Origin: Xylanibacter ruminicola 23
GTDB taxonomy: Bacteria > Bacteroidota > Bacteroidia > Bacteroidales > Bacteroidaceae
DNA length: 32,000 nucleotides
Assembly (NCBI RefSeq): GCF_000025925.1
Contig: NC_014033.1
Location: 1,860,001 to 1,892,000, forward strand
Reading direction: 5' to 3'
Positions 1 through 32,000 of this stretch are shown here, in pieces (positions within the stretch are counted from its first letter, which is position 1; every line of letters begins with the position of its first letter). Both the position numbers and the translations under genes were made by a program. Below the pieces are notes generated by a model. That model was not told where the DNA came from, made no database searches, and saw only the letters and a list, made by a program, of their open reading frames with translations.

Positions 1-221
1 TTCACACGCCCGTCCTTGGCCTCGGCAGCGTCGTTAATAATGCTATACTGGGTTTCTATCTCCATAGCCTTACGATGAAAGGCTGCGGCTTTAGGCGAAC
101 CATAGATGATAGGTGTACACATATCCAGCATCATGGGGTCTTCGAAAGCACGAAGTATCACCTCATAACCAATGCCGTTGGTGTCGCCATGCGTGATGGC
201 CACGCGAATTTTCTTATCCAT
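1..221 (-). CDS. pdxA: 4-hydroxythreonine-4-phosphate dehydrogenase PdxA, N-terminal 73 codons; gene runs off the left edge
   Basis: Minus-strand ATG at 219-221. The frame stays open to position 1 and reads MDKKIRVAITHGDTNGIGYEVILRAFEDPMMLDMCTPIIYGSPKAAAFHRKAMEIE, the ITxGDxxGIGxE-type N-terminus typical of PdxA. It is absent from the ORF track because it is truncated. Confidence 0.7.
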   Translation of the reverse strand, partial: MDKKIRVAITHGDTNGIGYEVILRAFEDPMMLDMCTPIIYGSPKAAAFHRKAMEIETQYSIINDAAEAKDGRV

Positions 222-238
222 AGATATATTTGACAATT

Positions 239-1312
239 TTACGATTTACTATTTGACAATTTCTTGGCCGTACTCAGCAGACCACAGGCTGCAAAGATAT
301 CCTGTCCACGACTGGCGCGGATAGTGGTAAACACACCATGGGCGGTGAGATAGTCACGCAAGGCTTCCATGCGCTTCTCGTCGGCACCAGGCAAATCCAC
401 ACCAGGAATCTCGTGGAATCGAATCAAATTTACACGGCAGTCCAATCCACGCACCAGCTTCACAATCTCGCGGGCATGCATGGTGGTGTCGTTCAGTCCG
501 GCAAAGCAGATGTACTCGAACGAACAACGGCGCTGGTGCGAGAAGTCGTACTGCTTCAGCAGGTCAATCACCTCGGTAATCGACATCTGCTTCTCGGCAG
601 GCATCAACATCTGGCGCTGTTCGGGCAGTGGCGAGTGCATCGATATAGCCACGTGGCACTCACTCTCGTCGAGGAATCGCTTCAGCTTGTTCTTCACACC
701 CACACTCGATACAGTGATGCGGCGCGGACTCCAGGCATAACCCCAATCGGCAGTCAGCACCTGGGTGGCCTGCAGGATAGCGTCGAGGTTATCCATGGGC
801 TCACCCTGACCCATAAACACGATATTGGTCAGTGTGTCGCGCTCTGGCAACGCATATATCTGGTTCAGGATATCAGCAGCAGTCAAACTGCCCTCAAACC
901 CCTGTTTACCAGTCTGACAGAACAAGCAATTCATTTTACAACCCACCTGACACGATACACACAGCGTGGCGCGATCGCCGATTCCCGAGCCTTGCTCGCC
1001 TACCCGTCGCCTTTCTGGTATATACACCGTTTCAACAAACTTACCACTACGGGTTGGGAACAGATATTTGATGGTTCCATCCACCGAACGCTGACAGTCG
1101 ATGGGCGCCATGCTGCCCACCTCGTACTGTTCGGCCAGTTTTTCACGGTTTGCCTTCGACAGGTTGGTCATATCGGCAATGCTACCAACATGTTGCTGGT
1201 AGAGCCACTTGGCAATCTGTGCAGCCGTAAACTTGGGCATTCCCAATTCGGTTACCACTTGCTGCAATTCGCCAGGCTGCATGCCTAATAATACCTTCTT
1301 TTCGTCGTACAT
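239..1312 (-). CDS. rlmN: 23S rRNA/tRNA adenine-C2 methyltransferase RlmN (radical SAM)
   Basis: 357-aa ORF with a radical-SAM CxxxCxxC box (CKMNCLFCQTG), a C-terminal Cys region (IFAACGLL) and RlmN/Cfr-like length and layout. Confidence 0.9.
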   Translation of the reverse strand: MYDEKKVLLGMQPGELQQVVTELGMPKFTAAQIAKWLYQQHVGSIADMTNLSKANREKLAEQYEVGSMAPIDCQRSVDGTIKYLFPTRSGKFVETVYIPERRRVGEQGSGIGDRATLCVSCQVGCKMNCLFCQTGKQGFEGSLTAADILNQIYALPERDTLTNIVFMGQGEPMDNLDAILQATQVLTADWGYAWSPRRITVSSVGVKNKLKRFLDESECHVAISMHSPLPEQRQMLMPAEKQMSITEVIDLLKQYDFSHQRRCSFEYICFAGLNDTTMHAREIVKLVRGLDCRVNLIRFHEIPGVDLPGADEKRMEALRDYLTAHGVFTTIRASRGQDIFAACGLLSTAKKLSNSKS

Positions 1313-1328
1313 CTTTACTTTTTGGGTG

Positions 1329-1336
1329 CAAAGGTA
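1329..1336 (-). promoter_or_regulatory. Bacteroidetes-type -7 promoter box (TACCTTTG) for rlmN
   Basis: The reverse complement of caaaggta is TACCTTTG, matching TAnnTTTG, 17-24 nt upstream of the rlmN ATG. Confidence 0.4.
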
Positions 1337-1414
1337 GAAAAATTTCCCTAATTTATTTGGTTTTCTCGGAAAATATTACGAATTTTGCGCTTTATAAATC
1401 ACTAATTACACGTA

Positions 1415-4400
1415 ATGAGAGAAAAAATTGACTGTTTTTTGCCTTGCAACGACCTTGAGACAGCGCGCGATGTGATAGCGCAAATCAAGGGTAGCAAGAC
1501 TATTCAACATATCTGTTTGCTGGTAAACCAACCCCTTGAGGCCACAGACGAGGCCCTGAGCGATTGCGAGCAAATAGTAGTTAACGACCTGACAAGCAGC
1601 ACAACCCTACAGGCTATTTCAGAACATGCCAAAGCTGATTACGCCCTGTTGCAGATTCGTCCACGACAGATACAGATGGCCAAAGGCACACTCGACCGCA
1701 TGCTGCGTATCGCATCCGATTCGGATGCTGCCATGATCTACGCCGACCACAACGACCTGATTGATGGCAAGCTGCAGCCCCATCCTGTTATCGATTATCA
1801 GATAGGTAGTATCCGCGACGATTTCGATCTGGGCTCGCTCATCCTGGTTAAAACCAGTCTGCTGCACTGCTTTACCATGCAATGCAACGAGCACCCCTAT
1901 CAGTATGCTGCTGTTTATGCCCTGCGCTTGTTCCTGAGTCGTAAAGGCCGTATCTTCCACATTAACGAGAAGCTTTATACCGAGCAGGAGACCGATACAC
2001 GCGCCTCGGGCGAAAAGCAGTTCGACTATGTGAACCCACGCAATCGCGAAGTACAGATTGAGATGGAGCATGCTGCCACCGCCCACTTGGCTGCCATCGG
2101 CGCCAAAATCGACCCCACGTTCTATCGCCGCCCCGACTTTAACGAGCAGGAGTTTGATGTAGAAGCATCGGTGGTTATACCTGTTTACAATCGCGAAAAA
2201 ACCATTTGCGATGCTGTTAACAGCGCGCTGAGCCAGAAAACCAAATTTAAGTATAATGTGATAGTGGTTGATAACCACTCTACCGATAAGACGACCGAGT
2301 TGCTGCGTGGTTTCCACGACGAGCGACTTATCCATATCATCCCCGAGCGTAACGATTTGGGTATTGGTGGCTGCTGGAACATGGCCATCCACGACGACCG
2401 TTGCGGACGTTTTGCCGTGCAGCTGGATAGCGACGACCTGTACTCGTCGCCCAAAACCCTGCAGCAGATTGTAGATACCTTCTACAAGCAGAATGCCGCC
2501 ATGGTGATTGGTTCGTATCGCATGTGCGACTTCGACCTGAACACGCTGCCACCAGGACTCATCGACCACGCCGAGTGGACGGATGAGAACGGACCTAACA
2601 ATGCTCTGCGTATCAATGGTCTGGGTGCGCCACGCGCCTTCTTCACCCCACTGCTGCGCCAGGTTGGATTCCCCAACACCTCGTATGGCGAGGACTATGC
2701 GTTGGGATTGATTTTCTCGCGCCACTACCGTATCGGTCGTATCTTCAGCGAACTTTATCTCTGTCGCCGCTGGGGTGGCAACAGCGATGCAGCCCTCTCT
2801 ATCGAAAAGGTAAACGCCAACAACCTGTATAAGGACCAGTTGCGCTCGTTAGAGATTATGGCGCGCCAGCAGATGCTGCAGGGCAAGCAGGAAATGCTGA
2901 ACGATTCGCCCCTGATGCGATTCTTCAACCGTCAGTTAGAGAAGTGGGATGATGCCCGTCGCCGCTATCACGACCTGCGCAACGTGAAGACCCGCGAGTT
3001 GTCGGTAGGCACTTCAACCATGAAGGTGCAGTATAACCCCGCCCGTATCGTATCAACAGGCGCTAAGATTGACAAGCAGACACTGGCCGAGCGCCCCTGT
3101 TTCCTGTGCGAGCAGAATCGCCCCAAGGAGCAGGTTAAGAAATCTATCGATGGACAGTTCGACCTGCTGGTCAACCCCTTCCCCATCCTGCCCATCCACT
3201 TTACCATTCCATCGGTAAAGCACGAGCCGCAGTTGATTCGTAATGCCTATGGCGAGATTCATAAGCTGCTTACCGAGTATCCACAGATGATGGTATTCTA
3301 TAACGGACCAAAGTGCGGTGCTTCGGCTCCCGATCACGCCCACTTCCAGGGTGGCACATCAGGTGTATTACCCCTGCAGATGGCATGGGGCCGCTTGTCG
3401 CGCAGTCTGAAACCCATCCTGGAGCTGAATAACGAGGAGGGCATCTCGCTGATTGAGGAGTATCCCTGCCCCGCCCTGCTCATCCACAGCAAAACGCAAT
3501 ATGGCGACGAGCAGCTGTTCCGTCGTTTGTACGAGTCGCTGCCCATTAAAGAAGGCGAGCCCGAGCCAATGCTCAACATCGTAAGCTGGCGAAACGATGC
3601 CGATTACTACTCGGTGGTATTCCCCCGCGACAAACACCGTCCCGACTGCTACTACAAGGAGGGCTGCGAGCAATACATCATATCGCCAGGTGCTCTGGAC
3701 ATGGCAGGTTTCATCGTTACCCCACGTAAGGAGGATTTCGATCGCATTACCCCCGAGGTAGCCCTGGGCATACTTAACGAAGTATCGCTGCCAGCCGATG
3801 CGCTTCAACAGGTTATCGAACGCCTGAGAGCTACTCAAAATTCAATGGTCAATGGTCAATGTTCAATGAAAAAAGAGCCAAACGTTACCGTGGGTATCGT
3901 CAGTGGCGAAAAGATATCGTTCAGCCTTAACAAACCTTACATGGCTAAGGGCGAGGTGATTACCGGCGACCAGGTAGTTGAGTTTAGCGATGGCGGTATT
4001 CTGTGGCGTGGCACCCAGTATCGTAACCTGACATTTACCCCACAGACCGACGATGCCTCGTTCTCGCTCAACGATGTGACTATCGGCGTTAACTTCCACT
4101 GGGAGCGCAAGGAAACCCAGACCTTCGAGGGTACCCTGCGCATTGTGGTTGAGGCCGATAAGATTGTGGCCATCAACGAGTTGCCGGTCGAGAAGTATCT
4201 TACCAGCGTGATATCAAGTGAAATGAGCAGCACCTCGAGTGTTGAGTTCCTCAAGGCCCACGCCGTTATCTCGCGTTCGTGGCTGCTGGCACAGATTGAG
4301 AAACGCAAACAGCACGAAAGCGGTGGCGACAATTTCTTCTCGTTTACTAAGAGTGACCAGGAGTTTATCCGCTGGTACGACCGCGAGGATCATACCATCT

Positions 4401-5089
4401 TTGATGTATGTGCCGACGATCACTGCCAGCGTTACCAAGGCATCACCCGCGCCAACAACACCCATGTTGAGGAGGCTATCAGCCAGACTCGCGGTCAGGT
4501 GCTGATGTATGGCGACGAGATTTGCGACGCCCGTTTCTCAAAGTGCTGTGGTGGTCAGACCGAGGAGTTCCAATACTGCTGGGAAGATACCCCTAAGCCA
4601 TATCTCGTTTCGTTCCACGATCCTTACTGCAACACCAGCGATAAGCACATCCTTTCGCAGGTACTCAACGATTTCGATCAGGAAACCCCCGATTTCTATC
4701 GTTGGACGGTAAGCTACACCCAGCAGGAACTGTCGGAGTTGGTAAACCGCAAACTCAAGATCGACTTTGGTACCATTACCGACCTCATCCCCGTTGAGCG
4801 TGGCAAGAGCGACCGTATCTGGAAACTCAAGATTGTTGGTACCAAAAAGACCCTCACCATCGGTAAGGAGTTGGAAATCCGCCGTGCCCTGAGCGAGAGC
4901 CACCTCTACTCATCAGCCTTTGATGTTGAGAAAGATGGCGATAAGTTTGTGCTTAAAGGCAAGGGCTGGGGCCATGGTGTTGGCTTGTGCCAGATAGGTG
5001 CCGCTGTGATGGGCGAGCAAGGTCATCCTTACGATGATATCCTGCTGTTCTACTATCGCGGTGCCCAAATCAAGCGCCTCTACGATTAA
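1415..5089 (+). CDS. Triple-domain cell-envelope protein: family-2 glycosyltransferase + HIT/GalT-like (DUF4922-type) domain + SpoIID/LytB domain
   Basis: One uninterrupted 1224-codon frame. The GT-A/GT2 part has [32 protein letters not shown] and QLDSDD. The middle domain carries an HxHxQ box ([10 protein letters not shown]), as in GalT-branch HIT proteins. The C-terminal part begins at [14 protein letters not shown] and has SpoIID-type motifs ([29 protein letters not shown]). Confidence 0.8.
3841..3868. repeat. Heptamer micro-array, 4 units (ttcaatg gtcaatg gtcaatg ttcaatg), translated in frame as SMVNGQCSM
   Basis: Exact 7-nt phasing read directly from the sequence. The last ATG (3866-3868) is the Met that opens the SpoIID-type domain. 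Confidence 0.9.
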
Positions 5090-5094
5090 AAATA

Positions 5095-5122
5095 TTTCAT
5101 GTTTAATGTTTAATGTTTCATG
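5095..5122. repeat. Heptamer micro-array, 4 units (tttcatg tttaatg tttaatg tttcatg); the last ATG is the ampG start codon
   Basis: Read directly. It fills the 30-nt gap between the stop at 5087-5089 and the ATG at 5120. Confidence 0.9.
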
Positions 5123-6388
5123 AACAATAAGAATCCTTGGGCCTGGGTGCCCACCCTTTACTTTGCCGAGGGCGTTCCCTACGTAGCTGTGATGACCATC
5201 TCGGTTATCATCTACAAGCGCCTTGGTTTGTCGAATACCGACATCACGCTCTACACCTCGTGGCTCTATCTGCCTTGGGTTATCAAGCCCCTTTGGAGCC
5301 CGTTTGTAGACATGTTACGAACCAAACGCTGGTGGATACTCAGTATGCAGATACTGATAGCTGCAGCCCTGGCAGGTGTGGCTTTTACCATCCCGGGACC
5401 GTTTTGGCTGCAAGGCTCGCTCAGCTTTTTCTGGCTGTTGGCCTTTAGCAGTGCCACCCACGATATTGCTGCCGACGGCTTTTATATGTTAGGACTGGAG
5501 CAGCACGAGCAGGCCTATTTTGTGGGCATCCGTTCCACGTTCTATCGCATAGCCACCATTTTCTCGTCGGGCTTGCTGGTAGGCTTGGCAGGTGTGTTGC
5601 AGGTGCTCACCCGTAGCATCAGCTATGCCTGGAGCCTGGTGTTCTATCTCATAGCCGGTCTGTTTATCGCCTTGTGGCTCTATCATAGCTGGGCACTGCC
5701 CCGCCCCAGCGAGGACACCCATCGCATACAGAAAACCGCTGCCGATATCATCACCGAGTTCTGGAACACACTCGTAACCTTCTTCCAGAAACCACAGGTA
5801 TGGGTAGGCATCTGCTTTATGCTGTTCTATCGTATGCCTGAGGGACTGCTGGCAAAGGTATCGGCTCTGTTCCTGGTTGATAAGATGGCCAATGGCGGTC
5901 TGGGCCTGAGTGATGTAGAGTTTGGTATGGTTCAGGGTACCGTAGGTGTTATCGGCCTTACCTTAGGTGGCATTTTAGGTGGTATCGCCGCCAGCCGCGA
6001 CGGACTTAAACGTTGGCTGTGGCCTATGGTGATGGCTATCACCATTCCCGATTTGGTATACGTATATCTTTCGTGCGCCCTGCCATCCAGTCTGCTTATC
6101 ATCAACATCTGTATCTTCTTAGAGCAGTTTGGTTATGGTTTTGGTTTCTCGGCCTATATGCTATACCTTATATATTATAGTCAGGGCGAGCACAAAACAG
6201 CCCACTATGCACTGTGTACCGCTTTCATGGCCCTGTCGATGATGATACCAGGATTGTTTGCCGGTGCCCTGCAAGAGGCTGTGGGCTATCGTGCATTCTT
6301 CGTGATCGTCGTGGTTTGCTGCGTGATGACCTACATCGTTGCCAGCTTACTGAAGATCGATCCCGAGTTCGGAAAGAAAAAAGAGTAA
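5120..6388 (+). CDS. ampG: AmpG-family MFS muropeptide permease
   Basis: 422 aa, about 12 hydrophobic segments, and an N-terminal WVPTLYFAEGVPYV ... SWLYLPWVIKPLWSPFVD signature typical of AmpG/PAT-family permeases. It is tightly linked to the upstream cell-wall gene. Confidence 0.8.
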   Translation: MNNKNPWAWVPTLYFAEGVPYVAVMTISVIIYKRLGLSNTDITLYTSWLYLPWVIKPLWSPFVDMLRTKRWWILSMQILIAAALAGVAFTIPGPFWLQGSLSFFWLLAFSSATHDIAADGFYMLGLEQHEQAYFVGIRSTFYRIATIFSSGLLVGLAGVLQVLTRSISYAWSLVFYLIAGLFIALWLYHSWALPRPSEDTHRIQKTAADIITEFWNTLVTFFQKPQVWVGICFMLFYRMPEGLLAKVSALFLVDKMANGGLGLSDVEFGMVQGTVGVIGLTLGGILGGIAASRDGLKRWLWPMVMAITIPDLVYVYLSCALPSSLLIINICIFLEQFGYGFGFSAYMLYLIYYSQGEHKTAHYALCTAFMALSMMIPGLFAGALQEAVGYRAFFVIVVVCCVMTYIVASLLKIDPEFGKKKE

Positions 6389-6394
6389 TTTTTA

Positions 6395-6489
6395 GGCACG
6401 GATTACACGGCTTTAATTATATTAAAACACGGCTTTAGCATCGCAACTAAGGCCGTGTTTCTTTGTAAAAGAGCCGTGTAATCCGTGCC
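6395..6489. terminator. Nested palindrome filling the convergent ampG/cysE intergenic gap (probable bidirectional terminator / REP-like element)
   Basis: The outer arms are 18 bp and perfect: ggcacggattacacggct (6395-6412) and agccgtgtaatccgtgcc (6472-6489). The inner hairpin is 9 bp: aaacacggc (6425-6433) / gccgtgttt (6452-6460). Confidence 0.6.
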
Positions 6490-6493
6490 AAAT

Positions 6494-7414
6494 TTAAATT
6501 CCAGCTCCGTCTTGGAAAGCTACATCCACTGCTTTACTCTGCTGAATGCGCGAGTAAGGCGGCACGCTATGCGTTACCCAGATGTTACCACCAATCACGG
6601 AGTCGTGACCGATGGTGATACGACCTAAGATTGAGGCATTGGAATAAACCGTCACATGGTCTTCCAGGATGGGGTGACGGGGGATGTTCAACATGTTACC
6701 ATTCTCATCGTACTTAAAGCTCTTGGCACCCAGTGTTACACCCTGATACAGTGTTACGTGGTTACCAATGATGGCCGTTTCGCCTATTACCACACCCGTT
6801 CCATGGTCGATGGCAAAGTACTCGCCAATCGTAGCTCCTGGGTGTATGTCGATACCCGTTTTGCTGTGTGCCTGCTCGGTGATGATACGTGGAATGACGG
6901 GCACCTGCAGCTCGTGCAACTTATGTGCTATGCGGTAGTGCGTCATCGTGTTCATTGATGGGTAGCAGAAGATTACCTCGCCAAAGTTAGGTGCAGCAGG
7001 GTCGTTATCAAACATCGCCTGTATGTCGGTATAAAGCAGTCGTTTAATCTCGGGCAATGCATCAATAAATGCAAGTGCTTTCTCTTCGGCTATGCCATAA
7101 ACCTGTGCCTTGGTACTGTTAGCCTCGCAGTCCTCGCAGAACTGTAGTCCGTGTGCAATCTGCTTGGTAAGCAGTGTTGTCAACTCCTCCATCCACACAC
7201 CTATATGATAGGCGCGGATAGCCTCGTCGGGCTGTCGCTTTTCAAAATAATCAGGAAAGATAATGCTCTTTACCAGCGTTACGATACGCTTCACCATCTC
7301 TACCGATGGCAGCGGTGCCACCGTGGCTGGCATCATACCCAACTCTCTTTCCGATTGCTTCGACAGCAGCGCCACATTCCTGCGCAATGTCTCGTTTATC
7401 TTTGTTTTGTCCAT
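6494..7414 (-). CDS. cysE: Serine O-acetyltransferase
   Basis: Hexapeptide-repeat left-handed beta-helix (GATIGEYFAIDHGTGVVIGETAIIGNHVTLYQGVTLG) after a helical SATase N-domain. I place the start at the ATG at 7412-7414 (MDKTKINETL); the track's upstream extension overlaps the promoter box. Confidence 0.85.
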   Translation of the reverse strand: MDKTKINETLRRNVALLSKQSERELGMMPATVAPLPSVEMVKRIVTLVKSIIFPDYFEKRQPDEAIRAYHIGVWMEELTTLLTKQIAHGLQFCEDCEANSTKAQVYGIAEEKALAFIDALPEIKRLLYTDIQAMFDNDPAAPNFGEVIFCYPSMNTMTHYRIAHKLHELQVPVIPRIITEQAHSKTGIDIHPGATIGEYFAIDHGTGVVIGETAIIGNHVTLYQGVTLGAKSFKYDENGNMLNIPRHPILEDHVTVYSNASILGRITIGHDSVIGGNIWVTHSVPPYSRIQQSKAVDVAFQDGAGI

Positions 7415-7438
7415 ACTTACAACGTTAAAGTTCGGGGG

Positions 7439-7446
7439 CAAAGGTA
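7439..7446 (-). promoter_or_regulatory. -7 promoter box TACCTTTG for cysE
   Basis: The reverse complement of caaaggta matches TAnnTTTG, about 25 nt upstream of the ATG at 7414. Confidence 0.4.
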
Positions 7447-7518
7447 CGAATAAGTGAGCGAAATACAAAATAAATCGACAAATATTTTTATTTCCGAGCG
7501 AAAGTACACTCTTATCTA

Positions 7519-8445
7519 CTACAATCTGATTCCGTACTTAGCTATCCGCTCCTCCATCATTCCTTCGGGCATGAATCGGAGGAGCGTTTTTGTGATGGTA
7601 TTCAGCATGGCCTGGCGGATGTAGTCCTCGCGGATGTAGAGCGATACACGGCGCTGCGACAGATAATCGCCCTCGATGCGGCGCACATTCTCGCGCTGTG
7701 CATCAGAAAGGAACGGCAGGTGCATCTCAGGGATAATGGTAAAACCGCCATTCTCGTCAACAATGCGTATCAGGGTATCGATACTGCCAGCCTCGTACAC
7801 CCTGCGGCCCTTGGTGCGCGCCTTGCAAAAGCTGAAAGCACTATCGCGCAGGCACTGGGCATCGCGCATAATCCACATTTGTTCGTGCTCCAGATTCTCG
7901 GGATGGAACACGGGCAGCTTGCGCCAACAATCGGCCGAGAGATACACCATAAACCGCTCGGTATAAAGCGGTATCTCGAGTATGCCCGGGTGTGCATGTC
8001 CGCCAGTGGCGATAGCACCATCGATATGTCCCTGCTGCAATTCGGCCTGAATGGCATCGCCCTTAAGCTCGATGATGGAAAGTCGCACCTGCGGATAATC
8101 CTCGGTATAAAAACGGATAAACTTGGGCAGGATATAAGGCGCGATGCTGGACACAACGCACAGGCGCAGATCGCCAGCCACGTCGCCCTTGTCTTCGCTC
8201 ACCAGCTCGTTGATTCGCTCGGCCTCAGCGATGGTACGCTCGGCCTGACGGATAATTTTCTCGCCGGCAATCGCGGGCGTAACACTCTTGTTGCTACGCT
8301 CAAAAATGCGCACGTCGAGTTCGTCTTCCAACTTTACCAACATGGCACTCAGGGTGGGTTGCGAAATGCCTAAGGCGTCGGCAGCCTTGGCAAAACTGCG
8401 GTAGCGATCGATGGCTACAATGTACTTAAGTTGCTGTAATGTCAT
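7519..8445 (-). CDS. oxyR: LysR-family redox regulator, OxyR-type
   Basis: N-terminal LysR HTH (MTLQQLKYIVAIDRYRSFAKAADALGISQPTLSAMLVKLEDEL). It also has a Cys pair in the OxyR context: DAQCLRDSAFSFC here versus E. coli DGHCLRDQAMGFC (C199/C208), with the same 9-residue spacing. The start is taken at the ATG at 8443-8445. Confidence 0.75.
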   Translation of the reverse strand: MTLQQLKYIVAIDRYRSFAKAADALGISQPTLSAMLVKLEDELDVRIFERSNKSVTPAIAGEKIIRQAERTIAEAERINELVSEDKGDVAGDLRLCVVSSIAPYILPKFIRFYTEDYPQVRLSIIELKGDAIQAELQQGHIDGAIATGGHAHPGILEIPLYTERFMVYLSADCWRKLPVFHPENLEHEQMWIMRDAQCLRDSAFSFCKARTKGRRVYEAGSIDTLIRIVDENGGFTIIPEMHLPFLSDAQRENVRRIEGDYLSQRRVSLYIREDYIRQAMLNTITKTLLRFMPEGMMEERIAKYGIRL

Positions 8446-8479
8446 ACGTTCCTGATATTTATAATAGATTACATCGATG

Positions 8480-8487
8480 CAAAGATA
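8480..8487 (-). promoter_or_regulatory. -7 promoter box TATCTTTG for oxyR-like gene
   Basis: The reverse complement of caaagata matches TAnnTTTG, 35 nt upstream of the start. Confidence 0.35.
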
Positions 8488-8511
8488 GATAAAATAATTC
8501 GTATATCTATC
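8484..8511. promoter_or_regulatory. Dyad GATAGAT-N14-ATCTATC, candidate LysR/OxyR operator in the divergent promoter region
   Basis: A perfect 7-bp inverted repeat lies between the two divergent -7 boxes. An AT-rich dyad in this position is typical of LysR autoregulatory sites. Confidence 0.3.
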
Positions 8512-8521
8512 AAAATATGCG

Positions 8522-8529
8522 TAATTTTG
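8522..8529 (+). promoter_or_regulatory. -7 promoter box TAATTTTG for the polyferredoxin gene
   Basis: Matches TAnnTTTG, 55 nt upstream of the ATG at 8584. Confidence 0.35.
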
Positions 8530-8583
8530 CACCGTGAAATAATAAAAATGGTAAAAAGGTAACTATTTAATAAGGTAAAAAGT

Positions 8584-9300
8584 ATGGCTAAAAATTTTCA
8601 TCGACACTTTAAAACGCCAGGTAAGCCACTCTACTGGATTATCATCGCCTACATCCTGCTGGGATGGTTTTTCCCAGTGATTGGTCTGGTGGCAATCATC
8701 TGCATGATTGGTCCGGTGCTATTCAGTATCTGGAAAGGACGATGGTGGTGCGGCAATGTTTGTCCGCGCGGCAATCTGTACAGCCGACTGCTGTCGAAGT
8801 ATTCCCCCCACCGCGAGATACCTAAGTTTGTACGCACCTTCGGGTTCCGATTGTTTATGGTGTTCTTTATCTTCACCATGTTTGGCATACAGCTGAGCTT
8901 TGTGCCCTGGAGCGAGGGCGGACTGCCCATGTGGGCTGGCATCGGTAAGGTGTTCTGGACCATCATTGTGGTAACCACCATCGTGGGTGTGGCGCTGGCA
9001 TTCATCTATGCCCCACGCACCTGGTGTACATTCTGCCCCATGGGAACCATCTCGAACTGGGTATCGCCCAAGCACGCACCACTGCCCAAGGCATTTACTA
9101 ATGTACACGTATCGAGTGCCTGCCAGATGAAGTGTAAGAGCTGTGCCCGCGTATGCCCCATGCAACTCACCCCGTACGACTCACGCGGTCAGGAATCGGG
9201 CTATCTGGATGCCGACTGCATTAAGTGCGGCAAGTGCACCCTGGCCTGCCCCACGAAGATTATGAGCATGAAACATGAAACATTAAAGATTAAACATTAA
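8584..9300 (+). CDS. Membrane-bound 4Fe-4S polyferredoxin (NapH/MauN-like)
   Basis: Four hydrophobic segments with CxxCP boxes (CGNVCPRG, CTFCPMG) plus two ferredoxin-type clusters (CQMKCKSCARVCP, CIKCGKCTLACP). The last 10 codons (MKHETLKIKH) are encoded by a heptamer array. Confidence 0.75.
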   Translation: MAKNFHRHFKTPGKPLYWIIIAYILLGWFFPVIGLVAIICMIGPVLFSIWKGRWWCGNVCPRGNLYSRLLSKYSPHREIPKFVRTFGFRLFMVFFIFTMFGIQLSFVPWSEGGLPMWAGIGKVFWTIIVVTTIVGVALAFIYAPRTWCTFCPMGTISNWVSPKHAPLPKAFTNVHVSSACQMKCKSCARVCPMQLTPYDSRGQESGYLDADCIKCGKCTLACPTKIMSMKHETLKIKH

Positions 9301-9308
9301 ACATTAAT
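9267..9308. repeat. Heptamer micro-array, 6 units (catgaaa catgaaa cattaaa gattaaa cattaaa cattaat)
   Basis: Read directly. It is the reverse-complement flavour of the 5095 array, and it contains the stop codon of the polyferredoxin gene. Confidence 0.9.
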
Positions 9309-9336
9309 ACCAACACAATTTTTTATATATAGCCCA

Positions 9337-11694
9337 CTAAAACTTGATATCGAACTTATATTCGGGGATTATTTCTACGTTCTGGATATCTACCACAGGG
9401 CCGTGTTCGAAATTGGGCACGGCCTTTTTGGGCAGATCGCCTAAGAAGGGAGCGTTGGCACGCAGCGGACGGAAATAAAACGTCAATGGATCGGTCTTAA
9501 GATCATCGGCATAGCGTTTCAAGCCAATCGTCCAGGGCTCGCCATGATAGAACTCATCCTGCACCAGCTGGCCCTTCATAAAGGCCATAGCCACATCGCC
9601 AACATAGTGGATGCGGAGGAAAAACTCTGACGCCTCTCCCCCTGCCCCTCTCCAAGTAGAGAGGGGAGTTTTTACTGATACCGACATGCGGCGGGGACCT
9701 GCTTTTGTTACCTCGAACTGGGGCGTAACAGGTGCTACGCTAGCTGCCAGAGCCTTAAAGCCCTGCTTGCTGGGATAAACCACATAGCTTACCTGATGGT
9801 TACCAAGGCTTAGCAGCGTGGCGCCATTGGCTGCAGGCAGCACGGTGGCATCGGTAATCAGCAGTTTGCCGTTTACCTTGAGTGCGTTCAGCGCCTGCTG
9901 GCGGGTAAGCGTGGTTACCTTGATGGTGCGACCAGAAGCCGTTTTTAAGGCAAAAGTACTCTTAAAACCTGCAACAGGCTTAAAAAAATGCTTTCCCTTT
10001 ACGGTGGTGGCATCAAACAGATATTCGGTAGCCATACCATCGGGCGCAAAGAAAAAATAATGCTCGGCATCACCATCCTTCAGCTTTGTAAGCAGCTGTG
10101 CGGTGGCGTATTTCAGCAACGCACCATCCATATCGAGATTGAAAGGCAGGATAACACTCTGATCCTTGCCAAGCGTAAAACCTCCCTGAGCGGGAATGTT
10201 TAATGTTTCATGTTTCATGTTTAATCTAACCTGCAGGTTAGTCTGATCGTGGCGCAGGGTGTCGTGGTCCTGAAAGTTAACCATAAACAGGAATCCGCTA
10301 CCATCCTTGATGCGGGCGGCATAGCGCAGATGGTCGCGATTGTCGGGTGTCATCTGCTGCCAATCGGCAGGCAGAACGGGCTCCATAGGCGCCAAAACAT
10401 CGCCGAAATCGGCCAGGAAAGTGTGCAGCAGTCGCAAGTTACGATACATCTTACCCTCGAGTCCGAACTCACCGATAGGTGCCTGAAAATCGTAGCTAAT
10501 CTTGGGCATACCCATGGGCTCATCGTTAAACGAACCCACCCCACCTATCTGCTTGGGCGTGCTACCACCATGATACATGTAATAGCCAATGCCATTGCTA
10601 CCGCTACCCAAGGTGCGCACCATCAGGCCCTCGGCTGCCTGAGCCGTTACTATCGGACGGGCGCCATAAATCATCTGGATACCAGCACCCATCTCGGCAC
10701 AGAACGAGGGGTAATCGGCAGGGTTATAACGTGTAGGCGCATAATCGGCCTCCTTGGTTAAATCCTTAAACATCAGGAATTTCGACATATGAGGCTTAGC
10801 CCAGAAGGGATAGGTATAGGCCGCTGTAACGGGGATGGCCTCGCCCTCGATAACAGCCGCATTACCCCACCCTGTGGCGGTGTAGAAAGGCACATCGATA
10901 CCAGCCTCAACAGCCATCTTTTTAAGCAGCTGCATGTGCAGGTTACCCATCTCGGCACCAGTAGCCTTACGCGCCTGGTTGCCCACACCAATCATGGCCT
11001 CGCCGGCATTGTAGCTGGCAGCCGTGTTATCCTTGGGTTCGCCGGCATAGGTAATGGCCCAAGGGGCAGCCGAATGCTGCATCTCGTTCTCAACCTGACA
11101 GCCGATAATCGGGCCACCATCCTTGTAATACAGGCCTTGCAACTGCTTGCCAATCTCGGTATAGAGTCGCTTAACGATTTTCAGGTATTCGGGATCGTTA
11201 CTACGCACCTCAAGAGGTTTGGCAAACAGCCAATCGGGGAAACCGCCACTACGAATCTCGCCATGGCAGAACGGACCGATACGCACAATCACAGCCATAT
11301 TGTGCTTTTTACAAAGCTCGATAAAGCGGCGCAGATTGCGCTGACCGTCCCAACGGAACTGGCCCTCAACCTCCTCGTGCAGGCTCCAGAACACATAGGT
11401 AGGGATAACAGTTACACCACCCGCCTTCATCTTCAAGATTTCCTCCTCCCACTGCTCGGCCGGGTAGCGACTGTAGTGGAACTCGCCCATCACGGGGATA
11501 ACAGGCTTGCCTGCCATCGACATATAAAAACTGTTTACATCGATACGCTCGCCCAGCGGGTTTACGCCACCCATGCGCAGGTGGTTACTACGTATAAGCT
11601 TAGGCTGTGCTGGCTCGTTAAGCTGGTACACCTGCTGTGCCTGTACCGCGGCACAGAACCCCAACGCTAACATCACGAATATCTGTCGTTTCAT
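9337..11694 (-). CDS. GH35-family beta-galactosidase, secreted
   Basis: Signal peptide MKRQIFVMLALGFCAAVQA. GH35-type catalytic region (GEFHYSRYPAEQWEEEILKMKAGG, IGPFCHGEIRSGGFPDWL, GCQVENEM). Length 785 aa. Confidence 0.8.
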   Translation of the reverse strand: MKRQIFVMLALGFCAAVQAQQVYQLNEPAQPKLIRSNHLRMGGVNPLGERIDVNSFYMSMAGKPVIPVMGEFHYSRYPAEQWEEEILKMKAGGVTVIPTYVFWSLHEEVEGQFRWDGQRNLRRFIELCKKHNMAVIVRIGPFCHGEIRSGGFPDWLFAKPLEVRSNDPEYLKIVKRLYTEIGKQLQGLYYKDGGPIIGCQVENEMQHSAAPWAITYAGEPKDNTAASYNAGEAMIGVGNQARKATGAEMGNLHMQLLKKMAVEAGIDVPFYTATGWGNAAVIEGEAIPVTAAYTYPFWAKPHMSKFLMFKDLTKEADYAPTRYNPADYPSFCAEMGAGIQMIYGARPIVTAQAAEGLMVRTLGSGSNGIGYYMYHGGSTPKQIGGVGSFNDEPMGMPKISYDFQAPIGEFGLEGKMYRNLRLLHTFLADFGDVLAPMEPVLPADWQQMTPDNRDHLRYAARIKDGSGFLFMVNFQDHDTLRHDQTNLQVRLNMKHETLNIPAQGGFTLGKDQSVILPFNLDMDGALLKYATAQLLTKLKDGDAEHYFFFAPDGMATEYLFDATTVKGKHFFKPVAGFKSTFALKTASGRTIKVTTLTRQQALNALKVNGKLLITDATVLPAANGATLLSLGNHQVSYVVYPSKQGFKALAASVAPVTPQFEVTKAGPRRMSVSVKTPLSTWRGAGGEASEFFLRIHYVGDVAMAFMKGQLVQDEFYHGEPWTIGLKRYADDLKTDPLTFYFRPLRANAPFLGDLPKKAVPNFEHGPVVDIQNVEIIPEYKFDIKF
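9645..9673 (+). repeat. GC-rich hairpin plus T-run (terminator-like palindromic element) embedded antisense inside the GH35 ORF
   Basis: cccctctc (9645-9652) pairs with gagagggg (9659-9666), then agttttt. On the coding strand it is translated as ..PLSTWRGAGGEASEF.. Confidence 0.6.
10192..10240. repeat. Heptamer micro-array (5 units) abutting a perfect 14-nt palindrome taacctgcaggtta, inside the GH35 ORF
   Basis: The units are gggaatg tttaatg tttcatg tttcatg tttaatc (10192-10226), then the palindrome at 10227-10240. Translated on the minus strand as NLQVRLNMKHETLNIP. Confidence 0.9.
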
Positions 11695-11781
11695 ACATCT
11701 GTTTTTTAATTCGGCTACAAAAATACAAAATCCCCCGCCAAATGACGAGGGATTTGAAAGAATTATTATAAAAATAATGTA

Positions 11782-13782
11782 TTACTGCAATGCAGGGGCA
11801 TCGGTCTCGGTGGGCCAGTATGGGTTCTGGTACATCGGACTCTGATCGATGCTGGCGTGGTCGGCTGCTGTGAGCAGGAACTGACGCAGAGGCAATGGCT
11901 GCAGATAGTAGGCCATACGCCATGTCAATCCCTTAGCATAGCTATTGTTGGTCATGTTAACCACGTGTGGGCAGTGGTACTCGCTGATGCTCTTCTGCGA
12001 TACGTTCGAGCTGCTCGAGCCATCGGCCACGAGGTCGTTATACCACTTCTCCATCGGTGTGTTCCATAGGTGGATACCCTCGGCATAAACAGGCTTCTTG
12101 ATCAGCTGCTCGTAGGCGCGCCAGCGCTTCAGGTCCATGTCGCGCAAGCCCTCGGCCAGGAACTCACAGCTGCGCTCACGACGGATGTTGTAGAGTGTAG
12201 CATCGGTGAGCAGCTCGCCAGCGGTGTAAGCACCCCAGTCGAGTGTCTCCTTGGTCATGTCGGTAGCAGCGATGGTCACCTGAGGATCGATGGCAGCACC
12301 GGTGAATCCGGCAGCCTCGCGCACCTTCTTCCAGTACTCCAGAATCTTGCCCGAGTTGATGTTCTTGGTGAGCATATACTCAGCCTCGATGTAGTTGAGC
12401 AGAGCCTCGGTGGCACGGAAGATAACACAAGCGTTGTAGCTACCGCCATTGGCAGTGAGCGAACGGTCGAAAGTCATACCCTTGCGGATAGCGTAACCAG
12501 TGATGTAACCATCCTCGGCATTAGCGTTGGTGATGTTTGGTGTAGGCTCTGTCTGAGTCCAGTGTGTACCGGCATCGTCGGTCACGTTCTTAAAGCAGTT
12601 CACCTGTCCGGGAACCTTCAGCATCACCTGCAGGCGTGGGTCGCGGTTCTCAACCACCTTGGCAATCTCTGAATCGTCGTAGGTATAGGCCGAAGCGTAG
12701 ATAGGCTTACCATCAGCCATCACATAGCGCTCCACCAGCGAACGGGTCACGCCTGTGCCGATGTTTCCCTTCTCAACAGCCACCTCGATATCGTTGTTCA
12801 GGCCCAGCGACTTGCTGTACTCGCGCCACAGCAGAATCTCGCTCTTGCCAGCGCAGTTGGTAGTGCCCCACAACTCGAGGTAAGGATTGCTCTCGCCCTC
12901 GGCCTGAGGAACCACGCCGTTGTTGATAGTCAGGCTGTTCTTATACTTCTCGGCCACCTCCTCGGCTGCTGCTGCAGCAGTCTCGAAGAAATACTTAGCC
13001 TCGTTCTCGATCGAACCAGTGGGGAACTGGTAGCCAGGATTCTTGGCAGCACCGGGCCATCCTGCACCATTGGGCACGAATGGAGTGCCGGCAAAGTTGG
13101 TGAGCCATGAACCCATGTAGAGGGCCACGCGGCTCTTGAACAGCTTGGCAGCGTCGGCCGAGATGCGGGTGTGGCGCTTCTCAAAGTCGGGTTTCATGTA
13201 AGTGATGGCTGTATCCAGGTTGTTCACGATGAAACGAGCCACCTCGTTACAAGGCTGACGATGGCTGGCAGCCACGAGCACTGCCTCGTTATCGGGCAGA
13301 GCCTCGGTCAGGATAGGCAGGTCGCCATACTTCTTCAGCATGTCGAAGTAAGCATAGGCACGGAAGAAATAAATCTCGCCCACATACTGACGGATGTTGG
13401 TCTCGTTGCCGCTGATGGCATTCTGGGCCAACTTAGCCTTGAGCTCAGCCAGCTGATAGTTCACGTTGCGGATGTTACCCCACGACCAGTCGCCCTCGCT
13501 CTGGGCGGTGTGCCACAGATTGGCCGAGAATTTGACGCTTGGTGTGCGGGCTGCCTGAACGTCGGTATTGTTATCGTTAGTGTAGGTTCCGTAGTCCCAA
13601 CCGCCATGACCAGGCATGATGTCCTGATAAAAACGGTTTGCTACAGCCTGCACCTGATCCTCGCTGGTGTAGAAATTCTCTGGTGTCAGCGATGATGGTG
13701 GCTCCTGCTCCAGATAGTCGGTACATGAAGTAACGCCAGCTGCGAGAGCCAATGCTATGAATGATGATTTATAGAGTTTCAT
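11782..13782 (-). CDS. susD: SusD/RagB-family outer-membrane lipoprotein
   Basis: Lipoprotein signal (ALALAAGVTSCTDYLEQEP), 666 aa, SusD-like TPR-rich composition, immediately downstream of a SusC-type gene. Confidence 0.9.
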   Translation of the reverse strand: MKLYKSSFIALALAAGVTSCTDYLEQEPPSSLTPENFYTSEDQVQAVANRFYQDIMPGHGGWDYGTYTNDNNTDVQAARTPSVKFSANLWHTAQSEGDWSWGNIRNVNYQLAELKAKLAQNAISGNETNIRQYVGEIYFFRAYAYFDMLKKYGDLPILTEALPDNEAVLVAASHRQPCNEVARFIVNNLDTAITYMKPDFEKRHTRISADAAKLFKSRVALYMGSWLTNFAGTPFVPNGAGWPGAAKNPGYQFPTGSIENEAKYFFETAAAAAEEVAEKYKNSLTINNGVVPQAEGESNPYLELWGTTNCAGKSEILLWREYSKSLGLNNDIEVAVEKGNIGTGVTRSLVERYVMADGKPIYASAYTYDDSEIAKVVENRDPRLQVMLKVPGQVNCFKNVTDDAGTHWTQTEPTPNITNANAEDGYITGYAIRKGMTFDRSLTANGGSYNACVIFRATEALLNYIEAEYMLTKNINSGKILEYWKKVREAAGFTGAAIDPQVTIAATDMTKETLDWGAYTAGELLTDATLYNIRRERSCEFLAEGLRDMDLKRWRAYEQLIKKPVYAEGIHLWNTPMEKWYNDLVADGSSSSNVSQKSISEYHCPHVVNMTNNSYAKGLTWRMAYYLQPLPLRQFLLTAADHASIDQSPMYQNPYWPTETDAPALQ

Positions 13783-13819
13783 AATTTCCTAATCTTTTTT
13801 TTTACGTGAATGTTTACCA

Positions 13820-16800
13820 TTAGAATGATACGTTAAGACCGAATGCAAATGTCTTCTGCAAAGGATAGCCGTTGTTCTGATCAACCGAGTTCGACATCAG
13901 TTCAGGATCGAACTGGTGAGGCATCTTGGTGATAGTAAACAGGTTCTCGGCCGAAACAAATACACGCAGGTTGCTGATGCCCCAAGGCTGAGTGATCTGG
14001 CGTGGCAGGGTGTAACCCAGCTGCAGGTTCTTCAGGCGAACATAAGCACCATTCATCAGGTAGCGTGTCTGGGCCTGCTCGTTCTTGTCGCTGAACTGTA
14101 CGCGGGGCAACCAGGCATCCTGGTTAGCCTGCTGGTAACCGTTCTGTACCGACCAGGTGTTGGCATCGCGATAGTAGTCCTGAACATCGGTGATACCTAC
14201 GCTCCACCACTCCCATGAGTTGGTGGTACCGAACAGATACTCCAGACCGCCGCCCCATGAGCCGCCAATCCACCAGTCGCGCTTCATCACGCCCTGGAAG
14301 AAGGCGCTGATATCAAAGCCCTTGTAAGCTGCATTCAGGTTCAAACCAACCAGGTAGCGAGGTGTTGAGTTACCAATCACCTTCAGGTCGCCGTGGTCGG
14401 CCAGTGTCTGAGCGCCGCGCGAAATCTTGTTATCGCCGTTCAGGTCGCGGTACATAATGTCACCGGCAGCCCAGTTGCTGCCCAGTGAGCTCTGATCGGC
14501 TGTTGCCAGGTGAGCGTTCATCTCCTCGTCGCTCTTAGCGATACCGATGGTCTCGAAGCCCCAGATTTCGTTCATGTAACGACCCTCGATATAGTTGTTA
14601 ATCGAACCGGTGGGGTTGTTAGGATAACGGGTAATCTTGGTGCGGGCGTCAGAGATGTTGAAGGTAACACCGTAAGACAGACCGTTCTTGAGCACGTCGC
14701 GCCAGCTGATCTGCAACTCCCAACCAGCAGTGCGCAAGTCAGTATTGTTGGTCACGGGCACACCAGTACCCAGGATGGCAGGCAGCTCAGGAGCGTTACC
14801 AACCATATCCTTGGTGTTACGGATATAGTAATCGAAAGTACCAGTCAGTCGGTTGTTGAAAGCACCGAAGTCGAGACCCAGGTCGTAGCTCTCCACCTTC
14901 TCCCATGTCAGCAGGGCCGAAACCAGTCCAGGAGCGCTGGTGGTGTTAGGCTTAGCGCCATTCTGCAACCATGAACCAGCCACCGAGTTGTAGGCGATGG
15001 TCTGATAGGTCTGATACCAGTTGTTGATGTTCTGGTTACCCAGCGAACCATAAGAAGCACGCAGCTTCAGGGTGTTGACAGTACCGGCCAGATTCTCCCA
15101 GAACTTCTCGCGGGCGATGTTCCAACCCAGTGATACTGAGGGGAATAGCTTCCACATCTTGTCGCTACGGAAACGTGAGGTACCATCGTAACGCAGGTTA
15201 GCCTCGAACAGGTACTTCTCGTCGTAGTTGTAGTTCACACGACCGAAGAAACCGGCTGTCTGCCACTGGTTGCGCGAACCGTTCACATCAGGAACGATAG
15301 CCTCGCCCGAGTAGCTCAGACCGTTGGTCAGGTCAACCTCCGACTTAGTAGGATCCAGGATACCGTTGCGCTGCAGGCCGAACTGAGTGCGCTTGAGCTG
15401 CTCGGTCTGGAAACCGCCCATCACGTGGAAGTTGTGCTTCTCGGCCAGCGACCAAGTGTATTCGGTGTAGGCCTGGAAGTTCAGGTAGTTATCCTTATAC
15501 TCATCCTCGTGAACATTCGAGTTCTGGTTGTAGATGATAGCCTCGCCAGCCACGTTGTGGTTGTAGGTGCGCTGGCTATCCCAGTGGCGGATAGAGTTAT
15601 CTATTTTGTAGTTGAAATCGATATGGGTGATCCAGTTCTTGATAGGCTCGATCACGAAACCAAGCTGGTGGTTGAGCACGTCGCGCTCCTTACGATCCAC
15701 ACCACCTGTTGCCAAACCCAGAGCTGGTGATGGTGATGAGTACAGATAGCCGTTGCGATCGTAGAGAGGCAGCATAGGCCAACCCTGACGGGCCATATCG
15801 TTATACAGGCTGCTGGTGAGGGCAGCTGGACGATGATAGTTGGTGCGGGCAAAACGCATGTTGTAGTTCATGCGAATCCACTTGGCCAGCTCGATGTTCA
15901 TCTTGGCGGTACCGTTGTAGCGCTTGTAACCATCGCTACCCATGTTCATGAAACCGCCCTGGTCCAGATAACCGATTGAGGCATAGAAGTTAAGCTTGTC
16001 GGAACCGCCGTTCACGCTGGCGTTGTGCTCCTGCGAGAAGGCTGAGTTGCGGTAAACCACGTCGTACCAGTCCACATCGTCGATACCGTAACCGTAACCG
16101 TCGTCCCAGGTCACACCGTTCTGCGAACCGATAGCGTAAACCAGCTTGCCATCGGCTGTGCGACGGGTGCCAGGACCTACTGGGGTGGCATCGTGATACT
16201 CCTTGATGGCTGCCATGCGCTCGGCATCGAAGAATACCGACTGACCCTGATTGGTCTTGGCATCGTTCAACCACGAAGCATAGTCAACCGAGTTCATCAT
16301 GTGCTTGCCACGAATCAGGTTGCTGAAACGGAAACTGTTGTTATAGTTCACCTTCACCTTGCTGTCCTTGCCACCGTTCTTAGTGGTAATCAGGATCACA
16401 CCGAAAGGTGCACGGCTACCATAGATTGATGATGCAGCAGCATCCTTCAGAACCGAGATGCTCTGGATATCCTGTGGGTTGATGGTGTTCAGGTCGCCCT
16501 CCATACCGTCGATCAGGATCAGAGGCGAACCGCTTGAACCCTCACCGATAGTGGCGGTACCACGAACGTTGATGCTGGGTGATGCATCGAGCGAACCGCT
16601 GGTTGATGCAATCTGCAGTCCAGGAACAACACCCTGCAAGGCCTGAGCGGCATTTGCTACGGGGCGCTGAGCCAGCTCGTCGCCATCAACAACAGAAACG
16701 GCACCCGTCAGATTCACCTTCTTCTGAGTACCGAAACCTACTACTACCACCTCCTGGAGAGCCTTTGAATCCTCCAAAAGGGTTACCTTTACATGCTGAC

Positions 16801-17116
16801 CAGCGACCTTGATAACCTGAGTCTTGTAGCCGATGTAGCTAATCTCGAGTTCATCACCACGCTGGGCATCGATGGTAAAGTTACCATCATAATCGCTAAT
16901 GGCGCCTTTCTGGCTACCCTTAACTTTGATGGTGGCACCAATAATGGCTTCGCCAGTCTGGTCAACCACAACACCTTTAACACTTGCAGTTTGCTGAATA
17001 CCAGTCACTCCACCATACGCCATCACATAGTTTACAGGCGCACCAGCTAAGAGCAACGCAGCCAAGGCCGATGTTAAACACACGCGCCTTGTTGACAATT
17101 GATTCATCTTGTACAT
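13820..17116 (-). CDS. susC: SusC-type TonB-dependent outer-membrane transporter
   Basis: 1098 aa with an N-terminal carboxypeptidase-regulatory-like domain (VKGVVVDQTGEAIIGATIKVKG), a plug domain (ISVLKDAAASSIYGSRAPFGVILITTK) and a C-terminal aromatic residue (..NVSF). Confidence 0.92.
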   Translation of the reverse strand: MYKMNQLSTRRVCLTSALAALLLAGAPVNYVMAYGGVTGIQQTASVKGVVVDQTGEAIIGATIKVKGSQKGAISDYDGNFTIDAQRGDELEISYIGYKTQVIKVAGQHVKVTLLEDSKALQEVVVVGFGTQKKVNLTGAVSVVDGDELAQRPVANAAQALQGVVPGLQIASTSGSLDASPSINVRGTATIGEGSSGSPLILIDGMEGDLNTINPQDIQSISVLKDAAASSIYGSRAPFGVILITTKNGGKDSKVKVNYNNSFRFSNLIRGKHMMNSVDYASWLNDAKTNQGQSVFFDAERMAAIKEYHDATPVGPGTRRTADGKLVYAIGSQNGVTWDDGYGYGIDDVDWYDVVYRNSAFSQEHNASVNGGSDKLNFYASIGYLDQGGFMNMGSDGYKRYNGTAKMNIELAKWIRMNYNMRFARTNYHRPAALTSSLYNDMARQGWPMLPLYDRNGYLYSSPSPALGLATGGVDRKERDVLNHQLGFVIEPIKNWITHIDFNYKIDNSIRHWDSQRTYNHNVAGEAIIYNQNSNVHEDEYKDNYLNFQAYTEYTWSLAEKHNFHVMGGFQTEQLKRTQFGLQRNGILDPTKSEVDLTNGLSYSGEAIVPDVNGSRNQWQTAGFFGRVNYNYDEKYLFEANLRYDGTSRFRSDKMWKLFPSVSLGWNIAREKFWENLAGTVNTLKLRASYGSLGNQNINNWYQTYQTIAYNSVAGSWLQNGAKPNTTSAPGLVSALLTWEKVESYDLGLDFGAFNNRLTGTFDYYIRNTKDMVGNAPELPAILGTGVPVTNNTDLRTAGWELQISWRDVLKNGLSYGVTFNISDARTKITRYPNNPTGSINNYIEGRYMNEIWGFETIGIAKSDEEMNAHLATADQSSLGSNWAAGDIMYRDLNGDNKISRGAQTLADHGDLKVIGNSTPRYLVGLNLNAAYKGFDISAFFQGVMKRDWWIGGSWGGGLEYLFGTTNSWEWWSVGITDVQDYYRDANTWSVQNGYQQANQDAWLPRVQFSDKNEQAQTRYLMNGAYVRLKNLQLGYTLPRQITQPWGISNLRVFVSAENLFTITKMPHQFDPELMSNSVDQNNGYPLQKTFAFGLNVSF

Positions 17117-17266
17117 TTTAATTTTTTGATGAGTTAGTTAATTATTATTGTTAGTAAACAATCTTTCCAAAATTTTTTCAGGGCACAAAATTAAGTAATT
17201 TTTCCGATTTAATGCAAAATTACACCAGAAAAATCACTCAAATTGTTATAATATGTAAAAATAACC

Positions 17267-19225
17267 CTATTTCAGGAATGGCTGGACGGTCTCATCGGGT
17301 CCGAGGTAGAATCCTGGCTCCGATGGCTGGTTGTAGCCCACGTTCTGAGCAGCGGTCGAAAGGCGGTAGGGGATGTCCTCCATCAGGCAGTTGATACGAT
17401 AGGCTGTAGGGATGGGCGACACAAAGATGCGCAGCTCGCTGCTGTCGGGGGTGCGGGCTATCACCTCCTCGCGCCAATCGCCTAATATATCGGCCGACAG
17501 GCATGGATTCGACTTGGTCCAGTTGTTGAACACCACGCCTTCGAACTTGGTTACGTCTGCAATAGTATGGTTCTGCCAATCGTACTTGCTCACGGTTTCG
17601 TGGTCGAGCAGTTCGCGCAGCAGGTCGCCATCCCACCAGATGCCGAAGTTTACCGACAGGTGGCGGCCACCCAGCTTCAGGTGCTGCTTGTGCTGCGGGT
17701 CGTCAGGATCTTCGGCGGTGTAAAGCACCTCGCCCTTCATGTTACGGATGCCATGACTATCGGTACTCCACATCTCCAAGCCAGGATTGGTGGGGTCGAT
17801 ATCAGCCGCCATGCAGCGACCCACATCATTGGCTGATGGTATCTTAAAAATCACCTCGCCTGTACGGGCATTACGGAAATCGCTGCCATCGCGGCGGTTC
17901 TCGTGGCAGTCCCACACCTGCAGTTCGGTGCTCTTCGGGTCGAAAGCCATCAGGTGCAGCGCATCGCCATGGCCCATGCCGGTATTATACAATCCACGGC
18001 CATCGTGATCTACCGCCATCGAGCCGTAGGTAATCTCGTCGCAACCGTCGCCATCCACATCAGCCACACGCAGGTTGTGGTTACCCTGTCCCGCATAGCT
18101 GTGCAGGGGTTTGCCATCCTTGCCAACACCCTCGTTATTGGTGTCGAACACCCAGTGCTGCTTCAGTTCGTGGCCGTCCCAATCCCAGGCAGCCAGCACG
18201 GTACGGGTGTAATAACCGCGACAGAAGATGGCCGAGGCATGCTTGCCATCCAGATAGCCCACGGCAGCCAGCATACGGTCGGAACGGTTGGCATAGTTAT
18301 CGCCCCAGTCGCTCAGGTTACCACGTGCAGGCACGTAGGGTTTGGTAGCCAAAGCCTTACCCGTTAAACCATCAAACACGGTGATATATTCGTTGCCGGT
18401 TAATATACGCCCTGTTTTAGGGCGCCCCTGCTTATTATACTTAACCCACTCGCCTTCGGGCTTGGGATTCTCGGCATCGGCAGGCGCACGGTGGCGGTAG
18501 TCGGCATTGGCATCGCCAATCACACGCCCCACTCCATCGCGGGTACCATCACTGGTACGCACCATCAGCTCGGCACGTCCGTCGCCATCCAAATCATAAA
18601 ATATAAAAGGTGTATAGTGGGCGCCGCTACGGATGTTGATACCCAAATCGATACGCCACAGCAGCGTACCATCCAGTCGGTAGCAGTCCAACAGCGTGGA
18701 GCCGGTATAGCCATCGTGGGCATTATCGTGGGCATTGGTTGGGTCCCACTTCAGCAGTATCTCGTATTGTCCGTCGGCATCCACATCGCCCACACTGGCA
18801 TCGTTGGCCGTATAGCCGAACGTACGTCCGTCGGGTGTTACGCCATCGGCAGGCTTCTGCAGTTTGATGGGCAGATAGCCATCGGGGGCATCTGCACGCA
18901 ACTGGTAGCAGCCGTTCTTGCCGCCACCACGCACCTCGTAGGTAGCATCGGCAGTCAACGGCGCTTCGTCAACAAAAAAAGTACCACCCTGTCGCAAGGG
19001 CTTAGAATTCAGCTTTTGTCCGTTGCGGTACACATCAAAGGGTTGACCTACGGCATCGCTGGTAAGGGTGCGCCAGCTTACCATCACCTGATTTCCACTA
19101 CGGATGGCTACCACGCCACGGTCTAATTGTTCGCGGTTGATATGCTGCATGTCATAACGCGGCTGGGCCTGCAGCATGGTGGCGCCCAACAGCATGAGTA
19201 CGGTTGTTAGTGTATTCCTTTTCAT
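17267..19225 (-). CDS. PL11-family rhamnogalacturonan lyase (YesW-like beta-propeller)
   Basis: N-terminal LDRGVVAIRSGNQVMVSWRTL..FDVYRNG and repeated calcium/FG-GAP-like DxDGDG blocks (DVDADGQYEILLKWDP, DLDGDGRAELMV, DVDGDGCDEITYG). The start is set at the ATG at 19223-19225 (MKRNTLTTVLMLLG signal). The track start at 19249 is a TTG that overlaps the -7 box. Confidence 0.8.
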   Translation of the reverse strand: MKRNTLTTVLMLLGATMLQAQPRYDMQHINREQLDRGVVAIRSGNQVMVSWRTLTSDAVGQPFDVYRNGQKLNSKPLRQGGTFFVDEAPLTADATYEVRGGGKNGCYQLRADAPDGYLPIKLQKPADGVTPDGRTFGYTANDASVGDVDADGQYEILLKWDPTNAHDNAHDGYTGSTLLDCYRLDGTLLWRIDLGINIRSGAHYTPFIFYDLDGDGRAELMVRTSDGTRDGVGRVIGDANADYRHRAPADAENPKPEGEWVKYNKQGRPKTGRILTGNEYITVFDGLTGKALATKPYVPARGNLSDWGDNYANRSDRMLAAVGYLDGKHASAIFCRGYYTRTVLAAWDWDGHELKQHWVFDTNNEGVGKDGKPLHSYAGQGNHNLRVADVDGDGCDEITYGSMAVDHDGRGLYNTGMGHGDALHLMAFDPKSTELQVWDCHENRRDGSDFRNARTGEVIFKIPSANDVGRCMAADIDPTNPGLEMWSTDSHGIRNMKGEVLYTAEDPDDPQHKQHLKLGGRHLSVNFGIWWDGDLLRELLDHETVSKYDWQNHTIADVTKFEGVVFNNWTKSNPCLSADILGDWREEVIARTPDSSELRIFVSPIPTAYRINCLMEDIPYRLSTAAQNVGYNQPSEPGFYLGPDETVQPFLK

Positions 19226-19246
19226 CGTTAAATCATGTTTTTTCTG

Positions 19247-19254
19247 CAAATTTA
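19247..19254 (-). promoter_or_regulatory. -7 promoter box TAAATTTG for the PL11 gene
   Basis: The reverse complement of caaattta matches TAnnTTTG, 22 nt upstream of the ATG at 19225. Confidence 0.4.
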
Positions 19255-19341
19255 CACCATATTTATAATATGCGCTCGACTTTTTATACGAAAATCTGTA
19301 GATTTGTACGTTTTACATGCACGTATCTCGGAAATAATCGT

Positions 19342-19349
19342 TAATTTTG
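19342..19349 (+). promoter_or_regulatory. -7 promoter box TAATTTTG for the HTCS gene
   Basis: Matches TAnnTTTG, 23 nt upstream of the ATG at 19372. Confidence 0.4.
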
Positions 19350-19371
19350 CGCCAAATAACGACTAACAACG

Positions 19372-22300
19372 ATGAACTTCAAACAAACCCTCATACTGTG
19401 CCTGCTCAGCATCAGTAGCATGCTATCGGCACAAAACAAGATTCTAACCAACAGCCGCCATATCAGTTCGGCCGATGGCCTGCCAAGCAATCAGATATTC
19501 GACATGACACAGGATGCCGACGGCTATATCTGGATGGCCGCCGCCAACGGCTTGTGCCGATACGATGGCTACCACTTCTACAACATCTATAACCTGGGGC
19601 CCGAAAGCGACCCTATCCATGGCGTGGTGGGCTACGTGTTCCCCGACGACGATAAGCGCCACCTGTGGATGCGCACCAGTACCTACGTGTATTGCTGTTA
19701 CGATCTGCATGCAGGCTGCTTTATCGACTTTACCAACAAAGGCGACCATGCCCGCACCTATCGCAGATTTATACGTGGCAAGCAGGGTGTGGTATGGATG
19801 TTCGACGATGAGAGCGGTGTGCGCCGCGTAAAGGGTAATACCGACGGCCCCGTGAACTGTACCGACTATACCAAGGCTAATGGCGGACTGCCCATCAACC
19901 ACGTGAACGACGCTTTCGAAGATACACAGGCCCGCCTGTGGGCCATGACCTCATCGGGCATCACCATCATTGATGCCAAAGGCAAGGCGCGCACCATTGC
20001 CAAGGGCATCTTCTTCCGTCGCGGCATACAGATTGGCCGACAGATGCTGGCACTGACCAACACTGGACTGGTTTACACCTTCGATGAGCAGGGTCGCGAA
20101 TTGCGACGCATACCCATCGCTGCCGACGTGAACAATATCAATATGGTAACCGCCAGTTTCCAGTGGCACGGTTGCTGGATGATTATGACCAACAACCAGA
20201 CGATTATGGTTAACCCCAAACAGGGCACTGCAGCTGCCACCGAGCAGTATCACGTGCGTAGCGGTGCCGTGATGGAAGGATTGACCAACGACGATAACTA
20301 CTTTGTGAGCAACAGCACAGGTATACTGTACGTGTTCCCCGCCCAGGGCGACATGCGCGTGCTGAACCTGATGCAGGGCGTGAAATCAACCGTTGAACGT
20401 TTCCGTCGTTATAATATTAAGAAAGGTGCCGACGGCCAGTACTACATTGCCAGCTATGGTAACGGTCTGTTTGTGTACGACATCCAAAACGACCGCCTGC
20501 AGCACTATTCGGCCACATCGCCATGGGCTATCGTAGGCAACAGCTATCTGAACAACATCCTCATCGACCGCAGTGGCTGCATCTGGCTGAGCGAGGAGTC
20601 AACAGGACTCACCTGTATTCTGCCTCCCGACAAGACCAACGCCGACTATTTCTACCCGCAACCCAACCGTAAGGGCGATTGGAGTAATTTTGTGCGTATG
20701 GTAACCTACACGGGTGGCAACCGCGTACTGCTGAGCACGCGCGACAACATGCTGTACGAGCTGAACCCCACCTCGTGGCAAAGCGCCACAGCCACCACGC
20801 TGCCTGCTGCTGTTTACGCTTATTACAAGGACAGTCATGGCCACCAGTGGATGGGCACTCGCGGTGGCGGATTGTACATCGATGGTAAGCCCATCGAATT
20901 CCCATCCAGTCAGATATACGATATTACCGAAGACCCATTAGGCCGATTGTGGATTGCCACCTGGGGCGACGGACTGTTTGTGGTGCGCCTGGAGGCCGAC
21001 GGACTGCTGAACATCACACATCTGATGAAGCGCTCGTACAACGAGAGTCTGATACGTATCATACGCGCCGACAACCGTCACCACTACTGGCTGGCCACCA
21101 ACAACGGCGTGTATCATATCGATATGCTGAAGAAAACGCTGACCGACGACGATTTCATCAGTCATAACATCCAGCACGGCGACTTCCCCTTCGACGAGAT
21201 CTCATGTCTGATGCCCGACTCGGCTGGCAACATCTGGGTAGGCGGTCGTGGTGGTGGCTTGCAGAAGTGCCGCTACCAGGATGGCAAGTTCAGTATCCAG
21301 CAGGGCTACACCACCCACGATGGTTTGATTACCAACAATATCCTGAGCGTAACCTCCGACCGTCAAGGCAACGTGTGGGCAGGTACCGACAACGGCATTA
21401 CCTGTATCCGCAAGGATGGCAAGGTAAACTCGTATCAATTCGGTCATACACTCGAGAGCAACATCTATAGCGAGAACAGTACTGCTATGCTGCCCGATGG
21501 ACGACTGCTGTTTGGTACAGCCTACGGTATGATGATTCTGGAACCAGAGCGACTGAATGCCAGCACACCCGAGAAGGCTGGTCGACCCATCATCACCATG
21601 GTGAGCATTGATGGTGTGGCACGTTACCTTACCACCAGCGACCGCCGATTGGTACTGAGTCACGACCAGAACTCTATCGAATTAGGATTCTCGAACCTCG
21701 ACTATGCCGGCATCGCCTCTACCCAATACCGCTATTATATGGAGGGATTGGAACACGACTGGCGACAGCTTACCAGCGACAACAGTGCCCGCTACAACGG
21801 GTTGCCACCAGGCACCTACCAGTTCCACCTGAGTTCGCTGAACAAGAACAACCAGTGGAGCGAGGAGTATGTGTTTACGGTGATTATCCGTCAGCCTTGG
21901 TACAACACCTGGTGGGCTTGGCTCATCTACCTGTTTATTATTGGCATACTGTGCTGGTACTTCTACCGCTCATGGCGACGTAACTTCGAACTCGACCAGC
22001 AGATACGTGTGGAGAAAGAGCTTACCACCTTCCGTTTGAACTTCTTTACCCACATCGCCCACGAGTTCCGCACACCATTGGCCATCATCAGCGGTGCCGC
22101 CGACAAGCTCACCCAGAAGGGTAACGATACACAGGTATCGCGTTCGGCCGTGCAGACGGTGCGCCGAGGCACGCTGCGACTTACCAAACTAGTTAACCAG
22201 CTGATGGAGTTCCGACGTATCAACACAGGTAACCAGCGTTTGGCTGTGGTTGAGGACGACATCATCAAACTGGCACGTACTACCTGCGACGAGTTCCGCG

Positions 22301-23586
22301 AGGTGGCAGCCCGCAAGGATCAGTCGCTCACCTTTACCCCATTCGCCCATCAGCACCGACTGACGTTCGACCCGCACTTGATCGAGACCATTCTCTACAA
22401 CCTGCTCTCGAATGCTATCAAATACACCCCACAAGGTGGCAGCATCAGTCTGAAGGCCAAGCTTTCCGACGATCAGCAGCAACTGCAACTGATAGTAGAG
22501 GATAGTGGTCCTGGCATCAGCGAGCTGCAGATACCACAGCTCTACCAGCCCTTTATGCACGGCTACGTATCGCAAGGTGGTATGGGCATCGGATTGTACA
22601 CCGCCTATCAGTCGGCTCTGCTCCACAAGGGACGTTTAGCCTACGAGCGCATTGCTGCCGAAGGTGGCTCGCGTTTCATCGTTACCATCCCCGCCACTGC
22701 TGATGTTTATAGTGCCGACGACTATGCCGGCAGTACCGCCGTGAACACCCAGTACGAGCCCGAGCCTACGCCCGACCATATCCGTGAGCTGGCCCCCGTG
22801 GCCTTTAACGAGAACTATACCGTGGCTATCATCGAGGACGATCCCGACATGCTCGACCAGATTCGTGAGAGTGTGGGTCGCTATTTCCGTACCATCAGTT
22901 ACACCGAGGGAAAGAAGGCGCTGAGCGATATCGGCGAGCAGCAGCCAAGTCTGATTCTGTGCGATGTGATGCTGCCCGATGTAAACGGCTTTGAGATTGT
23001 GCGCCAGCTGCGTGCCAATGAGGCTACACGCAACACACCGATGATTATGCTTACCGCACTGGATGGCGACGACCAGCTGCTGCGTGGATACAAGGCCGGC
23101 GCCGACGACTATATGGTAAAGCCATGCAACTTTGAACTGCTGGTACTGCGCATTACCCAGCTGATTCAGTGGTACGGCCGCTTACATCAGAATGCACAAT
23201 CGCCAATGGTCAATGGTCAATCTTCAATGGTCAATGTCAATGCCCCCATCATCACCGACGAGGCCGACCAGCGTTTCCGTGAAAAGATGGAAACCATCGT
23301 GGCTCAGCGCTTAGGCGATGCCGACTTTAATGTAGATACCCTCGCCTCGCTGCTAAAAATGGGTCGCACCAAGTTCTATGGTAAGATGAAGGAGTTTACA
23401 GGCATGTCGCCCAATAGCTATCTGCAGAACGAACGATTGAAGCGTGCCGCCGAACTGCTTATCGAGGGCGATCTGAACGTTACCGAAGTAAGCTACAAAG
23501 TTGGTTTCCAATCGCCCACCTACTTCTACAAGTGCTTCAAAGAAAAGTACGGTGTTCCCCCCAGCAAATTCGGGAAAAGCAAATAA
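19372..23586 (+). CDS. Hybrid two-component system sensor kinase/response regulator with AraC output (HTCS), PUL regulator
   Basis: 1404 aa. It has a signal peptide, a periplasmic beta-propeller repeat region and a TM segment (WWAWLIYLFIIGILCWYFY). Kinase motifs: H-box FFTHIAHEFRTPL, N-box YNLLSNAIKYT, G1 EDSGPGI. Receiver domain (VAIIEDDPDM..LILCDVMLP). C-terminal AraC HTH (VSYKVGFQSPTYFYKCFKEKYG). Confidence 0.92.
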   Translation: MNFKQTLILCLLSISSMLSAQNKILTNSRHISSADGLPSNQIFDMTQDADGYIWMAAANGLCRYDGYHFYNIYNLGPESDPIHGVVGYVFPDDDKRHLWMRTSTYVYCCYDLHAGCFIDFTNKGDHARTYRRFIRGKQGVVWMFDDESGVRRVKGNTDGPVNCTDYTKANGGLPINHVNDAFEDTQARLWAMTSSGITIIDAKGKARTIAKGIFFRRGIQIGRQMLALTNTGLVYTFDEQGRELRRIPIAADVNNINMVTASFQWHGCWMIMTNNQTIMVNPKQGTAAATEQYHVRSGAVMEGLTNDDNYFVSNSTGILYVFPAQGDMRVLNLMQGVKSTVERFRRYNIKKGADGQYYIASYGNGLFVYDIQNDRLQHYSATSPWAIVGNSYLNNILIDRSGCIWLSEESTGLTCILPPDKTNADYFYPQPNRKGDWSNFVRMVTYTGGNRVLLSTRDNMLYELNPTSWQSATATTLPAAVYAYYKDSHGHQWMGTRGGGLYIDGKPIEFPSSQIYDITEDPLGRLWIATWGDGLFVVRLEADGLLNITHLMKRSYNESLIRIIRADNRHHYWLATNNGVYHIDMLKKTLTDDDFISHNIQHGDFPFDEISCLMPDSAGNIWVGGRGGGLQKCRYQDGKFSIQQGYTTHDGLITNNILSVTSDRQGNVWAGTDNGITCIRKDGKVNSYQFGHTLESNIYSENSTAMLPDGRLLFGTAYGMMILEPERLNASTPEKAGRPIITMVSIDGVARYLTTSDRRLVLSHDQNSIELGFSNLDYAGIASTQYRYYMEGLEHDWRQLTSDNSARYNGLPPGTYQFHLSSLNKNNQWSEEYVFTVIIRQPWYNTWWAWLIYLFIIGILCWYFYRSWRRNFELDQQIRVEKELTTFRLNFFTHIAHEFRTPLAIISGAADKLTQKGNDTQVSRSAVQTVRRGTLRLTKLVNQLMEFRRINTGNQRLAVVEDDIIKLARTTCDEFREVAARKDQSLTFTPFAHQHRLTFDPHLIETILYNLLSNAIKYTPQGGSISLKAKLSDDQQQLQLIVEDSGPGISELQIPQLYQPFMHGYVSQGGMGIGLYTAYQSALLHKGRLAYERIAAEGGSRFIVTIPATADVYSADDYAGSTAVNTQYEPEPTPDHIRELAPVAFNENYTVAIIEDDPDMLDQIRESVGRYFRTISYTEGKKALSDIGEQQPSLILCDVMLPDVNGFEIVRQLRANEATRNTPMIMLTALDGDDQLLRGYKAGADDYMVKPCNFELLVLRITQLIQWYGRLHQNAQSPMVNGQSSMVNVNAPIITDEADQRFREKMETIVAQRLGDADFNVDTLASLLKMGRTKFYGKMKEFTGMSPNSYLQNERLKRAAELLIEGDLNVTEVSYKVGFQSPTYFYKCFKEKYGVPPSKFGKSK
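23202..23242. repeat. Heptamer micro-array (about 6 units: gccaatg gtcaatg gtcaatc ttcaatg gtcaatg tcaatg) inside the HTCS ORF
   Basis: Read directly. It is translated as SPMVNGQSSMVNVN in the linker between the receiver and AraC domains. Confidence 0.9.
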
Positions 23587-23587
23587 C

Positions 23588-23624
23588 ATTCCCCTCCTTG
23601 AACTGACCAAGGAGGGGAATTTTT
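23588..23624. terminator. Bidirectional intrinsic terminator between the convergent HTCS and amidase genes
   Basis: A perfect 13-bp stem, attcccctccttg (23588-23600) / caaggaggggaat (23608-23620), with a 7-nt loop, followed by TTTT. Confidence 0.8.
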
Positions 23625-24045
23625 AAGGCTGCAGATCAGCGTACTCTTTTGTAACACTCTCGATACACGGGCAGGCCTTCATCGGGTTCAGGTCGTGGTG
23701 ACCTACGATCACCGCCTTGGGGTAACGACTGTGCAACTCGGTTAACAGCTGTCGCAAGGCTGCTTTCTGTTCCGGTGTGCGGGTGTCGGCTGGCAGATCC
23801 AGACAGTTCAAACCGCCCTCGTAGCACACCCCGATAGAGTACTTATTGTGGTTCTTGCAGTGTGCCCCAACCATCCATTCCGGCCTACCCTGCTCTATCT
23901 GTCCGTTACGACGCACCACGTAATGGTAGCCAATGCCGAGCTTAAAGCCTCGCTGGCGATGCCAGGTATCTATCTGGGCAACCGAGGATGTCTGGTTGGT
24001 TCGCACTGCCGAACAATGAATCACGATGAGGGTTATCGTCCGCAT
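23623..24045 (-). CDS. N-acetylmuramoyl-L-alanine amidase (Amidase_2 / AmpD-PGRP fold)
   Basis: 140 aa. LIVIHCSA..., GIGYHYVVRRNG, VGAHCKNHN.SIGVCYEGG and GHHDL..KACPC fit the zinc amidase_2 motif pattern. Confidence 0.8.
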   Translation of the reverse strand: MRTITLIVIHCSAVRTNQTSSVAQIDTWHRQRGFKLGIGYHYVVRRNGQIEQGRPEWMVGAHCKNHNKYSIGVCYEGGLNCLDLPADTRTPEQKAALRQLLTELHSRYPKAVIVGHHDLNPMKACPCIESVTKEYADLQP

Positions 24046-24179
24046 GACTGCACAGCAATAGTTCCCAGAACTGTTGTAATCACTGTTGCCACAAATCGCA
24101 ACACCTTAGCTACTCTATTCCAATTTACTTTTACCATAAAATCTACTTTTTAATACGTTAATAATCTTTTTCACAACCA

Positions 24180-24736
24180 CCCAACCCTCCTTCATCCTAA
24201 GGAGTTTTTCCATCACCCCCTAGCCCCCTCTTCATAAGATGGAGTCTCGACTCTTTTCCCCACCCCTTTCCCTATCCCAGGAAAAGGGGCTTAACCGCTC
24301 CTCCTGTCGCTCTTTCATTAAGGTACGCTCAGGGCATCAAAGCCCTGGCGTGTTTTTCCTTAATGGGGGCCAGCCCCCAAACCCCTGTTCGAAAACATTC
24401 TTGCGTCCCTTCGGTAGCAAGCGAGCAGAGCTCGTAACCGCACTTCGTGCTTCATGTTTACTCACTACGTTCGAAAACATTCCGCACGAGGAGGTCTTTA
24501 GAGGAATGCAAATTCTTTGAATCGATATTGAGTCTCAGATTGCCCTCTGGCAATCTGAGCAACGAAATACGAGAAGCTGTTTGAGCGGAGCGAGTTCTTC
24601 GAGTGATTTGAAGAATTTGTGTTCCGGCCTCCGAGCTCAGGACGTTTTCGCACTCTTTCTTTTGCTTCGGTTTTCTTTCTGGTGACAGAAAGAAAATGAA
24701 GGAAGGGGGTTGCAGGGGGCTTCCCCCTGCTATGGC
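24180..24736. other. Long structured non-coding region (candidate ncRNA or decayed repeat cluster)
   Basis: There is no credible ORF. Hairpins lie at 24316-24365 (8+4+6 bp), 24534-24559 (11 bp), 24671-24696 (10 bp) and 24712-24730 (8 bp). A 14-nt direct repeat, gttcgaaaacattc, occurs at 24387 and 24469. Confidence 0.3.
24671..24730 (-). terminator. Tandem hairpins downstream of the HU-like gene
   Basis: gcaggggg-ctt-ccccctgc (24712-24730) starts 7 nt after the stop, followed by ttttctttct-ggtgac-agaaagaaaa (24671-24696). Confidence 0.5.
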
Positions 24737-25309
24737 TTAGTCACCAATTGGTTCAGTACCGCCACCTGAGGTATTACCGCCACCACCTGTGTTACCACCA
24801 TTGCTTGGTGTGCTACCACCACCGGTAGAAGGTGAGTCATTCTCCGGCTCTGGGCGCAGCGAGGTGTCGTGAGTCTCCTCAAACACCACATCCTTCAACA
24901 AGGTCTTGGCATTCACATACTTCTGAACCACCTTACCGTTCTTCTCTGCAGAACCGGTTACGATACGCTCCACCTCGGGCTGGAACAGCACACGACGAGA
25001 GGTGATGGTGCTCGCAGTACAATTGTTGGCGTCGGACACACCGATACTCGAGAATCCTACCTTGAAGATGCCGATACCTGACAGACGAATCTTCTGTCCC
25101 ATCTCCAGGAAGTGCTTCATAGCAGCTCCCAGCTCGTCGAGAGCCGCCTTGATGTCGCTACGCTTCAGCGTGGCCTGTGTCTGGATAAAGTCGGCAATCT
25201 CGTCGGTCTCGATAAACTTCTGGTCGTACACTGGCTGTGCGTAGTACTTCAGATAACTCTTCGCATTGTGAGAGTTCATGTTCTGTGTCTTGATAAATTT
25301 CTGTGACAT
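24737..25309 (-). CDS. HU-like DNA-binding protein (Bacteroidales HU_HIG type) with Gly-rich tail
   Basis: 190 aa. The core LDELGAAMKHFLEMGQKIRLSGIGIFKVGFSS resembles the HU/IHF fold. The C-terminal tail is low-complexity: GGGSTPSNGGNTGGGGNTSGGG. Confidence 0.7.
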   Translation of the reverse strand: MSQKFIKTQNMNSHNAKSYLKYYAQPVYDQKFIETDEIADFIQTQATLKRSDIKAALDELGAAMKHFLEMGQKIRLSGIGIFKVGFSSIGVSDANNCTASTITSRRVLFQPEVERIVTGSAEKNGKVVQKYVNAKTLLKDVVFEETHDTSLRPEPENDSPSTGGGSTPSNGGNTGGGGNTSGGGTEPIGD

Positions 25310-25368
25310 AATGATTAATGTTTAATGTTTAATGTTTAATGTAAAATGGTTATGGTTTATGGTTCGTG
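25310..25368. repeat. Heptamer micro-array (about 8 units: aatg attaatg tttaatg x3 taaaatg gttatg gtttatg gttcgtg) abutting the HU-like start codon
   Basis: Read directly. It begins at the base after the CAT (ATG) at 25307-25309. Confidence 0.85.
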
Positions 25369-25608
25369 AGCGGGGGTGATGTTGGGGTGGATGCTGACGT
25401 TTCTACAGCTCGAAGCTCAGTCACTTTGCGGTCGAAGATGAGTTACTTTCCCCTCCTAAACTATCGTCGGAACAACGCGTAGTTGACTTCGGAACGGGCA
25501 GAAGATAACGTTCGGACCACCCAAAACTATCATGGATCACTTGCCTTACCGAGTACAAAGATACAACATTCTGAAATACTACTGGCGCACTATGGCGCAC
25601 TCGGGCGC

Positions 25609-25833
25609 TCACGGCTTAACTTTTATGATTTTTCTCTTAGGTAGGTCGATATCAAGCTCTTTGCTCAGATATTTTACGGCCCATGGCGGTAACAGTCGCG
25701 CTTTAGGACCAACGCCCATGGCAGTGAGCGCAGGCTGATGCAAACTAATCCAACGAGTAAAAGTACGTCGTGGAGCACCCACCATAGCTCGTAGCTCCTT
25801 CTTATAGTACGATCTTACTTCTAATTCTTCCAT
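25609..25833 (-). CDS. Small DUF4248-like HTH protein
   Basis: 74 aa. YYKKELRAMVGAPRRTFTRWI...LLPPWAVKYL resembles the small proteins that sit between HU-like and VirE-type genes in Bacteroidales. Confidence 0.55.
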   Translation of the reverse strand: MEELEVRSYYKKELRAMVGAPRRTFTRWISLHQPALTAMGVGPKARLLPPWAVKYLSKELDIDLPKRKIIKVKP

Positions 25834-25858
25834 AATGTTTAATATTTAATTTTTAATG
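25834..25858. repeat. Heptamer micro-array (aatg tttaata tttaatt tttaatg) abutting the DUF4248-like start codon
   Basis: Read directly. It begins at the base after the CAT at 25831-25833. Confidence 0.8.
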
Positions 25859-25937
25859 TATGACACATTTGACAGATTAATTTATAAAAGTTACGTGCGT
25901 ACCGTGTAGGTGCGTGCGCGGTACGCGCGAGGCATTC

Positions 25938-27332
25938 CTAAAACAATGCGTCAAATGTGTCAAAAATGGTTTCGCCGCTTATCACCGATACCTCGTCCTC
26001 TGGCTTGGCTTCCTGGGCCATCAGGGTTCTGTTCAGGTCGATATCGGCACCACTATACGCCACCACGTTATAGCCACGCTCACCACGTGAGCGCACACTT
26101 ACAAAGCCCATGGCCTTCATGGCACGCCCCAGCTTGTTGGGTGTCAATCGGTGTATCAGCAAGCCGCCAATGGTTTGCATAATCTCCGAGGCACTCACAA
26201 ACACGCACGGTTCGTTCTTAGCAGGCACACGATAGAACTTGCTTACCAGTTCGCGCTCGGGTTTCGACACCTCGAACCGTTTGTTATGCAGCTGCACAAC
26301 ATCCATTTCCTTTTTCTCAAACCAGTAGTGGAACCCCTGCAGATACAGAGCATAGGCCTGGGCAAAGATCTCTTCGTGATGGATAGGATACTCGTAGGGC
26401 GAACGGATACTCTCCACCTCGAACGGTAACCAGCGGCGTGTACCCGTGTCGTCGTCGATAAACTGCAGGTTGTTACTGGTACCACAGTAGCTGGCTATGT
26501 GTACACGCCGTTCCGAATTGTGCGCATACGGTTTGCGGGCATCGGTAGCTTTTGTGGTCACAGCCCATTTCAGCCTACTCATTGCCTCTGTCTTCAGCGC
26601 ATCTATCTCATCCAGACAAATCAGTCCGAACGATGATAGTTTCAGCACCTCGTCCTTATCCATCTTACCGAAAGTAGAAGTAGAGTGGAAATAGGCCGAC
26701 AGTTCGGGAGGTATCAGACTCTCAAGCCAACGGGTTTTGTAGATACCCTGTTCGCCTACCAGCACCAGCACCTCCTCGTTCACCACTTTCTCCTCCAGCC
26801 ACCCTGCCACCACACCCACCAACCATTTGCGCAAACAGGCGTAAAACAGCAGTTGCTCGTCAGTACCGCCCTTTACTTGTACATCCATCGCCAGCGAGAA
26901 TATGGGGTTAGTCGTCTCGTCCCACGGCGGCAGTCGGGCCAGATAGGCTTTCAGCGGATTATACAACGGCACAAAATCAGAGTCGATAACCTGCCAGATT
27001 TTCTTGGGATTCACATCCTTTTGTTTCGACAGCATACTGCACAGCGAGTTCACCACCCTGTCGCTAATCTCGAACCATTGGCCAGGCAATCGCCATTCTT
27101 CCAATGGCGTTTTGCCCGTGGGATATTTAATCCCCATGGCCGCATACTCGCTGATTTCGGGCACTCGGAATTCGTCCTTACCCGTTATCACATTGTGACG
27201 CAGGTAGAGCGTGCTCATCAGGAAGTTTTGTATATCCTCCTCGGTGGCACGCACCTCGCGCCAGTTCTTTTTGTGAAAAGCGTCCCCTTGGGCCGAGCGT
27301 TGCTTATGCTCCTTTTGTTCGTTCTTAGTCAT
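25938..27332 (-). CDS. VirE/VapE-type primase-helicase-like P-loop NTPase of mobile-element origin
   Basis: 464 aa. Walker A-like LVGEQGIYKTRWLESL and Walker B LICLDEID, with an N-terminal region typical of Bacteroidales VirE_N/DUF3987-type proteins. Confidence 0.65.
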   Translation of the reverse strand: MTKNEQKEHKQRSAQGDAFHKKNWREVRATEEDIQNFLMSTLYLRHNVITGKDEFRVPEISEYAAMGIKYPTGKTPLEEWRLPGQWFEISDRVVNSLCSMLSKQKDVNPKKIWQVIDSDFVPLYNPLKAYLARLPPWDETTNPIFSLAMDVQVKGGTDEQLLFYACLRKWLVGVVAGWLEEKVVNEEVLVLVGEQGIYKTRWLESLIPPELSAYFHSTSTFGKMDKDEVLKLSSFGLICLDEIDALKTEAMSRLKWAVTTKATDARKPYAHNSERRVHIASYCGTSNNLQFIDDDTGTRRWLPFEVESIRSPYEYPIHHEEIFAQAYALYLQGFHYWFEKKEMDVVQLHNKRFEVSKPERELVSKFYRVPAKNEPCVFVSASEIMQTIGGLLIHRLTPNKLGRAMKAMGFVSVRSRGERGYNVVAYSGADIDLNRTLMAQEAKPEDEVSVISGETIFDTFDALF

Positions 27333-27362
27333 CTTTTTTCTGTTTATGATTGAAACACGTCA

Positions 27363-27370
27363 CAAAGTTA
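27363..27370 (-). promoter_or_regulatory. -7 promoter box TAACTTTG for the VirE-type gene
   Basis: The reverse complement of caaagtta matches TAnnTTTG, 31 nt upstream of the ATG at 27332. Confidence 0.35.
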
Positions 27371-27451
27371 CTGATAATTTCAGCAACCATCACAAAATTA
27401 ACAAACAGAAACGTTACTTAAAATGATGTTAAAAGGGGCGGTATCCAACCA

Positions 27452-27748
27452 TCAGAACTCGGCATGTATCTCCACATCCTCAAAGCCGGGCACCGTAATG
27501 CTGATGCTGGCTGTGCGGATATTCTGCATGATATCGGGGTACAACGGATCGGAAACAGCCGATGGAGTGGCCGTAACATAGCCATCCACCTTGGTTGCAA
27601 AACGCTGTACACTATCGGCCGCTACTGTTCCGAGGGCCAACGACTCCTGATAAAACTTCACCATCTGTGGTGTTGAAACCTGATCTTCTGTTACCTGTTC
27701 GCAACTTATCACCAAACAGGCCGAGATGATTAAAAATAGTTTGCGCAT
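27452..27748 (-). CDS. Small lipoprotein, unknown function
   Basis: 98 aa with a lipobox (MRKLFLIISACLVISC). It has its own TATCTTTG box at 27784-27791 on the minus strand. Confidence 0.55.
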   Translation of the reverse strand: MRKLFLIISACLVISCEQVTEDQVSTPQMVKFYQESLALGTVAADSVQRFATKVDGYVTATPSAVSDPLYPDIMQNIRTASISITVPGFEDVEIHAEF

Positions 27749-27834
27749 AAGTAATTTTTTTAATTATTATTGCATTCGGGGTGCAAAGATACAAAAAATA
27801 TGGCACAAACCGGCATAAAAAGCATAAAAAATCA

Positions 27835-28149
27835 TCATAGCAATAGTGTTTTTAGCGAGGCAAACGAGGGGTTGAGGTTTGAGTTAAGGGTGAGCCAACG
27901 AATCAGGTCGTTTTTGCGAAAGCCACGGGCCATGATGTCAGGGCGTGCCAACAGGGCGCCCAGCTCCTGATAGATGATTTTCTTGCTGCCGCGCGGCAGG
28001 TCGCAGCGAAAATCCAGACGCTCTATCAGGCGCGCATGGCGGGGCGGGGTTTGCAACATGGGCGCAAGGCGACTGATCATCGCATCGTACTCCCGGTAAT
28101 ACTCACAATTTAAATAGTTGACTAACAGTCGGTTAGATTTGAATTTCAT
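27835..28149 (-). CDS. Hypothetical protein (104 aa), no recognisable motif
   Basis: An ATG-initiated ORF co-oriented with its neighbours. No family was recognised. Confidence 0.4.
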   Translation of the reverse strand: MKFKSNRLLVNYLNCEYYREYDAMISRLAPMLQTPPRHARLIERLDFRCDLPRGSKKIIYQELGALLARPDIMARGFRKNDLIRWLTLNSNLNPSFASLKTLLL

Positions 28150-28155
28150 TTTGCC

Positions 28156-28200
28156 TACGGTTTAACTTCCGCCACTCCATGGGCGGTCGGCTAAACCGTA
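28156..28200 (-). promoter_or_regulatory. Stem-loop between the HK-like pair and the 104-aa ORF
   Basis: tacggttta (28156-28164) pairs with taaaccgta (28192-28200), with an inner ccgcc/ggcgg pair. It ends 7 nt upstream of the ATG at 28149. It could be an attenuator, a terminator or a processing site. Confidence 0.35.
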
Positions 28201-28269
28201 CGAAGCAAAATTTTTCTCTATTATTTATCTACGGCAATCAGCTCGTATTCTTTGATGGCAATACTATAA

Positions 28270-29055
28270 TCAGATGGCTATACTGAATTTCACGCTGGTG
28301 CCCTTGGTGTAATGCGGGTCGATATACAGACTGCCGCCAAGCCGCTCTACCAGTGTGCGACTGATGTTGAGCCCGGTGCTGATGCGCCGCTTCATGTGGC
28401 GCACAGGGTTGAGCAGCGAGAAGATGGCTTTGCGACGCTCCTGACTGATACCACATCCCGTGTCGGATACCGACACCTCCAGGCAGTCGACCTGGTCGTT
28501 GGCCTCCACGCGTATCAACCCTTTGACTGTATATTTAACAGCATTCTCAAGCAGGTTACGCACCACCTTCTCCAGACATTCACGGTTGGTATGCACCGCA
28601 TAGAAATCAGGCATGCTCGACTTGTAGTCGACAAGCACACTCTCAGGCGCCCGTTTCTGGTATTCATCCACCAGTTCGCGACACAGCTGATTGACATACA
28701 CAAAGCCCAGCGGCAACTCCTCAGCCAGGTTCTCGTAATAGGTCAGCTCCACCATCTTATCGATGATGGCATCACGGCTCTGCGCATCGGTATGCTCGTT
28801 GAGTTCGCGGGCAGCCCAGTACATAAAGTGACGGCGTTCGCGCACATCGTCGACCAGCCGTTCGTTCTGACAGCGCAGTTTCTTCAGCTCGCGCCCGTCG
28901 TCGGCGCGCTGGCGTACCAGTTCATCGTTTCGCAGCTGCAGCTCGTCAATCTGCTTATGCCAGTGGTGATACATCACCAGCAGCGCCAAAGCCATGGCCA
29001 TCACCAGCACGACTGCTATCACACAATAACCACTCATCATCATAGGCCCAACCAT
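28270..29055 (-). CDS. Membrane-anchored histidine-kinase-like ATPase lacking the phospho-acceptor His (HK-like B)
   Basis: N-terminal TM segment (YCVIAVVLVMAMALALLVMY) followed by a coiled coil. The H-box position reads AARELNEH, with Arg where His is expected. The N-box (RNLLENAVKYT) and G1 box (SDTGCGI) are intact. Confidence 0.7.
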   Translation of the reverse strand: MVGPMMMSGYCVIAVVLVMAMALALLVMYHHWHKQIDELQLRNDELVRQRADDGRELKKLRCQNERLVDDVRERRHFMYWAARELNEHTDAQSRDAIIDKMVELTYYENLAEELPLGFVYVNQLCRELVDEYQKRAPESVLVDYKSSMPDFYAVHTNRECLEKVVRNLLENAVKYTVKGLIRVEANDQVDCLEVSVSDTGCGISQERRKAIFSLLNPVRHMKRRISTGLNISRTLVERLGGSLYIDPHYTKGTSVKFSIAI

Positions 29056-29838
29056 TTATATCTTAATACTGAATACAATCGAGGTGCAATCCTTGCGCTG
29101 CTGGTCGAGAAACATAGTGCCCCCAATCTTCTGGGTGAGCGCGTAACTGATACGCAGGCGCACACCAACAATCGTGTTGCACAGGTTACCGTCGTTGGGC
29201 AGCCGCTCAAACAGCACGTCTTTCATGTTCTCGGGTATCCCCACCCCGGTATTGCTTAACCGAAACACCAGATACTTGCCACTATCATCGGGCATCACCG
29301 ACAATTTAATATACCCTTCGTGGGTGAACTGCATCGCACTGACAATCAGATTCTTGAACAGCTTGCGCAGATAGCCCAGATGGGTGCGGATGACGAAGTC
29401 GTCGGCCAGCGAAGTCTCTACACACATCTGGACATTAGGATTATTCAGATAGCGTTCGCAGGTGTAGAACATATCCTGACAGAACATGTTAACCAGCACT
29501 TCGTCGTGACGAGGCACCTGCCCCAGATCGCCATACTGGGCCAGTTCGATGGCACAGTCCACCATCTCACCTACCAACGAGGACTTACTACGCACCTCAT
29601 GGCACATCATGTCCCAATCGCACTGATCCAACTTCAGTTCGCTGTTCATCAATATCTCCAAGTAACTGTCCACCCCCTGGTAAACAGCCTGCACGTCGTG
29701 GAGCACCTGATACAGCATCTTGGCCTTGGAATGCTCGCGACGAGCTTTCTTCATGGTGCTCACCAGCTTCTTCTGGTACTCCAGACTGTCAGGTCTGGGC
29801 ACCACCTTTTCATTATAGTTATATATCGTCGTTCCCAT
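29056..29838 (-). CDS. Soluble histidine-kinase-like protein with an H-box but degenerate ATP-binding motifs (HK-like C)
   Basis: H-box-like MMCHEVRSKSS. The N-box reads KNLIVSAMQFT, with Ser where Asn is expected. G1 reads SNTGVGI, with Asn where Asp is expected. It is a paralog of the downstream gene, and its stop codon abuts that gene's ATG. Confidence 0.7.
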   Translation of the reverse strand: MGTTIYNYNEKVVPRPDSLEYQKKLVSTMKKARREHSKAKMLYQVLHDVQAVYQGVDSYLEILMNSELKLDQCDWDMMCHEVRSKSSLVGEMVDCAIELAQYGDLGQVPRHDEVLVNMFCQDMFYTCERYLNNPNVQMCVETSLADDFVIRTHLGYLRKLFKNLIVSAMQFTHEGYIKLSVMPDDSGKYLVFRLSNTGVGIPENMKDVLFERLPNDGNLCNTIVGVRLRISYALTQKIGGTMFLDQQRKDCTSIVFSIKI

Positions 29839-29931
29839 AGCTCTTACTTGTTTTAGAAGCCCCCTGGCGTCGTCGCGACGGCAAGATGGGGCTGAGTACT
29901 AATTACTAATACATAATGTTTTAGACTTTGT

Positions 29932-30420
29932 TCATTTTATCAACACATTCTGCAGTTCGGCCAGCAGCACCATGCACTGCATGGGCGTCATCGAGGCCAT
30001 GTTCAACTGGCGGATACGCTCGGCCACATCGTGCTCAACAGGACCTTTGGCTACTGGTGGCTGCAACTCAGGATACACTGGCACCGTCGGCTGCCGCACG
30101 ACACCCTGAGGCACACTGCTACGCCAGATCTGAAACGACTGCTCGTCGATTGAGCTGTCTATTTTTATCGTTTTACAACCATCCCTGCAGTCCTCTATCT
30201 CGTGCCCCAAGCGGTGTAGCACCAACTTCGGGAAGCCTATATCCACTACATCCGAACCTACCACTTTTACAAATTTCCGTCTGACCTCATACTGTCGCAC
30301 ATGGTTCACAAACAGGTAGGCACTACGTTCGAAAGCGCGGTAGAATCCGCCCTCAGGCCATAGCCGGATTGTATTCTCGTTTTGCTGCTCGAAGGCAAGC
30401 TTTTCTTTCATTGTCGGCAT
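29932..30420 (-). CDS. MutS-domain-I-like mini protein (162 aa), candidate retroelement accessory factor
   Basis: TIRLWPEGGFYRAFERSAYLF...DIGFPKLVL parallels E. coli MutS ILLFYRMGDFYELFYDDA...PMAGIPYHAV. The C-terminal LNMASMTPMQCMVLLAELQ parallels the MutS C-terminal LTPxxAL..L motif. There is no ATPase domain. The start is taken at the ATG at 30418-30420, 25 nt after the RT stop. Confidence 0.6.
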   Translation of the reverse strand: MPTMKEKLAFEQQNENTIRLWPEGGFYRAFERSAYLFVNHVRQYEVRRKFVKVVGSDVVDIGFPKLVLHRLGHEIEDCRDGCKTIKIDSSIDEQSFQIWRSSVPQGVVRQPTVPVYPELQPPVAKGPVEHDVAERIRQLNMASMTPMQCMVLLAELQNVLIK

Positions 30421-30445
30421 ATCTTCAACTTTCTTTTTTAATACA

Positions 30446-31687
30446 CTACTTCTCGAATAATATCTCCAATTCCACTTCCAGGCGCGCCAGCTGTCGCATC
30501 TTCTCACGATACACTCGGCGCACACACACCTTGTATCTCTTACGGTTCATGCTCACATACATCACCTGATACCACTCAGGACTGATCCTGTCGAGCAGTT
30601 TCCTAACCTGGTTGTAAGCAGCAAAGTGGCGCATCATGCCAAGATAGGAGTTCATCGTAGAAGCAAACTCGTTCACATGCTCGCGTGCATAGTGCTCATC
30701 CGACTGAGCCAGACGATTGTAGCGCTCAATCTTGTCGATACAGGTGGCTATCGTGCGCCGGCTGATATAGGTGCGCCCTGGCATCACCATACCGCCAGTG
30801 AACAGTACGCCCTTGGAGTAGTGCTGCAGATACATCTTCTTGGGATGACGCCGCACACCGTTCCGGGCTGCCCATTTGTCGACAATCTCATCACGCATCC
30901 ATAGTAGCAGTTCCTTGTCGCGACTCACGAATATCATGTCGTCCATATAGTGGCCATAGCTCACCGACATACTCCAGAGACTGTCGGTTATCTCGTGGTC
31001 GAGATCGTCCATGAATACCAAGGCTGTCATCTGACTGATTACCTTGCCTATCGGCATACCATGCAGGCCGTCGCTGTGAAACAAACTCTTGTTGGGCGGC
31101 AAACCGTTCCAAGCTTTCAGCGGACTGTTACGCACACAATTCAGCTCAGGCCGGTCCATAATCACCACGCGCAGCAGCCATATCATCCACTCCAGGTCGG
31201 GACCACGGTATATCTGCCGTAGCAGACTGGCGAACTTGCGCCATGCAAGCTCCTTGGGCAGCGACATGAAGTACGACTGCATATCGAGCTTCATCACCCA
31301 GCAGTCGACCGTATAATTAGCTGACTGCTCTCTCACCATCTGCTCTACGCGCTGTATGCCATAGAGCGTGCCCTTGCCCACTCGGGTTGAGTAGTTGTCG
31401 TCGATGAACCGCTGCTCAAGAAAGGGCGTTACCCTCTGGGCGAAAACCGTGTCGACCACGCGGTCGCGAAAAGCTGCGCCGAAGATTTCCCGTTTCACGG
31501 GCTTATCGCTGACAAACACGATAGAGCGCGAAGGCTTGTAGGTACAGTTTTGCAACTCTTGCCACAGCTTCAGGCACTCCTCTTCGGCATTAATCTCAAA
31601 ACGAATAGCGTCTATCGTATTACCCTTGTGCCGCAAGCACAGCCAATAGGCTTCGTAGACCTCTTCGTAACTGACACCACATTTCAT
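30446..31687 (-). CDS. Reverse transcriptase, DGR-type
   Basis: 413 aa. AAFRDRVVDTVF (RT motif 1/2), KLDMQSYFMS (motif 3), GMPIGKVISQ (the (I/L)GxxxSQ signature of DGR RTs), YGHYMDDMIFV (catalytic YxDD), then RRHPKKMYLQHYSKGVLFTGG (thumb entry). Confidence 0.85.
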   Translation of the reverse strand: MKCGVSYEEVYEAYWLCLRHKGNTIDAIRFEINAEEECLKLWQELQNCTYKPSRSIVFVSDKPVKREIFGAAFRDRVVDTVFAQRVTPFLEQRFIDDNYSTRVGKGTLYGIQRVEQMVREQSANYTVDCWVMKLDMQSYFMSLPKELAWRKFASLLRQIYRGPDLEWMIWLLRVVIMDRPELNCVRNSPLKAWNGLPPNKSLFHSDGLHGMPIGKVISQMTALVFMDDLDHEITDSLWSMSVSYGHYMDDMIFVSRDKELLLWMRDEIVDKWAARNGVRRHPKKMYLQHYSKGVLFTGGMVMPGRTYISRRTIATCIDKIERYNRLAQSDEHYAREHVNEFASTMNSYLGMMRHFAAYNQVRKLLDRISPEWYQVMYVSMNRKRYKVCVRRVYREKMRQLARLEVELEILFEK

Positions 31688-31710
31688 TTACAAATAGTCA
31701 ATATTCCATA

Positions 31711-31830
31711 GGCGAGGACGGGGCGAACGCGTCGGTCCGTATTGGACTTAGTGTTGTTGCCGTTCAGATAGAGTTTACCATCGGTGTTGAAGTTCAGATT
31801 GAACGCATAGCCAGCACCCTTTCCACTCGA
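31711..31830 (-). repeat. Candidate DGR template repeat (TR)
   Basis: The minus strand reads SSGKGAGYAFNLNFNTDGKLYLNGNNTKSNTDRRVRPVLA. It has seven AAC/AAT Asn codons and a ..VRPV end, like the variable C-terminus of C-type-lectin/DUF1566-type DGR targets. It ends 24 nt upstream of the RT ATG, and no start codon or long ORF is attached. Confidence 0.6.
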
Positions 31831-32000
31831 ACAAATGTTATCAGTTGTCTTCTGTCTTTACTAACTGCACCGTTTACGCGACGGTCGTGTCAGTCGATAA
31901 CCCCTATAGATAATAGTTGACAGCTCTCTCCGCCAAGCCTTGACCGGGCGGACGCTCGCCATTTGGTGTTTGTTATTACTTTATTTAATGATCACTTATC

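Follow-up and report, generated by a model that had tools for sequence, protein, structure and literature searches.

Heptanucleotide tandem arrays in gene spacers and tolerant coding segments of a rumen Prevotella-like bacterium

Seven arrays and the genes around them

The window, as the whole 32,000-nucleotide stretch of DNA analysed here is called, contains seven short tandem arrays of heptamers, all of which had been picked out in a preliminary description of the sequence and were recovered both by direct reading and with Tandem Repeats Finder (Table 1). Pure TTTAATG or CATTAAA arrays present a stop codon in every frame, as that description had recognized for the TTTAATG type; GTCAATG arrays read forward are stop-free in all frames. 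The repeats as read span 3842-3868, 5091-5122, 9267-9307, 10195-10225, 23204-23242, 25309-25342 (with ATGGTTT x3 continuing to 25364) and 25833-25857; array coordinates are given in Table 1.

Table 1. Heptamer arrays of the window, each seen by direct reading and with Tandem Repeats Finder
Array	Type	Units	Positions	Strand
3841	KTCAATG	TTCAATG GTCAATG GTCAATG TTCAATG	3841..3868	+
5095	TTTMATG	TTTCATG TTTAATG TTTAATG TTTCATG	5095..5122	+
9267	TTTMATG	6 units of CATGAAA/CATTAAA	9267..9308	-
10192	TTTMATG	4 units: TTTAATG TTTCATG TTTCATG TTTAAT	10192..10226	+
23202	KTCAATG	GTCAATG, about 6 units, one of 6 nt	23202..23245	+
25310	composite	TTAATGA/TTTAATG, about 5 units (25310-25345), then ATGGTTT x3 (25346-25364)	25310..25364	+
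25834	degenerate TTTAATG	TTTAATA TTTAATT TTTAATG	25834..25858	+

The 3841 array lies in frame within the ORF (1415-5089) of a fused GT2-DUF4922-SpoIID protein of 1224 amino acids, where it codes for the 10-residue linker between DUF4922 and SpoIID. Two arrays had been thought to end on a start codon or domain-initial methionine. In this one Met 3866 is not a gene start; it lies in the linker, and the fusion is ancestral. For the 5095 array the claim holds, as its last ATG (5120-5122) is the called start codon of an MFS transporter gene; the array takes up the greater part of the 30 nt that separate the preceding stop (5087-5089) from that start. The 9267 array separates the convergent Fer4 (8584-9300, plus strand) and GH35 (9337-11694, minus strand) genes and, true to the first account of it, contains a stop codon, the TAA (9298-9300) that terminates the Fer4 ORF, together with the last 11 Fer4 codons.

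Both the 10192 and the 23202 arrays had been assigned to inter-domain linkers. The assignment is right for the latter, which is in frame in the ORF (19372-23586) of a hybrid two-component system (HTCS) protein and encodes SPMVNGQSSMVNVN, the REC-to-AraC-HTH linker between the Pfam domains Response_reg (residues 1151-1261) and HTH_18 (residues 1324-1402). It is ruled out for the former, which is inside GH35 and within its BetaGal_dom2 match; the minus strand here reads TTA AAC ATG AAA CAT GAA ACA TTA AAC ATT, and the encoded LNMKHETLNI can be aligned gap-free with LNLKDETLRIP, which is conserved in homologues down to 63% identity. The two remaining arrays begin next to minus-strand start codons, just as first described: the 25310 array adjoins the start (25309) of an HU-HIG gene (24737-25309), whose HU-HIG Pfam match begins at residue 1, and the 25834 array the start (25833) of a 72-amino-acid ORF (25618-25833) that has no Pfam match.

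Abundance, variation and placement

With up to three mismatches allowed, (TTTMATG)3 has 14 overlapping matches at five window loci where 100 dinucleotide shuffles predict 0.01, and (KTCAATG)3 has seven, again with 0.01 predicted, six of them at the two KTCAATG loci and the seventh a 3-mismatch hit on the TTTAATG array at 25321; the judgement that the family is far from chance was sound. When the window was scanned by period, five strong runs had period 7, a single one had period 12, and periods 4-6 and 8-11 gave none. In a 797-kb set of related orthologous loci, selected by a protein and independently of the repeat, there are 57 period-7 runs, the counts at periods 5, 6, 8, 9, 10, 11 and 12 being 1, 1, 16, 8, 1, 1 and 7. 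Further heptamer arrays of unrelated units are numerous at loci that were picked by a TTTMATG array. The window arrays are also found in an isolate assembly (GCA_019973335.1), in the Logan assembly of SRR4090641 and in rumen metagenome scaffolds from ENA and JGI; because they recur across independent assemblies, they are not artefacts of one, a possibility that had been raised at the outset.

Among close relatives, array lengths differ by clean 7-nt steps, and two non-coding arrays are polymorphic in unit number. The Fer4/GH35 array has six units in the window and ten in a 97% relative (L003, L004), with identical flanks, and the ten-unit form gives Fer4 a shorter C-terminal tail. Because of these 7-nt steps and the specific over-representation of period 7 in the 797-kb set, the suggestion that the repeat is slippage-prone is borne out.

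The arrays within ORFs are unchanged in the 97% relatives examined at the DNA level, and the GH35 tract is unchanged down to 89%. The HTCS array is present only in relatives of at least 92% identity, the closest of which (99%) codes for the same linker peptide, and elsewhere the linker is hypervariable. In distant lineages the changes in length are in frame only (+21 nt for GH35 in L214; -6 nt or +30 nt for HTCS), and no frameshifted allele of the in-ORF arrays was found in the comparative sample of about 90 orthologous rumen loci. The DUF4922-SpoIID linker has TCAATGG-type repeats in the window, CTCTCAA-type in L128 and TCAAATC/TCAATTC in L129, and 20 of its 64 orthologues carry period-7 runs with 12 different units. 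The GH35 tract is of the AAACATK type in the window and (AAGAATK)7, also written (AAGAATG)7, in the longer version of L214; in L215 the codons for this peptide show no periodicity. Periodicity of the window tract extends to 21 of 23 positions (P = 1.3e-6, given the peptide and window codon usage), and TTA, a rare codon that accounts for 4.8% of the Leu codons in the window, occurs in it twice. Synonymous codons here maximise periodicity, and a DNA-level force thus acts within coding sequence. The three in-ORF arrays are not insertions; they are orthologous stretches of coding sequence in which the units evolve in concert from species to species.

A compact ATGAATAA overlap and no array is found at the junction of SpoIID stop and MFS start in many lineages: in many of 76 lineages stop and start overlap compactly as tATGAATAA or stand a short spacer apart, and 17 lineages have a period-7 run. 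The junction arrays are built from at least eight different heptamer units across lineages, often ending on ATG and including TTTAATG, TTCAATG, AAATAGT, ATTATGA, AACTTTG and CAATTGT/TAATTCC, and certain units correspond to the ancestral sequence of the junction, as ATGAATT does to ATGAATA.

That none of the arrays lies at a random position is largely true, though in a weaker sense than first put forward, as a strong bias to non-coding spacers and tolerant coding segments. In the 797-kb set 30 of 57 arrays fall outside ORFs, a location shared by 10.4% of random segments, and with the two focal sites excluded the figure is 21 of 31. Within 15 nt of a start codon are 14 of the 30 non-coding arrays, against 14% expected from random non-coding segments, but this full set is dominated by one orthologous junction, and once that is excluded the start-proximity excess is weak (6 of 21 arrays).

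Origin of the arrays

The arrays are real 7-base microsatellites of a known and poorly understood bacterial class that has among its members the cyanobacterial STRR and the Beggiatoa TAACTGA repeats, and they are probably slippage-driven heptanucleotide simple-sequence repeats that persist where tolerated. The evidence on mechanism comes from comparisons between lineages, and the census from the window and sampled loci of other genomes. Arrays would arise and be reshaped in the DNA itself, through misalignment of the strands in a 7-nt register as they are replicated or repaired. New ones may be seeded from local sequence, with the stop/start context the likely seed at gene junctions; the unit TTTAATG includes the classic TAATG stop-start overlap. 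Units inside one array are then homogenised by concerted evolution, as the comparison between species shows. Survival would be confined to places where harm is small, namely short non-coding spacers that flank starts and stops, the very end of a protein's C-terminus and, within ORFs, only inter-domain linkers or tolerant loops where the reading is stop-free and changes are in frame. The consequences are variable lengths of gene-to-gene spacers, variable Fer4 C-terminal tails and variable linker peptides.

The arrays are part of a genome-wide tendency in rumen Prevotella-like bacteria, and in many other Bacteroidota, to accumulate period-7 repeats of many units. The commonest intergenic unit is TTTMATG, which dominates (five window loci, 10 of the 17 junction arrays, recurrence in many Prevotellaceae with arrays of up to 100 nt in L104). 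Such dominance is not an obvious outcome of random local seeding; selection or a sequence-specific propensity for slippage may contribute. This reading gives no reason for the preference of 7 over 5, 6 or 10. The data require no dedicated function of the arrays, which may modestly influence how the downstream gene is translated.

A translational function is the first alternative: the arrays would be AU-rich leaders or, as proposed initially, stop/start punctuation for coupling, with termination in every frame followed by re-initiation downstream. Three window arrays directly abut start codons, several Prevotella arrays end on an ATG that opens a long ORF (L009 and L102, for example), and non-coding arrays are nearer starts than are random non-coding segments. 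In forward orientation each ATG begins a mini-ORF of four codons (MFNV) that ends in a TAA overlapping the ATG two units on, and the mini-ORF from ATG 5106 closes with a TGA that overlaps the MFS start. Bacteroidota are not known to use Shine-Dalgarno pairing, and so an AU-rich leader could matter. However, the chain of mini-ORFs is inconsistent, since that from ATG 5099 via 5113 continues out of frame past the MFS start, and both orientations are found beside starts (one forward and two reverse in the window; about 8 forward, 3 reverse and 12 abutting no start among at least 23 Prevotella loci sorted with a crude ORF classifier). One window array is between convergent genes and three are within ORFs. 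In many lineages the MFS start has the ATGAATAA overlap or a short plain spacer, and from one lineage to another the junction units differ wholly, an argument against a sequence-specific binder. The folding energy predicted for the start region is no different with an array (-3.3 kcal/mol) than without one (-3.0 kcal/mol; p = 0.21). Such a translational function is unlikely.

In relatives only, a 30-nt double-hairpin mini-element is inserted in period-7 arrays without target duplication. The arrays could be made by a mobile-element system or serve it as dedicated landing pads; the trans-acting enzyme that moves the mini-element would then also make or maintain them. Of 16 unique mini-element sites, 8 lie in arrays of period 7-8; for random sites the figure is 1.6%. 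An identical 30-mer is present in the arrays of two genes (HTCS and GH35) and at two positions of one array, and an association of heptamer repeats with very small mobile repeats is reported for cyanobacteria. But half of the mini-element copies are outside arrays, the window has seven arrays and no copy, and in the 797-kb set the 57 arrays greatly outnumber the two descriptor hits (L143, L144) and the truncated 17-nt copies in L137/L138. When filled sites are set beside empty ones, a plain 30-nt insertion is seen, with neither an added unit nor a target duplication, so that the arrays pre-exist the mini-element, and the earlier thought that they are themselves an insertion footprint is not upheld. 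No transposase associated with the mini-element was identified, and TTTMATG arrays occur also in very different taxa, giant-virus MAGs being among the matches listed. Such an origin is very unlikely.

A contingency function, likewise raised earlier, would have gain or loss of one unit shift the frame or the leader length and so give high-frequency on/off switching. Since 7 is not a multiple of 3, a single-unit change in the HTCS, GH35 or fusion-protein ORF would truncate the product; unit number is indeed polymorphic between close relatives at the two non-coding arrays, and a four-unit change already modifies the Fer4 C-terminus. Against this stand the constancy of the in-ORF arrays in close relatives and the exclusively in-frame differences beyond them described above, and 4-6 units is short for high-rate switching. 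The genes concerned (MFS transporter, ferredoxin-like, GH35, HTCS, HU-like) are housekeeping or polysaccharide-utilisation genes, with no surface antigens or typical restriction genes among them, and phase variation has only a slight probability. Chance, compositional bias or assembly artefact, to which the low complexity of AT-rich spacers and a Logan contig (L002) terminating within one array might have lent something, is already refuted by the match counts, the specificity of the excess for period 7 and the identity of arrays from independent isolate and metagenome assemblies, and its likelihood is practically nil.

Relation to known repeats

Phase-variable SSR contingency loci, such as those with tetranucleotide repeats in Haemophilus influenzae, also have tandem, slippage-prone short units, and the frame could shift where unit length is not divisible by 3; they differ in that copy number here is low, out-of-frame alleles are absent among the loci compared, and the arrays are mostly non-coding and not in surface or restriction-modification genes. 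The window unit ATGGTCA is one base off TTGGTCA, which we take to be the STRR2 unit. The small dispersed repeats (SDR) of Nostoc reportedly nest in heptameric tandem repeats. Like the mini-element, SDR and REP/RAYT-type hairpin repeats (PMC3116915, PMC3733652) are hairpin-forming, 20-40 nt long, dispersed as near-identical copies and inserted without target duplication; there is no demonstrable sequence similarity, and only the mini-element has copies in frame within protein-coding arrays.

The heptamer repeats GGGGAYT of Nostoc and GGGAATC of Xanthomonas (Rehm 2015, PMC4692102) are tandem and mostly intergenic, with extensive variation in length and sequence in close relatives at loci that are mostly between the same genes. 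These cyanobacterial repeats, including the STRR of Calothrix/Nostoc, and GGGAATC are G-rich and quadruplex-capable, in contrast to the AT-rich or TCAA-based units here, which lack this capacity. Long SSRs with units of 5-11 nt, as Mrazek 2007 is quoted in PMC4679880 and PMC4692102, have heptanucleotides as the most abundant class and were proposed to arise by polymerase slippage; to judge from those quotations they share with the window arrays the specific over-representation of period 7, the sporadic taxonomic spread and the proposed origin. The ten genomes richest in such repeats are quoted as including Burkholderia, two Cyanobacteria, three Actinobacteria and Xanthomonas, and Prevotella and rumen Bacteroidales are outside the list as quoted.

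The TAACTGA direct repeats of Beggiatoaceae, Cyanobacteria and five Bacteroidetes (MacGregor 2015, PMC4679880) differ from the window arrays in unit (here TTTMATG and KTCAATG), in having a forward-orientation bias, and in host, the rumen Prevotella-like bacterium being outside the taxa listed there. The in-ORF arrays here encode conserved or linker segments and change units in concert, for which no counterpart was found described in that paper, and the regulator-binding role proposed there is unsupported for the window arrays. Like the window arrays, the TAACTGA repeats are short tandem arrays of a 7-nt unit, usually with 2 to 6 copies, and a genome has many sets of them. They are mostly intergenic, and frequently a start codon is only a few nucleotides away; the forward unit has stops in all three frames, and reverse copies are occasionally within ORFs, at the protein periphery; other heptamer units occur in the same intergenic regions, and strain differences are mostly indels in 7-nt increments.

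Seven heptamer arrays in the window

All seven period-7 arrays picked out in the preliminary description, starting at 3841, 5095, 9267, 10192, 23202, 25310 and 25834, were confirmed by direct reading and by Tandem Repeats Finder (TRF), which reports period 7 and 3.6-5.9 copies at each locus and a second unit, ATGGTTT, three times over, immediately 3′ of the 25310 array. The claim that they are far from chance also holds. With up to three mismatches allowed, (TTTMATG)3 has 14 overlapping matches at five window loci where dinucleotide-preserving shuffles give an expectation of 0.01, and (KTCAATG)3 has 7 against an expected 0.01, six of them at the two KTCAATG loci and the seventh a 3-mismatch match to the TTTAATG array at 25321. 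A period-neutral scan of the window returned five strong runs at period 7, one at period 12 and none at periods 4-6 or 8-11. Weak period-8 arrays reported by TRF at two other gene boundaries (ATTTGACA, TAAAAAGG) are degenerate when read directly, the first being actually a 12-nt direct repeat (ATTTGACAATTT) with 23-nt spacing. Upstream of the HU-HIG gene, the 308-nt spacer that separates the two arrays adjoining minus-strand starts contains a direct repeat of period 10 (ACTACTGGCGC / ACTATGGCGC / ACTCGGGCGC). Rfam has no RNA family match anywhere in the window.

The arrays are present again in independent assemblies and so are not an artefact of assembly. The window protein of the glycoside hydrolase gene GH35 is encoded on NCBI assembly GCA_019973335.1 (contig BPTT01000001.1), an identical protein is encoded on the Logan assembly of run SRR4090641, and the closest relatives come from rumen metagenomes.

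The placement first ascribed to the arrays stands for the most part against the gene map. The 5095 array does end on a start codon, that of the MFS gene, but the methionine at 3866, taken for a similar end point, belongs to a linker of the fused GT2-DUF4922-SpoIID protein and no gene starts there. The arrays at 25310 and 25834 adjoin minus-strand starts, of the HU-HIG gene and the 72-aa ORF respectively, and the stop codon seen at 9298 is that of the Fer4 ORF. Two arrays had been assigned to inter-domain linkers; that at 23202 is indeed in the REC-to-HTH linker of the hybrid two-component system (HTCS), but that at 10192 is inside the BetaGal_dom2 match. One array is forward and two are reverse at starts, one is between convergent genes and three are in ORFs. 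Four of the seven involve spacers, which make up an estimated ~9% of the window sequence.

Genes of the window (from Pfam and called genes) and repeat features there and in the related or other loci compared with it, orthologous rumen loci among them (L numbers)
Feature	Position or locus	Strand	Unit or detail
RlmN	239-1312	-	
GT2-DUF4922-SpoIID protein	1415-5089	+	1224 aa
MFS transporter	5120-6388	+	
Hexapeptide-repeat protein	between MFS and LysR		
LysR-type regulator	7519-8445	-	
4Fe-4S (Fer4) protein	8584-9300	+	
GH35 beta-galactosidase	9337-11694	-	
SusD	11782-13782	-	
SusC	13820-17116	-	
Rhamnogalacturonan-lyase-like protein	between SusC and HTCS		
HTCS	19372-23586	+	
Amidase	23623-24045	-	
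HU-HIG protein	24737-25309	-	
72-aa ORF	25618-25833	-	
VapE-like protein	25938-27332	-	
Weak TRF period-8 arrays	228-262; 8543-8582		ATTTGACA; TAAAAAGG
Period-10 direct repeat	25578-25608		
21-bp inverted repeat	9267-9287; 10199-10219	opposite	TTTAATGTTTCATGTTTCATG
SpoIID/MFS junction array	window, L003, L129, L134-138, L140/141/143, L195		TTTAATG
SpoIID/MFS junction array	L191		TTCAATG
SpoIID/MFS junction array	L149, L203		AAATAGT
SpoIID/MFS junction array	L165, L198		ATTATGA/ATTATGC
SpoIID/MFS junction array	L163		AACTTTG
SpoIID/MFS junction array	L128		TAATTCC + CAATTNT
SpoIID/MFS junction array	L142		period 8
31-nt higher-order repeat	L137:5424-5485		x2
31-nt higher-order repeat	L138:2213-2305		x3
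DUF4922-SpoIID linker	window		TCAATGG TCAATGG TCAATGT TCAATG; SMVNGQCSM
DUF4922-SpoIID linker	L128		CTCTCAA CTCTCAA TTCTCAA TTCTCAA; LSTLNSQFST
DUF4922-SpoIID linker	L129		TCAAATC TCAATTC TAAAATC TCAACT; SNLNSKIST
HTCS called as two ORFs	L213:378-4642		1202 aa, 213 aa
Second GH35 coding array	L006:12015-12046; L007:11988-12060		(AACTGTC)n
Mini-element in HTCS linker array	L212:118-147		CGCTCCAGCTCTGCTGGCTTGCAAGGCAAG
Mini-element in HTCS linker array	L213:4244-4273		CGCTCCAGCTCTGCTGGCTTGCAAGGCAAG, in a different unit
Mini-element in GH35 C-terminal array	L007:12009-12038		CGCTCCAGCTCTGCTGGCTTGCAAGGCAAG
Mini-element variants	L009:3003 and 3352; L143:6874; L144:7647; L125:4015 and 6457	- (L125:6457)	
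Mini-element variants, viral loci	L217, L219, L221, L222, L224, L228, L230		
Inverted heptamer array pair	L197:7488-7563; 7609-7635		(GTTTACR), ~11 units; (GTAAACY)n
Inverted heptamer array pair	L203:7479-7526		

Turnover of units at junctions and within reading frames

The junction between the SpoIID stop and the MFS start was compared in 80 orthologous rumen-metagenome loci fetched by their MFS protein and in a small number of further loci. A compact tATGAATAA overlap or a short plain spacer is present there in many lineages, and the ancestral ATGAATAA stop/start overlap occurs in many without any array; a period-7 run is found in 17 of 76. The MFS ATG is the exact end of many of these arrays, and the one in L134 spans from the TAA stop codon to the ATG start codon. 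Some of the units, such as ATGAATT, match the ancestral junction sequence, ATGAATA, and among relatives at 94-97% both the number of units and their sequence vary. The period is therefore constant and the unit free, with arrays arising repeatedly at a single site. In two loci with the most similar MFS protein (98%), L132 and L133, the 3′ end of SpoIID is divergent and the junction, ~20 nt upstream of the MFS match, is of the compact ATGAATAA form and lacks an array. This suggests a mosaic whose recombination breakpoint is in or close to the junction.

Comparison of unit number between strains, which had been proposed as a check, revealed whole-unit polymorphism. Between Fer4 and GH35 the window has an array of 6 units where two 97% relatives, L003 and L004, have one of 10; the flanks are identical and the length difference is exactly 28 nt, or four units, so that the C-terminal tail of the Fer4 protein changes from ...KIMSMKHETLKIKH in the window to ...KIMSMKH with 10 units. 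Part of this array and part of that within GH35 form a perfect inverted repeat of 21 bp, its arms 911 bp apart and standing on either side of the last third of the GH35 protein. This repeat probably arose as a by-product and does not bound an invertible segment, because the relative L007 retains the GH35 array without an intergenic partner.

None of the three arrays within ORFs is an insertion of foreign DNA. That in GH35 encodes LNMKHETLNI, for which homologues down to 63% identity have a conserved LNLKDETLRIP in gap-free alignment; with 44 homologues aligned in this way, insertion is rejected. An orthologue at 71% identity (L215) has the same residues, INMKHETLNI, encoded by non-periodic codons, 11 of 23 positions matching at a 7-nt offset, and one at 77% (L214) has an orthologous array, (AAGAATG/T)7, that is 21 nt longer and encodes VRMKNEELRVKNEELRIP. 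The window tract matches at 21 of 23 positions, for which the probability of at least this periodicity, conditioned on the peptide and on the window's own codon usage, is 1.3e-6, and it uses the rare leucine codon TTA (4.8% of leucine codons) twice. A homogenising force at the DNA level is therefore at work within a conserved coding segment. A second coding array, (AACTGTC)n, is present near the GH35 C-terminus in relatives at 89-92%; at the equivalent place in the window GH35 the period scan (score at least 12) has no hit.

The linker between DUF4922 and SpoIID has a heptamer array in many species, at the same position and with different units: 20 of 64 orthologous linkers contain a period-7 run, with 12 different units among them, and L131 has a decayed version. 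The orthologous tract is thus evolving in concert. The array was considered as a point of fusion between the two domains and rejected, the fusion being ancestral and nearly all homologues spanning the junction. The full 1224-aa ORF is also present in the 97% relative L003, and the array is not the cause of the fusion. The REC-to-HTH linker of the HTCS is hypervariable. Its array-encoded SPMVNGQSSMVNVN is confined to relatives of at least 92% identity, and orthologues at 75-86% have unrelated linkers a few residues shorter. In one relative, L213, gene calling divides the HTCS into two ORFs immediately ahead of its receiver domain; the cause may be a frameshift, an error of assembly or decay to a pseudogene.

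Between lineages the arrays within ORFs show in-frame changes alone (+21, -6 and +30 nt), and among close relatives they are invariant. As the preliminary description had it for TTTAATG, pure TTTAATG/CATTAAA units put a stop in every frame; for this reason arrays of them end ORFs and the GH35 tract needs mixed A/C variants. GTCAATG read forward has no stop in any frame, which is why that flavour is found in linkers.

Distribution in other genomes and a hairpin mini-element

In an unbiased set of 797 kb of orthologous loci, picked by protein and not by repeat, tandem runs scoring at least 12 numbered 57 at period 7, 16 at period 8, 8 at period 9, 7 at period 12 and one each at periods 5, 6, 10 and 11. 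Location counts for this set are inflated by two focal orthologous sites. They put 30 of the 57 runs at period 7 outside ORFs, compared with 10.4% of random 30-nt segments, and 14 of these 30 are no more than 15 nt from a long-ORF start, where 14% would be expected. Once the focal sites are left out, 21 of 31 arrays are non-coding and 6 of those 21 are that close to a start, so the non-coding bias is robust and the start-codon bias modest.

Scanning one genome per species for (TTTMATG)3 gave at least 120 stretches. Among the matches listed, 79 of 120 are from Bacteroidota by record title, including rumen Prevotella and Prevotellaceae, other Bacteroidales (Paludibacteraceae among them), and also Chitinophagaceae, Saprospiraceae, Flavobacterium and Chryseobacterium; those from elsewhere include candidate-phyla-radiation bacteria and Cyanobacteria, and the rumen Prevotella arrays reach 100 nt (L104). 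The last ATG of the array starts a long ORF in several rumen Prevotella loci (L009, L102), and a crude classifier applied to 23 Prevotella loci put ~8 forward, 3 reverse and 12 adjoining no start. Many additional heptamer arrays with unrelated units occur in the same loci, and (TTTMATG)4 occurs in 39 viral contigs, giant-virus MAGs among them. Being spread over so many taxa and viral contigs, TTTMATG, the predominant unit, is a common AT-rich microsatellite unit and not a lineage-specific signal. In L197 a long array is followed after 45 nt by its reverse complement, an inverted pair like those described for Xanthomonas; L203 is also listed for such a pair.

Some arrays of relatives are interrupted by a 30-nt mini-element, CGCTCCAGCTCTGCTGGCTTGCAAGGCAAG, which is found in the HTCS linker array and in the C-terminal (AACTGTC)n array of GH35, in frame in both. 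With the element taken out, the sequences are exactly the arrays that stand unbroken in the window and in L006, so no target duplication comes with insertion. A second type, CGCTCGGCTTTGCCGCTTGGCTCGTCCAAG, and its variants have equal length and architecture and are found at other loci as well as in viral contigs from the rumen. All variants have a CGCT(C) head (CGCC in one), then a hairpin of 4-5 bp whose loop is 3 nt long, a second hairpin of 5 bp and a terminal AAG, after which the flank begins with AA. Their stems vary yet are fully paired, through compensatory changes, as CGGC/GCCG, CCAGC/GCTGG or CGACC/GGTCG in the first hairpin and CTTGG/CCAAG, CTTGC/GCAAG, CTTTG/CAAAG or TTTTT/AAAAA in the second. 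A descriptor scan of 2.27 Mb, in which perfect stems were required, found 16 unique sites with 10 sequence variants, and found none in shuffled sequence. Half of the sites (8/16) are in period 7-8 arrays, compared with 1.6% of random sites, and 8 of the 10 variants have no stop in any of the three forward frames. A 17-nt truncated form (CGCTCGGCTTTGCCAAG) plus two TTTAATG units makes up a 31-nt higher-order tandem repeat inside the SpoIID/MFS junction TTTAATG array of two 94% relatives.

Origin of the arrays and relation to known repeats

The best-supported reading is that the arrays are a family of heptanucleotide microsatellites, and the interpretation in the preliminary description is partly supported. 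Local sequence, for instance a TAATG stop/start context, would seed them, and misalignment in a 7-nt register would create and reshape them, replication slippage being suggested as the origin by unit-step polymorphism and concerted unit change. Comparison between species shows that units are homogenised within arrays, and arrays are kept only where they are tolerated: in spacers, C-terminal tails and linkers, or where reading is stop-free and changes are in frame.

That the arrays punctuate translation or couple it between genes, as first proposed, accords with the several that adjoin starts exactly and with the moderate excess near starts, but is not supported: starts are flanked by arrays in both orientations, one array is between convergent genes, orthologous junctions function without an array, and the units at one junction vary between lineages. 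A same-strand gene pair flanks the 5095 array alone, and though TAATG and ATGA motifs are present there, a mini-ORF chain is inconsistent. The idea that arrays keep the region of translation initiation unstructured finds no support either: among 80 orthologous MFS starts the predicted folding energy does not differ between the 19 with an array and the 61 without (-3.3 versus -3.0 kcal/mol, p = 0.21). Of the proposal of a slippage-prone contingency repeat, the slippage component is probably right, given the unit-step polymorphism, but the contingency component is not supported, there being no frameshifted or out-of-frame allele among ~90 orthologous loci and no suitable gene class. The suggestion that arrays are insertion footprints or target-site duplications, or arose from the GC-rich mini-element beside them in relatives, is set aside because the window has no element and no mini-element copy, and filled and empty sites in relatives differ by a 30-nt insertion with no added unit or duplication.

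Taken with its ~90 orthologous rumen-metagenome loci, the locus amounts to a natural experiment of unusual clarity. At one junction many lineages have no array, and others have arrays of at least eight different units. Two protein linkers and a conserved segment of an enzyme consist of heptamer arrays in which units are replaced in concert without loss of frame. In Bacteroidota, the dynamics of microsatellites can thus mould coding sequence and the choice among synonymous codons, and the arrays alter start calls, C-terminal tails, contig breaks and apparent fusions in the annotation of Prevotella genomes. More speculatively, there may be promise in the link between array and hairpin mini-element, and in this system as a means of asking why bacterial microsatellites favour seven. 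The mini-element, landing in such arrays in relatives only, may merit its own study. It resembles the very small mobile repeats that Elhai reportedly described in Nostoc in 2008. We consider it rather improbable that rumen Prevotella have a counterpart of the cyanobacterial pairing of heptamer repeats with ultra-small mobile repeats. A putative enzyme of these bacteria would then favour duplication in a 7-nt register and move a 30-nt, double-hairpin, mostly stop-free mini-element into arrays, in frame into protein-coding linkers included, without target duplication. Were it so, the arrays would not be passive microsatellites but an engineered substrate through which gene junctions and protein linkers are continually rewritten.

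Heptanucleotides have been recognized since 2007 as the most over-represented long microsatellites of bacteria. Our literature search turned up no account of heptamer repeats in Prevotella and no mention of the source accession. A general excess of heptanucleotide repeats is attributed to Mrazek 2007 in the summaries given by PMC4679880 and PMC4692102, the latter reporting such repeats in Nostoc, Calothrix and Xanthomonas and the former TAACTGA repeats in Beggiatoaceae, Cyanobacteria and five Bacteroidetes; of the systems described, these come nearest to the window arrays. With this class (LSSR/STRR-like) the window arrays share tandem 7-nt units in at least three copies beyond chance, an excess specific to period 7, whole-unit polymorphism between strains and a non-coding bias. 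They differ from the TAACTGA-type regulatory repeats in their units, TTTMATG and KTCAATG, and in having no majority placed forward a few nucleotides upstream of a start, as most of those are, and from phase-variation loci in having no on/off alleles among orthologues. The arrays are ordinary in kind, as heptanucleotide microsatellites, and unusually informative in detail; what seems new is that one gene junction has a history of many units and that coding arrays evolve in concert.

Follow-up and report, generated by a model that had tools for sequence, protein, structure and literature searches.

The question raised by this locus is why two adjoining genes encode proteins that both look like histidine kinases and have each lost a different part of the catalytic machinery. 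A preliminary description of the 32,000-nt stretch analysed here (the window) took this pattern as a sign of an obligate heterodimer, in which one chain would supply ATP binding and the other the phospho-acceptor histidine. The two genes, called C (upstream) and B (downstream), and the small gene that follows them are laid out as listed here.

29056-29838, minus strand: gene C, encoding a soluble 260-aa DHp-CA protein in which the DHp has its full length, the H-box histidine is kept and the ATP site is degenerate.
28270-29055, minus strand: gene B, encoding a 261-aa DHp-CA protein anchored by a single membrane pass, in which the DHp is truncated, Arg takes the His position and the N and G1 boxes are intact.
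29053-29058, minus strand: TAAATG, where the stop codon of C (TAA) lies directly against the start codon of B (ATG), as read in the sequence.
27835-28149, minus strand: orf104, encoding a conserved small protein found after the kinase-like gene or genes in many loci.

The two minus-strand ORFs with abutting stop and start codons had been described correctly, and all the motif strings quoted at that time are present in C, in B and in the hybrid two-component protein of the window. The contrast between a soluble upstream and a membrane-anchored downstream paralog is also borne out, since C has no predicted membrane helix and B has one strong N-terminal helix (about residues 11-29). Abutment of the two genes (L011, L012) or a 4-nt ATGA overlap (L054) is found in related loci. 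A scan for minus-strand terminator-like sites between B and the reverse transcriptase (RT) gene further upstream gave none; the model used for the promoter scan of the window is poorly suited to Bacteroidetes. Both proteins pass the Pfam HATPase_c cutoff of 26.4 bits (C with 36.9, B with 63.9), and their matches in comparisons with Pfam, NCBIfam and PDB sequences are histidine kinases. Thus, C and B both have ordinary class I histidine kinases (DHp plus CA) as their ancestors. The AlphaFold2 monomer models of the two proteins, used below, have pLDDT values of 81 and 79. The catalytic positions of C are the following.

29698-29700, minus strand: codon of His47, the H-box histidine (LHDVQAV), identified by alignment with the phospho-histidine of HK853 and 7z8n, by family conservation and by its place in helix 1 of the model.
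29338-29340, minus strand: codon of Ser167, at the site of the Mg-binding N-box Asn (family alignments and motif table).
29251-29253, minus strand: codon of Asn196, at the G1 Asp position (family alignments and motif table).

The H-box of C had been placed at MCHEVRS, i.e. at His80, and this assignment has to be abandoned. In the model of C, helix 1 covers residues 19-63 and helix 2 residues 72-101; His47 belongs to the first of these, at 16 residues above the hairpin, and His80 to the second. The phospho-histidine of HK853 and 7z8n aligns with His47, and across the C family the pair His47-Asp48 is nearly invariant, whereas position 80 is occupied by H, Q, R or S. C therefore does have a DHp hairpin carrying an H-box histidine followed by an acidic residue, located elsewhere than first supposed. 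Because the true H-box lies at His47, the pairing of MCHEVRS with AARELNE of B was out of register, and the proposed alignment of the two proteins along their DHp helices holds over a stretch of 169 aa (27% identity, E 6e-16) that runs from helix 2 up to the C-terminus. The reading of the ATP site of C was right: the N-box Asn and the Asp of the G1 Asp-x-Gly-x-Gly, which serve Mg-ATP binding, are replaced by Ser167 and Asn196. The N-box position is Ser or Cys in 22 out of 22 C-family sequences; the loss of the G1 Asp is confined to the clade to which C of the window belongs, most members of the family keeping DTGxGIP. The G2 box reads VGVRLRI, and the HE/DxxN/T phosphatase motif is absent, the sequence at that place being HDVQA.

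For B, the positions of interest were all assigned from motif alignments, which for Arg83 included canonical kinases.

28807-28809, minus strand: codon of Arg83, at the H-box His position.
28792-28794, minus strand: codon of His88, a conserved histidine.
28543-28545, minus strand: codon of Asn171, N box.
28462-28464, minus strand: codon of Asp198, G1 box.

Arg83 at the His position and preserved N and G1 motifs of the ATP site had been noted before, and both observations hold. Arg83 is invariant in the B family, as are the intact N box (RNLLENAVKYT) and G1 box (DTGCGI; Asp198-x-Gly-x-Gly); the G2 box is degenerate (STGLNI). The alignment check named in advance thus gave no histidine in the H-box column of B and neither the N-box Asn nor the G1 Asp in C. 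The DHp of B is short by about 30 residues, the distance from the H position to the N-box Asn being 88 residues compared to 119-120 in relatives; in the model, DHp helix 2 has only 22 residues and the lower half of the helical bundle is missing. Hence B does not possess an H-box histidine in a full DHp hairpin. Its best Foldseek matches are HK853, WalK, CusS, RetS and DivL. His88 is nearly invariant and sits at the hairpin turn, five residues after Arg83, i.e. not at the acceptor position. Neither this histidine, nor the clade-limited loss of the G1 Asp in C, nor the setting of the pair at the 3′ end of a diversity-generating retroelement (DGR, a cassette for targeted hypermutation) figured in the preliminary description.

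That setting is provided by the genes upstream of C, which include an RT and a template repeat (TR).

31690-31860, minus strand: TR region of a DGR, just upstream of the RT gene; the core homologous to other TRs is at about 31712-31816.
30446-31687, minus strand: DGR reverse transcriptase, 413 aa (IGKVISQ and YMDD; Pfam RVT_1, E 4.5e-14).
29932-30420, minus strand: putative Msl (MutS-like) DGR accessory gene, 162 aa from the Met at 30420, at the place after the RT that it occupies in published Msl-type DGRs.
29962-30041, no strand assigned: mosaic junction in the 3′ end of msl, joining the DGR core to the kinase-like module, located by the switch of identity between L051 and L012.

The window thus contains a DGR-type RT beside a template repeat. 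In a PDB search the RT gave a single match, 8ub7, a 328-aa reverse transcriptase (E 1.5e-9). Its homologues in related loci are preceded by bAvd and by a TR whose mismatches with the VR are A-specific. The TR of the window aligns with those of six related DGR loci, in which the mismatches falling at TR adenines are 13 of 13, 8 of 8, 14 of 14 (three loci) and 12 of 13; in L051, whose TR region is identical to that of the window over 171 nt (100%), the proportion is 17 of 26. A search for a VR within the 32,000-nt window found none. The order in the window is TR, RT, Msl, C, B, orf104, and in related loci it is pilus genes, a gene of about 700-760 aa that has the VR at its end, bAvd, TR, RT, Msl and then the kinase-like gene or genes, so that the Avd gene, the VR and a variable pilus-adhesin gene would be expected just past the end of the window. 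A retron or defence-RT system was considered and rejected: PADLOC returned generic RT matches only and nothing for the other genes, and the bAvd genes, TR/VR pairs and pilus targets of the related loci point to a DGR. C and B themselves are not DGR targets, as no TR-like repeat exists in or near either gene. Judging from gene content, the cassette appears to be a pilus-type DGR of Bacteroidales type, with C and B as its terminal accessory genes.

In Msl-type DGRs the Msl gene is placed after the RT (PMC5758913; bioRxiv 10.1101/2024.11.15.621889), and the window has the Msl-type architecture of the pilus-diversifying DGRs of Bacteroides (bioRxiv 10.1101/2024.11.15.621889). The window's gene agrees with an Msl in place and in length (162 aa), and its similarity to MutS_I is below threshold (E 0.1-0.14); three of 10 family members match, the best with E 0.016, and the family profile has no MutS match in PDB. 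A MutL-like GHKL partner for this MutS-like protein was another candidate for the kinase-like proteins, but all their sequence and fold matches are class I histidine kinases and none is MutL, which leaves only a loose functional analogy. Like Avd, HRDC, Msl and CH1 (PMC5758913; bioRxiv 10.1101/2024.11.15.621889), C and B are conserved non-RT genes in DGR cassettes. In the DGR literature that we searched, which covers the published Msl-type DGRs of Bacteroides, no kinase-like or HATPase_c accessory gene is described.

From 32000 to 29962 the window is 91.5% identical to L051, which has a complete cassette but a different C-type gene. From 30041 to 28265 it matches L012 with 95% identity, a locus in which the RT protein shows only 46% identity. 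The kinase-like genes are thus exchanged between different DGR cores as a module, with the joint in the 3′ end of msl. In most loci a kinase-like gene is immediately preceded by an Msl homologue, and in every C-family locus with upstream sequence the RT and/or Msl is directly upstream (no Msl intervenes between RT and C in L001/L002 and L057). In one relative, P0163, Msl and kinase are fused, the N-terminus being 28% identical to Msl of the window over 112 aa (E 1e-5). The percent identities of C and B homologues to the window pair track each other (97/97, 90/95, 80/82, 64/69, 47/52 and 49/49, for C/B), and synteny and gene coupling are held down to 47-52%; from these comparisons, the two genes are co-inherited as a pair. 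Where the neighbourhood is readable, each C-family gene that lacks a membrane helix has a membrane-anchored B behind it, L005 being the one exception. In at least five lineages (L001-4, L005, L017, L018 and L051), however, a C-type gene with the same dead N-box has no B. Membrane or small proteins are recurrent neighbours in related loci (DUF6722, orf104); homologues of orf104, which has no match in Pfam, PADLOC or NCBIfam, are found 3′ of C or B in L001-4, L011, L012, L019 and L053. A 110-aa gene after B in L008 was tried as a second Msl and rejected (3 bits). The C and B families comprise 21 and 10 clusters at 90% identity, and the relatives are all from metagenomes. Two scans of GTDB representative genomes gave no relative of C and one weak relative of B only, and in viral contigs C had no match, while those of B were generic kinases only.

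The explanation that we favour, with confidence evenly balanced between belief and doubt, is that C and B are terminal accessory genes of a pilus-type DGR, forming a swappable, Msl-linked pseudokinase module that may control or assist mutagenesis. Complementary residue states, co-inheritance, translational coupling and the succession of a soluble C and an anchored B make a complex of the two proteins plausible. Such a hetero-complex would be held together by the DHp helices, B providing the membrane anchor and a nucleotide-binding CA domain and C the full-length DHp hairpin. Its partner would be Msl rather than a response regulator; for this contact, as for a direct one between C and B, we infer the link from synteny and from the single fusion. 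The complex may then gate or assist mutagenic retrohoming, or make it responsive to the condition of the envelope or pilus, although this role within the DGR is itself our inference. In the window pair, trans-phosphorylation of C His47 by B could still take place.

Another possibility, an unlikely one, is that the pair is an obligate heterodimeric histidine kinase split between two chains: the CA domain of B would bind ATP and phosphorylate C His47 in trans, and phosphorylated C would hand its phosphoryl group on to a response regulator encoded elsewhere. The reciprocal loss of motifs on which this was originally based stands, even though the histidine had been wrongly assigned, since His47 rescues the pattern; the window pair does consist of two co-encoded proteins that each lack one half-reaction. 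Most C-B pairs keep the complementary state (His without Asn in C, Arg with Asn in B), over identities to the window pair that range from 97% to about 47-52%; it is seen in the clade of the window, in L054 and in L006. The near invariance of His47-Asp48 in C, the invariance of Asn171 and Asp198-x-Gly-x-Gly in B, translational coupling and the almost constant succession of soluble C and anchored B would all be expected from a divided kinase. The near-invariant residues of C and the invariant N and G1 residues of B both fit a retained catalytic function in this lineage.

However, the complementary state is not conserved wherever the pair occurs. The position of the C histidine is occupied by Tyr in the C-B pair of L057 and by Gln in the C-family cluster P0007; the tandem pair of L053 lacks both catalytic residues in both partners and that of L030 lacks the Asn in both; and the solitary C genes have an equally dead N-box. 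The residues missing from the DHp of B include the stretch that normally docks the regulator, its G2 box is degenerate, and C is without the phosphatase motif. The reported absence of an adjacent response regulator is confirmed and extends further: no Response_reg match exists among the neighbours in the window or in the gene table of any related locus, so that any cognate regulator would have to be an unlinked one. Of the obligate heterodimer first proposed, complementary states, co-inheritance and coupling remain, whereas the Tyr and Gln substitutions, the solitary C genes and the truncated DHp of B speak against it as a conserved function. In a motif table of 66 proteins, none of the degenerate family members has both His and Asn and many have neither. 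For about 28 lineages delimited at about 50% identity, co-retention was observed in none, compared to about two expected (hypergeometric p about 0.04, on a rough count that ignores phylogeny), and this mutual exclusivity is suggestive only. C and B are part of a radiation of small, mostly single-pass membrane-anchored pseudokinases. On this family evidence, phospho-histidine chemistry does not appear to be the conserved output, and for the pair an ATP-driven conformational switch or a scaffold role seems more likely.

Complementation of this kind is reportedly known in engineered form: Yang and Inouye are said to have shown in 1991 that His-less and ATP-site-dead subunits of EnvZ restore kinase activity as a heterodimer. 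There, the subunits were variants of one homodimeric kinase, whereas C and B are natural, diverged genes (25-37% identity) with unequal hairpins. Also comparable are FasB and FasC of group A Streptococcus, tandem kinase-like genes with a proposed heterodimer in which the CA domain of one partner phosphorylates the DHp histidine of the other, the His-bearing partner being a proposed pseudokinase (PMC12675982). The Fas proteins have multi-pass sensor regions and a cognate regulator, FasA, in the operon, whereas C and B have no regulator, a truncated DHp in B, some orthologous pairs in which the histidine is missing and membership of a DGR cassette. In Rhodobacter sphaeroides, CheA3 and CheA4 each lack one half of the kinase reaction, and neither autophosphorylates alone while the two together do (PMC3591291). 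These are proteins of the CheA class, with a P1 His domain and a P4 kinase domain, in which whole domains are divided; they feed CheY6 and have no link to a retroelement, in contrast to the HisKA-type DHp-CA proteins C and B, which are split by point substitutions. DivL, with Tyr at the His position, and RetS are histidine pseudokinases, likewise of the DHp-CA type and kinase-derived, in which catalytic residues have been lost: they signal by protein-protein contacts, and RetS heterodimerises with another kinase via its DHp (PMC4211667, PMC8498467). Both are among the sequence or fold matches of the pair, and the C-type protein of L057 shares the Tyr of DivL. However, both are large, multi-domain proteins that operate within response-regulator networks; the members of the C/B family are minimal (anchor, DHp and CA), carry varied substitutions across the radiation and are tied to Msl and DGRs.

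One could also imagine, though we consider it rather improbable, that the pair acts on the neighbouring type V pilus or adhesin operon, by regulating its expression or assembly, and not on mutagenesis; the pair would then be linked with the DGR for no other reason than the DGR's position inside that operon. Some members of the extended family are indeed found beside large surface proteins with no RT in view (e.g. L022, L026), those of L011 and L022 following large genes for Big_2 or Mfa-like surface proteins, and an orphan VR and Msl are all that L011 has of a DGR; from such RT-less loci, the tie may be to the adhesin or pilus locus rather than to retrohoming itself. The recurrence of membrane or small proteins as neighbours would also agree with a regulatory role at the pilus operon, as would the match of B to the model of the Porphyromonas fimbrial kinase FimS, which is non-specific (E 4e-12, far under its cutoff). 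But the kinase-like genes are always at the RT/Msl end of the cassette and not beside the pilus structural genes, Msl still adjoins the kinase-like gene in L011 and L026 despite the absence of RT, one relative has the two fused, and there is no conserved DNA-binding output partner.

More doubtful is the idea that B is active as some other type of GHKL enzyme, which could be a protein Ser/Thr/Tyr kinase or a partner-switching ATPase acting on C, Msl or orf104, with C as a substrate or regulator rather than a phospho-histidine carrier. B keeps its N and G1 boxes with Arg at the H-box, Arg or Lys recurs there in several Asn-retaining lineages (B, the C' group, P0154 and P0032), and orf104 is a conserved small neighbour; however, the sequence and fold of B are those of class I histidine kinases and not of the SpoIIAB/RsbW or PDK type, and there is no STAS-like or other known substrate domain. 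That the two genes share no function, being what is left of a duplicated kinase in decay or else unrelated passengers, is very improbable and disfavoured in spite of the rarity of the family and the loss of catalytic residues in many of its members, given the purifying selection on both genes (dN/dS 0.10-0.23 overall; 0.13-0.23 for C and 0.10-0.15 for B), the reading frames unbroken in all loci compared, synteny and coupling down to 47-52% identity and the strong conservation of non-catalytic motifs.

The favoured reading, that of an accessory module of the DGR, can be carried further, into a version that is rather improbable. What Msl-type DGRs lack as a control element would be supplied by the pair and its wider family, i.e. 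a membrane-tethered, response-regulator-less ATP switch made from a dead histidine kinase, which would contact Msl by way of the lower, exposed part of the DHp hairpin of C and decide whether the cDNA:VR heteroduplex is converted to a new adhesin allele. Hypermutation of the pilus tip would thereby be coupled to an envelope or pilus signal, and with Arg in place of the phospho-acceptor His the contact between CA and DHp would be a nucleotide-dependent latch and no longer a phosphotransfer step.

How hypermutation by DGRs is switched on and off is an open question in bacteria. The Msl-type pilus DGRs of Bacteroides are tightly regulated and nearly silent in vitro, and according to the authors of that study the signals and mechanisms await discovery (bioRxiv 10.1101/2024.11.15.621889). 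A family encoded right after Msl, exchanged as a unit and once fused to Msl offers a concrete candidate, open to testing, for what controls DGRs or for a novel retrohoming step. If the window pair does work as one kinase in two chains, then it would be a natural HisKA-type counterpart of the engineered EnvZ complementation. The family as a whole forms a natural series from kinase to pseudokinase, with His-only, Asn-only and doubly deficient members, in singletons and in pairs, and it could show what a DHp-CA protein does once phosphotransfer is gone.

The minus-strand genes C and B, which encode a soluble and a membrane-anchored histidine-kinase-like protein respectively, stand at the end of a pilus-type diversity-generating retroelement (DGR) cassette and belong to a radiation of pseudokinases linked to Msl, a MutS-like accessory gene. 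They constitute a kinase-derived, constrained and co-inherited pair with complementary catalytic-site states. The reverse transcriptase gene, the 162-aa gene and the A-rich stretch listed here, directly upstream of C and B and on the same strand as all the genes treated, had been missed in the preliminary description.

31690-31860, minus strand: A-rich stretch of 100-170 nt, upstream of the reverse transcriptase gene, aligning to the template repeats (TRs) of related loci
30446-31687, minus strand: reverse transcriptase (RT), RVT_1 E-value 4.5e-14, sole PDB match 8ub7
29932-30420, minus strand: probable Msl gene, 162 aa, weak MutS_I similarity
29056-29838, minus strand: C ORF, 260 aa
28270-29055, minus strand: B ORF, 261 aa

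As previously described, the stop codon of C and the start codon of B abut, the ATG following directly on the TAA (…AAG ATA TAA ATG GTT…). Both proteins score above the 26.4-bit cutoff of Pfam HATPase_c (36.9 bits for C, 63.9 for B), and many NCBIfam histidine-kinase models match both over the helical-hairpin (DHp) and ATP-binding (CA) domains, all far under the model cutoffs. C and B are 27% identical between DHp helix 2 and the C-terminus (169 aa, 62 bits, E-value 6e-16); the hybrid two-component protein of the window (19372-23586) aligns with B at 38 bits only and does not match C. The motif strings earlier quoted for these three proteins are all present. A Foldseek search grouped the B model with HK853, WalK, CusS, RetS and DivL, and not with MutL or anti-sigma kinases. 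Kyte-Doolittle scanning over 19 residues gave B a single strong N-terminal membrane helix (residues 11-29, maximum 2.88) and C none.

Contigs with C or B homologues carry an integrase, DUF3575/Mfa2/DUF3868 pilus genes, a gene of ~700-760 aa, the accessory gene bAvd, RT, a gene of 154-170 aa and the kinase-like gene(s). The 154-170-aa gene probably corresponds to Msl, which is described in DGRs generally (PMC5758913) and also in Bacteroides DGRs diversifying type V pilus adhesins (bioRxiv 10.1101/2024.11.15.621889). The related loci carry a repeat immediately before RT that matches the large gene at its 3′ end, and nearly all mismatches hit adenines in the copy closest to RT (13/13, 8/8, 14/14, 14/14, 14/14 and 12/13), the signature of a TR and its variable repeat (VR). 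The window TR, at about 31712-31816, aligns to these TRs, and its region and that of locus L051 agree at every one of 171 nt (100% identity). The L051 cassette (DUF3575, DUF3868, 451 aa, 703-aa target, bAvd, TR, RT, Msl), in which 17 of 26 TR/VR mismatches are at TR adenines, is 91.5% identical to window 32000-29962. Given RT, TR, Msl and this match, the window thus holds the 3′ half of a pilus-type DGR; judging from L051, the VR, the gene for Avd and the target gene, a variable pilus adhesin, must lie just past coordinate 32000. Downstream of the module, a Bacteroidales-typical gene set (23623-27748: lipoprotein-like orf98, VapE-like primase/helicase at 25938-27332, DUF4248, HU-HIG, and an N-acetylmuramoyl-L-alanine amidase-like ORF) also flanks it in L003, L011, L014, L019 and L026.

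The H-box of C had been read as MCHEVRS (His80), which proved wrong: His80 lies in helix 2 of the C model (pLDDT 81.4), and position 80 varies in the family. The phospho-His of HK853 and 7z8n aligns with LHDVQAV (His47), His47-Asp48 hardly varies among the 22 members of the C family, and the model has His47 on helix 1 at the same height as in HK853, 16 residues up from the hairpin. Because of this alignment, conservation and position, we conclude that C does retain the canonical H-box His, although not the one proposed. The reported loss of the N-box Asn holds throughout (Ser167 in window C, Ser or Cys in every family member); that of the G1 Asp holds for window C (Asn196) but is confined to its clade, most members having DTGxGIP. 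The G2 box is VGVRLRI.

For B, alignments including the Pfam HisKA-positive relative P0032 and canonical small kinases place Arg83 (WAAREL) in the phospho-acceptor column, as had been claimed, and this Arg is invariant in 11/11 B-family sequences. Also invariant across the family are the N-box Asn171 and the G1 residues Asp198-x-Gly200-x-Gly202; the G2 box (STGLNI) is degenerate. B is ~30 residues short after the H-box, with 88 residues separating its N-box Asn from the H-position versus 119-120 in relatives. Its AlphaFold2 model (pLDDT 79.4) has a long helix (5-87) that turns within three residues into a second one of just 22 residues, which puts Arg83 four residues above the hairpin tip. The normal four-helix bundle has lost its lower half in B. 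In canonical kinases this lower half is the docking site for the response regulator. His88 of B (window 28792-28794), nearly invariant, sits in the DHp hairpin turn five residues past Arg83, off the canonical acceptor position. P0032 itself (341 aa, metagenomic) has an otherwise perfect H-box, LARQLRTPL, with Arg for the phospho-acceptor His.

Searched against 1.84 billion representative proteins, the C-family profile matched a radiation of small (~250-350 aa), mostly single-pass membrane-anchored DHp-CA proteins, then ordinary kinases. The family is rare, with 21 and 10 clusters at 90% identity, all metagenomic, and no close relative was found in GTDB representative genomes. H-box, N-box, G1 and G2 residues, tabulated for 66 proteins, define four states.

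States of the H-box His and N-box Asn
His and Asn both present: canonical small kinases only (P0178, P0182, P0192, P0201, P0216)
His present, Asn absent: C family, P0146, P0163
His absent, Asn present: B family (Arg); C′ group (Arg/Lys/Ala, degenerate G1); P0143, P0154, P0157, P0164, P0165, P0181, P0032
His and Asn both absent: P0142, P0144, P0145, P0147, P0149, P0150, P0160, P0290, P0291, P0297

Arg or Lys at the H-box position recurs in several Asn-retaining lineages. L013 encodes a third kind of kinase-like protein, C′ (8595-9449), whose gene separates Msl from a window-type C. The DHp of C′ is full-length, with Arg in place of the His, the N-box Asn retained and G1 degenerate (DTGPA); its relatives P0148, P0292-P0296 and P0298 have Arg, Lys or Ala at the His position.

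RT and/or Msl lies immediately upstream in every C-family locus with readable upstream sequence (L001-L006, L008, L011-L013, L015-L017, L020, L051, L052, L054, L055 and L057). There are two Msl subfamilies, and kinase-like genes follow both. P0163 (348 aa; L030:20-1066) is a natural fusion of an Msl domain and a DHp-CA domain, its N-terminus being 28% identical to window Msl (112 aa, E-value 1e-5). The small conserved gene orf104 (27835-28149) is usually next after the kinase-like gene(s). The window is a mosaic: TR-RT-Msl is L051-like, yet the L051 C-type gene is ~49% identical to window C, and the part of the window covering the 3′ end of Msl, C and B is 95% identical to L012, whose RT protein is just 46% identical. 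The joint falls at 29962-30041, within the last 30-110 nt of msl; DNA downstream of it (C, B, orf104, orf98) matches the L012, L019 lineage, and upstream DNA matches L051. The kinase-like genes therefore behave as a module that DGR cores exchange at msl. The conserved C-terminus of Msl may serve as the crossover site or as a contact surface. The 93-nt msl-C spacer contains an imperfect palindrome or hairpin (AGCCCC…GTCGCGAC…GGGGCT, 29858-29893), inside the block common to L012; no T-run follows, so it is not a classical terminator.

Exceptions exist. L011 has an Mfa-like gene with a VR-like 3′ end, Msl, an HTH gene, C and B, and no Avd, TR or RT on its 12-kb contig; the VR-like segment (7478-7627, ending a 700-aa gene) is 83% identical to the L013 TR, and the gene may be a DGR target that no longer has its own RT or is served in trans. 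In L022 and L026, extended-family members lie by a Big_2 surface protein, or by an Msl fragment and DUF6722, with no RT in view. DUF6722 (Pfam; ~68 aa, a two-helix membrane protein) recurs beside Msl/kinase-like genes (L005:9200-9409, L006:7947-8153, L022:5474-5680, L026:983-1189) and may be a further module component.

The preliminary description proposed that C and B form an obligate split kinase, B trans-phosphorylating C. This is possible for the window lineage, albeit unlikely. There, His47-Asp48 and the N and G1 boxes of B are conserved, and precedents are provided by FasBC (PMC12675982) and CheA3/CheA4 (PMC3591291). The underlying pattern (C with His and without Asn, B with Arg and Asn) stands for the window type, L054 and L006, and L013 offers a second complementary kind (C′ with Arg and Asn, C with His and no Asn). 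However, tandem pairs recur without being uniformly complementary: a genuine C-B pair in L057 has Tyr at the C His position; in L030, Msl-fused P0163 has His without Asn and its partner (1116-1952) has Glu at the His position and no Asn; in L053 the His positions of the two partners hold Gln and Thr, and both proteins are without Asn. Moreover, L001-4, L005, L017, L018 and L051 have C-type genes with this dead N-box and no B, the DHp of B is truncated, and none of the loci examined has an annotated receiver domain, in line with the earlier remark that no response regulator is adjacent. Together, the His-less C-B pairs, the singleton C genes, the pairs without any of the catalytic residues, and the truncated B DHp without regulator argue against phospho-His transfer as the property that selection maintains family-wide. 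A membrane peptide of 38-39 aa (…MISGYLLILWLMY…) right after the 311-aa C-type gene in L051 (8949-9068) and L052 (2896-3012) resembles the B N-terminus and could be what is left of a former B gene.

Another possibility, that the pair regulates the pilus, whose genes accompany it on related contigs, is quite unlikely, and some other enzymatic role for B is very improbable. That C and B are mere passengers or decaying genes is hardly credible; compared with homologues, C has a dN/dS of 0.13-0.23 and B one of 0.10-0.15. Identities to the window pair track each other across loci (C/B 97/97, 90/95, 80/82, 64/69, 47/52 and 49/49%) and C-to-B identity within loci is 25-37%; therefore the duplication is old and the genes have been co-inherited since. 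A membrane-anchored B follows the C-family genes without a membrane helix in every readable locus except L005.

Split kinases, heterodimeric kinases, histidine pseudokinases and DGRs with Msl are already known; our search of the DGR literature found no kinase-derived gene family that recurs as an accessory module, is swapped between DGRs and includes a fusion to Msl. We give about even chances to C-B being such an Msl-linked pseudokinase module of the DGR, a link to retrohoming being suggested by synteny, module behaviour and one fusion. C and B would associate via their DHp helices, B supplying the membrane anchor and probably a nucleotide-binding CA domain, and C the full hairpin. The partner of this complex would be Msl, not a response regulator, and the complex may control or assist mutagenic retrohoming.

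Follow-up and report, generated by a model that had tools for sequence, protein, structure and literature searches.

A 162-aa open reading frame, designated msl, lies at positions 29932 to 30420 on the minus strand of the window, by which we mean the whole 32,000-nucleotide stretch of Xylanibacter ruminicola DNA that was analysed. It opens with an ATG, its stop codon occupies positions 29932 to 29934, and its start follows the stop codon of a reverse transcriptase (RT) gene on the same strand after a spacing of 25 nt. A preliminary description had placed a 162-aa frame here, directly after the RT, and this was confirmed. The peptides that it quoted (GGFYRAFERSA, DIGFPKLVL and SMTPMQCMVLLAELQ) are likewise all present in the translation. 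A longer, GTG-started reading of 197 aa is unsupported because the homologues all begin at MPT(I/M)KEK. The first homologue search returned 16 close homologues of the msl product, and on the basis of these and of 1446 cluster representatives (see below), msl is far more than a chance open reading frame. The database entry for the exact protein, from Xylanibacter (Prevotella) ruminicola, reads "hypothetical protein," and the calculated pI is 7.74.

The adjacent RT gene (413 aa; 30446 to 31687, minus strand) matches RVT_1 at 4.5e-14, and its translation shows the IGxxxSQ motif of diversity-generating retroelements (DGRs), as PIGKVISQ, together with YMDD. A 113-nt template repeat (TR) occupies positions 31710 to 31822 of the minus strand, its end being separated from the ATG of the RT by 22 nt. 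The last 9 nt of a bAvd gene, at positions 31992 to 32000 of the same strand, reach the end of the window, which falls 313 nt upstream of the RT. The remainder of the bAvd gene, the VR and the gene for a pilin-like target lie beyond this end, and a search for a TR/VR pair inside the window alone found none because the VR is outside it. We therefore refer to the same contig with its flanks (locus L001), for which the window coordinate equals 40421 minus the L001 coordinate. The TR belongs to a repeat pair in L001, and its mapping to the window was verified. bAvd (L001 7977 to 8429; 150 aa) matches PF22296 and, at 7e-11, NF033474 (DivGenRetAVD).

The VR forms the 3' end of the gene for a 683-aa target protein and stops 5 nt short of its stop codon; the N terminus of this protein matches the Mfa1 fimbrial subunit family. 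All 11 differences between TR and VR fall on adenines of the TR, which contains 30 adenines, largely in AAY codons. The cassette in L001 comprises an integrase, DUF3575, DUF3868 and FimA-like genes, the 683-aa target, bAvd, the RT and msl, and two histidine-kinase-like (HATPase_c) genes after msl; the order of the element proper is pilin-like target with VR, bAvd, TR, RT, Msl. Given the RT signature, the adenine-only TR/VR differences and the VR that closes the target gene at its 3' end, the element is a complete, typical, chromosomally integrated pilus-diversifying DGR of X. ruminicola. Its layout is shared with the elements of Bacteroides fragilis, B. thetaiotaomicron and B. uniformis (Macadangdang et al., bioRxiv 10.1101/2024.11.15.621889).

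The preliminary description also had msl in the place where DGRs normally have Avd. This did not stand, as a separate bAvd gene lies upstream of the TR and RT, just past the window end. Nor is the msl product itself an Avd: it matches no bAvd / 23S rRNA-IVP profile, and its predicted fold is mixed alpha/beta, where Avd is a basic four-helix bundle. Msl accompanies Avd and does not replace it.

Msl family and its linkage to DGRs

Two published accounts describe a "MutS-like" class of DGR accessory proteins. Wu et al. 2018 (PMC5758913) reported MSL proteins of 112 to 283 aa with a pI of 7.2 +/- 1.7, called MutS-like by annotation or Phyre2 and always found in DGRs with avd. The same study distinguished CH1, a class of acidic proteins (pI 4.7 +/- 0.2) of 160 to 169 aa found only where avd, HRDC and MSL are absent. 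Macadangdang et al. 2024 (bioRxiv 10.1101/2024.11.15.621889) described Bacteroides pilus DGRs that carry both Avd and Msl. The window protein shares with the Msl class its small size and location in a DGR (162 aa, 25 nt after the RT stop codon and on the same strand, in a confirmed cassette), an avd gene alongside (bAvd), and a near-neutral pI; MutS_I-type similarity is found at the level of the family, the window protein alone being sub-threshold. With a pI of 7.74, a family mean of 6.7 +/- 1.3 and avd present, it therefore fits MSL and not CH1. CH1 was ruled out by comparison with its published description (pI 4.7, no avd).

A cassette of Bacteroides hominis (L078) provided a more direct comparison. 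It carries a fimbrillin gene, an 891-aa target, a 160-aa Msl homologue, bAvd and an RT. The 160-aa protein has exactly the sequence of AAO77422.1 (Q8A5C4) from B. thetaiotaomicron VPI-5482, a sequence also found in B. fragilis; both species are among those with Msl-encoding DGRs in the study of Macadangdang et al. (bioRxiv 10.1101/2024.11.15.621889). BLASTP aligned the window protein with AAO77422.1 over its full length at 30% identity (E 3e-18). The paper gives no Msl accession, and we therefore infer that AAO77422.1 is the published B. thetaiotaomicron Msl from where it stands in the identical L078 cassette, with the target on one side and Avd-RT on the other. Taken together, these observations make it very probable that the window protein is a member of the Msl family of DGR accessory proteins, the class that the preliminary description had mentioned. 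The class itself is already known; what is new is one more member, in a less common gene order.

The likeness to the Bacteroides pilus DGRs extends to the type V pilus-like target and to the fimbrial operon beside an integrase. The window element differs from them in its host, a rumen species of the Prevotella group as against the Bacteroides hosts of the Msl proteins of B. fragilis 638R, B. thetaiotaomicron VPI-5482 and B. uniformis. It differs also in gene order, the usual Msl loci reading target-Msl-Avd-TR-RT and the window locus Avd-TR-RT-Msl.

An exhaustive profile search of the family gave the 1446 cluster representatives at E<=1e-3. Among the 150 matches listed, nearly all were 150 to 200 aa long and aligned end to end. 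None of the NCBIfam models matches Msl. One genome per GTDB species was then scanned, which gave 128 relatives, and 80 loci were kept. The relatives are almost all from Bacteroidales (Prevotella, Bacteroides, Parabacteroides, Alistipes, Rikenellaceae and Muribaculaceae). Only 2 relatives were found among the 2.9 million viral contigs of IMG/VR, compared with the 128 in genomes, and this near-absence indicates an association of the family with chromosomal or ICE elements.

In 59 of the 80 loci, Msl has a homologue of the window RT, a DGR RT, no more than 5 kb away on its own strand. No RT was found nearby in the other 21, and the flanking sequence is complete (6 kb on each side) in only 3 of these. 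Among the 59 linked loci, 54 have Msl upstream of the RT, typically by about 800 nt, and the usual order is Msl-Avd-TR-RT. In 32 of 43 cases, counting the window's own locus, the longest open reading frame between Msl and the RT is bAvd; lectin-type target domains are seen in the longer gaps. The order seen in the window, RT and then Msl, is that of a minority (5 of the 59). An apparent fusion of Msl with an RT, at locus L076, was rejected, being a decayed cassette with an internal deletion.

Similarity of Msl to the two ends of MutS

The N-terminal module of Msl (residues 1 to 105; 30106 to 30420, minus strand) was compared with domain I of MutS. Against Pfam MutS_I, the window protein scored 13.4 bits (E 0.092), below the cut-off of 20.6, with residues 2 to 49 aligned to profile positions 2 to 49. 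In individual Pfam scans of 150 diverse family members, MutS_I was matched by 62 (lowest E 2.7e-6), and none of the remaining Pfam families by more than 2. Ten members were examined closely; the MutS_I matches were always co-linear from the N terminus, and three exceeded the cut-off (P0060, 27.1 bits; P0193, 25.5 bits; P0229, 24.5 bits). The Pfam search proposed in the preliminary description thus fell short for the window protein alone and succeeded for its family.

With only 15 close homologues as input, AlphaFold gave no usable model (pLDDT 54), and an 85-sequence alignment was used instead. The resulting model had a mean pLDDT of 85, with values above 90 over residues 1 to 105, in which the predicted elements follow the order alpha-beta-beta-alpha-beta-beta-alpha-beta. 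When the model was searched against the PDB with Foldseek, ranks 1 and 2 were chains B and A of 1EWQ, the heteroduplex complex of Taq MutS (probability 0.94, 73 to 82 columns), and human MutSbeta chain A (MSH2; 3thw and 3thz) and MSH6 (2o8e_B) were also listed. In the viral library BFVD, rank 1 was a giant-virus MutS (probability 0.98), and rank 7 was a stand-alone "MutS-like N-terminal domain" protein of a Klosneuvirus (probability 0.92, rmsd 3.5, 82 columns). MutS thus came first in both libraries. Klosneuvirus A0A1V0SJ64 (135 aa) resembles Msl in being small and essentially of the MutS domain I fold; it differs in having no DGR context, and sequence identity is only about 16%.

Direct comparisons gave weak signals or none. 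No Foldseek match in the PDB or BFVD reached E 1e-3 (E 0.03 to 0.2). Neither hmmsearch of the family profiles (shallow, A2; deep, A4) against all PDB sequences nor phmmer of the best Pfam-matching member against the same sequences found MutS, and hmmsearch with the two family profiles, N- and C-terminal, gave no signal for E. coli MutS as a single sequence in a background of 6127 open reading frames. With that one E. coli sequence as the target, hhalign found the right register at low probability. When the N-terminal module was aligned by hhalign with a shallow set of gammaproteobacterial MutS sequences (Neff 1.5), the match fell short of significance (P 0.095). The lack of Foldseek matches at E 1e-3 or better and of hits among PDB sequences indicates that the relationship between Msl and MutS is remote, and since the N-terminal hhalign was not significant, the domain I assignment has Pfam and the predicted fold as its basis. 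On these grounds, the N-terminal 105 or so residues were accepted as MutS-domain-I-like, a resemblance that is remote but consistent across a curated profile and two structure libraries. The parallel with domain I drawn in the preliminary description is in this sense sustained: it is sub-threshold for the window protein alone, yet it is carried by 62 of 150 members and by the top structure ranks.

The register obtained from hhalign and from the Pfam co-linearity aligns Phe26 (codon 30343 to 30345, minus strand) with Phe36 of E. coli MutS, which stacks on the mismatch, and places R28 opposite Glu38. Phe26 is present in 148 of the 150 family members. Position 28 is Lys in 96 members, Arg in 12, Val in 15, Ile in 15 and Glu in only 2, and the window protein reads F-Y-R. 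The earlier reading of the motif (Phe kept, Glu lost) was correct, and the counts make this a property of the whole family. Other near-invariant residues of the module are E23, G24, Y30, S33, A34, G62-F63-P64, which is the counterpart of the G-I-P of MutS, and W99. Residues 17 to 70 are basic across the family (pI 9.4 +/- 0.6, net charge about +4), as opposed to a pI of 5.0 for the equivalent stretch of E. coli MutS. Msl therefore resembles MutS domain I (PF01624; Taq MutS 1EWQ) in co-linear secondary structure, N-terminal position, the G-x-F wedge and G-[IF]-P, and differs from it in having Lys or Arg (in some members Val or Ile) for Glu38 and a basic rather than an acidic core.

Residues 106 to 127 (30040 to 30105, minus strand) form a variable linker that is predicted to be disordered (pLDDT below 50 over residues 107 to 125) and that ranges from 14 to 63 residues across the family. 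MutS has a beta-clamp-binding motif ahead of its C-terminal domain; this is absent from Msl, the motif Qxx[LMI][FLWMI] occurring 3 times in 150 family linkers against 3.3 expected, with no enrichment.

The linker leads into a predicted C-terminal helix-loop-helix (residues 128 to 162; 29935 to 30039, minus strand), with helices at 128 to 137 and 146 to 161 and a pLDDT of about 90. T145, P146 and C149 are near invariant in this module (C149 in 145 of 150 members); MutS has Ala where Msl has C149. The Msl C-terminal profile (residues 126 to 162) was aligned by hhalign with a MutS C-terminal profile of 60 distinct aligned sequences, namely E. coli MutS and 59 sequences from IMG/VR prophage contig ends that are 59 to 89% identical to it. 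The match (Prob 65, P 6.1e-5) spans 30 gapless columns, reaches the last residues of both proteins and aligns the T-P helix cap. Permuting the columns of the Msl profile 200 times gave a mean score of 8.1 +/- 1.8 and a highest score of 14.2, so that none of the 200 reached the observed 21.7, and the reversed Msl profile scored 8.3. Against the single E. coli MutS sequence, hhalign gave the correct register at P 0.011.

The matched segment of MutS is the C-terminal domain solved in PDB 2OK2 and 3ZLJ (about residues 820 to 853 of the E. coli protein), a helix-loop-helix that reportedly mediates tetramerisation. The two share a terminal helix-loop-helix of about 34 residues, the T-P cap and an L-K pattern. 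At the level of sequence profiles, the Msl C terminus thus resembles the MutS C-terminal oligomerisation domain, and the profile-profile and permutation tests uphold the parallel with the extreme C-terminal helix of MutS that had been noted earlier.

Since both the domain I match and the C-terminal match are to MutS, Msl looks like the two ends of MutS joined via a linker, a putative two-module MutS remnant. It is not a genuine MutS mismatch-repair protein, having only 162 aa, no domains II to V and a Phe-X-Glu motif whose Glu survives in 2 of 150 members. The window protein has no Pfam matches besides MutS_I, and its model consists of domain I, linker and helix-loop-helix; as the preliminary description had stated, clamp, lever and ATPase are missing, and the connector is absent too. 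Compared with MutS, Msl would accordingly have neither an ATP-driven clamp nor a means of licensing MutL. The searchable literature on MSL/Msl mentions the similarity to domain I alone, with no C-terminal MutS module; relative to it, both this module and the change of Glu to Lys or Arg appear to be new.

Possible role of Msl in diversification

In DGRs, RT-Avd copies TR RNA into adenine-mutagenised cDNA, which replaces the VR, and the expected intermediate of retrohoming is a densely mismatched heteroduplex. By pairing with the VR, the adenine-mutagenised cDNA would form a multiply mismatched heteroduplex, which would be a substrate for host MutS. Msl may bind such mismatched or kinked duplex via its domain I, with the Phe wedge and without the Glu, a residue that in MutS is said to take part both in mismatch discrimination and in repair authorisation. 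An Msl oligomer, probably formed through the C-terminal helices, could then occupy the cDNA:VR heteroduplex; alternatively, Msl might co-assemble with host MutS through the common C-terminal module. Because Msl has no ATPase, it would be unable to license MutL, and the new VR allele would escape repair.

We regard it as quite possible, if short of probable, that Msl shields the heteroduplex from host repair in this manner. Somewhat more doubtful is the fuller version of this idea, in which Msl is a natural mini-MutS and a dominant-negative decoy, a local switch-off of mismatch repair that fixes adenine-mutagenised alleles. The identity of Msl and the anti-repair mechanism, rated jointly, come out as moderately probable, a rating that is a compromise between the two.

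Deletion of mutS raises retrohoming in B. ovatus 5- to 10-fold, in an all-or-nothing fashion (bioRxiv 10.1101/2024.11.15.621889), and engineers have put dominant-negative MutL into DGR circuits, citing the MutS-like homologues of natural DGRs. Host MutS suppression of retrohoming and this use of MutL make the DGR-encoded MutS fragments of the Msl family an obvious candidate for a natural counter-measure to mismatch repair in DGRs. Dominant-negative MutL E32K suppresses mismatch repair in oligo and retron recombineering and in engineered DGR circuits, and offers a functional analogy, in that a defective mismatch-repair part beside cDNA or single-stranded DNA editing lets mismatches survive. It is an engineered point mutant of MutL, whereas Msl is a natural fragment of the MutS type whose anti-repair role is conjectural.

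The searchable literature yielded no experiment on any Msl. Of the Bacteroides DGRs that have been studied, the three with Msl are of low activity and the two highly active ones are without it; the authors ascribe the low activity to low avd, TR and rt transcript levels and not to Msl (bioRxiv 10.1101/2024.11.15.621889). The low activity of these elements gives no support to the idea that Msl boosts diversification. In addition, an isolated domain I without the clamp domains may bind DNA weakly.

For the window itself the finding is an ordinary one: a pilus-diversifying DGR of typical build carries an accessory protein of a known class. The locus adds to a widespread family, almost all of it in Bacteroidales-type chromosomal elements, one member from the rumen Prevotella group with a rearranged gene order. 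Three features are added at the level of the family, namely the retained Phe, the replacement of Glu by a basic residue and the MutS-type C-terminal helix-loop-helix. Together with the basic core, these sharpen the anti-repair hypothesis, which is still conjectural.

Three other explanations were weighed against this hypothesis. It is conceivable, though rather unlikely, that Msl acts within the RT-Avd-TR RNA particle, in the synthesis or hand-over of cDNA and not against host mismatch repair, for example by holding a mispaired hybrid of RNA and cDNA, by holding the 3' end of the cDNA, or by bringing the cDNA to the VR. The translational adjacency of msl to the RT in the window, with a gap of 25 nt, is consistent with such a role, as are the position of Msl directly upstream of Avd-TR-RT in most relatives and its basic core. 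Three DGR RTs bear a weak MutS_I-like C-terminal extension (Wu et al., PMC5758913), which implies action in cis with the RT. However, most DGRs function without Msl, including the highly active elements of B. ovatus and B. finegoldii, so Msl is no core requirement of cDNA synthesis, and a role in the particle gives the MutS-type C-terminal oligomerisation module no obvious job. A distinctly less likely explanation makes Msl a negative or conditional regulator, which would restrain retrohoming by drawing host repair to the heteroduplex or by sequestering cDNA, and so keep pilus DGRs in the chromosome inactive in the absence of a signal. The three Bacteroides DGRs that carry Msl are indeed tightly regulated and of low activity, the family is nearly absent from viral contigs (2 relatives in IMG/VR as opposed to 128 in genomes), and in the window msl is followed by the two histidine-kinase-like genes. 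Against this, the sample is of five elements and its authors tie low activity to avd, TR and rt transcript levels, and Msl, which is without the ATPase and the MutL-interacting domains, has no evident means of recruiting repair.

It is very improbable that the resemblance to MutS is convergent or due to chance and that Msl is an unrelated DGR-linked small protein, such as a CH1. Such a view would draw on the weak direct scores (Pfam E 0.092; Foldseek E 0.03 to 0.2; no match among PDB sequences) and on the length of 162 aa, which falls inside the CH1 range of 160 to 169 aa. CH1 proteins are, however, acidic (pI 4.7) and avd-free, whereas the window protein has a pI of 7.7 and avd is present. 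Chance would also have to account for the recurrence of MutS_I alone, matched by 62 of 150 members, some of them past the curated cut-off, where every other Pfam family is matched by at most 2. MutS moreover ranks first in two independent structure libraries, and a second, independent MutS module is found at the C terminus.

A conserved cysteine in the C-terminal module of Msl

The family of Msl, the MutS-like DGR accessory protein encoded by the 162-aa msl ORF (window 29932-30420, minus strand), is marked by a cysteine in its C-terminal helix-loop-helix. This residue, C149 (codon at window 29974-29976), lies in the second helix, and cysteine occupies the column in 145 of 150 family members. 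At the corresponding position, MutS has alanine instead.

Organization of the DGR and its genomic surroundings

A noncoding stretch of 167 nt (window 31825-31991, minus strand) lies between the Avd gene and TR, and the spacer from TR to the RT start codon is 22 nt (window 31688-31709, minus strand). In the Bordetella phage DGR, an RNA element downstream of TR is needed for priming. Because TR stops just 22 nt short of the RT start codon, a priming element downstream of TR, if there is one here, would need to overlap the RT coding sequence.

On the other side of the cassette, msl is followed after 93 nt by two tandem ORFs of about 260 aa each (window 29056-29838 and 28270-29055, both minus strand). 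Both products matched HATPase_c, the histidine kinase ATPase domain, and Pfam reported no HisKA domain in either of them. The pair is retained in all six contigs that have the msl of the window, and at one Prevotella locus (L010) a relative of the second protein was found after the RT. The tandem proteins may be regulators of the pilus/DGR element.

The DGR is surrounded by a gene block of the mobile-element type (window 23623-27748, minus strand, and positions 1145-2122 of L001, the window's contig with its flanks), which encodes an Amidase_2 protein, an HU-like protein, a VapE-like primase/helicase and, outside the window, a tyrosine integrase, together with small ORFs of 74, 98, and 104 aa. 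SusC/SusD polysaccharide utilization loci flank the block.

Msl homologues in atypical contexts

No DGR RT was detected at three Msl homologue loci (L025, L034, and L081) whose flanks extend the full 6 kb in both directions, and these copies may be orphans or act in trans. In a Bacteroidaceae MAG, a decayed cassette (L076, 6001-6856) carries an Msl ORF that lacks the C-terminal module and an overlapping ORF for the C-terminal half of the RT alone, a layout consistent with an internal deletion that took out Avd and TR. The family protein P0016 (204 aa, ENA metagenome) joins a recombinase zinc-beta-ribbon N terminus (PF13408) to Msl sequence from about residue 50 onwards; this junction reflects either a genuine fusion or rearrangement or else a chimera produced during assembly.

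Full-length mutS at the ends of viral contigs

Among the 80 IMG/VR "viral" contigs kept (L088 to L167), whose sole use in this analysis was to supply MutS sequences, most terminate precisely at a full-length mutS gene encoding a protein with about 60% identity to E. coli MutS. These ends suggest that, in gammaproteobacteria, prophages or pyocin-type elements recurrently insert at a site beside mutS.

Follow-up and report, generated by a model that had tools for sequence, protein, structure and literature searches.

The reverse transcriptase (RT) locus at the right end of the window, that is, the whole 32-kb stretch of DNA analysed, is almost certainly a complete, canonical diversity-generating retroelement (DGR) on an integrase-bearing Xylanibacter ruminicola island, truncated by the window's right edge and diversifying a probable pilus tip adhesin. 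This identification was based on the anatomy of the locus, on differences between the template repeat (TR) and the variable repeat (VR) that fall only at adenines, on strain differences restricted to the VR in the presence of the same TR, and on the pilin fold of the target.

The locus within and beyond the window

The DGR RT is encoded on the minus strand as a 413-aa ORF (30446..31687; Pfam RVT_1, E=4.5e-14). All three motifs reported in the initial annotation were located in this ORF, namely FRDRVV (aa 73-78, window 31454-31471), the DGR-type (I/L)GxxxSQ motif as PIGKVISQ (aa 212-219, window 31031-31054) and the catalytic YxDD as YMDD (aa 247-250, window 30938-30949). Among PDB sequences, the sole match was 8ub7_A (E=1.5e-9), entered as 'Reverse transcriptase' with 328 aa, which we take to be the Bordetella phage DGR RT. 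The viral contig collection searched for RT relatives contained none.

The TR was identified just upstream of the RT on the minus strand. The TR-like segment of the initial annotation was therefore real, but its homology-defined core spans 113 nt (31710..31822) rather than 120 nt (31711-31830), and the distance to the RT ATG is 22 nt, not 24. The TR contains 30 adenines, and when it is read in the VR frame, 7 of its 37 codons are AAY (Asn) and its translation is KGAGYAFNLNFNTDGKLYLNGNNTKSNTDRRVRPVLA. The 22 nt that separate the TR from the start codon of the RT (ATGGAATATTGACTATTTGTAA; 31688..31709, minus strand) are so placed that a 3' RNA element for priming, if needed, would overlap the RT coding sequence. 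On the other side of the TR, the 169-nt avd-TR intergenic spacer (31823..31991, minus strand) presumably makes up the 5' part of the transcript that carries the TR. The avd-TR-RT 5' region matched no Rfam family, and its RNA folding showed no unusual stability (z = +0.6).

Only 178 nt separate the TR from the window end, too little for the part of a canonical DGR that lies upstream of the TR to be visible in the window. An adenine-tolerant scan of both strands of the window returned the TR alone, in agreement with the earlier finding that the 32 kb hold a single copy; the next-best site was mismatched at 43/84 non-adenine positions, which is the level expected by chance. Exact adenine-tolerant TR scans of genome, metagenome and viral contig collections gave 0 matches, these collections evidently being without the relevant genomes. 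The continuation of the locus was reached by looking up contigs encoding the RT, which led to GCA_019973335.1 (L001), a 3.58-Mb Xylanibacter (Prevotella) ruminicola contig. Over 11,555 nt, its sequence showed 0 mismatches to the reverse complement of the window. The window's right end corresponds to L001 position 9688, and only the last 9 nt of avd fall inside the window. Along the window's minus strand, the gene order is DUF3575, DUF3868/TPR protein, FimA-like pilin, 691-aa target (with the VR at its 3' end), bAvd, TR, RT and Msl-like gene, the target gene and VR lying about 560 to 2,630 bases past the right edge.

A stop codon does occur in all three minus-strand frames at 31985-32000, as the initial annotation had reported, but its conclusion that nothing relevant lies upstream did not follow, since the frame-1 stop (GAT AAG TGA, window 32000..31992) genuinely terminates the 150-aa bAvd gene entering from the right. 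The last two codons and stop of this gene occupy 31992..32000 on the minus strand, with the other 444 nt beyond the window. We weighed an orphan or domesticated DGR, in which the RT and TR persist with no nearby VR or target and serve a remote target or another role. No VR-like copy lies within the 32-kb window, nor does a long ORF show there on the upstream side of the TR; however, the identical contig L001 carries the VR and target on the TR's own strand, 852 nt upstream and with adenine-only mismatches, and all contigs long enough (L001, L002, L003, L013 and L007 to L010) share this target-side arrangement, which makes an orphan element highly improbable. The target, which the initial annotation had supposed to be remote, on the other strand or lost, thus stands in the order target(VR)-avd-TR-RT. 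As evidence against its own reading, that annotation would have taken the absence of any VR-like copy from the genome together with a TR not conserved with the RT; a VR was found at the 3' end of the L001 target gene, and the TR is kept alongside the RT in relatives. The orphan appearance is an artefact of the window edge.

Adenine-specific differences between repeats and between lineages

The VR is a 113-nt direct repeat of the TR on the same strand (L001 9014-9126, window-equivalent about 32562-32674; TR counterpart 9866-9978) and forms the 3' end of the 691-aa target ORF (codons 654-690). Comparison of the two repeats revealed 11 mismatches, 11/11 of them at TR adenines (hypergeometric P = 9.4e-8). 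Together with the RT motifs and the adjoining Avd gene, this adenine-only pair bears out the DGR-like core proposed earlier. The VR and TR share an identical GC-rich 3' end, CGACGCGTTCGCCCCGTCCTCGCCT. On the 3' side of the VR, AT-rich palindromes are followed, about 52 nt past the VR, by an 11-bp GC hairpin, CCTCCCCCCGC/GCGGGGGGAGG, and a similar hairpin of the CCTCCCCCC/GGGGGGAGG type occurs in the related loci L007 and L008. These conserved inverted repeats downstream of the VR may have a role in homing.

Following the established DGR pathway, from which the RNA and cDNA steps are taken, an RNA spanning the TR would be reverse-transcribed by the RT with Avd, and the adenines of the TR RNA would be copied unfaithfully into cDNA. 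The adenine-mutagenised cDNA would then replace the VR, which makes up the target gene's final 37 codons, randomising about a dozen residues of the C-terminal ligand-binding domain of the target, while the TR itself would be left unchanged.

The same anatomy was observed in more distant relatives. In L007, L008, L009 and L010 (RT 75-39% identical), a VR is followed by a TR and then the RT, and the TR/VR mismatches fall at TR adenines in 12/13, 10/10, 22/22 and 22/23 cases, respectively. L007 also has DUF3575 and FimA-like pilin genes along with the target, bAvd, RT and Msl-like genes, and the layout is shared by relatives from other rumen Prevotella. We give virtually no credence to the RT being of a different class, whether from a group II intron, a retron or a DRT/Abi defence system, with an incidental TR/VR repeat. 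Comparison of the RT with group II, retron and DRT models did yield matches, all weak and sub-threshold (group II TIGR04416, 61.6 bits vs a cutoff of 300; also Drt2, retron and UG models), but no model match came near its family cutoff and Rfam gave no intron RNA or msr/msd family, while TR-adenine mismatches recur in five independent loci and an Avd gene adjoins the RT.

Close relatives differ at the VR. Identity of the metagenome contig L013 amounts to 97.4% over 8.4 kb and to 100% in the TR; the L013 VR shows 11 differences from the TR, 11/11 at TR adenines, and differs from the L001 VR at 10 positions. In a comparison made at the protein level only, the X. ruminicola 23 orthologue PRU_1583 was identical to the L001 target over 691 aa save 10 residues, all of which lie at 661-683 and in codons with a TR adenine. 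A non-adenine exception was the CGA to CTA change (R683L) in the L014 VR, and the strain 23 protein has the same R683L, which reflects either a polymorphic TR or a non-adenine change. Across 23 full-length target homologues, the variable VR columns hold up to 9 residue types and the scaffold is otherwise conserved. Different VRs in near-identical lineages (strain 23, L013) imply that VR turnover is faster than background divergence, and their coexistence with the same TR indicates, at the level of sequence, that the X. ruminicola DGR has been active in nature in the past.

It is a lesser possibility, though one with some weight, that the DGR looks intact but is no longer mutagenic in the X. 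ruminicola strain, its VR diversity recording past activity. L001, L002 and L003, from three samples, carry one and the same VR, and certain DGRs of Bacteroides have been described as under tight control or silent in vitro (bioRxiv 10.1101/2024.11.15.621889). On the other hand, intact copies of the RT, Avd and Msl-like genes, of the target and of the TR are found, the catalytic motifs are retained, and the strain 23 target has 0 differences outside the VR and L013 97.4% DNA identity, yet their VRs differ.

Target protein, accessory genes and island

The 691-aa target gene lies outside the window (L001 7056-9131). Its N-terminal signal, as read from the sequence, ends in a lipobox-like cysteine (...VSSC). 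The AF2 model of the target (mean pLDDT 72) was compared with known structures using Foldseek, and the results revealed matches to Bacteroides cell-adhesion/fimbrial proteins (4gpv, 1.3e-17; also 4eps and 4qb7) and to Porphyromonas gingivalis FimA (6jzk/6jzj/4q98, 5e-14 to 5e-12), a result that covers the whole protein and is dominated by pilin domains. Against viral structures, Foldseek of the model returned nothing informative on the C-terminal domain. Shorter target homologues carry Pfam P_gingi_FimA, the adjoining genes encode DUF3575, DUF3868 and P_gingi_FimA (weak) proteins, and, with regard to the C-type-lectin (or Ig-like) fold on which DGRs display their VR, Pfam Lcl_C (DUF1566-type) gave weak matches in 5/37 target homologues (best 5.6e-4). 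The target is predicted to be a lipoprotein, most likely a pilus tip adhesin, that adopts a type V pilin fold in its N-terminal ~400 aa and in which the C-terminal domain carrying the VR would bind ligand.

The 150-aa bAvd gene (L001 9244-9696) matched Pfam bAvd with E=9.4e-10 and a score of 39.4 bits, just below the 40-bit cutoff, and is also found in L007; an accessory variability determinant (Avd) is carried by the majority of DGRs, though not by every one. Downstream, the Msl-like gene, a putative DGR accessory with likeness to MutS domain I (162 aa; 29932..30420, minus strand), starts 25 nt past the RT stop; it is kept after the RT in L001-L006 and L013, and L007 has a divergent form. Clustered at 50% identity, the family falls into at least 1,410 groups. 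Pfam MutS_I was matched by 49/119 family members (best E=2.7e-6), other families by at most 1 member each, and the window protein itself gave E=0.12. In hhalign, the family aligned with Escherichia coli MutS in the expected register (residues 3-29 to MutS 14-40), an alignment that was not significant. For the Msl-like protein, the PDB yielded nothing meaningful by sequence or profile search, and the AF2 model was poor (pLDDT 53). The Pfam MutS_I matches support MutS-likeness of the 162-aa protein at the family level only.

Two minus-strand genes for histidine-kinase-like ATPases follow. The first (260 aa, Pfam HATPase_c, no sensor domain; 29056..29838) stands after the Msl-like gene in the X. 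ruminicola loci, with IS200-like and HTH genes in its place in L007. The second (261 aa, hydrophobic N-terminal stretch, HATPase_c E=2.2e-17; 28270..29055) is not conserved in L007. Both are probably neighbours rather than part of the DGR.

The DGR is located on a roughly 16-kb island with a tyrosine integrase, a VapE-like protein, HU and an amidase. We regard as doubtful the broader proposal that the pilus operon and DGR constitute a new kind of small mobilisable element, which would spread 'evolvable adhesin' modules among rumen Prevotellaceae and whose diversification would be timed by the adjoining sensor-less ATPases. No conjugation genes were detected in the 41.7 kb examined, and the island is not demonstrably an ICE; direct repeats of at least 12 nt were not found flanking its ends, and the island had no matches in the viral collection. 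Nothing observed specifically favours mobility of the island or regulation by the ATPases.

Comparison with known DGRs

The prototype is the BPP-1 DGR of Bordetella phage, for which target-site rules have been described (PMC3240598). The X. ruminicola locus resembles it in the order target(VR)-avd-TR-RT, in adenine-specific VR differences, in a GC-rich 3' end identical in VR and TR, and in inverted repeats downstream of the VR. It differs in being a chromosomal island rather than a phage, in having as target a pilin adhesin and not a tail fibre, in its extra Msl-like gene and in a TR-RT gap of only 22 nt. The position of the hairpin also differs, being immediately adjacent to the VR in BPP-1 and separated from it by ~52 nt in X. 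ruminicola.

DGRs containing MSL have been classified as 'Architecture D', which consists of avd-TR-RT plus a small MutS-like gene of 112-283 aa, the MSL being found alongside avd but in no case alongside HRDC (Wu et al., Nucleic Acids Res 2018; PMC5758913). The avd-TR-RT core of X. ruminicola, with a 162-aa Msl-like gene directly after the RT, agrees with this architecture, whereas MutS homology of its protein holds at the family level only (49/119 members).

A close parallel in layout is offered by Bfr, Bth and Bun, elements of Bacteroides that are DGRs equipped with Avd and Msl, that diversify the tip adhesins of type V pili and whose TRs contain 30-45 adenines (bioRxiv 10.1101/2024.11.15.621889). 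Shared features are a lipoprotein target with a type V pilin fold and C-terminal VR, adjoining pilus genes of the stalk/anchor type, the presence of both Avd and Msl-type genes, an integrase-bearing island, and a TR adenine count (30) inside that range; the Foldseek relatives 4EPS and 4QB7 are cited in that study too. In contrast, the host is a rumen Xylanibacter/Prevotella and not a human-gut Bacteroides, and the X. ruminicola island is small (about 16 kb), with no conjugation genes in 41.7 kb. Because the orphan appearance of the DGR comes from the window's edge, it gives no grounds for inferring anything out of the ordinary in DGR biology. The occurrence of the Avd- and Msl-bearing pilus-adhesin type of human-gut Bacteroides in rumen Xylanibacter/Prevotella as well is a modest host-range extension of a known system, and the X. 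ruminicola element is an ordinary DGR of an already-described type.

The DGR cassette across the window edge

The 413-aa ORF on the minus strand at window positions 30446-31687 matched Pfam RVT_1 (E = 4.5e-14), and all three motifs reported for the RT in the initial annotation were found in it: FRDRVV (aa 73-78), PIGKVISQ (aa 212-219) and YMDD (aa 247-250). Its sole PDB sequence match was 8ub7_A, a 328-aa "Reverse transcriptase" (E = 1.5e-9) that we take to be the Bordetella phage DGR RT, while matches to group II, retron and DRT models all fell far under the cutoffs. The TR/VR pair and Avd described below are a stronger argument for DGR membership than these class matches. The adenine-rich TR-like segment placed upstream of the RT was also present, its position being corrected by a few bases: the homology-defined TR core spans 113 nt (window 31710-31822, minus, the strand of the RT) and contains 30 adenines, with 7 of its 37 codons being AAY. 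The gap between the TR and the RT ATG is 22 nt (window 31688-31709, minus), compared to ~30-50 nt in two rumen Prevotella relatives (L007 and L008). If an RNA element 3' of the TR is used by the RT/Avd complex for priming, it would necessarily extend into the RT coding sequence.

The initial annotation had read this as a DGR core without a VR or target nearby, the target being remote, beyond the window on the other strand, or lost (an orphan or domesticated DGR). An adenine-tolerant scan of both strands agreed that no second TR copy exists within the 32 kb (next best site: 43 of 84 non-adenine positions mismatched), and the closure of all three minus-strand frames at 31985-32000 was likewise correct. 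We then examined contigs encoding exactly this RT, which yielded six loci. Among them, L001 (GCA_019973335.1, a 3.58-Mb X. ruminicola contig) matched the reverse-complemented window without a single mismatch across the entire 11,555-nt overlap, with the last base of the window at L001 position 9688. The results revealed that the frame-1 stop at the window edge (GAT AAG TGA) ends the bAvd gene (150 aa, L001 9244-9696; Pfam bAvd E = 9.4e-10, 39.4 bits against a cutoff of 40). Upstream of avd lies the 691-aa target ORF (L001 7056-9131), and further upstream are a FimA-like gene, a DUF3868/TPR gene, a DUF3575 gene and a tyrosine integrase. A direct-repeat search of this region returned a single repeat family. 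Its copy at 9866-9978 is the TR of the window; the other, 852 nt upstream at 9014-9126, forms the final 37 codons of the 691-aa ORF, i.e. the VR. TR and VR differed at 11 positions, 11/11 of them adenines in the TR (hypergeometric probability of an adenine-only pattern, 9.4e-8, with 30 adenines in 113 nt). Such a pattern is what defines the TR and VR of a DGR, and the order target(VR)-avd-TR-RT is the canonical one. The VR lies at about 32562-32674 in window-equivalent coordinates, roughly 560-675 nt beyond the window end; therefore, the orphan reading is an artefact of the window cut, and the target and VR are in place upstream of avd.

Adenine-directed variation in relatives and lineages

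We searched species-representative genomes with the RT and obtained four relatives that could be used: L007 and L008, both rumen Prevotella MAGs (RT identity 75% and 68%), and L009 and L010, which are more distant Bacteroidota (46% and 39%). A VR-then-TR repeat was located directly upstream of the RT in 4/4, with mismatches at TR adenines in 12/13 (L007), 10/10 (L008), 22/22 (L009) and 22/23 (L010) cases. The gene order of L007 is as here: DUF3575, TPR protein, FimA-like pilin, target (weak FimA match), bAvd, RT, small ORF and VapE-like gene.

The target-protein cluster of Xylanibacter (formerly Prevotella) ruminicola includes the strain 23 protein PRU_1583, which differed from the L001 target at 10 of 691 residues, all within residues 661-683 and 10/10 at codons containing a TR adenine. 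The metagenome contig L013 showed 97.4% identity to L001 over 8.4 kb and carried a TR identical to that of the window; its VR differed from the TR at 11 sites, 11/11 at TR adenines, and from the L001 VR at 10 positions. A third VR, in contig L014 (about 5591-5703), had 10 adenine-site changes and one G-to-T change (CGA to CTA, R683L), for which the window's TR base, at about position 31733, is G. R683L recurs in VRs of at least two lineages (at the DNA level in L014 and the protein level in PRU_1583); either the TR may be polymorphic in those lineages, or the DGR may on rare occasions substitute a non-adenine base. Across 23 full-length homologues, columns encoded by TR AAY/AAA codons held up to 9 residue types, and the scaffold around them was conserved (GAGYAF.L.F.TDG.LYL.G..TKS.T..RVRPVLAF). 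Since one VR is common to L001 and two further loci (L002 and L003), the evidence of DGR activity lies in VR differences across lineages and does not extend to the present-day state of this strain.

Target protein, VR-adjacent hairpin and accessory ORF

The target begins with a signal sequence, read from the protein sequence, ending in VSSC. An AlphaFold2 model built with 37 homologues (mean pLDDT 72) gave, as top Foldseek matches in the PDB, Bacteroides/Parabacteroides "cell adhesion"/fimbrial proteins and Porphyromonas gingivalis FimA (4gpv, E = 1.3e-17; 6jzk, E = 5e-14; also 4q98, 4eps and 4qb7). Pfam P_gingi_FimA was found in shorter homologues (383-401 aa) aligning to the N-terminal half of the target. 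Together, these pilin matches indicate that the N-terminal ~400 residues are a type V pilin. For the VR-bearing C-terminal domain, weak Lcl_C (DUF1566-type) matches in 5/37 homologues were the only fold hint.

At their 3' ends, VR and TR have the same GC-rich sequence (CGACGCGTTCGCCCCGTCCTCGCCT), and they part right after it. In the region 3' of the VR (L001 9126-9214, outside the window), AT-rich sequence with overlapping palindromes precedes a GC hairpin of 11 perfectly paired bp (CCTCCCCCCGC/GCGGGGGGAGG, L001 9178-9201), which no T-run follows. L007 and L008 also have a hairpin of a similar CCTCCCCCC/GGGGGGAGG type, placed comparably 3' of the VR. We regard the hairpin as a candidate cruciform for homing and not as an intrinsic terminator. 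In phage BPP-1, efficient retrohoming needs a hairpin/cruciform immediately downstream of the VR (PMC3240598), and by analogy the hairpin here may play a similar role.

Directly after the RT, a 162-aa ORF (window 29932-30420) had no at-threshold match in Pfam, NCBIfam, PADLOC or PDB and a poor AF2 model. It belongs to a family of small proteins comprising at least 1,410 clusters at 50% identity (E <= 0.001). Of 119 members scanned singly, 49 matched Pfam MutS_I (best E = 2.7e-6), and no other family matched more than one; the window protein's own match had E = 0.12 (residues 1-48 against profile positions 2-49). At the family level only, this similarity fits the MutS-like DGR accessory protein MSL/Msl (Wu et al., PMC5758913), which is present in the Bacteroides elements Bfr, Bth and Bun (bioRxiv 10.1101/2024.11.15.621889).

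Genomic island and comparison with known systems

The DGR and pilus operon occupy a compact island of about 16 kb that has a polysaccharide-utilisation locus on either side. Its edge genes on the window side (23623-27332, minus) encode VapE-like (25938-27332), HU-HIG (24737-25309) and Amidase_2 (23623-24045) proteins, and the other side (L001 1692-3389) carries the tyrosine integrase, adjoined by a weak Cas2-like small ORF. No conjugation genes were found in the 41.7 kb examined, nor were flanking direct repeats of >=12 nt at the island. Two tandem HATPase_c histidine-kinase-like genes lacking recognisable sensor/receiver domains (window 28270-29838, minus; the second product with a hydrophobic N-terminus) directly follow the cassette in all X. 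ruminicola loci, and IS200-like and HTH genes take their place in L007; the pair is probably not part of the DGR. Between the kinase-like and VapE-like genes, two small conserved ORFs (window 27452-28149, minus) encode proteins of 98 aa (lipoprotein-like signal) and 104 aa, neither with a family match. Window positions 1-23586 are ordinary Bacteroidota chromosome, including RlmN, an MFS transporter, a LysR regulator, a large GT2/DUF4922/SpoIID fusion protein (1415-5089) and a pectin-type PUL with GH35, SusD, SusC, PL11 rhamnogalacturonan lyase and a hybrid two-component regulator (19372-23586).

A literature search returned no paper tying DGRs specifically to X. ruminicola. Bacteroides DGRs with Avd and Msl diversify type V pilus tip adhesins, a recently described class (bioRxiv 10.1101/2024.11.15.621889), and the X. 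ruminicola element matches both this class and the MSL-containing architecture of Wu et al. (PMC5758913). The claim that first drew attention, a DGR core lacking VR and target, does not hold, and the element belongs to an already described kind. Compared to those systems, the differences here are modest: a rumen Xylanibacter host, a compact ~16-kb island with tyrosine integrase, VapE-like protein, HU and amidase, and a TR-RT spacer of 22 nt.
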